This document shows, piece after piece, positions 1 through 48,644 of a stretch of DNA of 48,644 bases. The stretch covers positions 1 to 48,644 of the forward strand of contig NW_021834483.1 of assembly GCF_006345805.1 (NCBI RefSeq). Direction: 5' to 3'. Below the pieces are notes generated by a model that was given only the letters and a program-made list of their open reading frames with translations, had not been told where the DNA came from and searched no databases. How positions within the stretch are numbered: position 1 is the stretch's first letter; every line of letters starts with the position of its first letter. The translations under genes were made by a program, and so were the position numbers. Source of the DNA: Octopus sinensis (Eukaryota).

Positions 1-397
1 GAACTGTGGGAGAACTTGTCGCCAGGGTAGAGACCCTTTACAAGCAGTATATCGAGCCAACAATAGGCTATGCATGTGCTGCTTGGGGCTGTAACTGGCG
101 GCAACGAACCAACTAAAAATCGAGAAAATCCAAAAAAAATCCATAAAAATACTGAACAGGACCATACCGACATGAAAATTGTCCATCGAACACTGGAGTA
201 TCTTGTAGAGGCAATGGGAGGGATCGTGGAGATGGACCACAAGCATTTCACCGTACATACAGAAAGTGTGTGGGGTCACGGTCTGAACATCGTGAAAAGA
301 TGGCTAGACTGTTGAGAAGTGTCGAATCACCTGAACACGTTAGTTAATGGTTAAGACGGTGATTCTGTTTTTGGCTTAAATAATAATAATATAATAA
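1..397 (+). mobile_element. 3' end of a non-LTR retrotransposon (post-RT region) with (TAA)n tail
   Basis: TLYKQYIEPTIGYACAAWG post-RT motif; TAA-repeat tail at ~379-397; close copy of 8751-9128. Confidence 0.8.
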
Positions 398-524
398 TTG
401 ACCCCTCGACCATGTTTGATGTGCATATCAAACCAATTCAAGAAAGTAAACGATACCTTCTAAGCTGCCTTCACATAATAACGCTCTACAACCGCCTCAA
501 ACGGGTCAAGGCTGGTTTGGATGA

Positions 525-1007
525 CTACACTGTCGTCCCAGGACTGTCATAATTGGGGGAAAGGCCCCTCCCGGGTACAGAATTGCAAAACTCATCATCA
601 AACTGATATGCAATGTGCTGTTGTGGTAAACAGTAATCCGAGACCAATAAAAACCTGAGAGTGTTTGTCCTTCCGATTATAAAAGTCGTTTGTAGAGAAA
701 TGGTCCCTGCAGCTGATTTAAGTGAAAAACTCTCACTCTCAGGAAAATGAAGCGTCTGAAACTGGAAACATGAAATTTTAGGGGTGGTCAGTTGATTTAT
801 TGCCAGTTGAACGTGGCTGTCACTCGGGGCGTTTTGGTTGATGGGCCCAATGTAGAAATGGCCGAACAGGTTGGGATGGAAAATATATTTATATTCGGAA
901 TGACAATCCACGAAGTTAAGGAAAATTACTCTTCTGGTATTTTGTAAGAAAGAAGTGTAGATACAATCATCGTTTAGAATAGTGGAGAAAAAATCTAAAT
1001 GCTTCAT
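525..1007 (-). CDS. Hypothetical 160-aa ORF, no recognised family
   Basis: Open frame with protein-like composition; no motif recognised. Confidence 0.3.
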
Positions 1008-1289
1008 AATTTATTAAAATATCAAAACAAGATCTTTGAAGGAGCAAGCCTGTCTGCACAGTTCATTTGTGATTAGAAGACCTAATTTTAGAGATTGAAA
1101 CGAGAAATAGCAATGAGATCTGTCAAAATTACCCCCCTCACAACCTAAACCAAATTAGCGTTCAGTATTCATTGATTTTACTTTTTCTATTAAGGTCTAC
1201 TTATAAATTATTTTATGGGATTCAATGGAAAACTTAAGTTATTTCAATTTTAAATCATGTTATAAATATATTATTTTACTTTACCTTGT

Positions 1290-4200
1290 TGCTCTATTCA
1301 GGTAACAAAATGGGCGGATTTCAGAATGGGACTGTGACAGAATGTTCACTAGTGACCGAATTTGGGGGGTTTTATGTTTTGGAACAAAAAACAAGTCCAT
1401 TTCCTCACCCAATCCGTCGCAGAAGAACATTGTGTGGAATAGAAAGGAATATCCAAATTGTCAGGAACTGGATTCCATACAATACAGTATCTGCTAATGT
1501 GGGCAATATAATACGTCGAGGTTAAGAGGGGCAGACACATTGTCTTGATGTTCGCAGGGAAAAGTGACCAGAATCTATTTCCAGTTATTTGTTGACTTTT
1601 ATCGTCAAATTCGATCCCGACCCATTTCAGAACTTCTTGTAGTGTAAAAACAGACAGGCTTTAACAATAGACTTTAAACTGAACACCTGGAACTTGGCCT
1701 CGGTGGCAGAGAAATAGTAATTGACCAGATGCAGTATGAGACTATACTGAAACCCCTCAGAACTGACGGACATGTCTCGAAAGGGCAATACAGAACTACG
1801 TGGAATGGCAATTCTAAGCATATACACACAAATACAACTTTGAGTCAAGAGAACAAATCAACCGAGATACTTGGCAGAAGGAAGGCGAATTTGGAATGTT
1901 TTGTGCTGTTCTAACACAGTAAATAACTTGTGAGAAGATGGCCGATAACAGTTGTTCCTCCGAGACAAGACTGGGTGGTACTCTACATTGCTTAATTCAT
2001 CGTAGAGTTGGAAGAGAGAGTACTCACATATGAGGAATGTTCATTCCTCATTCCATTCAGGATCAGATGTAGTTTCCCAATGACTGGCGTACTTTAAACG
2101 TTAGGAAATATCCAATCCTCTTGAATTCCCTCTTCTCGTCCAGAAAACTTTGTAATTGTCCCAAATGACCTTCAGAGGGCAGAAGAATCATATCTTAACT
2201 CGAAAATAGTGGAGATTCCGGGGAGAGAATGGTATCAAAAATGGCCCGGGATTTGGGAATGTCGTAAATTAAAGACAGGACGTGTACAACAATACGAGGA
2301 GCTACACACGAGCGGACAGACTTATTAAGACTAAAATCAACAAAAATAATTCAAACCAACTGACAAATTCCAGGAAACCCCGGCAATAAGCGTGCAACAA
2401 CTCAGCCAGACCTGGGACTGCAGAAAGACCTCTAAAGATGAGTCTTGCCGGTTAAATGACATATCTTTTGGCAGCTAAAGAACAGGTCGTTGGAATCGAG
2501 AATATTGATGATGCAACTCAACTCTTCTAACATCTGAACAATCACATGAAGGAGTACTCGCAATCTATTGTTGACAGAACAATTCTTTCTTCTTAAAATA
2601 TTCACGCAAAAAAGCAACAGTCCCAACAATCGGTAACGAATGAATAATTTCTGAGACATTACGTAATCTAATATTTACAAGTGAAGTCGAATTTGCATCT
2701 TCGGGTGTCTCGTGTCTGGACAACGCACTGAGCGCATCAAGGACCTTTAAGTGACAAAATTGGAGTACTTTTTGCCGAAATGGTAAAATATTGAGAAATA
2801 AGCTGTTAAGAATGGATTGCAGTCGAAGACGGATTATCACCTCCAAGTTAGCACGGGACAATGTCTGGGTCCTCACTAATGACACAAACATGTAAATTGG
2901 CTAATCTACGGTCAGATTCCTGAAAGGACTGAGAGTGGCAGACCACATAGGAATATATTTTGTCAATATTGTCCACAATCAGTTTACTTCGACTCTACAT
3001 TTGATTGGACAAGTTTACAATGCAACAAAAATTGGCCACGAAATTAATGAATGTGTTGAGTGAAGGAGTCTCTCACAAAAAGAGCACCGGAAGTGTTCGT
3101 CGAGCAATTTTCTGGTGATCAGTCATAAGCACAAAACCAAAACGAGGCGAATGGAAAGTGGAATTTATAGTAAAAAGGCAATTCGGCCAAACAAGAACTG
3201 CAAATCGGACACATTCGAGTATTCCAAATATGCCGGGAAACTCTTATCATAGCCAACTCCAATACCTCGATCAGAGCTGTGTGGATGCAACTAATGTTCA
3301 ACTCCAGTCTAGTAGTATCAAGTAGTAAGTGAAACTGCAAAATAAATATGACAATACGACCGATTTAAGATGATTGAAAGTCGTTTCGAAAATGTATTTG
3401 AGGAATAGACTATTAAGAACTTGGGAGATTGACTCGTGTCTGTCACAACTAAACGAATTACTGCCGAGAATCACAATGAGATGAGAATTGATAGGTTTTG
3501 AGGGGACCATTCGTCAATCGACACAAGTCTGTCAACCCACGACTGGACGATGGGTAAATAGCAGATCTTCCACTTTGCACTTTTCTTTAGTCTGACCACC
3601 AGTGCCCCACAATAAAACAACAAAATATATGTGCTTCATAAAATATTGTAAAGGACATTCTTTCATAAGCTGAAGCAAACATTCGAAAACAGTTTGGGTG
3701 ATTGTGGGTGACAGAATCGAATCAGTGTGCAGTAGTAACTAACAATCCCCACCAGTGCACTCATTTCTACTATGTCACTCCTCTGTACATATTGGTGGCT
3801 TGGTTGCTCAGTTTAATGAAAATGTCTGCTACAATGTGACAATGGCATTTAGTGGAGGTGGTGTTGTATGAACTCAGTGGAAGTCACATTTTGTACAAAA
3901 GTGACATTCGCGGGTTAATCAAGGCACCCAGCGAGACCACATGGAAGGTATATAAGCGATTCAGTACTGTACAATGACAAGACTAGTGCTCTAATTAACG
4001 ACCCGAGTATGCTGGATAGTTCGCCACTCAACAGGAATCGTTAGTCCCTTTGTAGAACTGTGGGAAGTCTGTTTAATACTAATTCCAGCACTTCCTGTCC
4101 GTATACTCCTCTCTGTTTATATTAATATCAAAGGAGACTAAGCACGATGAGAAGAACTCAAGTGCATGTTGAAATATCTCCAACCCTTCCCTGAACAGTT

Positions 4201-5415
4201 CTATAAACATTCCAAAGTATAGCACTACGCTTATGAATGTAAACAACCTTTTTCGGTGACTAAACTCAGAGACTGGGCTCGGTTTATTAACTCGTTTATT
4301 ACATTCTCCTGATTAAAGTCGCCAGGTTAGGTCTATGGACAGACAACAACACAAGTGACGAATCACGGAAACACCAACTCGGGGGATGAGATTGAGTAGA
4401 GCAGTTGTTTACAGAGACAAACAAACAGTTCAGTTACCCTAATACTATTAAAGTTACGTAATACTGTATTTCAATTAAATTGACATGTTTTATTTGCACA
4501 TGAATGAGTAGTGAGTATAAATCAGTGATGGACTATAACAGATATATACTGATATAATACAAGTGGTAGGTCAGATATTCGATGTCTTAAAGATTCAAAT
4601 GCTCACCCAACCAGTCCACAAAACTAAAAGATTCACTTAACCCGCAATCATTTTGCAGACAAAGTTCAGCAAGTGTGACAATGCTCTACACACTCAAGTC
4701 GGAGATGACCCACCTCACGACCAACTCACTCTGAATGCAGTCAATGGTGTGGAATACAATCCATTTATTCATTTCGTGGTAATCCAATTGAATAAACAAC
4801 TTTAAAAGGCAGTTGAAATATTCCCAATCAGCAGTGGAGGCGATCCTGATTGTTTCGTTTTTTATCAAATTTAGAGAATTGAGGACATAAAATGGAGGCC
4901 AATGACAAGTCGGATTGCGTGATAAATAATCAGTGAAGGGTGTGAGTCGTGGTCATTTCTAATTATTAATTAACTTAATTACATCTAATTTGATGGCTGA
5001 GAAGGTTGTTTGTTGGCAGATTTCTAATATAATTACACATTGAATACTTCCAAAGAGGATTACAAGTCGGCGGAGTATCAAAGTGAAGACTTTGTGGTTT
5101 GTTTGAAGATTAAATTGAAGCAATATATGCTCCAATGAGACCATCTTGTCAAATACTGGAGTGCAGGCTGTCCTCGCTACATCCAGCATGATTTCATACA
5201 GCCAGACAGTGCTGTCTACACAGAGAAATATATTCCAAGTCTTTTCTGTCTCCAGGGATGTTTCAATAAACTCAAACAGATGGTCGAGGCAGTGAGGGTC
5301 AGTCTCAACTTGTTGATATATTGTGATTAATACTGTTTGAGCACTTGGTTATTGCCTCCTGGATTATGGTACATGCCACTCTTGTCATGTCTTGAAATGC
5401 GTCAACATGACTCAT
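1290..5415 (-). pseudogene. ATR: ATR/Mec1-like PIKK, multi-exon N-terminal HEAT region, truncated before the FAT and kinase domains
   Basis: Spliced peptides FQYSLILHLVNYYFSATEAKFQ..FTLQEVLKW..FWSLFPANIKTMCLPLLTSTYY..IPFYSTQCSSATDWVRKWTCFLFQNI follow the ATR stretch FAYGLLMELTRAY..YAIQELL..WRRFPEHVREILEPHLNTRY..PIY..EWSASWAGYLI. Mini-introns are present (e.g. 1814-1838, 25 nt). Candidate ATG at 5415; continuity of the upstream exons is inferred. Several apparent frameshifts; no kinase exons downstream. Confidence 0.65.
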
Positions 5416-5722
5416 TTTGCACAAAAAGTCCCGCTTTATTTATTTAATTATTTTAGTCATTATATAAACAAAATATCAACAAATCACAAATTGCTCTTAA
5501 TAAATATTCTGGTTATATTTCTAATCGTATACGTGGTTGCCGAACACGTTTTGGAAGAAATTCGAGTTTGGGGGAAAACGAATGTTCTCAGCAAATAAGT
5601 CAAATTTAAATACAAAATCAACAAAGTGCCCAACAAACATCGTCAAATGCCACATTTAGAGAAACGACAGACTTACAGTTACCAGCCAAATTATGTTGAA
5701 GAAATTTAAATTGCCTACAAAT

Positions 5723-6078
5723 AGCCCGTTCCTGCCTGTCTGGAATCCGCCGTATGTCCGGTGCCTTGTCGGGGGACACAACTCTCACTCCATACCATAG
5801 CCCACATACAATTCCAGGTTGATTGCCACTCGGACAACATAGGAGACATCATATTCACGGAGATCGACTATTTTGTCACTAAAGTCATCAATTCCTGCGG
5901 ACTGATCAAACTGCTTGGACGAGGCGACAGAAATTACAAGATCTCCACCGTGAGCCAAATTGAAATCGAACTGGCTTGGACAGTTGATATAAGGTCGATT
6001 ATAGGAACTAGGTCTGAGATCTATCCAACTCTAGCCCAGCAATTGAGTCACTGAGAATCGTATCAATAGTAGACCAAT
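5723..6078 (-). pseudogene. POLE: Internal fragment of DNA polymerase epsilon catalytic subunit (N-terminal region just before ExoI)
   Basis: DKIVDLREYDVSYVVRVAINLELYVG/WYGVRVVSPDKAPDIRRIPDRQERA matches Pol2 DxREYDVPYHxRxxID..WY..ERP. One frameshift at ~5798. The LAFDIET motif that should follow is absent. Confidence 0.8.
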
Positions 6079-6299
6079 CTAATTTTATATTATTTTCAAC
6101 TACAAAAATGTTTTGTGGTGATTTTATGTCGTAAAATTTCAAATTTCACTGTTTCATTGTAACCAATCAAAGAAATGCACTTTTCAAACATTCTCATTGG
6201 GAATCCATTTCGAAGAGTTAAAGCTAGTTTTAACATTCTATTTATTATTAAGACATTAGAATAATAATAAACAAACATTGGTTAATCAAAATTTCCTAT

Positions 6300-8405
6300 T
6301 TTAAATAAAATAACTTCTAAATACAGTTTGTAACATTCATCGATTCCGTTGTGGAAAGCTATTTTCGGCTTACGAAACCCACAGTATCTCGTGCTGCATG
6401 AGTGCCGGAAGAATCCTTCAGCAATTGTCTATTAACGATTTTATCCAAAGAGCTGTCTGTTAGGTTGGTTTTCCATCAATACTGTATCCACTGGACCCAA
6501 AAGGTCGGTTAATATCAATAAATTAACAATTATATCTTCCCTTCGTCTTGTTGAAGTAAGTTTATCACCAATTCTCTACCAAGAAATCTATAGCGGACCA
6601 CTAGCTCTCCTTTGGGTATGGCTAGGGTAGTTAAACACCTTAACCGGGCGTTTGGTTCATTCCACAACGCCAGTCATGCTTACTATAATTGGTCCACTTG
6701 GTACTGTAATTGTACATGTGCCTACAATCAAGTGAGTCACATATCTCAAAGTTTGAGAATATTATGCACCCATTCTGAGCAGAGATATCCAATCATTGGC
6801 TTTAACATATGAAACTTTTTTACGAACACCGCCTATCTTGAGAGAAATTTTGGAGAGAACTGGCTACTATATATGAATATTAAATAGTGGTCAATCTAAG
6901 ATCGTAAAAAATAGTCATTCCCATACTGCTTATTTAAACATTGGTTAATAAAAGACTTTTCTTTAGCACCATGGAACGGTTTCCTCGTTATAGGAAATTG
7001 GCCTTAATGCATTTAAAAACTCAGAAAGTTTTATATTAGCACAATAAGTAAAAACTTCTATATAATGCATAAATCTCTTGTATCATAATCTCTGCTGTTT
7101 TCTTCAGAGCAGGCGTCAGCGCATATATTTGAAAACTTTAATTGGTCTGAAGAAGTCCCATATAATCTTCACATTCGGAAAGTCATTCTATTTCCAAAAA
7201 TTTAAGATATTCCAAAGACGTTAAAAAGTTATTCCATTTTTTAATCAAAAGGATCTATGGTTTGTTATATCAAGAGAAATAATTCATTAGAGTGGGTTTA
7301 TAAACATTTGTGTTTTAAAAAATAATTATTGATAATTTTTATTATTTTATTCTATTTTTACGGAGAATCTCAACTCCAGAAAACCTCGGGTTAGACTAAT
7401 CACTGCCTAATTTGCTCACTTTTCGAAAAATACGGATACAGCGTTTCCGTCTTGTTCCTAAAGTAATAAAAAAATTTCCTAGTGGATATTGTCTAGCCTT
7501 GATCATCTATAAAATCCAAAATTGTGCAAATATGCACGGTTCAATATGATGAATTCATAATGATTCAATATAAACTTTTTTTCAATATAAACTATTGGCG
7601 ATTTTTAAAAAAAGAAATTTTATTTGCTTTTTATTAAGTTAATTACTTTTTTAAACAAACGATTAAAAAACCTTTCTTTTTCTTTTCGACATCAAATTTC
7701 ATTCCACATAAAATTTTACCAGAACCGCTCAAAATTGTTTACTGTACTAAATCTAAAAAGAACCTTGAATCTCGGTGAATATATATGACGGGCTCAATTG
7801 ACGAAGGAAACGCCTCGGATATTCGGTATAGTTTAGTCAAAATTCCAACATCCTTTGGCGTTAGGGTCCCGCTTGCTATTGAACGTAAGAAAAATTATAT
7901 TGTATACATTCCACAACAAGGCCATGCGTAGTCATCACGAGTAATCCCGAACGATTTTCAAGAGGATCATCTTCATGTAAAGACTGTCCAGGAAGAGTTC
8001 CTTGTATAAAAGTTTCCTCGTTTTCTGTTAAATTGTATTCTTCTTGTTCTAATTTTGTCTCCTCAATGACATGCTGGTAAAATTCCGTGTTATCTCGACA
8101 CGTTCTGAGAGAATGGTTGATATCTTTTGAATCATTATTTTTTTTAAAGAAATATCATAATCCTTTTCAAGTTTGTCTTGTAAATACATTTCACTAGCAT
8201 CTAGATTCCAATATTTTGTCTAAATTGTTAACATCTGCCCAGAATTACTGCTATCTATATTGATTATTTTTTGGAAATTACCATTAGCGTGCATTATTCT
8301 ATCCTGAGTGTCATCGCGATCTTCACTATTTTCATTATTATCCGATGAAACGACATTTGAATTTCCACTATTTGAGTCTAAAGTAGATTGACCAACATCA
8401 TCCAT
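6300..8405 (-). pseudogene. Decayed AT-rich reading frame, possibly a DNA-transposon (MULE-like) relic
   Basis: Broken frame from ATG 8405; a weak W..W...IAEGFF segment near 6400-6500 resembles the MULE TNNxxE region. Confidence 0.2.
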
Positions 8406-8539
8406 TTATGACGGTATTATTTATTATTTTTGTCTAAAAATTAAAAATAGGGAATTTAGAAAATATAAAATAAGCTATTTAAAAAACTAAACAAGCGATG
8501 TGACTTGATTTTCATTGTTAAAATTGAGTCATCGCATGT

Positions 8540-9128
8540 TCCGAAAAGTCAGCAGTCACTCTATTCACGAAAAATAGGAAGATGGGGACGAAAACTATTG
8601 ATGTCACGTTGAACGGAATTCCAATACCACAAAAGAAAACACAGAAGATATTGGGAGTAACGCTTGATACTTTCCTCTGTTTTTCACCTCACGTAGAATC
8701 GATCGTATCAACCTGTATAAAGAATATCAATTTTGTAAAAGCCTTCTTTTGGAACTGTGGGAGAACTTATCCGCCAGGGGTAGAGACCCTTTACAAGCAG
8801 TATATCGAGCCAACAATAGGCTATGCATGTGCTGCTTGGGGCAACGAACCGGCTAAAAATCGAAAAAATTCAAGAAAGATCTATCAACCTACTGAAAGAC
8901 CATACCGATAGGGAAATTGTCCATAGAACACTGGAATCTCTCGTAGAGGCAAATGGGGGGATCGTGGAAATGGACCACAAACCATTCACCGTACATACAG
9001 AAAGTATGTGGGGTCACGGTCGGAACATCGTGAAAAGATGGCTCGACTGTTGAGAAGTGTCGAAATCACCTGAACGTGTTAGTTAATGGTTAAGACGGTG
9101 ATTTTGTTTGGCTTAAATAATAATAATA
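8540..9128 (+). mobile_element. 5'-truncated LINE copy (RT C-terminus) with (TAA)n tail
   Basis: KILGVTLDTFLCFSPHV and LYKQYIEPTIGYACAAWG motifs; TAATAATAA tail; same family as 1-397. Confidence 0.85.
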
Positions 9129-10426
9129 AAAATGAATAAGCAACATTCAATAGTGTCAAGATCAATTGCAAAAACAACTAGGCAAAAACCTATATATTTG
9201 CATGTTAATCAAACATGTTTACATTGATTTCGTAATCATTGGGAAGACCAGTCATGATCTGTGTATATAATAAAATCAAAACACACGTTAGACGAGAACA
9301 GGGGTGCATGACGGAGACATCAGAAGCTGTATTTTCATAAAGATAGAGGAAAGGTGACCATTAATAACAAGAGCATTGAGTCGGGTGAAGAGGAACAGTC
9401 CAGGGATATCACCCATAAAAGCACGACTCCTGCTAGCAGGGATTCAACATCTTCGCCTAGTGATCAATCTCGGGATACCACCAATGCGGGCTATGAATCT
9501 TGTTGGCATATACAAGTTTGCCGAATTCTATTTTGGGGGTTGACCCGTCGCTTCGTATGTTCTCCTACTTGCATTACTTGGAACAATGTGTTATATTCAC
9601 TTCTTTAATTTGCAACTTTATTACGAATAAATTAGCACTTGCTTTGATATAAATTTCTATTTTTAATTTACTTGGACATCAAATAGAGGCATTGGATACA
9701 AAATCTTTTGAGGGTTTTAAAGACAAGGATATCTAAGTATCCAACCAGGATATCTAATTTGTTTATTTAAAATTCCAAAAGATTTTGAATAGATTTATTC
9801 AGTGCTTGTTCACCGATATACTATCTCCTAAATTAAGATTAAATGCCCATAGGTTACATATAAATAAAATCAGTTCGATTTTAGATTATTTCCGATGATT
9901 GTAGCAATTAACTGATTATGTTAAAATAATAACGAGAATAGATTGAATTTCTTAAATACCAATTAAATTGGCAGTCTCTATGTTCCTCTCTCGAGTGAAT
10001 TCCACTGTTGGAGTGAATTTGAGAACGATCAAAAATAGGATCTCGTTCTTTGGTCATTACTCCAAATTCGAGAGGCTCTAACTTACATTGTATAAGTGCA
10101 ATGCCTGCTTCAACATTGTTTAATTTTCAATGCAAAAGAGGTTAAAATGCATATTTTGATAAAATGCAAACTTGAATTTCAAAATTGTAAATTTGAAATT
10201 TTCAATTGCAATTAGAAGTTTGTGTTTTGCAGATGCCATTTGAAGTTGTACTTGCAAATTGAATTATGCAGATGACATTTGAAGTAAATCTTAATAACCC
10301 GAATAAACTGCTCATCACAGGACACTGTCAATTAAAGGTCGATATTCAACATAAATCAAAAACAGCAATAAATTCAATTCTAAAAGAAACACAAAGAAGT
10401 ATTAAAACAAAAGTAAAGTTCAAATA

Positions 10427-11361
10427 TCACTCGATTAAACAGACAGATTTCTAAAAAACTAGGAATAACCCACCAACCTCTCTGCTGACATATGAATCAT
10501 CCCAATTCTGCATATTATGGTGATTCTCACTCTCACGCGAACTAAAAGCCTCATGTCCCAATGCTGACAAAGATGCCAAATGAGGTTTAACAACGTTCAA
10601 AACATAAGCAATGCAATTGGTCAGTTTAGGCAGATCATAACCACAGCAAAACTGCTCGTACTTATATATAGGTCTGACAATTTTCATAAGGACCACCGAA
10701 ATTGCGGAAGCCAGCATTGATCTCGGAAATTCAGCAGACACTGAATCCAACAGGACATAAGTTAGCATCTAAAATGTCACTTCTTGAATACTTTGGAACC
10801 CTGAATCAGCTTGTACTGGGAATAATTTGGAATATCAATATCGTCAGAGAAATATGACTGCAAAAACAGCTTGAGCCACAGAAAAGGAGTGGGGACTTGA
10901 AGCGCCCAGTCCAAGGCAAAAAGGATCTTAATTTCCATAGCCATCACATCTTTAGAAGTAAAGGCATCTGCTGTCATGCCAGAGTAGTCAGACACACAAC
11001 AAGAATCGTCAGACTCGAATTTTGCTGCCAAAAAGAGACAAGTGATTCCAATAAGTTGTAGTTCAGACATTTTAGTGTTACTCAACGCAAGATATCTGTC
11101 CAAAATATCCACGGAAAGGTAAAATATTTCCCGGTCGTGTTGAAAAGTTTTGGTCACTTTCATGAGCCAGTGAATCAGTTTCGCCCTTGCATAACAGGTC
11201 ACGTTCAAGGGCTTGAAGGAATTTGGAGGACAGTGCTTGGACTCAATCTCTAACCACAATTTTATGATCTCGGTTTGCTTGCTCTCAGGTTTAGGATGAA
11301 GGCTATGATCTGTCCTGAACATGGCTCGGATTGGGGCGTTTCGACTTAATAAAGTCGGCAT
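10427..11361 (-). CDS. CCNE: Cyclin E-like G1/S cyclin, 3 exons
   Basis: Cyclin box RAKLIHWLMKV..REIFYLSVDILDRYL..LQLIGITCLFLAAKFE. Removing introns 10769-10791 (23 nt) and 10451-10477 (27 nt) gives KLIQGSKMLTYVLLD..EFPRSMLASA and HNMQ, as in the cyclin E C-terminal half. Confidence 0.85.
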
Positions 11362-11548
11362 TTCAAATATTTCGAATGAAAATCAAAGGAAAAAAACTGG
11401 CATTAACTTAATTTTATTGTAAGAAAATATCTTTTTAAATAATTTATTTTAAAAAGAAGCTATATAAGTAATATTATTTGACTTTAGTGAGAAAGCTGGT
11501 AAATAAATAAACAAAAATTAAATTTTAGACTAAACTGATATAATAATC

Positions 11549-11590
11549 TGTGACATGGGCAACTATGTCGCTATGGGCAGCCTGAACCAC
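11549..11590 (+). repeat. Ginger-like terminal inverted repeat (TGTGACATGG-N12-CTATGGGC)
   Basis: Same layout as the reverse complement of the element end at 18131-18160. Confidence 0.5.
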
Positions 11591-11619
11591 AGAAAGGTAT
11601 TAAACATAAACAAGGAAAG

Positions 11620-12430
11620 GAAAGAGTTATTCCCACACGTGCCACACACGATACAATCTTCTTAACCATCGTTTGCCATCCTCTGCGGTTTGTGCAAGCC
11701 ATCGCAGTTCGTCCAAGTCCTCGCATTTTTCAGGGTTTTGCCCACGTGTTTCAGATCGTGTTCCAGCGCAACCGGCAGTGTTGTGGGGACGTCCGCGAAT
11801 TGACCAAACCATCATGTCCAGCAGACCAGCCGTGCTCTCTATTATTCTTAAATATGTCCAATTCCGAGATCATCTACTTATTTGCTGATCGTGATTGTCG
11901 GAGTAAGAAACACCGCTCATGATGATCGGTTATTCTTGGATCGCCCATTTCAGACAAGCTTGTTGTCACTCCTCTCAAATTCAAATCGAAGGACCACACT
12001 AAGCGCCTATTCAAGTTGGACTCACACGCTTCCTTCTTTTGATAATGAACTTTCAGCTTTTTATCTTCTCCAGTCGTCTCCCCCTCCCGCTCAGCTATCG
12101 GCCCTTAATAACGTCGTGTCTCGCTCCCTGACAATGATCTTAAACACCCCTATTGGTTTAGAACTCGAGCGAACCTCCAAATCTGGCATTGTTTTTCGCA
12201 GGTGTGTTGACCTTGCCATGCTATTTCTCATCCTTGGCTGCTAACTCTTATCAATTCTGTTCCCTTCCCTTGTTCTGAACAGTCTCAAATTCAAGACCGC
12301 ACTAAGCGCCTATTCATGTTGGAGTCACATGCTTCGTTCTGATAATGAATTTTCAATATGCTTCCTAATAGTTGTGTGTGCGCTGGGAACGTCGAACGAT
12401 GTGGTCTCCATTCAGACATGCCTCAACATC
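11620..12430 (-). mobile_element. Decayed RTE-like LINE 3' fragment
   Basis: RGRP..TLPVALEHDLK..LDELRWLAQ..MVKKIVSCVARVG is homologous to 25583-25879; ~75-bp imperfect direct repeat at ~11975-12055 and ~12285-12355. The upper boundary is approximate. Confidence 0.65.
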
Positions 12431-12637
12431 GTAGAGAGCAGTGGATGTTTCCGTACTCAAACCTGTTGGGTTTAACTGTGACGCCCTTTTAACACTTTTT
12501 TAACGCCCTAAATAAATAAACTGTAACGCCTTGACGAAATGAGGGCAGAGGGAGATAACCGAAAATTAAATTAGTCAGATGATTTAAAGAGTTTATGTTA
12601 AAGAGAGTAGAAATGGATGAATAAATAGTGTTAGAGA

Positions 12638-13248
12638 ATGTGGTTGTGGGACTATGTGAAGGACATGTTGAAACAGCTGGGTAGTGTGATAGTTAGAAGT
12701 GTAAGGAGTGATGAACAAGTCCGGGGTGATACTACTACTGGGAATAGATGACGCAGGGAAGACGACTCTGTTGCAGTATCTCAAGACAGGGGCAATGCAC
12801 ACACAACCCGACTCTGCATGCAAGTGAGGAGTGTGTGGTGAGGTAGATTTGGAGGAGTTGACGATGGGGGGTGTGAATATGCAGGCGTATGACCTGGGAG
12901 GACACGAGCAGGCTCGGCGAGTGTGGAAGGACTATCTGGTGACAGCGGATGCGATCGTGTTCATAGTGGATGCGGCAGAGAGGAGTCGAGTGGAGGAGGG
13001 GAGGGAGTGTCTGCAGGTTGGCCTGTCCCCCATTGCAGTCCGTGCTCACCTCCACCAACATTCCCGTGGCAGTTCTGGCTAACAAAGTGGACAAACCAAA
13101 TGCAATGGGGCCTGACGAGTTCGTGCACACCTTCGGACTGTACGGACACATGAAGGCACTGCGCCCTTTGCAAGTGTTCATGTGCTCGATAAAGAAGAGA
13201 CACGGATACCAGGAAGCATTCGCGTGGTTGGCCAACTACATTAAATGA
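12638..13248 (+). CDS. SAR1: SAR1 small GTPase (COPII), 4 exons; one frameshift in a CA microsatellite
   Basis: MWLWDYVKDMLKQLG..GIDDAGKTTLL..PTLH..DLGGHEQARRVWKDY..NKVD..VFMCSIKKRHGY..WLANYI. Introns 12681-12705, 12824-12846 and 13017-13038. Confidence 0.92.
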
Positions 13249-13329
13249 TGTTATTTAATAAAGCATTATCGTGGTGGCCACTATCGACTCTTCTAAAAAT
13301 TAAATGAATTACGTAATGTATCTTCATTA

Positions 13330-13615
13330 ACCACGAGTTCTCAAGTTTAATAGGAGCAAGAGACACCGTAATAAGTTCTCTGCAAAAGTTCGTCCAATCT
13401 GTAATCGTATTTTGCGAAATTTCTAGTTCGTACGAGATGAGATTTCCTTCGTAATTTAATGCCCACATATACGTAAGCATCAAAATTTTCGCTAACGGTA
13501 AATGACTTCTTAAAATTAGTTTAAGGATCACTTACTGCAAAACCAGCTGTTCGTTCTTATACTTCGAGAAGTATTGCATGGCATACATGACCAAATTACG
13601 TTGTCCGAGTGGTCA
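13330..13615 (-). mobile_element. Merlin (IS1595/ISXO2-like) transposase N-terminal fragment with a probable mini-intron
   Basis: WSCMPCNTSRSIRTNSWF..SHLPLAKILMLTYMW..ELEISQNTITDWTNFCREL; 23-nt GT-AG intron at 13509-13531 restores the frame. Confidence 0.75.
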
Positions 13616-13800
13616 CTCAGAGTGCTCTCATTGACAAGTGTGTTGGGCACATTCAAGGCATGAGGAGAACAGATGTGTGACTGTCTGTAGTCCTCTCCAC
13701 TCCGAATGTCGATTAATACACATTTCCTCTCCTTCAACCAGTCATACATTACATTGCAGCACACTCCTATTATGGCCGGGGTCGTCGTGCACTGCATCCC
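13616..13800 (-). pseudogene. Rhodanese-like domain fragment (USP8-type)
   Basis: MYDWLKERKCVLIDIRSGEDYRQSHI...ALNVP fits the rhodanese LIDxR..xY..SHI..A.NVP pattern. Confidence 0.55.
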
Positions 13801-14594
13801 CCTCCTTCCTTCCTTTCACATACCTCATTTGTTCTTTTTACTGAACACCCGTCCAATCCTCCCACTTGGCTCGCTCATCACTACATTTTTATTCAAATAT
13901 TTATTCAATATTTTCTCCAAGTGGTCTCCAATTCATTCACGGGAACGCGTTCTACATATGCGATTATTAAGTCAATATGACGTCCTGGTCTGTCCATCGA
14001 TTTTTACTGGGCTGTTTGATCCTGAAACAAAGTTTTTCGGCCACATCGTGGACACCTATATATTTGTCGATTACTTGTTTTCTCAGACCCATAGAATACT
14101 TGTTTTATAAAAATATTATGACTGTCTTCAAGACTCCTTAATTTTGTTTAAAGATAGTATTGACTATAAATAATTCACATGCTAATAATCCAATAAAGGA
14201 TACAATGATTGTACAAAATGCTGAATCCCTAAATCCGACAATAAACAACACTTTAGGGAAGAATATAGATCAAAATAAATTAATCAGAATCCAAACTATC
14301 ACTCACCACGCATAAACGAGTTGGTCTTCTCACTGGTGCAAGAAATGGAGAACGCTACAAATATGAACTATCAGTTACAGAAAATGACATTTTCATGACC
14401 AGCGACAAAATTCTCGATCTCTTCGCTCTCGCTACCACACAGACTGCGGTAGGCAAATGAACGAGAACTAAAACGTTTTGCTCCATTTTTGGAAATTCAC
14501 AATTTTTATCATCTCCATTTTTCTGAATATTTCCATCTTCCCTTCCTATAAAGGAAGTAAAGCCAACTTCTTAACTTGTAACATATCACTAAAC

Positions 14595-14635
14595 CAACCC
14601 CAGGGTTCCGCGGACCCCACGTTGGGAACCATGGT
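14595..14635 (+). repeat. Isolated hAT (Charlie-like) terminal sequence
   Basis: GGGTTCCGCGGACCCC..GTTGGGAACCATGG end motif. Confidence 0.4.
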
Positions 14636-14649
14636 CTGGGGTATCACTA

Positions 14650-15020
14650 CAACTTTACATTGGCCAAGTAGTACTCGCAGTCGTACGAATCGAGCAAACT
14701 GTTGCATCTGAGAAATCGAGTTGCAGCCTCCTCTTTAGAGATCCCTCTGTCAATGTAAATGAATCAAGTCAAACTGCAAATCTACGCGCAACGAGTTGAT
14801 CAAAAGTGTATCAGACTCGTATTGTTCTGGGAAGTAGACAGGAAAGCATTCCAGCTCACACAACTCCTCGTCGGAGTACTTGTCTGGTCTGATTCCACAC
14901 TCAATACTTTTTATGAGCAGAGCTGACAGAAAGGTCAGCATAAGTTGTCAGAAGGCTTTGGACAGTTTATTATTGAGCACTGATGTGAGTAAGTGTCTAA
15001 AATGAATAATGTGACCCACC
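14650..15020 (-). pseudogene. Unidentified host-gene fragment with in-frame stops
   Basis: Frame open apart from three stops (HLLTSVLNNKLSKAF*QLMLTFLSALL..DLIHLH*QRDL*RE), preceded by a 23-nt GT-AG candidate intron. Confidence 0.35.
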
Positions 15021-15029
15021 TCCCTACGT

Positions 15030-17075
15030 CGACGGGAGTTCTACGTCGAGAATAGAGTCCCAGGTACGTTGGAGGAGAAATCTTCGGGCCTCTCAGAAAA
15101 GGAGCGATCCCAGGTAGTGAGCCCATTTGAAAAAAGCACCATCCAGGCAAGATCCGAAAGATTTGAGTAGGATCTCAGAAACCAGGTGTGTTGCACTTCG
15201 AAAGGAAGGATAGATATGCCGGAAGTGCCACATCGGATGCAGTGCGGATTCCCGCACCTCCGAATCTCAGTGGGAGCGAGCATTGGGCCCATCCAGGACC
15301 ATCGAGGTGTACATTGAGGACGGATTCGGCAGTCTTTTTCAGGATTACGTCGTGTGCGGCGAGTAGGTCCATATGCAGGAAGCAGGGATTGCTCCTGAGG
15401 GTGAAAATGAGTTTCGGCATATGAATGCTGTTCTTCAGGAGGAAAAAGGCAGTGTGCGAGTCCAAGATAGAAAGATTTGTTGAAAGTCTTTGGAAGTGTT
15501 CGGCTTTGGCGGAAAGCATGCATTGGAGCTTCGTGTCGGACAGGGATCCACCGAGAAAGGTGACATCATCGATTGGGGTAACGTTCGCACAAGGCAGGGT
15601 TGCTCTGAGGCGGGCCACAGCGGATCGGAAATCGGCCCCCGAACACGAGACATTAATGATCTCGGTCTTCTTCGCGTTGACCGAGAGGCCGAGGGTAGCC
15701 AGTGCTGGTACGATGTGTTCGACATCCCGAATAACCTGGTCAGCATGGCCACCCAATGTGGCATCATCAAGATACCACAGATTGAATTGAGAGACAGCAA
15801 GGCGAGCTGCCTCATCGATTGTCATCGCGAAGAGGAGTGGCCCTAGCGGATCACCCTGTTGCACGCCGGTCTCCGAACGGATGATCTCATTCCCGTATAC
15901 AAGACTGCTCTCCGAGCCGTAGGCAAGCGAGACAAGATGGATTATTTCTGGTGCTCTTCGAGCGCATGTTTCCAAAATAGCATCCCGGCGCACGCTGTTG
16001 AAAGCGTTGGTGATATCAAGCTTCACGGCGAAAATCGGTAGTAACTCGTTGGCCCATGTAGAAGAACCCCTGGTGGCAAGAACAGCTCCTTCGCAGCCGC
16101 CACGCACACCAACACCGACTTGCGTAGGCGAAAGCTCGGCCCCGATTCTCGTTGCAACCTTCTGGCAGCGACTTTGCCGCAGAGCCTTCTGAAGTAGTTG
16201 CCAACCGCGATTGGGCGGACACCTCCGTCCGGTTTTTGAAAAGCGTGAAGGTGGGCAGCGAAAAAGAGATTCCTCGCGAAGAAGAGGATGCTTCCGTCGA
16301 TGATCCTTCCGACCAGTTTCGTGATTGAACACAAGAGCCGAGAGCCGGATTCCCCGGTGATCGCAGAAGTCATGTCCTTGATATGCCCGGACGAAGGCCG
16401 TCAATTCCCCCGCTGCTTGCTCCGAAAGATCTGATTCCCGACAGAACTTCTTCCTCAGTGATGATAATCGGTGTGGGGCTTCGGGGGGGAGTCCAAGGCC
16501 TTAGGTCTTCAGGGGCCGGCGGATGCTTTACCTCAGCAGAGTTGATGTTCTGGACGTACACTCGGCAACAGAGTCCCCGGAGCACAAGACTCGGAGGGCA
16601 GCTCTCACGTCTCCTTCGAGGAGCTTTCGATTCACCCGATCGATCATCCTGGCGTCCTGTCCGATGCCATTTTCGCATAAGCCGGACTTCCTCTGAGAGG
16701 AGGGAAGGGTAGGACAAGATTGTCGCATTCCTCGCCAAAGGAAACTGCCCGAGACTTAATTGCGGACGAGATTCCCTTGCGGGATTGGACGGCTCGTGCT
16801 TGTTCCCAGGACGAGAGGTGCAAACAGGAAGATACGGAACCACGGGAGGTCTTCTTCGGAACTGAGTGCTTCTGAGATAATTTGTTCTAGGCAAGAAGCA
16901 GCCGTCAGGCGTGCTTGTTTGGGGATACGGAGAGGGATGTCTCTTGTGCCACGAAGCGAGAACAGAATAAATTCCTCAGTCGAGAGATTGTGGGGGGTAG
17001 TGAGAGAATCCCCGATTTGACCCAGCGCCCTTTGAGTTGAAGAGGCAGCGGGCACAGTGCCATGCGCCCAAGAAT
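15030..17075 (-). mobile_element. CRE-clade non-LTR retrotransposon, frameshifted, truncated at both ends
   Basis: PLRIPKQARLTAA, GGIDGLRP, GGVRPIAVGNYFRRL, QVGVGVRGGCE, KLDITNAFNSVRR, GVQQGDPLGPLLF, WYLDD, LPLRFGGAGIR. WHCARC (PHD tail) at the 5' edge. No RLE domain. Confidence 0.93.
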
Positions 17076-17329
17076 ACGATTTTTGGCTTAATTTTTATTT
17101 TTAAAAAAAATATAAAATCCAGACAATCCGATAGACAATCCCATTAAAATTAATTTAAATTAATAAAAATGAAAAAATAATTAAAATCTATTGCTTATAT
17201 GTCGAGATTTACACTTGGTCGAAACTTGGAGATTACCCATATTTCACCATCGGGAATGTTTCTTCTCTGTCTTTTCTTGACGAGTAATCTTCCTTGGTGG
17301 ACTATATTGTTATGTTCATCTCCTCCAAA

Positions 17330-18160
17330 CAATTTTTATAGATTTGCATTTGCGAGGCCGCTCTACACTAAGTCCTCAAATGAAGTTTGTGAAAACCTTA
17401 TTTTTCTTAAATGGTCCGTGTCAATTTTTCAGTCCGATAATGGGACTGAATTCAAGAATCGTGAAATGACCAATCTATGTGAGGAATTCAATATCAAACG
17501 AATTCACGGAAGGCCAAACAATCCCCGCTCACAAGGGATTGTCGAACGCTTTCAACCAGTCAATTACAAGAAAAATGGCAAAAAATGATCGACAATGATA
17601 ATAAAAAAGTGGCTGGAAAAATTAGAAAATGCAGTGTACAGTTATAACATTCTGTCCACTCATCTTCTAATGAGAGCCCTTTAAAAGATACCGGGGATAA
17701 GTGGAATAATACAATATTTTATGGTTGTAATTATAAAATTATTCCTTAGATAATTCAAGTAATGATTTGTTGAGTCCTGATCAAGTCGATGATGCAAACA
17801 ATTGTCCGAGTCCAATTGAAAATTCATGTAATTTGAATTTCTATATGTAGATGATTGTAATTATTCGTTTACAAGTCCGAAAAGATTGCGACTGAATAAG
17901 TTTGAATCTCCATATTATCATCTGCAGAAATTATCAGTATTTTATCAAACATCGCGTTGAGGTAGTTTAAACATTCAAATTTAATAGATAAAAAATTCGA
18001 TGAGCGAAATTTCGATTGTGCCAATGTCCAGACTTAAAAAATAATTAACAAGTTATTATTCTTTGAAGTTTAATATTAATTACAATATTGACATTAAGTT
18101 AAGCTGCAAAGTCACGTCAGGTATCGCGCGGCCCATAGGTATCACGCAAACCATGTCACA
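17330..18160 (+). mobile_element. Ginger/KRBA2-like DDE integrase transposon, 3' part with right terminus
   Basis: FAFARPL..QSDNGTEFKN..HGRPNNPRSQGIVERF..YSYN; ends ...CCATGTCACA (TGT..ACA termini). Confidence 0.8.
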
Positions 18161-18704
18161 TAATACAATAAGTTGTGCTTTTTTGCTCTGTAGTTTGATA
18201 GATTTCTATTCTGTTTTTTCATTTGATTTTGATTAATGAATAAATCATTCTTTTTAAAACATATTTTTGAAATAATCAGTCAATTTCAAATTTTTCATAT
18301 TTCTTAAATTTTTCCAAGTTGAAATTTAAACTCAATATTTTTAGAGTGTCTCAAAAGATGTATTTTGCGCTACATTTTCCAACCTATTCATCATTTTATA
18401 CGTTTCTAATATCGTTGTTTTGTCCTCTGTGCCAAATCCATTATAAAATTCGCGACTTTTGACTAGATCTTTGTTTTCTCCAGATATTACTTCAGTTATA
18501 TTTCTTCCAGAACTTCTTCCCAGCAATTTTTATCTTCAACTAATTCTTCTCTATTTTCCTTAATTTGCTTCCAGGAGAAAGTCGTCGTTAATCTTTGATA
18601 GTCAAATTGATTTATTTCATTCGAAACTTGCTCTCAGAAGAAGTTTGTAGACACTGCGATTTTAATATTTGTTTGTTTCAATAGAAATTTTAGAATTATT
18701 ATTA

Positions 18705-19580
18705 GAACCAAGATAACCGTCCAAAACATAGAACTAATTAATCAGGTGATCCCGGCTTCTCTGAGAAGGGTCCTCATCTTTGCCCCAGTGCAACTCCATA
18801 GTCCCGACACAATTTACTGTAGGCCCATGGTTCCTTCCTAAGATTTCTTTAAATGAGGCGATGGATAGATGTTCATTCGGTCCTAGTAGTGCTTTCCGAA
18901 ATCTTTCTTGAGTTTTTTCGATTTTTTCACGGTTCGTTTCACTGACAAACCCTCCCCACGCCCCACAAGCATAACTAATCGACGGTTTAATATATTGCCG
19001 GTAGATTGATTGGCGTGTGGGGAAGCTGATCCATTGTTTGCATTTTCGGGGGAACACTTTTAAGATGTTCAGTTTCTTCATGCAGCTAGTTGTAGCATTT
19101 TCAACTTGATGGGAGAAACACATATGATTATCGCGCCGAGGATTTTCTGAGATTTTTTAAAGGGGATTTCCATGTTGTTTAGATATAAGTTCACCACCAT
19201 TGTCCCAAGCTTCCTTGCTGAAGTCCAGAAGCGTAGTGACTGATTTTTCAGGACTCGTTGATATTTGATTTATCGAAAGTCAACTTTCGAGATTGTGGAG
19301 GTAGTTCTGTAGTTTTGAACTTGCTATGTTAACCTCACAGCTCCGAGTAGCAATCACAATATTGTCAGCGTATGATAGTACAATTGAGTCTTTGTCGTTT
19401 GGTAGCGGGAGATCCGATAAGAATGAGTTAAAAAGAACTGGTGAACGGAGTGAGCCTTGAGGGACTGCGTTTGGAAAATATCGTGACATCGATCTTGTAT
19501 TGTTTTGTTGGATCCTGCCTCTTCTGCCGCTGAGGATGTTAGCTAGCCACTTTTTCAGCTTTGGGTGAATAGAAATCTTG
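18705..19580 (-). mobile_element. Decayed LINE RT, diverged relative of the 1-397/8540-9128 family
   Basis: VPQGSLRSPVLFN, YADN, IYRQYIKPSISYACGAWG. Confidence 0.85.
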
Positions 19581-20378
19581 GAATGTATTACACAAAGATA
19601 AGTATAATTTACGTATTTTTATAATAAATTTCAACGGATAACAATATCTATTGTTACAGTAAATAGAGATACCAGGAAATAGCGATCCGAAGTAAAATAA
19701 TTATAAAATTTTATATTGTCCAAATAGAGAAATCTATAAAGACAAATACTGTGCAGGACGATTTTTTCGTTAATTTGATAATTTTATAAATTAATAAATA
19801 GCTTACTACAAAATCTGCTTTAAAATCGTACAGGAATAATGAAAATATTTGCTTAAGAATAGATTCGTTTATTGTTTGAATTGATAAAGTAAAAACTGCT
19901 TTAGATTCAATTAATTTGGAAAGAAACCTTGCATTGATAAAATCATGTTATAGTGACATATTAGATGGATTACATCAATGCCAAGAAACTTTTTTTACCA
20001 TTGAGGATGCCGTTAAATTTATTAATGTAATAAATTTTGGGGATGATCCATGTGGAATATCTAAATATTTCCGTAAAAGAATAGATAAAAATCGATTAAA
20101 AGAAATTTATACTGCTAAGATTGATAATTGTTCACCAGAAGATGTTGGAGAACGATAGAAACTTTAAAAATGATAACATTAAATATTACTTTTCGTTATA
20201 TTACAATAAATTTGAGTGATTAGTTCTAAATATAAGCCTTATTAAAACTATATTAATACATAAAAATAAAAATTTATTAGGTCATATTAAGGGCATATAT
20301 TTTTTCGTTTAAGGTCATATAAGTCATATTTTATCGGTCATATTTGAAATTTTTTAGGTCATATTTGCGGTTGCCCTA
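19580..20378 (+). mobile_element. 3' portion of CGGBP-like hAT element (copy A)
   Basis: Ends in TIR GGTTGCCCTA at 20369-20378, with GTCATAT subterminal repeats. 19883-20378 is near-identical to the reverse complement of 22021-22512. Confidence 0.8.
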
Positions 20379-20386
20379 GTAATAAT

Positions 20387-21065
20387 GTATGTTAATTCGG
20401 ATTTATTTAAAATTGATTTGACGTATTAATTCATTCTTTTTCTTTTTGAGCCATTCCTTAGCTCTCTAACTGCAATCTCTTATCGACCATCACCAATCTG
20501 ATCCTCACTCCAGGATTGTTGTTCCATGGGCACGATTCCGTCGTCCTCAAATTGTCGTAGAGATTTTCGTTGTAGAAAATGAATGACTTCACTAACATCA
20601 CTCTCTTGAAAGTTCATTTCATGTCGGTGCTCCACTAACATGCTTTCAAGAGTTTTCTTTAGTACAATAGATTGAATATATGCCCTCGGAATAGTATCCA
20701 CACCCCAAAATCCACATATGATTTGTAGAATTTACTCACAATTCCCTTCCAAGTCATAATAATAGGGACAATTTTAACTTTCGCTTTGTATATTTGGCAC
20801 AACTCTCCAGCGAGGAGGTCGTATTTATGAAGTTTTTCAATCTCAACCACCTTCAGCATCTCCTGAGAAGTGATTCCGACCTCTACTAAAGTAATCTCCC
20901 TTGTCCTTTTATCGAAAACAAATATGTCCGGCTTGTTATGTTGTACTTTGATGTCTGTCATCAGCGTCGTATCGACTCTAATCTCAACATTCTCAGTTGT
21001 TACTATTGATTGGACTGAGTGAGTCTTCAGTTTCTTTGAATATCTCATGAACTGATGCTCAGCGA
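20387..21065 (-). mobile_element. 3' end of RLE-type non-LTR retrotransposon (R4/NeSL-like)
   Basis: HNKPDIFVFDK..TLVEVGIT..EIEKLHKYDLLA PD-(D/E)xK endonuclease. Confidence 0.85.
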
Positions 21066-21483
21066 ATAGAAAAGCTAAATAGAACAAAAATTAAAAAGGG
21101 GAATTTTAGTTAACTTAAATTAACCCCAGAAGCGACAAAAATTATAAATTTTCTAAAATATTCGCATCATATTTAAATTTAAAAATAGATGTACATTTTC
21201 TCCTTTAAAAGCGAGATTTTTACTGATTCTCTAACTAAACATAATTATAAACCGATTCGAAAAAGTAAACTATTAGAAAAAAATAAATTTTTCAAATGAT
21301 ATAACTCTAATTTACTTTATAAATATACTTTTTGTTTTTTCTAGAACATTTCTTACCGATTAAAAAAGCAATTGTAGTATTTCACCGTCGTTTGTTAGTT
21401 AGTATATTTAAGAAATTGCTAATTTTTATCTGGTTAATTTTTAAGGAATATCAATGTATTTTATGTAAAAAATTATTTATAAT

Positions 21484-21803
21484 TTATCCACCAAATCCAT
21501 AAATTGTCCTACCTTGACGTTTCAAGGCATTAACAAAATCCATTGCGATAACAGTTTTTCTTTTGGCATGTTCAGTGTAAGAAATACAATCACGAACAGT
21601 TTGCTCGATAAAAATTTTAAGGACAGAACGTGTCTCCTCGTAAATTTTTCCAGAAATTCTTTGAACACCTCCTCTTCGACATAGTCTTCTTATTGCTGGC
21701 TTAGTAATTCCTTGTATATTGTCAATTAATATCTTTCGAAATCGTTTTGCACCACTCTTTCCTTCATTCCTTGTATATTTAATTTTCTATTTATAATTTT
21801 CAT
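21484..21803 (-). CDS. H4: Highly divergent histone H4 variant (needs +1 A in a homopolymer to reach the ATG)
   Basis: [95 protein letters not shown] at 21803 gives a 320-nt span, one short of a full frame. Missed by the ORF track. Confidence 0.9.
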
Positions 21804-22020
21804 AAGCTTAACCAGGTTCTCATTTTCTACAACGAAAATCTCTACGACAATTTGAGGACGACGGAATCGTGCCCATGGAACAACAATCCTGGAGTGAGGA
21901 TCAGATTGGTGATGGTCGATAAGAGATTGCAGTTAGAGAGCTAAGGAATGGCTCAAAAGAAAAAGAATGAATTAATACGTCAAATCAATTTAAATAAATC
22001 CGAATTAACATACTTATTAC

Positions 22021-23137
22021 TAGGGCAACCGCAAATATGACCTAAAAAATTCAAATATGACCGATAAAATATGACTTATATGACCTTAAACGAAAAAATA
22101 TATGCCCTTAATATGACCTAATAAATTTTTATTTTTATGTATTAATATAGTTTTAATAAGGCTTATATTTAGAACTAATCACTCAAATTTATTGTAATAT
22201 AACGAAAAATAATATTTAATGTTATCATTTTTAAAGTTCTATCGTTCTCCAACATCTTCTGGTGAACAATTATCAATCTTAGCAGTATAAATTTCTTTTA
22301 ATCGATTTTTATCTATTCTTTTACGGAAATATTTAGATATTCCACATGGATCATCCCCAAAATTTATACATTAATAAATTAACGGCATCCTCAATGGTAA
22401 AAAAAGTTTCTTGGCATTGATGTAATCCATCTAATATGTCACTATAACATGATTTTATCAATGCAAGGTTTCTTTCCAAATTAATTGAATCTAAAGCAGT
22501 TTTTACTTTATCTAAGATTTTCCCTTTTTTGTTAAATTCAGGACCAGAAACTTTTTTTGTTAAACCAATTTAAAACAAAAATCATTTGGAATTGCAATCA
22601 ATTTCGATTGACGCAAGTCGTGTGTTTTACTTCTTTTTTTATGCATTTCCGTCTGTCTGTGTTGTTCCACGTTAAAACTTTTTGAAAAGTTTACCGGAAC
22701 ACAACAGAACTTGCAATTAAGTCCCCCATTAGTACTTCTCGTAAATTCGTGCGGATATTTATTTAATATTTTAGAGAGTTTGAATTCATTAGATTTTTTT
22801 GATTTAGGCATCTATTAATATACCTTTTTTTATATAAAAACCTTTATCTCACTCAACAAAAAACCGATTATATCTCACATTATAAAAAAATAATTTAAAT
22901 ATTATTATTCAAATATTATATTTAAAAAAATAAATATTAATCTAATTCATTAAAATATACAAAAATTTGAATATGACTTTATTTTTATAATATGACTTTA
23001 TTATTGAATATGACTTATATGACCTATTAATAAGTGTTTAAATAGTTAAAAAATATAATTAAAATATTTAATTAATATAAACAAACACAAAATGACCTTA
23101 TTTTGTGATAAGCATTATATGACTTTTGGTTGCCCTA
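22021..23137 (-). mobile_element. Internally deleted hAT with CGGBP1-like zinc finger (copy B)
   Basis: TIRs TAGGGCAACC / GGTTGCCCTA; 8-bp TSD (C/A)TTATTAC; ORF 22560-22811 LNCKFCCVPVNFSKSFNVEQHRQTEMH. Confidence 0.85.
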
Positions 23138-23204
23138 ATTATTACCAATAAACTCATACTTCTGTATCAATCAAATATATCTGGGGAATAAAAGTTCATC
23201 ATCC

Positions 23205-23552
23205 ATTGACAGGCAGACACACCGAGCCCTTATTCGCCCTGTTTGATGACACTTTGGACATACTGGCAAGTCAATTTCCGCAAAAAGGCGTGGAATGAGA
23301 GGAATTTGATTGGCGGTGACAGGCTTGACAGATATTCCGTGTCAAATGGATCAACGTAGTTACAGTTTATACAACAACCAGTCGAATGGAGACAATTTTT
23401 TGAGTTTTTGTAAATTCGAGCGTCGGTTTTCCAGAGAATGACGTCCGCAGGGTCTTCTGAGTTCTCTGGTACGGGAATTGGAGTCATACAAACCCCGGAA
23501 AGTGGCAGAAGAAAAAGAAGTTGGCCATTCCTAACAGTTAGGTGGACAGTTA
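23205..23552 (-). pseudogene. NPLOC4: NPL4 5' piece (end of UBL-like domain plus zinc finger 1)
   Basis: NGQLLFLLP..KTDARIY..CLHSTGCCINCNYVDPFDTEYL..PPIKFLSFHAFLRKLT. Removing intron 23239-23263 gives RKLTCQANKGSVCLPVN, after which homology stops. Confidence 0.88.
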
Positions 23553-24129
23553 CGTAAATCAATTTTTCATATAAAAAATTATTAGTTTAAATACATCAAA
23601 AATTGTTTTAGATGACTGAAAAACAAGATATCGCCAATATAGTGCTGATACAAAAAAATGCGGAAAAAAAGTCAAGTGGAAAAAAGGTCAAGTCGTCTTT
23701 GTTTACTTTATATCGTATCTTTATAGCAACTTTTTTCAATATTTGCCTTTTTTCTATTTTTGAAAAATTTTTTGTGAACAAACGTTCTTTAAAAACTCAA
23801 GTGCTATTGACAGTATGGAATCTAGAAAACTGAGTCGATATTTTAAAGAACAAGTTGAAAATAAAAAAAACCATCCTTCTGAGCTTTTCGAAGTCAAATA
23901 TAACAACATGTTTTTTGAACAATACCTTTGGTTATTTGAAAATATAACCGACACCTACAACCAAGGAGATGAAGGTGATACAAATCTTGGAGCAAGTGTC
24001 TGCTATAACAACTGTCTATTTCATATATGTCTATTTCGTTGAATTTGTTTTTTAAGAATTCTTTAATTAATTAAAGCAAAACTTTTATTTATATAATTTG
24101 CACATTATTTCAGTTTTTTAAAAAAATAT

Positions 24130-24470
24130 TAATTGTTCTTGTGGTGTACGGATGGTTGGCTTTTCGCAGTCTGAAAAGTCATTCCCATGAACGGATCCAC
24201 AGAAATCTTAACAAATGGAACTCAAGAAAGTGTGGACCTGACATTTCATGCTCATCCTGAAGCCTCGGGCAATTGCAATTACAATAACGGACCCCCACAG
24301 ACCCCTTCAACTTTGATTCTCATGAAAGCTATTTGTGAGTCGATCGAATCTTCCAACCCTGGAGAATGGATGTCATCTCTATTGATTTGTGTCAAAGACC
24401 GTCTTAAACGAGTCCCCAGAGGAAGTTGGCCGCTCATTGCTACTTATTTTAATTCCAAACTTGGAAAAAT
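24130..24470 (+). mobile_element. 5' fragment of a further CRE family
   Basis: LKRVPRGSWPLIA equals the CRE N-terminal xRIPKxAR..AA motif; possible frameshifted zinc finger upstream. Confidence 0.55.
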
Positions 24471-24619
24471 GAATTAAATATTTAATTGATATTGGATTAC
24501 CAGTCGAACAAAATTAAAACTATTTATATTTTTTTAAATAAAAATCAAATAAAAAAACACAAAAAGTATTATTATATGATAAAAATACATTTTTATTTTT
24601 GTCCCGTGATAAAATCTCA

Positions 24620-24785
24620 ACTTTATCCCAAAAGCTAACCTAACTTCAACCTTATCCATATCCCTAATTTTAACCATATCCCTAACCTTATCCCTAACCC
24701 TAACCTTTTCCCTATCCCTAACCTCAACCTATCCTTAACCCTTATTTTAACACAAGCCCCAACCCTAATCTATCTCCAACTTTAA
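24620..24785 (+). repeat. Degenerate (CCCTAA)n telomere-like array
   Basis: About 27 hexamer variants (CCCTAA, CCTTAT, CCTCAA, CCCTAT). Confidence 0.8.
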
Positions 24786-24879
24786 TCATAAAATAATGAT
24801 TCTTAGATTAGTACTATTAAAGAATCTTAGTAAGAATTATTTTTTATAAACAAAATCATTAATCAATTTTATAAAGTCT

Positions 24880-25340
24880 CGCAATATTTGTTCCTTTTAC
24901 GACAAATCCTTCTTCAACTTGAATATCAAAATTCATATTTTCTCTGGCAATAACTTTATATTTTTTGTATCAATTTGATCATATAATGGATAATTTCTAT
25001 TCTGTGGATTAGCATCAATATCTTGCCGTAATAGAACATTAGCCCCCACCTTAATCCGCATTATAACACGTGATAAACAACCTTCGAATTTCCATTTCCG
25101 TTTGTTTTTCATTTTTTCTCCTGCTTTCGTTAGATTATCTTATGTTGAAAACAAATTTTTTTGTAATATTTTTATCATCGGTTACTTCATTTTCAACAAA
25201 TTGAATTTCAGTATCAGCATTGTTTCCATTAAACGCACTGAGAGCTTCCATTTCTTCATCACTTGGTGCATAAATGCCTCTTACTCCCATAAAGATATTG
25301 AAAGGAATATGCTTTGTTGTTTCATGTCGTTAACGATTAT
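24880..25340 (-). mobile_element. Decayed PIF1-family helicase fragment (Helitron-like)
   Basis: GCLSRVIMRIKVGANVLLRQDID fits the PIF1 LxLKVGAxVMLxRNID motif. Confidence 0.55.
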
Positions 25341-25429
25341 AGTCGTAAACAATTCCTTAAGAATGAATAATTAAATTTAAACATTATTAAAAAATTTAAA
25401 CATTATTAAAAAATTAAAAAGGTTAGTTA

Positions 25430-25479
25430 CTCTAGAGGGGCCGCAAAAAAATCCTGGGGGCCGCATTTGAGAACCGCTG
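25430..25479 (-). repeat. Orphan 5' terminus of a Buster/SPIN hAT related to 41197-43423
   Basis: Reverse complement CAGCGGTTCTCAAATGCGGCCCC..TTTTTTGCGGCCCC matches 41197-41240. Confidence 0.8.
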
Positions 25480-25489
25480 CTATAGACTC

Positions 25490-25879
25490 TATTCACGTAA
25501 ACAACTACGTCTTTTACACGGAATACACTGTCCATCAAAAATTAACAATCTATCTCTGTATAAACATTACGATGCTACCCCGTTGTCTCAAGAAATCGTT
25601 GAAGGCCGGTGGAAATTATTTGACCATATTTTGCGAATGGACCCCAGAGCTCCGGCCAATCGGGCAATGGACGATTATTTCTCCGAACATGGAGACAAAT
25701 TTCGTGAAAGACCTAGATACACTCTTCCAGCAGTTCTGGAAAGGGATCTCAGACTTCATGGCAAAAGTTTCAAAAACTGGGACGACCTAGAATCTTTGCG
25801 GGATCTCGCCCACAACAGAGGGGCATGGACGAGGATGGTCCGGAAGATTGTTTCGCTTGTGACACGTGTGGGATTATAA
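25490..25879 (+). mobile_element. RTE-like LINE 3' fragment
   Basis: RWKLFDHILRM..PANRAM..RERPRYTLP..LAHNRGAW. Confidence 0.8.
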
Positions 25880-26200
25880 CTTTGTTTATGTTTCTACGGA
25901 AAACATTATATAGTAATTTGTACAATATTTGTGTAACATGCCGTAATAAATCTCGAACTCTACGAGCTATCGGAATACCCAGCTGCTGTTCACGAATGGA
26001 GATCGCTCGGATTTGACCTCGCCGAGATTCTTTCCATACAGAAGAGTGGATGTGTTGGCTTATCAAGTGAATCTTGGTCGCTATGCTCCAAAAAAGAAGC
26101 TAATTTCATCGAAGTAGTCTTTACTTCACAAGATCGATTAAGATCGTTTTGTCCCGTGATAAAATCTCAACTTTATCCCACAAGCTAACCTAACTTCAAC

Positions 26201-29095
26201 ATGTTGTTAAGTGAAACTATCATTCCGAACATCATTCCAAAAAGAGAGAACACGATATGCTCTTCCTGCGAACTGAGCAACAAACGCCGGTTTGGCATGA
26301 ACTGTTCATCTTGCGGTGAATTTTTCCATCTTTCATGTGTTAAAATCACCAACAAAGCAGCAAAGACGCTATACAAATGGGATGTCGTCGATGCATGAGT
26401 TCTTGTACAAACCGAAATTTCAATCCTCCTGAAATAAATATGGCGCCTAACCCGCCTGATCTTCCCTCAAATACAGATCTCATCCTTCTAAACCTATCGG
26501 AGCTACGGAAGTCCAGGAAGATTCCTCTAAGGATTCCGAAATCCGCTTGTATTTCTGCTGCTTCATGTCTAAGCCAGCTAATTGATAATGCTCTCTCCAC
26601 TAACAGCTTGGCTTCTTGGGTTCAATTGCTGAGCCTTGCACCTGTTGCTCTTGGAGTACAATTCAAAAACGCTACGCAGAATGAGTCCATATCCTGTATT
26701 ATCAAGAGAAATATAAAATCAATTGATGACAAAATACACCACACAAAGCTGAATGAAAGACGAAATATAACTCTAAACTAGGATAGCATAAAAGACAGAG
26801 TGAATAGGAAACTCATTGAGGGTGATATCCGTGCTGCTTTGCGCGTCGTGAGCAACGATGATACGGTTTTAGCCCCGACTCCTTCAGTGATCGAACATCT
26901 GATACGTAAACACCCTTACCCACCTACGGACTACCAAGAATTCACTATGCCGGAAAATTTGCCCAGCCTTATCATCACCGAACAGGAGGTGATTTTCGGA
27001 ATCGTGTCGTTTGCTCCAAGCAGCAGTGGAGGCTTGGAGGGCCTGCGACCGGGACATGTCAAAGATCTTACTGCGAAATCAGTTCATAGTTCAAATCTGG
27101 TTAAATCCATTACGTCGCTGGTTTCTAAAATTGTCAATGGAAAGATCCCTTCTTATGCAAGGGAACTACTATTCTCCGCGCACCTATTGGCCTTTAAAAA
27201 GAATGACGGGGAGTAAGACCGATCGCAGTTGGTAATTACTTCAGAAGACTTGCGGCAAAGATTGTCGCTAAAAGAGTTTGTCCGCGGATAAGCGGAGAAC
27301 TTTCGCCAGTCCAATTGGGAGTCGGTATTACAAATGGATGTGAGGCCTCTGTGCATGCGACAAGATGCTACTTTGGCTGTAGTGCGAAAACCCCCGCATG
27401 GGGCTCAAAATAGACATATCTAATGCTTTCAACACACTGCGACGAGATCGACTTATGGAATCGTGCTGGAAGAGAGTTCCGGAGATAATTCAGATAGTTA
27501 ACCTCTCTTATGGGAAAGAATCGTCTCTAGTCTTCGGTAACGAAATTATCAATCACAAACTGGAGTACAGCAAGGAGATCCACTAGGACCTTTACTGTTT
27601 TCGTTGGCCATCGATGATGTTGCACGTTCAACTGGAACTGAACTCAATCTCTGGTATCTCGACGATGCCACTATCGATGGAACTTGGAAATCAGTTTACG
27701 AAGGAATTTCGCAAATTGCTCCTGCTTTGAAAAACCTCGGTTTGGAAATTAATACAAACAAATCGGAATTGATCAATATTACGTAGTCCAATAACGAATT
27801 CATGCGAATTACTCAACAGTTCAACCATTTGCTTAAAGGGATTTCTACCACGGCTCGGGACGAGGTATATTTCCTCGGTGGTCCACTTGGTGACGCAGAA
27901 TTGCGTAAGCACCTTCGGAAGAAAGCAGAAAACCTATCACTATTTACACAACGAATATCCCTCCTTGATGCGCATACTGCGTTTTTTCTCATGAGAGCGA
28001 GTATCTGCATGCCAAGACTTCTTTATGCTCTAAGGAGCTGCCCTTGCTATGCACAACGAGACAGCCTTTTATTACTTGATCAGACACTGAAAGACACGGC
28101 CGAAACTATTTTAAACGTTCGCTTTGATGATCTGGGATGGACTCAGTGTAAACTGCCGACGAAATTGGATGGAGTTGGCCTCAGGTCCGCATTGGAAGTA
28201 GCAGCACCAGCTTATCTCTCGTCGCTCTCAAGCAGCCGGGATCTGGTCCAGGAAATTCTACGTAACCCTTCTGAATTTTCCTTGGAGCCGGAGTTCGCTA
28301 GAGCTTGTGAACGGTGGAGTGGAACTGGGTTGATGATTCCGGCGGAGACATTCAAACAGACTAACTGGGATTCGATTTTATGCAACGACATTGTCCAAAA
28401 ATACAAACAGAGGGCCAATCAGCATCGACTCACATGTCTCTTGTCCGGAGCACGCCATCATAGTGACGCGTGGCTTGATGCTCTCCCGTGTCCTGCCCTT
28501 GGTAATCTATTGGACAATAATTCTATGAGAATCGGTGTAGCACTTCGTCTGGGACTGGATATTTGCCAAGTTCACGGCTGTCGTTGCGGAGGCCTTGTTG
28601 ATGCCAAAGGATTGCACCTCTATCCTGCGGAAGAAGTGCAGGTCGAACCCCTCGACATGCCGCATTGAATGATGTGATACGACGTGCCCTAGAGGCAGCA
28701 GGATTCCCAGCAAGACTGGAACCTGCGGGTCTTAACCGTAATGATGGGAGAAGGCCAGATGGAGTGACTCTTTTCCCCTACTCTGGGGGAAAACCACTAG
28801 TTTGGGACTCGACATGCGTGGACACTTTCACTCGAAAGAACATCAACATTTCCTTGCGTTCATCTGGATCGGCCGCTAACTTTGCTGAAAAAGCAAAAAT
28901 TGCCAAATATTCCACAATCGGAATTCGTACCGCTTTGTTCCTGTGGCAGTCGAGACTTCGGGTGTCACAGGAACTGTAACTGAGTCATTCCTTAAAGAAA
29001 TCGGACGTAAAATCGCTCATATAAAAAACGACTGGAGGGAACCAACATGGCTTCGACAAAGAATAGGATTGGCCGTTGTTCGCGGCAATGCCTTG
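26201..29095 (+). mobile_element. Near full-length CRE-clade retrotransposon: PHD finger - RT - CCHC - RLE, with several indels and stops
   Basis: CSSC..CSSCGEFFHLSC..W.CRRC; PLRIPKSA; VRPIAVGNYFRRL; KIDISNAFN; WYLDD; AWLDALP; CRCG..H; RRPDG..WDSTCVD..EKAKIAKY; GLAVVRGNA. Confidence 0.95.
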
Positions 29096-29692
29096 AAATT
29101 TTTTTATAAATTAATGAGAGGGATTTATTTAGGAATAATAAAAAGCTGATACTCACGGTCAACTCCATATTTTTCTAAGTCACGAGGCATCTGAAGAGCA
29201 GCCAAGTAAAACCAAATTTACGTACTCGTGTTAGTGAGATTGTCTTCATTGGTGAGCTGAAACGTGATAAAATGACGCCAACTTAGGAATTGAGAAATAC
29301 GTCAAAAAATTAATGGAACATCTTACAAAAAGACAGCACATCTTCTTAACGATGGCAAGATCTACCGGAGGTCCCCTTGAAGAGGAGTATCTTGCCTATG
29401 AGAAGTGTGTTAGGAAATTTGAACCGAACATCCTCTATAAAACGCCATTTTCAAATTATTCACAGATCATTATCTGAGAAAACTAATGATGAACAATGTG
29501 AAACAATTGCATCTCGACAAAACAAGGACCCAGTACATTTGTACGGTAGAAAGTAAAATAATTTGTTTCAATATCAAATACACAGATTATATTCGAGGTC
29601 GAAATTTCCGGGGAGTAAATATGACCATGTTAAACAATTCGTTTCTGAATAAAAATGGCGGAATATTTCGTGGCGACTTTCAAAAAAGGCAA

Positions 29693-30244
29693 TTAGAATT
29701 TATTCCAACATTTATCTAGTATTTTAGACAAATATACAGTCGCATGTAAAAAATGGTTTATTGCTGGAGAAAAACGAGATTCTCTTAACACCTTGCTGCA
29801 CGTGAGCACAATAAAAAGATCCTCTCCGTCCACATCAAAATCCTTAATTTTGCCATTAGACGTCAGCGGTAGTCGAACTGTGCCACATACTTCAACATTA
29901 ATCCACTTTTCCGGAATTTTTAAAGAAAGGGAATCGAAAATATTGGGATATATGTTCTGATAGCGTCCTCCGAAATGATAAATAATGTCGTTTGTGACAC
30001 AAATCTGATGTTCGTGGACCATCACTGTCTTGAAGTGGACTAGAGAGATACACTCGTGACAGAGTAATTCAGGGGTCCTTAAAATCTTCGAAAATCTATT
30101 TCTCGGGACACTTAATATTTTATCAATATATTTTTTCCATCGACAACGCGGAATTTTACCAGATTTGAAAAACTGACGTGGTTGAGCACTGCAACTTGAT
30201 GAGACCATACAAAATATTCGCACATGAGCACAAAATGAACCCAA
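29693..30244 (-). pseudogene. Possible AMP-binding (adenylation) enzyme C-terminal fragment, AASDH-like
   Basis: LPLTSNGKI (A10 motif) and an FFKSG segment resembling the xxTGD motif. Confidence 0.35.
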
Positions 30245-30414
30245 AATTCAAATAAATTACAACTGTTTAATCACAAATGTATTTATCAAAATAAATAAAA
30301 TAACATATAAGAAAAGCTATTTAAATACACCAATTAGGATAGTTTAGTTGACTATAGTTAAGCAATTCGAACTAAATAATTTACATTAAAAAATAAGACA
30401 TTTTATTATTACAG

Positions 30415-30860
30415 AGCCAAGATTTGAGATGACTGTCCCCTTAGGCAGCAACTAATGTTCCTTGAACACCATAATCTTAAAAATAATACGTACAGTTCTT
30501 TCAGCAACCCCACAAGCCTCGCTCACTTCTACAACAAATCACATAATACAACCTTCGGTGTCTTTTGGTTTCCGCGGATGACCACCATTAAAAAACGCTG
30601 AAACAATCATTGGGTCTCACAACGGTCTTTTATGCGCACAAAATTCAATTAAAAAATTATATATTTCTGGTTACGCTTCACTTTATGCTTCCGATGCAAC
30701 TCTGACTTATCCAAACTAGAATAGATAGTTCGGGTTTGTTACAAAAGTATTTTCGACATGTACTTCGACAATATATCCTAGAAGCAAGCAATTCTCCCGC
30801 TCTATTTTAGGGAAATCTGCCTACAATTACCTAAGGATGTTGTTTTACCTACCTATTTGT
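30415..30860 (-). pseudogene. Decayed TFIIB-like C-terminal cyclin-fold fragment
   Basis: After removing 24-nt intron 30529-30552: EEVSEACGVAERTVRIIFKIM vs TFIIB [21 protein letters not shown]; stops present. Confidence 0.5.
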
Positions 30861-30869
30861 CCTTCCGAC

Positions 30870-30957
30870 TATGTTTGTTTAAGAAGTGCGGCCCAGGCAC
30901 AAGCCTGGCTTAATGCTTTTCCACTTCCGTCGGTTGGTAGCAAGCTTGATAACGATA
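30870..30957 (+). mobile_element. CRE internal micro-fragment
   Basis: CLRSAAQAQAWLNAFPLPSVGSKLDND. Confidence 0.75.
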
Positions 30958-32504
30958 AACATTTTGTCGACATTTCTCACACAATATTGTTGAATGACGG
31001 ATGTTCGATTGAACGATGGTAAAAACGCACAAGAAACGAATCAAAAAATAAAGATCATACATAATCACAATCTTTTTAGTAGATAGATTTAGAACTGTTT
31101 TATGTAAGATAAAAGCTAGTATCTTTTATTTATAGTTCATTGTTAATGCAAGTTCTTGTGCATTATAACTTTAACAAATTATAAAAATTTGAAGTATTTT
31201 TTTCAACCTGTAGCGATCGGGAATGTCCATCGCCTGTAACACATTATTCCAACTAATAGCCATTAAATATTAAATGAAAATTACAAGTAACACAACTGCT
31301 ATTGTAATCCAATACACAAGAGGAGTCATTTTAGCTCCAGATAGTCTACTATCTATAAAGTCTTACATTTCAATTCAATATATCCTGTTTATAAACGTAA
31401 TTTACCCTTCTACACAAAAAAATCGTTCACATTTCAACAAATTCAGTCATCTCGATGTCCGGATCGTTGTTAGAAAAACTCTGCAGATCCAGACATTTCC
31501 TGACATTACTCACCAAAAAGAATTGGACTGCATCTTTTCAAAATTTACACAAACAGGAAAAATGAAAAAAAATAAATTTCACAAAATTAGACATAAACCT
31601 TAATTTTTAATCAAAAATACGCACTTTTGTACTAAAGCAAGAAAATTCAATAATTTATCAAAAATACTAAAAAAATATGAATATAGTGAAGATATTTTAC
31701 AAGTACAAAAAATACATAAACGACAATATTAAAAAAATTAAGTATTTATGAAAAGAACAAAAAGACAAATTATTATATTTATTATACACGATTTTGCACA
31801 ACTAAATTAATCAACTCAAATATATATTTTCTATTCATATCTGATAATGATTACTACACAACAAAGATCAACAAATCGTTGTGACCTCGGTCATATCAGA
31901 ACTTATTCCTTTCTCATACAAATCGAGACATTTATAAATAAAAAATTCCATTTTAGATCATTTCAGTTTCAGTAATACAGTCCGACCTCGATTTGGAACA
32001 GACCTCGGGGCTGGAACACCTTAGTTTTTGGAACAACCTCAGTTTTTGGAACACTTTGTAGGATCTCTGCCTAGAATAAATAATTCCTTTTAAATGAAAA
32101 CCTCGATTTGGAACAAAATTTATTATTATTATTTATTTCTAGTCATTAAAAAATTAATTAATTTGGATTAAAAAAACTCCACGCTAAATTATTATGGGTC
32201 TCAGTTACGAGAAAAAGGTTGAAATTGCTCGACAACTAAAAAGTCATTCACACAGAGTACTTGCTCAAAAATATGAAACGAGCATTGGCACAATTGCTCG
32301 AATAAAAAAACGATTACGCCGCAAATAACCTGTGGGAACATTATTCCAAATTTTCGGACTGAAACAAAAACTGACGATATTTTTAAAACATTGGATAGTA
32401 AAGTTCTCGACGTTTTTCAACAATTACGGCTCCAAAATATTCCAGTTTCAGGTCCTCTTATCAAAAAAATTGGTAATTTTACTTTTTCTCACATTGTTTT
32501 AAGG

Positions 32505-32672
32505 TTTGAAAATTGCGGGTAAATTGAGGCGTATTTCTTCCGCTTCGTCTCCTCGGCCCGACGGGAAGTAAAGCCGGGGGAGGACGCAGACTGAGCAACG
32601 GTCCCGGGGGCAAAGGTGTCCGCGCAGGTAACATCCCAAACGAGACATTTTCCCTCCGAGAATGGAAAGATC
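32505..32672 (-). mobile_element. CRE RLE micro-fragment
   Basis: FPFSEGKCLVWDVTCADTFA..AEETKRKKY. Confidence 0.85.
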
Positions 32673-32829
32673 ATAAATATTATTTTTATGGGCTAATTAT
32701 AAAGTTTAACTATGCCTTGTATTGATTTAAATTTGTTTTTGTTCATGTACTTAAATAATTTAAAAAAGTTATTTTTTAAATGTTGGTAAACCTAAACTTG
32801 TTGGAAAATTTTTAGCGTGCTAGATTTGT

Positions 32830-33775
32830 TTCTTGTAATGGCTTCTTATAGAGGTTATGTCAAAGATTCTTCAGAGTAACGAATTTTAAAAGATGCTTTG
32901 TAAAATAAATTCCCGGAAGTTTTTTTAGGCAAGCAAAAATAGACTTATAAAAAAAGATCGAGAATTTTACAATAATCAATTAAGGGTACTCTAGATTTAC
33001 GATTAATGCGCAGATTGTATTACTTTGGACAATGAAACTGAAATGGAGCATGTAGCTAAATCTCTACATGAATATTCACAGGGAGGAGTATATAAGTTGA
33101 TTCGAAAAAAAGACAAGTATAATCAGTTGCTAAACAATTTGTTATAACTGTTGTGTTTTTCAATCAGAAAAGTCATTCGAAATTGTGAAGTATGTAAATT
33201 TGCCTGTCCATTGAAAGTTTTAATTCTTTTTAATTTTTAATGTAGGTTGGTGATATGAATCATCATATCTTTGCTTCTTCTCCGAATGAAAGGTTTCAGC
33301 TAGATCTTGTAGATCTAAAAAAGTTTTCAGTCGTAAATAATAATTGTAGGTTGGTAGTAGGTGTTTATTGTGGTTGGTAGTAGGTGTTCCGGATGGTCTT
33401 GGAGAATTGTCGTCAAACATGACTAGTATTGGGGATACGCATGGAAAGAGACACTTCGGTGCCTTGTTTTTATCTCCCCGCCGATGTTTTTCTTCCTTGT
33501 TTTTCTTTTTCTTTTCGCTCAATAAACACTATTCTATTCTATATTCTATTGTAGTAAACAATTTATTCAGATTTGCATTTGTCAGACCACTTTTTCATAA
33601 ATCTTCAAAAGAAGTATGCAACAACTTAAGATCACTTATCTATCTATATGGACCTTGAAAAATTTTGCAATCAGATAATGGTTCAGAATTCAAGAATGTG
33701 TCTCTGAGAGATCTATGCGAAGAGTTCAATGTAGTTCAAATACATGGAAGACCAAACAATCCCCGTACACAGGGG
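32830..33775 (+). mobile_element. Ginger/KRBA2-like integrase fragment
   Basis: CEVC zinc motif, ERFQLDLVDL, FAFVRPL, LQSDNGSEFKN, HGRPNNPRTQG. Confidence 0.85.
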
Positions 33776-34139
33776 ATGGATAAATTCGAGTATCCATTCT
33801 ACCCGGGCTCTGAAATAATTAACATTTTATTAAATAATCGAGTCGAGGCAAATCAATCATTTTTATTTAATAGATAAAATAAACAAATGATTAATTTTAA
33901 TATTTTTTGTTAAAATGCATTATTCTTTCAAGTTGTCTGTTTTTTGTTAAAATGTGTTCCAATTCAAGGTCGGACTGTACTTTAAAAATGTAGCCGACAG
34001 TGACAAAAATAAAAATTGAATTGTGTAGATAGAAGAGTTTTAAATTCGGTATTCCTTGGAAATTTTACATAAGAATCAATAAAAATTGAAAAAACACACA
34101 TTTTCAAGTGGTCACGTTTTTTTTGAACAGACTGTATGT

Positions 34140-34202
34140 ATCGAAAATCCGGGAGCCCCGTAGATCGGGCTGAGAAGAGAAAGGCTGAGAAATACGCTGG
34201 AA
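34140..34202 (+). mobile_element. CRE RLE micro-fragment (~60 bp)
   Basis: GC-rich patch encoding PGA..DRAEKRKAEKYAG (AExxKxxKY motif). Confidence 0.5.
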
Positions 34203-34739
34203 TTGATACTCTGGATATCTACCAATGACAATTTTTCTCTTGTCCTTTCTTTATTAATAATAGAATTAGAATAAGATATAAAGCATTGAATAAAATTGTA
34301 GATTACCAATAATCGAATGGGAAAATAATAATTCGGAACGAATAATAAATGAAATAATCGTTCGATAAATCTGAGCAAACAAGGAATCGAAGAACTTACA
34401 GGGGCAAAATAACTGAAATAAAAATAACAGAAATAAATAAATCGAATTAAAACAAATCCATATGAATGGAGATTAATAAAATGAATACAAATTCACTTGA
34501 AAAATAAACCTTTATCAAGGACATTTTACAAGCAGTCAATTTAATTAATCTTCAAACAAATAAAAAACGAAAATATTATGAAAATAAAACATTGATAGCA
34601 AGAAAGAATAAAATAAGAACTAACAACAAAAATAAACAACACTAAACACGTGATAAATATATTGTATTTAATTAGATAAATTAAGAACATTTAAAAAATA
34701 AAATAATTAACACGGAGACCAGCAAGGAGAAGCATTTTT

Positions 34740-35516
34740 CATTGCTGTTCAAATGAATTGTTTGTATATCAGTTTTAAACTTTCCATGGCTTGCCCAAAA
34801 GAATAATCAGAAACTGCACTTAGCGCATTCAGCTTGCGCCTAGCTTATATCGTATTCAAGTGGGTAGAAAAGCTCAGAGATTCATCATAATTGACATCCA
34901 GAATTTTGGGGTTTTTTGTTATAGGTAAACGTTTTCCAAATACAAACAGTAGTAGTTCATAAGTGAGTTCACTTTTATTGGGCATGATGAGCGTCTTGGT
35001 TGATTTAGATGATGAGATGTATAGTGTTTATGGTAAACCAGACAGCAATGAAATCCAAATGAGATTTAAGTAGTTGGTGATTGTTTAAAGATTGCTATTT
35101 CTTCTCCATATGAGAGTAATAAGGTATTTTTTGTGACTGGTGCGTCACTTAAATGGAAGTTGAAGAGATCTGGCGATAGCACTGAGCTTTGCGTGACTCC
35201 ATTTGGTTGTTATCGAAACCGAGACTTGTGTCTTCTGATTTATGTTTGGCTTAAGCGCCCCGATAGAAAGCTGGTTAGCCAACGTTTCAGTTGTCAAAAT
35301 ATCAGTCCTAGCAATTTTATTGCTCAGTACATGTCTTGAAGAGCGATAAAAAGCTCTGGTAAAACCGACCGAGACAAATATAGTTTTTAAGAAGGCTTGA
35401 AATTGTTAAGGCCGAAAAACCATGTTGTGCTTTTTCAAATGAAGGAGGAGAATTTTCAATACAACTTTTAGAATGATTTTTGAAACCACTAATAGAAGCA
35501 AGATGGTCTATATGAT
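34740..35516 (-). mobile_element. Decayed LINE RT, C-terminal piece
   Basis: YRP, QHGF, GVTQSSVLSPDLFNFHLSD. Confidence 0.75.
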
Positions 35517-36029
35517 ATACACTAATTAATTTCACTTTTTTTGTAAATCATATTTTTTAAAATGACAATTATGAAATCAGATTGAATAAAAAATCAAAAA
35601 TAAATATCAAGTCAGTCCTCCTCCTACAAATATGAAATCTCAAGATACCATTTCCTTATGTTTGGGGTTACCTGAAGGACAAGAGCGCTCCTTCACCACA
35701 TTAATGGTACTGTCTTAATCAGTACTGTCCAGCATGATGAACTGAAACATCCCGTAGTCATCTACTACAGAAATAAGACTACTCGTGAGTCCCTTATAGT
35801 CCCTTGAATTTCCGCAGTTTAACCAAGGTCACAAGTTAGGCTCCAAACTTTTTAAAATGTCTATCGAAGCTCAGGCCAACATACTAATGAATCACTGTGC
35901 AAAAATTAGTCAGATTTAGAAAACGAAAAAACTCTAGAACACGAAAGTTCGAACTCTTCAATGACAACCTTTCTCATATCACAATATTTATCGCATTAGT
36001 TAAAGCAGTTGATAAAAAAATGTAAAAAA

Positions 36030-36246
36030 ATCTAACGCAAGAGGGTGCGACGGCATATCCATTTATCACTTAAAGCATCTCGGGACCTTGGAATGAAAGC
36101 AATTGTAAGAATGCTCAAACTTTCACTAAACCTCGGACAAACTCCGATTATCTGGAAAAAATCCTGCACTGGTTTTATTCTAAATCAAACAGAGATTCTA
36201 AAAACCCATCATCATATAGACCATCTTGCTTCTATTAGTGGTTTCA
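36030..36246 (+). mobile_element. Decayed LINE RT, N-terminal piece, inverted relative to 34740-35516
   Basis: LKHL..SLNLGQTPIIWK..YRP; shares an exact 36-bp end with the C-terminal piece. Confidence 0.75.
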
Positions 36247-36319
36247 CTTCGGGTGGCTAATCCATGGAAACAATTTCCCTCGAACTGAAGCAAGCCTGTG
36301 CCTCCTGCTAGACCGAAAC

Positions 36320-36470
36320 TTGTTTTTTTCGATAACCGAGAAAACAAATGCAGCTACTTTAACTTATCTGAAAAGACCATTGATCACCTTGTCATCAGAT
36401 GTGGGCGAATGCTTAACGGGCTTTATCTTAGACCCCATAGCGAAGTAGTCAAATGCTTGCATCTGCATCT
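36320..36470 (+). mobile_element. RLE-LINE degenerate CCHC/RH micro-fragment
   Basis: KCSYFNLSEKTIDHLVIRC..YLRPHSEVVKCLHL. Confidence 0.7.
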
Positions 36471-37677
36471 ATTTGATGAATAAAAATAATATTTGTGATT
36501 ATCCAAGAATTATATTTTTACGTCACAAGGTCAAAAGTAATGTCAAGTATTCGATCAATTCTAATTATTCCTCAACTATTATTTCAAGTGACCTCAATTA
36601 TTCTTCAAGAAATTAGCTTTGGCATGTTTTAGATGTGTAAAAACCTGAATAGTAATATAATTTTGTTTTAAGCATCAATTTCAATTTATTACTCGACACC
36701 CATTTCTATCAATCCATATTTTTAACCAGGCATATTTTAAATGAGCACGACAAAGATTTTCAATCGATCAAAAGCATTCTAAATGCAAATTTCTAAAAGA
36801 CTTCAACAAAAAATAAAGCATGCCGTTTCAGCAAAAAAATTGCTGTAAAGACAATTAATGGTTCACCTGAAATTCAAGCTCGAAATCATTAAAGAGGGGA
36901 AAAAATAAACTCTAATAATCTAACATTATAGATAAAAAATGCTAAAGGAGAAGTATAAACGGTCGAAAATTATCTACTTTGGTTTTTTTTGTTTTTGGTC
37001 TCCAGAGTGGTTTTTAATTAGACTACGGTTATCGACTCTTATTTCTGAAGTATCGAAATTCAATTCCTATAGTCTTTTTAAACTAATTTTAAAATATAAC
37101 TTAAACTTTGGATAAATGAAACCAAACAAAATTAACGAAACAAAAGAGATAGTTAAATTGGTTTAGTTAAATGGGAAAAGTTTAACCCATTTCATCGCTT
37201 TAAAAAAGACCTGCATTTTAATTTAAAATCTTTGTTATTAAGTTTGATAGAAAAATTTTTCATTTATATTTAAGAGCTGGAATATCAAATGCTAATTAGT
37301 CTTTGGACATTGGTTATTTATTTTTTGATTAAATAATCTCGTTGGGTATTGGTTTGGCCAGTCTGGCATTGTGATCAATGAAAGTATTCTAATTTCGAAT
37401 TCATTCGTATATTTAAACGATCATTAACATCATTTGCGATCAATATTTTGTACATGTAAAAGGAACATTCAGAAGACATAAAAAATCTAATACTTCGTGA
37501 ATATAATAAAGGAAAATCAATCCGAAAAGTTTCAGAAAATTTTCATATTCCGAAGAGTACAGTATGAAACATTTTCAATAAATGGAAATTATAAAAAAAA
37601 TACCAAAAATAAGCCAAGATTAGGAAAACCGGAAAAAAATATCATCTCGATTAATTCACATAGATAAACGAAAGTTA

Positions 37678-38059
37678 CAGTGGAACTTGTCTAAACCGGC
37701 CCCTGAAAATACCGGATCTCTCCGTATATACCGGCCGTTTTCTCCGGTCCCAATTTTTTACAGTATTTTCAATATAAATTTCACCTCTTTATTTCGGATT
37801 CTCTATATTCTGAAAACCGGCCGTTTTCTCCGGTCCCAATTTTTTACAGTATTTTCAATATAAATTTCACCTCTTTATTTCGGATTCTCTATATCTGAAA
37901 ACCGGCCGTAATGTCAAGTCCCAACGGCTTTTTTTACATTGTGCAAACCGGACAAAGAGGTATTAAAAATAACTGTCAAAACCTTGATAAGCCGGATCTC
38001 TCTATAAACCGGCCGATTTTCATGGTTCCGTCGGATTCCGGTTTAGACAAGTTCCACTG
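37678..38059. mobile_element. 382-bp pogo-type MITE with an internal 86-bp tandem duplication
   Basis: Perfect TIR CAGTGGAACTTGTCTAAACCGG; TA TSD. Confidence 0.92.
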
Positions 38060-38270
38060 TACTTAATAATCAGAAATTGTCTCATTAACAACTCTCTACT
38101 TACTTGGGCAAAGTAGGATTGCCAGTATGCTCACAGACTGGTACAAATGCTCTAAGAATAGAAGAGTCCCATAAATGTCGTCCACATAAAGTTCCGCTGC
38201 TTACTAGGAAACACGTCCACGGTTAAAATATGCTAAAAAAATTTACCTCAAGACGACGACTTTCTATATA

Positions 38271-39080
38271 CAATTTACCCGCCATTTCTATAACTCGCCA
38301 CTTTTTTTGGGAAAAATGCCTTTTTTACAAAGGAAATTCTCTTACTCGCCACTTTTTAGTACTAAAAAATGACAATTTATTATTTAAAAAATAATTTTTC
38401 AAATATTGAATGCTATAAAAAAGAAAGCTGAAAGATGAAGTCTCATTTTCTTATCTTGCCTGGAAAAATGTGTCGGTGGATACAATATCAAAATGTTTTC
38501 AGCACGCCAAATGGGAAAAAAGCATTGAAGAACCTATTAAAGGAGACCATAAAATAAAAAATTTCGAACAAATTATAGATAAATTAATGATTTCAGATCT
38601 CATAAAAGAAGAGGAGTTTATAGACTTTACGCACTCTGAAAATGACGAACTTCATGATTTTCTACAAAACAATAACGATAAAAATGACAATTTAAACAGT
38701 TCAATTATTGAAGATTGTGAAAGAAACAAATGTATTACACATCTAGACGCGATAAAAAGTGTTTCGGACCTCAAAAATATTTTTCACATGATGATCATTT
38801 TAATGTGAATATGCTTGAAAGTTTAATAAACATGAAAAAAAATATGTTGAAAAGATCAGTCAAAAAACTATCAATGATTACTTTACTTAAAATCTTCGTT
38901 TTTTAATAAATGTTTCAGATATTTATTTAAATGTTTAGAATCATTCAAATAGGTAGTTAAAAATTATAGACAATTTTTATGATAGAAGATTCGGATATTG
39001 ATTATTTATCTTACTCGCCAAATTCTCGCCAATTTTGACTTGGTCCCAAAAATGGCGAGCAATAGAGAGAATGAAGACTG
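38271..39080 (+). mobile_element. Internally deleted pogo/Tigger element
   Basis: TA flanks, diverged TIRs, CTCGCCA subterminal motifs, AWKNVSVDTISKCF transposase C-terminus. Confidence 0.75.
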
Positions 39081-39665
39081 TAATATTATTTGGTCAGATG
39101 AGACAAAGATAGAAATTTTTGGAGAGAATTATACAAGCTACGTGTGGCGTAAATCAAAAGATGAATATCGCCCAAAAATACCACACCAACAGTTAAACAT
39201 GGCAGTATTATATATGGGGTGTTTTTCTTCTCGGGAAGCTGAGAAAGTTTATGTAATAGACGGAATATTGAATGGTTCTATATAGTGTGATATTAAAAAA
39301 ATATTTTTTCGTCAATTAAGAAATGTGGTATTGCGGGGAATTGGAAATTTAAACAGGACAATAATCCGAAGCATAGTGCACAAAAGCTCAAGAAATGGCT
39401 AGAGGAACATTTATTTATTACCCTTGAATGGCAAAGTCAGTCCCCAGATCTAAATCCGATTGAAAATCTTTGGAAAGAATTAAAAGTCTTTTTTTATGGT
39501 CACATAATTACATAATCCAAATAATATCACGGAATTACAATTAACTTAAATATAAACAGTTGTTATAAAAAACACAATTTTATTAAAAATAAACAAAAAG
39601 ACTAAGACTAATTTGACCCATTGCACTCGCGTTAAATTGGCGCATCAAAATAAATAAATTGATAA

Positions 39666-41138
39666 CTAATTAAAAGATGAAAGTAAATAAATAGAATCAA
39701 TGGAGCGGAAATTCACATATTTCACAACGAGATGATCCCCCTGCATTAATAAACCTACATTTCGAACAACCAATCTCCTCATCAGAATGCACTGAAATGA
39801 CTCCCTCAACCAGAGTCAATAGCAACTCCCACAAGCTCTATCAACGACCTCATTTCTATTCCGTGACGGATCCTCGACAACAAATCACGATTCCCGTCCC
39901 TCACAGCCACCAACAAATCCCCAATAAAAGTCTAAATATCAAAACGGCATAATTTCACATCAAGTGAGGAAAACTCAGAACTAGTGAGAAAAACAAGCAC
40001 GTGAAAGTCTCCTATGCACTCCAAAAACGAATCGTACCCAAACTGCTGCCAATACTTCGCAAAACCCAACAAATTCTAAAAAATAGCTAAAAAGAATAAA
40101 ACTTGTGCTTCAAAATGGTCAGCTCGGTTTTCAATCGCATAAAATGTTTTAGAAACATCAAGAGGGAGTGAATAGACATTGGTCTTGGGAGTTCCCACTC
40201 ACAACTCAGTAATGAGGAACTCGTTGGGTACTGGTCTGGTCAGTTGCTTTACATTATTGCCGTAACAGTCAGTTTTCTAGACATTTCTACCCCAAGTAAC
40301 CGACCACATAAAATACGTCAGGGACATACTGATTGTCAGTTGATTCCTTTACGTATGACATCCCAGAACACCCGATAGTGGGCACAAGCAGTCCTTCCTT
40401 CACCATACACTGCACAGAAGCCTGGTATGCCTCGAGATGGATTTGCATGTCTTGTCCGCCTGCAAGTATTTCTATTAGAACAACCAGTGGCCACGACTGT
40501 CACAAATTTGGACCCATAATAACCCCCGTCGGCCAATTTGCACGGATTCGGATACTTGTTCTGATGATAGGCCGCAGTTATACATTCCTGCGAGCTCAAA
40601 TAATACGATTTCTAGCAATATAAACACTCCAAACAACATCATTCCCCCGAAAGTGCTTTACAGTCCCAGCACTCGAATCTGCTGACACCAAATCCATAAA
40701 AATCCACCCAACAACGACCAATCCCAACTGGGCGGATATCCACCGAATATTCTCTTCCCGAGAATCCTCCAACAACTCAATTCCATCACGACTGGACACC
40801 TAACCCTCCAAAAATACAACAATCACTTGAGGAGGCTCATAAATGGCCACTACGACTGCTTTAATCCCCAAAGGAAATTGTTCCATCACTTCATACCTCC
40901 CAAACAGGATTCCAGCCCTTCGATTTCCAGTTTTCCCCCCAAAAATGGAGAAACCTCTGAACCATTGTATCATTTTCGAAAGAAACAAACTCCACATGTC
41001 TATACTCCTTCAAAACACACATTTCATGTAAAAATAAACCTGTCGATTCAACGTGATGGCCCCAGGCTGACATTGAGAACAGATCCCGGCCGGATATGGC
41101 TTGTGGAGGGGACAGGACTGGTCAATCTTACATTTCGT
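39666..41138 (-). pseudogene. NPLOC4: NPL4 3' piece (zinc finger 2, MPN, CTD, NZF), multi-exon
   Basis: CKIDQSCPLHKPYPAGICSQCQPGAITLNRQ|[79 protein letters not shown]. About eight mini-introns, one homopolymer frameshift (40935-40940) and one in-frame TGA (40199-40201). Confidence 0.93.
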
Positions 41139-41196
41139 TAAGCGCGCGCTCAACGCCGCTGGATTTCATTCGGTCCTGGAACCGGTTGGGTTAGAC

Positions 41197-43423
41197 CAGG
41201 GGTTCTCAAGTGCGGCCCCGAGAATCTTTTTTGCGGCCCCGACTTCCAAACTTTAAAATAAATTTTGGATATAAAATTAATTGTAAATTAATATTATTAA
41301 AGATAATATTTTAACTACACGTGTTTGTAAATATATTTCAGGTTGAGTATTTTTTCATGCCATCAAAGAAATATCGAACATTATCTCAAGAAAATAGAGA
41401 ATTTCAAATTGAATGGGAAGAAAAGTTTTTTTTCGTTGAACTGAATGGTAAAGCTGTTTGTTTGATATGCAACTGTGTCATTAATTCATTGAAAAATTAT
41501 ACTATTGAACGTCATTATAAGAAGCACTCCGAAATATACAATTTATATCTCGGAGAGTCAAGGAAAAAAAAACTCAATATATTAAAGACGTCATTTAAAA
41601 ATCAGTCCTCAATATTTAAACCAGTGGAAAATAAGCATCAGTTATTAACGTCTTATAAAATTAGCCACCTTCTTGCTGTAAATATGAAACCTTATTCTGA
41701 CGGAGAAATTATTAAAACTGCTATTTCCATTTTTTGTGATGAATGTTGTCCGTCAAATATACAAAATATTGCAAAACGATTACCATTAAGTAATGATACT
41801 ATTACAAGAAGAATAGAATGTATTTTTGAGGACCTTGCCCGTCAGCTAATCAAGTTCTTTACTATTAAAAATAATTTTTATAGAACATCGAAAGATTTTT
41901 TATATCATTCTTTTGCTGTCGACACGAGTAAAAATATCTCTGATACCGAACAAATGGTCGTATGCATTAGAGGTGTCACTTCGGATTTTAAAATTTCTGA
42001 AGAATTTTTTTCTCTTCGTTCATTAAAAGGCACTACAAAAGGAATGGATGTACTTAACGAATTCCTTGAAAGTATTAAAGAATTTGACATTGATCCTTCC
42101 AAAATAATTTCCATATGTACTGATGGGGGGGCGAATATGATTGGTCGTAATAAAGGGTTTCATGGACTTTATTCAGAATGGAGACTTGAAAAAAATCTTG
42201 ATCCTATATTTTGGCAACATTGTATCATTCATCAGGAGAATATAATCGCAAAGTCACTTAAAATGCAAAATGTAATAAGTACGGTGTTGTCCATTGTGAA
42301 TTGGATACGCGGTAAATCTCTCAATCACAGGAGATTTAAAAAAATGTTAGTGGAAATTGACACAGTGCATAATGATGTGCTTTACCATACCACTGTTCGA
42401 TGGTTGAGTCGTGCCGCGTGCCTCAAAAGGTATATTGCTTGAATAGAAGTTAGATTTTATGAACTACTCCCTCAAATAAGAGAATTTGTTAAAGACCACA
42501 AATACCATGATTTGTTGAGCAGTAAAGAGTGGATTGCCGATTTAGCTTTTTGGGTAGATCTAACCTCTCATTTATCGTCGTTAAATTGTGAATTACAGGG
42601 GAAATATAAATTTTGCCATCAACTCTATGGATCTATTGCTTCTTTTATATCAAAATTAAAACTTTGGAGGGATCAAATAATGCTCAAAGATACAATTCAT
42701 TTTACTTGTTTGAGTGAAAATAAAGCTAACGGTTCATTTGAAAAATATACTACCATTATCAGTCACCTTATTGTTGAATTTGAAAAACGTTCTAAGGTTT
42801 ATTAAAATTTAGTTTATTTTAAGAATTTTGATGAAATTTTGCCATCAATGAAAATTTTTGCAGCACCATTCAATATAGATCCTAAGAATGCTCCGCCATC
42901 ACTCCAATTAGAATTGATAGACCTTCAATCAGATGTGCAATTTACCTCAGTGCAAAAGATTGAAAATTTAATGGAATTTTATAGTTCACTTCCCAAAGAA
43001 AAATATCCGAATATACTCATAAATGCTTATAAATATGCTTCAATGTTCGGATCCACTTATTTATGTGAGTCAATTTTCAGTAAAATGATTCACATAAAAA
43101 ATAAATATCGAAATAAATTGACTGATAATCACTTATGCCAGCTTTTGCGATCTACATGTGCCTCCTATATTCCGTGTTATGACAAATTAGTTAACAATTA
43201 GTTAAAATAGCTAACAATTTTTCGTTTTAGTTAACAATTTTTCGTTTTAGTCATTTTCCTTTAATTAATTAAGACTAACTATCTCGGTTTCTGAATAAAA
43301 AATGAATCTAAAAAAAAATTAGTTAAAAGTTAATGAAAGTTTTAATTTAATTTATTCTGCGGCCCCGAAGACAATGGTTAATTATCGATTTGGCCCCGAC
43401 GTTAAAAAACTTGAGAAACCCTG
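41197..43423 (+). mobile_element. Complete Buster/SPIN-type hAT transposon (2227 bp)
   Basis: TIRs CAGGGGTTCTCAA / TTGAGAAACCCTG; perfect 8-bp TSD GGTTAGAC (41189-41196 and 43424-43431); GGCCCC subterminal motifs. Confidence 0.97.
41357..43201 (+). CDS. Spliced hAT transposase (~587 aa), GTF2IRD2/SPIN-like
   Basis: BED finger CLIC..H, SFAVD, CTDGG, CIIH, RWLSR, STYLCESIFS. Introns 41854-41883, 42430-42453 and 42797-42823 join the three ORFs into one open frame. Confidence 0.92.
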
Positions 43424-44484
43424 GGTTAGACCGTGGTGACGGAAAACGTCCCGATGGGTCCACGCTATTCCCGTTCAAGGGGGGACTCGCTCTCGTTTGG
43501 GACGTCACCTGTGTCGACTCGTTTTCCTCGTCATCTCTCATCGACTCTGCCTCCCGCCCTGGCTCACCCTCCGCACATGCCGAATCGGAAAAATCGCAGA
43601 TCGGCGATTCCTTTCGGAGATCGGCTTGATGATCTCGAGGAAGAGTCACAAGAGACGTGAGTCTAGCTGGCTTTTTCAGCGCAATATCGCGAGGGAAATG
43701 CGCTGAAACTGCCTGTCTATTCGCTCGTCCTCTCAATCAAAGAATTAACGTGGATGAATTAGAATTTAATTGATTAATTTGGAAAAAATAGTTATATCTG
43801 AGTGATATTGATTAACTAGCAATTCTACTTTGTCAATGTTGACACTATTATTTTGATCAATTCTGGTTTCATGTGGACCTCGCTTGATCCCAACAAGTCA
43901 GAGAATTGTTTTTTTCATCGTCTCCTACCCGGAGCAACTATTCATTAAAATACAACTGATTCAAGATTAATTGAACTGCAAATATGTCCTCTTTTACTAA
44001 TTGTAGAGCGTATGAGTAGAAAAATAATATTGCCTAAGCGTTCCTTGGGATCCATTCTCTGTCTTGTAGAATGAGCACACTGAAATCAACAATGTAATTC
44101 ACAAAGCCCTGGAAAGACCTGGTTTTCCTTCAGTTCTAGAACTGACAGGCCTTGATCTTGAAGATGCGAAACGTCTAGACGGCTGTACGCTTTTGAATCC
44201 GGGAAGCAGCTTGTTTCCGAATCTTTCGCCAAGCGAGCTTTGAATTTCACTGCATGTCGACCCGGTTCGTCGGCTGAGAAGACGAATCCACGAAACTGTC
44301 GAAATACGATGATTTGTGCGATCTGTGTTTTCGGGGCCAAGACGCTTGCTCGTCTAAAGAAACTTGGCCGTGCACCCATCGCTCCAGAGATCCCAGGGAA
44401 TTTATATTCCTTATTCAGAAGATGTTTTTAAACGGGAATTATCTCTCAATCCTGAGAACTAGTACTTAATAACTAGAATTCTCT

Positions 44485-45230
44485 CCCTCGACCAACACCG
44501 CTTGGCCTGCTTTGAGACGGCATGTCGCCCTCACAGCGGAGCCTGGCTAAATGCCACTCCACTGCCGAGTATTGGGAACCTTCTGGACAGTGAGTCCCTA
44601 CTGACTGGAATTTGTTTACGTCTTGGTCTTCGCCTATGCGAGCCACATGTCTGCCGCTGTGACGCGAAAATCTGTCGTTTTGGACTGCACGCTTTATCGT
44701 GTAGACGCAGTGCTGGCCGAATCCCGTGGCACGCGGCTCTTAACGACTTTATCAGGAGAGCTCTGGAAGTCGCCGGAATCCCCTCCCTGCTTGAACCCTC
44801 TGGGATCGATCGGGGGGACGGAAAAAGGCCTGACGGGATTACTGTGTTTCCCTTCAACAAAACGAAGCCTCTTACCTGGGATGCCACGTGTGTGGACTCT
44901 TTCTCGCCTCAGAACCTGCTGATGTCCGCATCCGCCCCTATTGTCACAACCGCGGAATGCAAAAAGATGCGGAAGTACTCCTTACTTACGGAGAAGTTCC
45001 AATTTCTTCCATTCGCGGTCGAGACTTCCGGTTCCTTGGGTGGTAAGGCAATCAGCTTCGTTCAGGAGATCGGGTCCCGCATGTCTGCTATCACAGGCGA
45101 CGCCCGCGAATCAAGATGGTTTTTCGAGCGGATATCCCTTGCGATAGTACGCTCTAATTCTTTCTCGATCGCGTCGGCTTCCCGTCCATGAAGCTTTCAA
45201 CACTTGACCGAATTCTTTTTTCGTAATAAA
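44485..45230 (+). mobile_element. 5'-truncated CRE copy, CCHC plus RLE in an open frame
   Basis: GAWLNATP..CRCD..HALSC..KRPDG..WDATCVD..KKMRKY..AIVRSN; ORF 44502-45191. Confidence 0.92.
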
Positions 45231-45404
45231 CATATCAAAAAAATAACTAGCTTATTCCGTTTTCCATCGATATTTCTTTTACATTATCTTCATCAATATC
45301 TAAACATTATAAAATTTGAGTCATTTTCATTCCACATAAATGTACTATACTCTTTAGTACACTGAAATAAGATAAACGATGACTTTTTCGTTGATGAATG
45401 AATA

Positions 45405-46102
45405 CACTCAACCCTCTCAAATTGACCATTTTTAACAATTTACCTCTGAAAATTGAAAAAACTCTCAAAAATGGCCAATTTTCAAATTGGCCACAAATTT
45501 TAATTTTTCTTCGTACTATAATTTTTATTTTCAAAATTTTTTTAATAAATTTGAATCTTATTAATAAAATTTGTTGCACATGTCTTCTCTTAATAATTAT
45601 ACTCGTCTGAATTTCAATCAGAAAATAGAAATTTTAACTTATAAAGAGGAGAATCTTCATTTTTCCTGTCAGAATTTGGCCGAAAGATTGTCTTTTTTGT
45701 TAATAAAAAATTTCTCAAAAAAACAATCAACAACATTCTTTTGAAAAAATATTCTCTTCTCAAAGATAGCAAGATACACAATCTAGCCTCTAAAAGGTAT
45801 CAAATCTTAAGTTTCCTGAACTTGATGCAAAATTGGTTGAATGGATTGTCTTACTAATCTCATCTATAAGACGTTACAAAGAAAATATAGTTATATCTAA
45901 AAAAAACAAATTGGAATTGAATTTTACTTTAAATAAATCAATATTTTTTTATTTTCTTTAATTAAGAAAAATTATGCTAACTGAAGACACATCAAAGTAG
46001 TTTCTTTGAAAAATTGTCGATTTTATTTTCTAATTGGCCATTTCTCAAATTGGCCAACAATATTGAAGAAACCAAAAATGGCCAATTTGAGAGGGTTGAG
46101 TG
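45405..46102 (+). mobile_element. Non-autonomous pogo/Tigger element (698 bp)
   Basis: TA-CACTCAACCCTCTCAAATTG ... CAATTTGAGAGGGTTGAGTG-TA; FPELDAKLVEWI remnant. Confidence 0.9.
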
Positions 46103-46479
46103 TACTTATAGACAACTGAATAAAAACTCGTAGATCATTCGTGATTTTCTTTTACAGTCTTTTTTGTAACCAACGCGATGAATCTTTCAATTTGACTCTG
46201 TGATTGAAGGTGTTTCGGGCGACTAAACTTCTGTAGAATAATAAAGTAACTATTACCAGAGGTGAAGGCAAACGCATTGACGGCTTAACTAAATTCCCCT
46301 TCGAGCAGGGAAAATCCCTTTTTCTCTTTTTCTAACTATCCATAAATTAACTCTGTAAAAATAAAAAAAATTAATTCTCAAAGTAACTATTTCATTTTTG
46401 AATTCTTTACCGTTTTCTGTTTTTAATATTTGAGGAGGTCCAAAATTATAAAATAAATCTTAAAATAAAAGAAATTAAA

Positions 46480-46700
46480 AGTGCTTCCGTCAAATTAGTA
46501 GCTCGGGCAAAGCAAAAAATTGGAATAAATATTGCTTACGTTAAAAATATATTTAAGAGCATCATTTTCTTCAGGCCAGGGAGTCAAATCTACCATAACA
46601 ATCTAGTAACGCTCTCTTGGACCTTTTGCTTTAATGTTTATTAAAGGAATATGTGCTTTAAAAGCTGACTTTGATGTCTTTGTGAGGATAACGGATTCTA
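46480..46700 (-). mobile_element. Ginger-like integrase fragment
   Basis: IKAKGPRERY*IVMVDL..ENDALKYIFNV. Confidence 0.6.
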
Positions 46701-46856
46701 ATTTTTTTTTGTATATTTTTTTTTAGCATGAAAAAAAAAGAAATCATCAAAAGAAAACTAGCTACTATGAACTGGCTCGCAGGATTGAAAGACGGATTCT
46801 AATTATTAGTAAATTGGTTAGAATAAGAAACTTTAAAAAACTCAAAAAACGATTAA

Positions 46857-47321
<465 letters not shown>

Positions 47322-47469
47322 ATCACAACAAAAGTAAATTTACAAGTTATGATAAAAAATTTGAATTTTAATTAAATAATTTTTCTTGTCCAAATATTAA
47401 AAAAATAAGAATTAATAATCTTTTCCATCTGGTCACTAATTGCTCTAGAAAATTTCTTTTAGTAGACCG

Positions 47470-48240
47470 ATTGGCGTCACCCGATGTAACTATACTCTTA
47501 ATCCCTCGCATCGTCTACGGAGTGGTCAATCCTTTATGAAACGAGAAGCAATTACAACCCGATCCCGTTGAAGGTCAAGAAATCAAACCGAATGTCTTCT
47601 GATACAATTATCCGTATCAGATCATTGAACAAGGAATTGAAGACCAGTGAACACAAACACACTTGTTTGAAATGGAATCGCATTCTTACTGCCGTAAACC
47701 GTAATCGTTTAACGGGAGAAGCCTCCTATGGAGAGGCAGTGTGTCAACTGTGGTAAGTTAGGACACACCCGAAAGGTAGGTGGGGTGTAATCTCGAAGGT
47801 AAGTCGCACGGCTAGCGTTGCAGTCCCTGCGCCACAAAAGCAATCCAAACCTCCCAAGTCCGCTTGGGTGGCGAGGCCTGTGAAGCCTGCAAGCCACATT
47901 GCGAGCGGGTCGGTATCACCTTCGACGACAAAGTCCGCTAATAGCATCCAGTGGGCTACAGGTGATACCGCCCAGCAAAACCTAGGGGGAGGGAAAGACG
48001 TCCTCCATACGTGGAAATGCCACTGCACTCCTCCCTTGGCGAGCGTGTTCCCCAGGACACCATTAGTCCTGCGGCGCAGTTGTGTGTGCGCCTACTAAAA
48101 TTATGTATGGCGACGAAGTGCAGTGTAGCGGATATGCTACATTGCAACATGGCTGAGGCCAAGAAGATTTTTGGCGAGGAGCCGATATGATGCTCAACAT
48201 TATATCGGTGAACGCGCGCTCCTTGTCCGGTAAAGGAGAC
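47470..48240 (+). mobile_element. APE-type LINE 5' region: ORF1 with zinc knuckle and the first residues of ORF2
   Basis: RQCVNCGKLGHT knuckle at ~47735-47770; ORF2 start MLNIISVNARSL (APE motif I) immediately after the ORF1 stop. Confidence 0.7.
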
Positions 48241-48644
48241 GCCGTTATGCACACTCCTAGATATGAAAGACGAAGGGTGGAAATGTCGAATAAAACTCTA
48301 GGGGACATCAAGAGATTGATCGAGCGGGCCTTTGATTACAAAAAGGAGTTCGAGCGTGCGATTAATATAACAGATGCAAAAGCTCGACAAGGCTTTGCCA
48401 CCAGGAACCTACCGCCAATTGAGTCTGACCTTGTTTATGGGGTGAAAAGATGGGTCGCTGATATTGAGGTCTCTGGGGTTTTGGAACATTTGATTGAAAA
48501 GGCGAGGGAGTTTGACAAGAGTGAGCTGTTTATATAATTACTAAATTGGATTAATCAATATTGAACCTTTTGAATTTGATTATATTGATCTCCAAATACG
48601 AAGACTGCTTACTAAACTGAAAATACGCCTGAAGCCAGCCAATA

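Follow-up and report, generated by a model that had tools for sequence, protein, structure and literature searches.

Pericentromeric and subtelomeric duplication graveyards hold unprocessed pseudogenes of mixed age amid nested transposons. The window described here, i.e. the whole stretch of 48,644 nucleotides that was analysed, shares with them intron-bearing fragments, nested transposons, rDNA scrap and degenerate TAACCC-like repeats (24639-24742). However, such a state may here be usual for the genome as a whole and not peculiar to a special compartment, because the gene density of the window matches the published dicyemid average given below. In eccDNA-mediated duplication, two complementary, non-overlapping parts of a gene are described as lying on one strand with their order exchanged, a same-strand permutation that is the signature of circle re-insertion (Takahashi and Innan 2020, PMC7188851). 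The Pack-TIRs of animals carry foreign DNA, copied at the DNA level, between TIRs, and are described as single copies that arise when breaks within transposons are repaired by gap filling (Tan et al. 2021, PMC8277862). RLE-type LINEs are able to insert without TSDs, according to PMC4640811. Amplification chimeras are described as mostly inverted, joining segments less than 10 kb apart (PMC9984789). For Dicyema, DNA rearrangement and elimination have been reported, together with DNA circles of about 0.7 kb (median 702 bp), on which only mtDNA domains were found; the same report doubts that the circles are eliminated (PMC6543705).

Pfam and Rfam searches resolve the window into a dense patchwork of host-gene and transposon pieces. 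On a hand-drawn map, 45 % is TE, 12 % confirmed host-derived, 14 % without confirmed identity and 29 % without assignment, and 10 host-derived segments have tool support, one of them below cut-off. The Pfam search of all 436 stop-to-stop frames of at least 45 aa returned phosphorylase, cyclin, Arf/Sar1, rhodanese, histone fold, zf-NPL4/NPL4, ubiquitin, and Tc1 and hAT domains, as well as RVT_1 at three places and rve at two. A preliminary description had the whole window shredded; the patchwork stands, but UBA52 and cyclin genes are intact, and the shredding is thus not window-wide. The reading we favour, and consider fairly probable, is that nested transposon insertion and DNA-level break repair left gene copies of graded age, rather than that the DNA was shredded by a programme. 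NPL4, previously listed as partial, is instead split, with both pieces present; their complementarity had been missed.

23205..23469, minus strand: NPL4 5′ half with the zinc-binding region and a single 25-nt intron, broken off at ~23205 (Pfam zf-NPL4 3-70; spliced alignment)
39700..41138, minus strand: NPL4 3′ half through the RanBP zinc finger (Pfam zf-NPL4 85-142, NPL4 and Zn_ribbon_RanBP; spliced alignments)

The 5′ half matches NPL4 residues 103-168 in the PDB (E 1e-10), and the N-terminal ~100 residues were not located by the tools within the window. Seven introns, each 25-32 nt long, interrupt the 3′ half in the spliced alignments; once they are removed, it is nearly clean, with two frameshifts and a single stop. 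A single break separates the halves, which lie 18 kb apart on the same (minus) strand, are complementary within about five codons and adjoin different LINE pieces, one each. Read along the minus strand the order is swapped, the 3′ half (41138-39700) coming before the 5′ half (23469-23205). Rejoined, the halves place 19 residues between two anchors, which is also the mode among homologues (exactly 19 in 5 of 15, within 18-20 in 9 of 15). The proposed join ranked 2nd of 483 in a scan of trial joins, with the top five of the same length within one codon; top scores were less than 2 points apart and the exact base is not fixed. At the opening point the gap is about five codons or less, and no overlap was seen. 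Breakage and rejoining, as proposed earlier, are borne out at this one pair of reciprocal junctions.

Either the re-insertion of a DNA circle or a tandem duplication with reciprocal loss would produce such a permutation. NPL4 resembles the eccDNA-mediated duplications described in PMC7188851 in its complementary parts, swapped order, shared strand and lack of overlap, but differs in that it is known from the window alone and that its break coincides with LINE ends, which makes an initial insertion, or tandem duplication with loss, equally possible. NPL4 is the only permuted gene in the window.

Host genes here form a decay series of intron-bearing DNA copies, from intact through one lesion and three lesions to many lesions.

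46857..47321, minus strand: intact ubiquitin-L40 gene (UBA52), three introns of 25, 26 and 24 nt (Pfam ubiquitin and Ribosomal_L40e on separate exons; spliced frame open)
10451..11361, minus strand: intact cyclin gene, 295 codons, one 23-nt intron (Pfam Cyclin_N and Cyclin_C; spliced frame open from ATG to stop)
12638..13248, plus strand: full-length Sar1, three introns of 25, 23 and 22 nt (Pfam Arf 49-105 and 114-174; gene model)
393..960, plus strand: decayed 3′ half of glycogen phosphorylase (Pfam Phosphorylase 437-479, 491-511 and 567-609)
13531..13770, minus strand: partial rhodanese-like domain (Pfam Rhodanese 6-52 of 102, E 7e-5)
21484..21786, minus strand: diverged histone H4 frame, open to the stop and without an in-frame start codon (Pfam CENP-T_C/Histone; NCBIfam histone)
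6576..6852, minus strand: 28S rRNA fragment, truncated at both ends and internally deleted (Rfam LSU_rRNA_eukarya 962-1384 of 3401)
5500..6080, minus strand: decayed phosphopantetheinyl-transferase (AASDHPPT)-like sequence (Pfam AASDHPPT_N, E 4.8e-4, below cut-off)

Sar1 has one frameshift, within a CA run. The phosphorylase piece (PDB residues 555-683, E 3e-14) has many frameshifts and stops and two hand-placed introns of 23 and 24 nt; its 5′ half may lie beyond the adjoining LINE, outside the window. The rhodanese piece, which is partial as first described, has only generic rhodanese matches in the PDB, and may be USP8-like. The 28S fragment is 277 nt long (99.7 bits, E 1e-22 in Rfam), and the AASDHPPT-like sequence has no plasmid match. 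Introns kept in NPL4 (eight), Sar1 (three) and phosphorylase (two) confirm that these are DNA-level copies and exclude processed pseudogenes (retrocopies). The earlier suggestion of a duplication graveyard agrees with host copies that range from intact to unrecognisable and keep their introns amid nested transposons.

All 17 modelled introns, positioned manually or with a script that allowed only 18-45 nt, measure 22-32 nt (median 25), and window GC is 36.8 %. Introns of this size make intact genes look broken, and the preliminary description had missed them. Reported intron quantiles are 22/23/24/25/32 for Dicyema japonicum, 24/25/27/38 for Henneguya (GC 29 %) and 20/21/22/54 for Thelohanellus (PMC13644364). 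The 67.5 Mb of D. japonicum have a GC content of 36.7 %, are 48.9 % repeats and carry 5,012 genes (PMC6736024); this average gives ~3.6 genes per 48.6 kb, and 2-4 intact or near-intact genes are present here. The source is probably a tiny-intron parasitic animal, for which a dicyemid fits best and a myxobolid less well, a call made from intron size and GC only, with intron sizes also compatible with Henneguya; the Atlas taxon for the cyclin is ‘Eukaryota’ only.

The claim that pieces abut without TSDs or tails applies to most host-gene ends but not to the transposons, among which five have TIRs with a TSD and three LINE copies end in TAA-repeat tails. DNA transposons and LINEs are inserted into each other with normal TSDs and tails. 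In the TIR search, 30 of 37 candidate pairs extended to at least 20 nt (0 in each of 5 shuffles); 26 of the 30 are echoes of two inverted duplications and one is the 4th-largest TIR element. Inspection left five distinct DNA transposons with TIRs and a TSD.

22021..23137, unstranded: internally deleted hAT-like element within a LINE 3′ UTR, 10-nt TIRs, 8-nt TSD (ATTATTAC)
41197-43423: nested hAT element in a family-A LINE, perfect 8-nt TSD (GGTTAGAC) (Pfam Dimer_Tnp_hAT; TIR and TSD)
31978..33977, unstranded: TA-flanked TIR element, TIRs 21/23 nt identical, TA TSD, interior with a foreign LINE piece and an integrase piece
37441..39512, plus strand: Tc1-type transposase interrupted by two nested TA-flanked elements (Pfam HTH_SB, HTH_Tnp_Tc3_2 and DDE_3)
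37678-38059 and 38271-39080: the elements nested in it, with perfect 22-nt TIRs and with degenerate ends, respectively
45405..46102, unstranded: non-coding TIR element, 28/29 first nt identical, TA TSD
11549..18160, unstranded: candidate Pack-TIR with related inverted ends, 20/30 first nt identical, 4-nt TSD imperfect

The TSD of the hAT-like element is perfect in the left-arm copy of the inverted duplication listed below and 7/8 in the right arm. We take 31978..33977 to be pogo-like and the inverted ends of 11549..18160 to be Ginger-like. The latter encloses LINE scrap, Sar1, rhodanese, an RLE-type LINE piece and an integrase (rve 17181-17585); its ends were picked by eye, with an equally good match in 4 of 1000 shuffles, and the 4-nt TSD is offset by one base. 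As in the Pack-TIRs described in PMC8277862, foreign DNA copied at the DNA level lies between TIRs at 31978-33977 and possibly at 11549-18160; however, the cargo of the former is other transposon pieces and not host genes, and the Sar1-bearing latter has imperfect ends and a 6.6-kb span.

1..392, plus strand: LINE 3′ end, family C, with a TAA-repeat tail, adjoining the phosphorylase piece (87 % identical to 8752-9131)
15010..17095, minus strand: RLE-type non-LTR element, family A, without its 3′ end (Pfam RVT_1; tblastx to 26464-28215)
26147..29150, plus strand: near-complete decayed RLE-type non-LTR element, the family-A reference copy (Pfam PHD and RVT_1; tblastx)
41139..43750, plus strand: 5′-truncated family-A LINE adjoining the NPL4 3′ half, with the nested hAT element (tblastx)
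44463..45230, plus strand: family-A LINE 3′ piece (tblastx to 28417-29092)

The family-C end is also related to 18690-19250, and the RLE-type family A is presumably CRE-like. The piece at 44463..45230 begins about where that at 15010-17095 stops, and is a candidate only for origin from the same copy. Utopia (U2-targeting) retrotransposons were considered and rejected, because an Rfam search of the window that admitted matches up to E 1 returned no U2. Short local copies occur as 54 nt at 24597/26147, 36 nt inverted at 35481/36211 and an 86-nt tandem at 37730.

Several genes named in the preliminary description fared less well.

1290..5340, plus strand: ‘ATR’ block without a long open frame (putative resemblance to ATR)
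14640..15010, minus strand: probable site of the putative ‘POLE piece’, with a cut LINE end on one side and a solo hAT-like end on the other
30430..30660, minus strand: probable site of the putative TFIIB-like piece
29696..30247, minus strand: weakly AMP-binding-like frame, probably the AASDH-like piece (tblastn E 2)
47728..48537, plus strand: coding-looking block without assigned identity, with a 126-aa frame (48157-48534) at its end (fold pLDDT 48)

The block at 1290-5340, presumed to resemble ATR and said to lack the FAT/kinase half, had no relevant match in the PDB (three frames and a 223-aa part) or Pfam, which leaves the identity without tool support. Each of its frames carries 2-10 stops per 100 codons, a near-random density, and tiny-intron candidates (22 sense and 19 antisense against 20.9 shuffled) are not enriched. 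The putative internal POLE piece of ~120 codons found no relevant match in Pfam, PDB, NCBIfam or Atlas at its best candidate places (14640-15010 minus and the 48157-48534 frame), nor did the 47728..48537 block as a whole, and the searches made at 30430-30660 returned nothing relevant for TFIIB. The AASDH-like claim is weakly upheld by a plasmid AMP-binding protein (E 2, one of three tblastn matches), but the AASDHPPT_N match at 5500-6080 is separate and below cut-off (E 5e-4). The pairwise score at 29696..30247 is 83 against a shuffle maximum of 53 (1000 shuffles) for a pre-selected match, and the predicted fold is uninformative (pLDDT 29).

19883..22512, unstranded: 700-bp inverted duplication, arms 19883-20582 and 21820-22512, 98.9 % identical

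The arms hold a LINE 3′ piece and one hAT end, and the 1.24-kb spacer carries histone H4. Arm differences comprise seven one-base deletions, all in the right arm, and one substitution, a long-read error profile; some junctions, at least that of the inverted duplicate, may be assembly products. That many junctions are technical, through amplification chimeras or a mis-joined, under-polished long-read assembly with possibly two merged haplotypes, is nevertheless unlikely. The duplicate, with its one-sided deletions, speaks for it, as do the right-arm deletion that damages a TSD perfect in the other arm, and the Sar1 and NPL4 frameshifts in a CA run and a homopolymer. The duplicate resembles the MDA inverted chimeras described in PMC9984789 as an inverted local copy less than 10 kb away, but its arms differ structurally on both outer sides; the right arm runs on into a transposon end, TSD and NPL4 that are absent from the left arm, and is thus not a plain copy. 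A further difference between the arms is a deletion inside the transposon that spares the far TIR and TSD; a simple fold-back could not produce it. Selected coding stretches (5,383 nt) have 0 frameshifts, whereas about 54 indels would be expected at the arm's rate; chimera formation does not yield reciprocal NPL4 ends, nested TSD-flanked insertions or in-frame stops.

Germline or eliminated dicyemid DNA, into which developmental circles were sometimes re-inserted, scrambling it, is a quite unlikely source of the window. Intron sizes and GC fit Dicyema, in which rearrangement, elimination and circles are reported (PMC6543705), and the same-strand permutation fits circle re-insertion (PMC7188851). 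However, the NPL4 block needs a circle of at least 18 kb, the circles described in PMC6543705 are less than 1 kb with shared motifs, and that report itself doubts circle elimination. Only one permutation is present, no shared breakpoint motif was seen by eye at the junctions inspected, intact housekeeping genes lie within the window, the lineage is a likely one only, there is no sign of stage specificity, and no feature of the window demands such an origin; what the window shares with that system is the likely lineage and circular DNA as a possible intermediate. It is very unlikely that most ‘fragments’ are live, highly divergent genes that look broken through tiny introns and sequencing errors. 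This is true of UBA52 and cyclin, plausibly of Sar1, and the near-clean spliced NPL4 3′ half would suit it, but 18 kb separates the misordered NPL4 halves, phosphorylase shows its many frameshifts and stops, the 28S piece is cut and internally deleted, and every frame of the ‘ATR’ block contains stops, at near-random density and without intron excess.

Under nested insertion and break repair, the window would be a transposon-saturated, gene-poor stretch of a dicyemid-like genome that has continuously acquired and scrambled DNA in the course of evolution. Where breaks fell at or within transposons, template switching or gap filling would heal them and could thereby drop foreign pieces between TIRs and leave short local copies. 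NPL4 may first have been interrupted by a retro-insertion and its block then permuted, either through a circle reopened inside the insertion or through tandem duplication with reciprocal loss. Because the genes are essential, the host pieces are read as probable duplicates; working copies of the dead genes would lie elsewhere, and cyclin and UBA52, perhaps Sar1, may be live ones.

The mechanisms are already known; the lineage is poorly studied. Should the junctions lack read support, the window becomes a caution about assembly. A broader proposition, and a rather improbable one, is that in dicyemids developmental circles occasionally reopen elsewhere and re-insert in the germline. Scrambled remains of the genome's own essential genes, introns included, would then make up much of the roughly 90 % that is non-genic, with the permuted NPL4 a fresh example. 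Dicyemid DNA circles are long reported and poorly understood, and counting gene pairs permuted on one strand, as the swapped halves are, would be an inexpensive way of asking whether they feed back into the germline. If the window is typical, fragmented-BUSCO and paralogue counts would be inflated and claims of gene loss misled; the intergenic space would consist of nested transposons and dead housekeeping-gene copies, and the parasite genome would be reduced in genes, not in DNA.

Pfam was run on all 436 stop-free frames of at least 45 aa, together with read-through scans and searches of NCBIfam, PDB and Rfam. The patchwork of gene and transposon pieces put forward in the preliminary description is real in the sequence, with support from all four resources, and most likely real in the organism too. 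Ten host-derived segments are tool-supported: a phosphorylase, an AASDHPPT-like segment (below cut-off), 28S rRNA, a cyclin, Sar1, a rhodanese, histone H4, two segments of NPL4, and UBA52. On a hand-drawn map, transposons make up 45 % of the window, host-derived segments 12 %, unconfirmed candidates 14 % and unassigned DNA 29 %. No tRNA or tmRNA was found in the window.

The host genes in the window form a graded decay series. UBA52, with three introns, and the cyclin, with one, have frames open from start to stop. Sar1 is full-length with a single frameshift, located within a CA run, and histone H4 has an open frame lacking an in-frame start codon. The 3′ half of NPL4 spans 1.4 kb with seven introns and carries two frameshifts and one stop in spliced alignment; a second homologue moved the last frameshift, and one alignment gave an eighth intron. 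The phosphorylase has many lesions; its 5′ half is absent here and may be situated past the LINE that borders the window. In the Rfam alignment the 28S rRNA piece is truncated at either end and has an internal deletion. The progression from intact genes to copies with many lesions indicates that the process has been long-running and has spared some genes. The window-wide shredding previously proposed is therefore not borne out as a single episode: UBA52 and the cyclin are intact, and lesions are graded from gene to gene. Origin as processed pseudogenes (retrocopies) was rejected, since NPL4, Sar1 and the phosphorylase keep their introns. A word-index homologue search with the cyclin among longer proteins gave 278 candidates, none scoring at 1e-10, which is weak evidence.

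Several of these segments have further peculiarities. UBA52 (46857–47321, minus strand) has a divergent L40 tail, and its ubiquitin is presumably unusually divergent, with several substitutions relative to the usual animal sequence. Histone H4 (21484–21786, minus strand) is AT-rich and strongly diverged, and its upstream region is cut at 21820 by the right arm of an inverted duplication. Relative to the Rfam consensus, the 28S scrap (6576–6852, minus strand) carries numerous G-to-A and C-to-T differences along with its large internal deletion; it is a possible taxonomic marker. The coding strands of Sar1 and the rhodanese piece (12600–13900) are G-rich, with a GC content of 43–46 %, and so are the introns, in contrast to the AT-rich genes nearby; the two may have originated in a different genomic compartment.

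The sequence is eukaryotic, with a GC content of 36.8 % and a CpG observed/expected ratio of 0.67–1.14 across 2-kb blocks. The GT-AG introns modelled in Sar1, the cyclin, UBA52, NPL4 and the phosphorylase (n=17) are 22–32 nt long with a median of 25, having been positioned manually or with a script restricted to 18–45 nt, so that longer ones could be missed. PMC13644364 reports animal introns this short only for myxobolid myxozoans and Dicyema, and its supplement lists intron quantiles for D. japonicum (22/23/24/25/32), Henneguya (24/25/27/38; GC 29 %) and Thelohanellus (20/21/22/54). D. japonicum is described as having 67.5 Mb, 5,012 genes, 48.9 % repeats and 36.7 % GC (PMC6736024), and a mean intron of 26.2 nt is given for another Dicyema (PMC2222250). 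From intron and GC statistics rather than phylogenetic placement, a dicyemid-like source fits best. The NPL4 piece matched a human structure in PDB at E 1e-10 and fungal structures at E 2e-3, and Atlas assigned the cyclin to Eukaryota at no finer rank. A non-standard genetic code was ruled out, because the standard code translates the intact genes cleanly and dead copies show all three stop types.

Pieces of ATR, POLE and a TFIIB-like gene had also been named, and no search (Pfam, PDB and NCBIfam among those run) confirmed any of them; these resemblances are leads only. In the 4-kb ‘ATR’ block every frame has 2–10 stops per 100 codons, and no excess of intron candidates was found (22 sense versus 19 antisense and 20.9 shuffled); the block is therefore very old or not a gene. 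An AASDH-like frame (29696–30247) fared slightly better, retaining a weak likeness to an AMP-binding protein (E 2, one of three hits). In pairwise comparison with that same pre-selected hit it scored 83, where shuffles reached at most 53, and its single-sequence fold was poor (pLDDT 29). A scan with 22 five-residue polymerase-like motifs gave no exact match, and its one-mismatch matches were scattered. A short frame at 31274–31400 (plus strand), with a presumed likeness to the beginning of a proteasome beta subunit, and a broken frame at 6250–6575 (minus strand), presumably resembling a poxvirus-type or RuvC-like resolvase, found no support in Pfam or NCBIfam. Likenesses to USP8 and, at 13244–13531, to an ISXO2-like transposase likewise have no tool support and are leads only. 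The block at 47728–48537 (plus strand) looks coding, with cysteine pairs and short-intron candidates, and ends in a 126-aa helical frame without a match in Pfam, PDB, NCBIfam or Atlas; the single-sequence fold of 48157–48534 was poor (pLDDT 48).

Abruptly cut transposon pieces, as described earlier, are common in the form of solo ends and truncated copies. The reported absence of TSDs and tails is contradicted for the transposons: TAA-repeat tails close three LINE copies, and five DNA elements have TIRs and target duplications.

DNA elements with TIRs and TSDs
41197–43423: TIRs and a perfect 8-nt TSD
22021–23137: TIRs and an 8-nt TSD
31978–33977: TIRs, TA-flanked
37678–38059: TIRs, TA-flanked
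45405–46102: TIRs, TA-flanked

The TIR scan yielded 37 candidate pairs, most of which echoed two inverted duplications or were short and due to chance, and were removed by inspection; shuffled controls gave 1–8 candidate pairs each, none extending to 20 nt. Several elements sit inside other elements. Solo ends without a partner in the window lie at 14580–14640, 25431–25479 and 34110–34136 (two hAT-like, one Tc1-like). One TA-flanked element has had its interior swapped for pieces of a LINE and an integrase, and a weaker end pair, picked by eye, surrounds Sar1 and the rhodanese (20 of 30 nt identical, equalled in 4 of 1000 shuffles). Both resemble Pack-TIRs, in which foreign DNA lies between the TIRs of a DNA transposon, made by gap filling as described in PMC8277862.

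The commonest LINE class is RLE-type (family A), with about seven pieces; TSD-free insertion is possible for such LINEs according to PMC4640811. Two family-A pieces (15010–17095 and 44463–45230) meet within a few codons with no sequence in common, and their fit as complementary halves could be due to chance among about seven pieces. Pairing of the family-B LINE pieces at 36289–36480 and from 21090 downward was rejected; about four codons are common to the two and show three differences, so that they are probably different copies. Utopia membership was rejected, as Rfam found no U2 snRNA in the window at E up to 1. The start of a degenerate TAACCC-like array (24597–24745) and the 5′ region of a family-A LINE (26147–26200), 1.5 kb apart, have 54 nt in common at 98 % identity. 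A perfect inverted pair of 36 nt within a LINE (35481–35516/36211–36246), an 86-nt tandem duplication (37730–37909) and a diverged 46–83-nt repeat, 303 nt apart (11992–12340), are short local copies typical of template switching.

The main new observation of the window is a split NPL4 gene.

Pieces of NPL4
23469–23205, minus strand: 5′ half, with the opening part of the zinc-binding region (human residues 103–168 and on)
41138–39700, minus strand: 3′ half, from the next zinc knuckle through the C-terminal finger

Both halves are on the minus strand, and the 3′ half precedes the 5′ half; the N-terminal ~100 residues were located by no tool. When the halves are rejoined in script, two anchors stand 19 residues apart, which is the most frequent distance among homologues (exactly 19 in 5 of 15, within one in 9 of 15). 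The proposed join ranked second of 483 trial joins, the top five being equal in length within one codon and close in score. By a rough estimate, two independent cuts in a 2-kb gene would fall no more than ~15 nt apart in ~1/100 of cases. Word-index homologue searches returned 653 candidates for the 3′ piece and 4 for the 5′ piece, none of which scored; this too is weak evidence. An apparent LINE 3′ end adjoins the 5′ half and the truncated 5′ end of another LINE, in the same orientation, adjoins the 3′ half. In the simplest history, retro-insertion at the break point would have come first, followed by a permutation opening inside the inserted DNA.

Taken together, the window is probably the product of nested transposition and break repair, leaving intron-bearing gene debris of mixed age. 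The swapped order in the same direction matches the signature of circle re-insertion in PMC7188851, and Dicyema is reported in PMC6543705 to rearrange its genome and form circles. Tandem duplication with reciprocal loss, or block transposition, yields an identical NPL4 map. The link to Dicyema circles is speculative because these measure ~0.7 kb and the same source doubts that they are eliminated; circle re-insertion tied to dicyemid rearrangement is an unlikely account. That live genes have been misread as debris is the least probable reading.

Technical joins are also unlikely, though less so than either of these. They draw on the inverted duplicate, whose arms (19883–20582 and 21820–22512) differ by one substitution and seven single-base deletions. 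The deletions are confined to the right arm and fall largely in homopolymers; the TSD is perfect in the left arm and spoiled by one deletion in the right. One-sided homopolymer deletions are the profile of unpolished long-read consensus. The profile does not extend to the rest of the window: selected coding stretches outside the duplicate, 5,383 nt in all, are without a frameshift, where ~54 would be expected at the right-arm rate. Nor are the arms plain copies, and pure amplification fold-back (as in PMC9984789) is inadequate because the right arm holds a transposon that has lost internal sequence yet retains its far end and TSD. The inverted duplicate could stem from merged haplotypes.

Among the matches listed, in a search largely outside the subscription literature, no paper described debris of nuclear genes in either dicyemids or myxozoans. 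For the favoured reading of nested transposition and break repair, the lineage setting is little studied, and the mechanisms themselves are already known.

Follow-up and report, generated by a model that had tools for sequence, protein, structure and literature searches.

A decayed R2-like retrotransposon of Octopus sinensis headed by a basic PHD finger that lacks the methyl-lysine cage

The stretch of DNA analyzed here (the window) comprises 48,644 nt of AT-rich eukaryotic DNA from contig NW_021834483.1 of Octopus sinensis. On its plus strand lies a non-LTR retrotransposon of the single-ORF, R2-like type whose copy is dead (Table 1). When mapped by tblastn with relatives, one colinear ORF extends from position 26222 to about 29100 and comprises a PHD finger, a helical extension, the reverse transcriptase (RT), the thumb, a CCHC knuckle, and a restriction-like endonuclease (RLE); the match to the relatives ends near position 29095. 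A single ORF in which a YxDD-type RT is followed by a CCHC knuckle and a PD-(D/E)xK endonuclease is the layout of RLE-type non-LTR retrotransposons. Six frameshifts and two stop codons damage the reading frame. Contigs of one public DNA sequencing run span positions 26200-27004, 27018-27368, and 27339-28963 and differ from the window in 12, 5, and 18 letters and in 1, 1, and 4 gaps, respectively. Since these gap counts equal the frameshift counts of the corresponding stretches, related copies that are about 98.5% alike probably possess open frames, a conclusion drawn from the number of the gaps and not from their positions, and the frameshifts in the window copy may be an assembly error. Among the sequencing runs listed, one DNA run and no RNA run contained matching reads.

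Table 1. Coordinates of retrotransposon features in the window, together with the USP-bearing relatives
Feature	Position or protein	Strand	Remarks
54-nt stretch upstream of the PHD ATG	26147..26200	+	second copy at 24597-24650; probably outside the element
N-terminal PHD finger (C4HC3)	26201..26400	+	first Cys 26258, last CRRC 26383-26394; one frameshift after Trp; basic, without methyl-lysine cage
Linker and conserved helical N-terminal extension (IPLRIPK...) into RT	26383..27213	+	one stop at 26779
Reverse transcriptase, thumb, linker	27186..28570	+	QGDP 27571-27582, YLDD 27655-27666; three frameshifts, one stop (27784)
CCHC knuckle and restriction-like endonuclease (RH..E..RPD..D)	28575..29100	+	PD 28755-28760; two frameshifts
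Second, diverged element of the same branch	15100..17062	-	begins at PHD remnant; without RLE end
WHCARC, final two zinc ligands of truncated PHD	17045..17062	-	
Knuckle-region fragment, same kind	6314..6511	+	
Decayed thumb/linker fragment, same kind	30629..31010	+	
RLE fragment, same kind	32426..32785	-	
Short knuckle-region fragment, weak	41122..41235	+	E 1e-6
RLE fragment, same kind	43384..43745	+	
5'-truncated piece(s), same kind: linker, knuckle, RLE, and stop, then a short tail	44034..45260	+	
Short RLE fragment, weak	46246..46323	+	E 2e-5
USP-bearing relatives	P0007, P0012, P0018, P0021, P0022, P0026, P0034, P0042, P0049, P0050, P0060, P0071, P0116		C-terminal PF00443

The PHD finger is recognizable despite its damage. 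The pattern CSSC-x11-CSSC-x4-H-x2-C-x13-W is read in frame between positions 26201 and 26395 (plus strand), while the last ligands, CRRC, lie in a different frame, which fits the loss of one nucleotide after the Trp; in a six-frame search for C-x2-C..C-x2-C-x4-H-x2-C, this finger was the sole instance. The profile check with PF00628, which the initial annotation had proposed for family consensus sequences and which was run here on the truncated window frame alone, yielded 27.6 bits against a cut-off of 24 (E 2.9e-6). A family profile built from the C4HC3 fingers of relatives, which is circular for its training members, gave the window finger 38.3 bits, and 20 shuffled versions reached at most 2.2 bits. 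Identification as a C1 or RING domain was rejected, as the Pfam scores for these lay below that for PHD and the fold matches were PHDs. Because two intact relatives, P0001 and P0002, can be aligned colinearly over the whole length, PHD through RLE end, the finger heads the RT-RLE ORF. Ligand pattern, Pfam match, and colinear intact relatives thus uphold the original description of the locus as a PHD-headed RT-RLE polyprotein with a one-nucleotide deletion.

In the second long element, WHCARC is found about 35 codons before IPLRIPK, with one frameshift between the two; the spacing amounts to 16-51 residues in 14 of the 15 relatives examined. WxCxxC occurs three times in the 97,284 codons of the window, so that about 0.003 occurrences would be expected by chance in the slot that WHCARC occupies. 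Only the last two of the eight zinc ligands are left, and neither Pfam nor the family profile detects a PHD in this element. That a second family keeps WHCARC at the same position therefore agrees with the spacing in relatives and with the low chance expectation, even though the motif by itself is only a remnant; the claim that the PHD is not a chance fusion also proved correct, but on the strength of the relatives and not of this remnant. The two long elements share 51% amino acid identity over 314 RT columns. Nine RT-RLE pieces of the same kind, these two included, are scattered over the window, and DNA similarity among them is detectable only between the two long ones; since it is limited to 70-72% in two patches, the latter represent different families. 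A further candidate N-terminal piece (LKRVPRGS) at 24130-24470 (plus strand) reached a best E-value of 0.047, which is not significant, and was left out of the count.

Several other features share the window with these elements. The 3' end of a different high-copy LINE, which we take to be RTE-like, lies directly upstream of the PHD element at 25490-25880 (plus strand), and a piece related to it is present at 11621-11690 on the opposite strand. At 24597-24780, the copy of the 54-nt stretch is followed by degenerate CCCTAA telomere-like repeats. A 700-nt inverted repeat, 98.9% alike, flanks 1.2 kb at 19883-22512; inside it, a minus-strand fragment has the look of an RLE domain (KPDIFV...LVEV) and is presumably R4-like. 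Two fragments at 17327-17560 (plus strand) and 33556-33777, the first of which adjoins the second element where the latter is truncated at its 5' end, are 70% alike and, we assume, integrase-like (SDNGTEF...PQSQG-type motif). Positions 41315-42442 (plus strand) contain a hAT/SPIN-like transposase ORF of 375 amino acids with a Spin-doc zinc finger slightly below the cut-off. A host cyclin N-terminal domain is encoded at 10777-11382 (minus strand), and a decayed stretch at about 12900-13250 (plus strand) presumably resembles the C-terminal half of a Sar1/Arf GTPase.

With the RT of the second element as the query, we retained as relatives the best 120 of 418 matches, proteins of 771-2200 amino acids. 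Among these best 120 of 418, YxDD is present in 119, the knuckle together with RH in 111, and EP..PD..D in 100. A precomputed PF00628 assignment exists for 10 of the 120 (best of 418), the C4HC3 pattern occurs upstream of the RT in 24, and the family profile detects a PHD in 31, partial fingers counted. The head is readable in 74 of the best 120 of 418 relatives; in the other 46, the ORF begins too late. Assigned by eye and profile, with Pfam checks on subsets, the heads of these 74 comprise 26 basic PHDs, five acidic PHDs, 16 C2H2, 11 SAP, and six CCHC-type heads, one RFX alone, and nine others. The named relatives within the same best 120 of 418 stem from barnacle, sea spider, springtail, moths, and octopus, with the PHD in sea-spider and springtail proteins, and four of 80 metagenome loci (L015, L020, L045, and L054) carry the domain. 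P0021, P0124, and locus L045 (1878-2220) possess a tandem pair of PHD fingers at the N-terminus. 

In a quick maximum-likelihood tree of the RT core (122 rows, midpoint root, no outgroup, no bootstrap), the two window elements are sisters (SH-aLRT 99) and fall inside a 45-row branch (SH-aLRT 91). Counted over the best 120 of 418 relatives, 24 of the 26 basic PHDs and 12 of the 13 USP proteins fall into this branch, and it has none of the C2H2, SAP, RFX, or CCHC heads; the C2H2 heads, 16 in the 120, are all located on other branches, and the acidic PHDs are distributed over four separate ones. In the ESM Atlas, clusters of 201 and 97 members bear the PHD on 42-53% and RVT_1 on 36-41% of their proteins, the values for the 201-member cluster being 42 and 41%. 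As relatives, tree branch, and ESM Atlas clusters all carry the PHD, its combination with RT and RLE is neither a chance fusion nor rare. Capture of a host PHD was considered as well, and no donor was found among 23 matches in 1.84 billion representatives; nine of these are fingers of the window type, five of which have the helical region of the element next to them (E at most 1e-21); the others are either host proteins or unrelated. A word search with the PHD region of P0002 returned only P0002 itself, and an alignment search among longer proteins returned one protein; both were uninformative.

A USP/UCH deubiquitinase domain (PF00443) follows the RLE in 13 of the best 120 of 418 relatives. 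By pattern, the Cys box is present in 12 and the His box in six of these 13 proteins. Two are annotated as barnacle ubiquitin hydrolases, and P0083 carries an N-terminal OTU protease instead of a C-terminal USP.

The nearest solved PHDs to the window finger by sequence are those of CFP1, Alfin-like proteins, DIDO, and PHF2, and the closest by sequence and fold (CFP1, Alfin-like, DIDO, and BPTF) are mostly H3K4me readers. A PHD fold is predicted for the relative P0127, not for the window copy, with pLDDT values of 90-97 across the finger; the top matches of the model are PHDs, and Alfin-like PHDs superimpose with an rmsd of 1.2 Å over about 50 residues. In the full-length model of the relative P0001 (pLDDT 93.7), the finger is followed by a disordered linker (60-69) and then by the core, for which R2 and L1 ORF2p are structural matches (Z 16-19). 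The predicted helical region behind this linker aligns with the N-terminal extension of L1 ORF2p and R2; used alone, it matched no structures beyond generic bundles.

The aromatic cage of PHDs that read H3K4me3 contains a Trp that never varies, and an acidic pocket for Arg2 is often present as well, while PHDs that read H3K4me0 have an acidic cluster ahead of the first Cys (PMC3241642). The window finger carries I/G/S/F at the four H3K4me3-pocket positions that are Y/M/D/W in the CFP1 PHD; it has neither the invariable Trp nor the Tyr/Met of the cage, nor the acidic residue of the Arg2 pocket, the KRENTI stretch before its first Cys contains one acidic residue, and its net charge is +7. Backbone pairing with H3 and the Ala1 pocket may still be available to this finger whatever its side chains, since these contacts rely on main-chain atoms (PMC3241642). 

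Among 32 fingers of the window type, a set that includes P0014, which was mis-parsed by the pattern, Trp at His-2 is found in five, both cage positions (Trp plus Met/Trp) in two, and at least two acidic residues ahead of Cys1 in six, and loop 1 carries two or more K/R in 31; their mean charge is +5.6, and the basic residues differ among family members. In a control of 22 host PHDs from eight proteins, chosen by similarity to the window PHD and not at random, 19 have the Trp and 14 both cage positions, with a mean charge of -0.9. The suggestion that the window finger reads H3 tails is thus at odds with the loss of its cage and acidic pocket residues and with its strongly basic character. Acidic PHDs of retrotransposons occur in P0011, P0020, P0077, P0104, and P0112 and in loci L015 (301-459) and L054 (279-422), in two cases followed by RFX. 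Those that could be parsed (P0011, P0077, P0104, and P0112) retain both cage positions in four of four cases and have a mean charge of -3.3. Judged by their residues, the cage-intact acidic PHDs would be better candidates for reading H3K4me3 than the window finger.

R2 elements (R2Bm, 8gh6 and 8ibw-z; R2Tg, 9dou and 9nl3; turtle R2, 9nl2) likewise consist of a single ORF with an N-terminal binding module, RT, CCHC knuckle, and RLE; they are the best PDB sequence matches (E 2.7e-22), and the structural alignment covers about 700 residues. However, identity in the structural alignments is only 15-17%, R2 carries C2H2 fingers and a Myb domain where the window element has its PHD, and the 28S target site of R2 was not seen at the long window elements. 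In its overall sequence style, the window element is, as we take it, like animal CRE families. It probably belongs to the CRE group, given this style and one automatic name, as the protein P0016 of Nymphon striatum is auto-named 'SLACS protein'. The RLE motif order C..C..H..C, RH, E, R/KPD, D/E is alike in the CRE clade (CRE1/2, SLACS, CZAR, Cnl1, MoTeR, and FoTeR), whose REL motif is given as C-x1-3-C-x7-8-H-x3-4-C-x9-10-RH[D/N]..E..[R/K]PD..[D/E] (PMC12857005). Read strictly except for any residue after RH, it occurs in 32 of the best 120 of 418 relatives, and it is a motif common to R2. The residue after RH is mostly A/S in the relatives, in contrast to the D/N of the CRE clade; D or N was found in 11 of the 111 relatives with knuckle and RH (from the best 120 of 418).

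N-terminal C2H2 fingers are typical of CRE elements, though not obligatory, and the window element carries a PHD instead. FoTeR and MoTeR have such C2H2 fingers (PMC12857005), and FoTeRs target telomeres, whereas the window branch is PHD-headed and appears dispersed. PHDs are common in CR1/L2 LINEs, where a role in genome targeting has been proposed but is untested (Metcalfe and Casane, 2014; PMC4120745). There, the PHD likewise sits at the N-terminus of the LINE protein, sometimes in a single ORF (PMC4120745), but an APE endonuclease precedes the RT, whereas the window element has an RLE at the C-terminus. The BLAG elements of Blattella and the HERO clade resemble the window branch as non-site-specific RLE retrotransposons with variable N-terminal fingers (PMC7650587); the BLAG elements differ in being described near the R2 superclade and with zinc fingers, and the word PHD is absent from the main text of that paper. 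Most RLE clades insert at specific targets, HERO to a lesser degree, and Ulp1 proteases are found in NeSL/Utopia elements (PMC4640811). The available parts of PMC13580325 and PMC5678591 contain nothing on PHD.

No shared flank was seen among the nine window pieces, and no fixed-repeat flank (spliced leader, telomere) at the window elements, whose copies are truncated and decayed. The reading of dispersal hence concerns copies from different families that are decayed and truncated and whose junctions are not precise. Metagenome contigs mostly end at or near the element, and the flank matches they share are other repeats. Rfam has a single match in the window, at 6576-6852 (minus strand): a piece of LSU rRNA, a diverged eukaryotic fragment (99.7 bits) 65 nt from a retrotransposon fragment. 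A 28S rDNA target is unsupported, as the neighbor of this piece is a truncated internal fragment and the piece does not lie at a 3' end. The 54-nt repeat was rejected as target or target-site duplication, for its second copy is situated 1,550 nt upstream and not at the other end of the element; the stretch itself is probably foreign to the element, because the related contig that covers 26200-27004 carries a different sequence of 83 letters before position 26200.

From the architecture, its conservation, the loss of the cage residues, and the charge, all of them observed, and from the fold predicted on relatives, we infer the most likely binding partner of the PHD and the insertion behavior of the element. 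By analogy with R2, the RLE at the C-terminus would nick the DNA, and the RT would copy the element RNA at the nick (target-primed reverse transcription). A swappable N-terminal slot would hold the branch-specific PHD on a flexible linker, and this finger would have kept its zinc fold, lost its H3K4 pockets, and acquired a basic K/R cluster in loop 1. On balance, we lean slightly towards the view that the basic PHD serves as a low-specificity nucleic-acid grip in place of zinc fingers. It would grip target DNA, nucleosomal DNA, or element RNA with little sequence choice and would do the job of the C2H2, SAP, or RFX modules of the sister branches; as a consequence, insertions would be scattered, with no histone mark to guide them. 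A precedent is the BAZ1A PHD, which has no cage or acidic residues, failed to bind histone peptides when tested on an array, and contacts DNA via two lysines (PMC5636791); like the window finger, it combines the absence of aromatic cage and acidic pocket with a basic patch, but it belongs to a host chromatin protein. PHD2 of BRPF2, another host PHD, is probably similar.

A different reading, in which recognition of a histone feature by the PHD directs the RLE towards a particular state of chromatin, would draw on the nearness of the predicted, true PHD fold to chromatin readers, on the presence of 12 of the 13 USP relatives (best 120 of 418) in the same branch, which would fit work on chromatin, on the acidic PHDs of other branches with both cage positions in all four parsed cases, and on the appearance of this idea in print for the PHDs of CR1/L2 (PMC4120745). 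For the window finger, recognition would have to be non-canonical, for instance of an unmodified H3 or H4 tail via backbone contacts or, by means of the K/R cluster, of the acidic patch on the nucleosome. We consider this doubtful, since the cage and acidic residues are gone and the finger surface is basic, which disfavors the basic H3 tail as a ligand. The initial annotation had favored chromatin-guided over sequence-guided targeting; the conservation of a PHD in an RT-RLE lineage and the lack of any indication of a fixed repeat target in our data agree with it, but its basis in H3 reading by the window finger does not hold. Chromatin-guided reading is consequently not supported for this finger and would fit the cage-intact relatives better.

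The PHD might instead be a protein-interaction or ubiquitin-pathway module that docks host factors, assists RNP assembly, or promotes nuclear import via its basic cluster and takes no part in target choice. PHD fingers bind non-histone proteins as well (PMC3241642), the USP fused to members of the same branch has its Cys box in 12 of 13 proteins (best 120 of 418 relatives), and the K/R cluster could be a localization signal; nevertheless, the same slot is filled by DNA-binding folds in the sister branches, and several PHD relatives have no USP, so that we regard such a role as improbable. Very improbable, in our judgment, is a sequence-specific DNA reader akin to the R2 zinc fingers, whose short target motif would be hidden by the decay of the copies. 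Although the CRE, R2, R4, and NeSL clades are mostly target-specific (PMC4640811) and the finger occupies the slot of the zinc finger/Myb module of R2, Rfam detects no rRNA, snRNA, or spliced-leader family beside the two long elements, the basic residues are not constant from member to member, and the PHD-bearing metagenome copies in L020 and L045 have 3.7 kb in common but are flanked by unlike sequence.

Taken alone, the dead copy in the window is unremarkable, and its value lies in its family. The initial annotation had made the novelty of a PHD-CRE architecture depend on its not being already common in curated families; the architecture is common in public proteins (31 of the best 120 of 418 relatives; the 201-member ESM Atlas cluster), while our literature search, with Repbase Reports, subscription papers, and most supplements outside its range, found no paper that describes a PHD on an RLE or CRE element. 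Apparently, a widespread branch with a non-canonical PHD is thus undescribed. One RT-RLE core is found under PHD, SAP, RFX, C2H2, and CCHC heads, and the PHDs come in two types whose predicted chemistry is opposite, one basic without a cage and the other acidic with its cage intact, which offers a comparison for the idea that LINE PHDs guide integration. R2-type proteins are under development as gene-insertion tools, and the role of the N-terminal module is the main question in their retargeting. A rather doubtful but far-reaching possibility is that a large and old RLE branch has swapped the reading of sequence for that of nucleosomes, its basic PHD engaging nucleosomal DNA or the acidic patch and some members adding a USP that could strip ubiquitin from target chromatin, while the PHDs acquired by sister branches, in some cases along with RFX, would have their cage intact and read H3K4me3. 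If this were true, the N-terminal slot would represent a natural collection of exchangeable targeting heads from which R2-type gene writers could draw.
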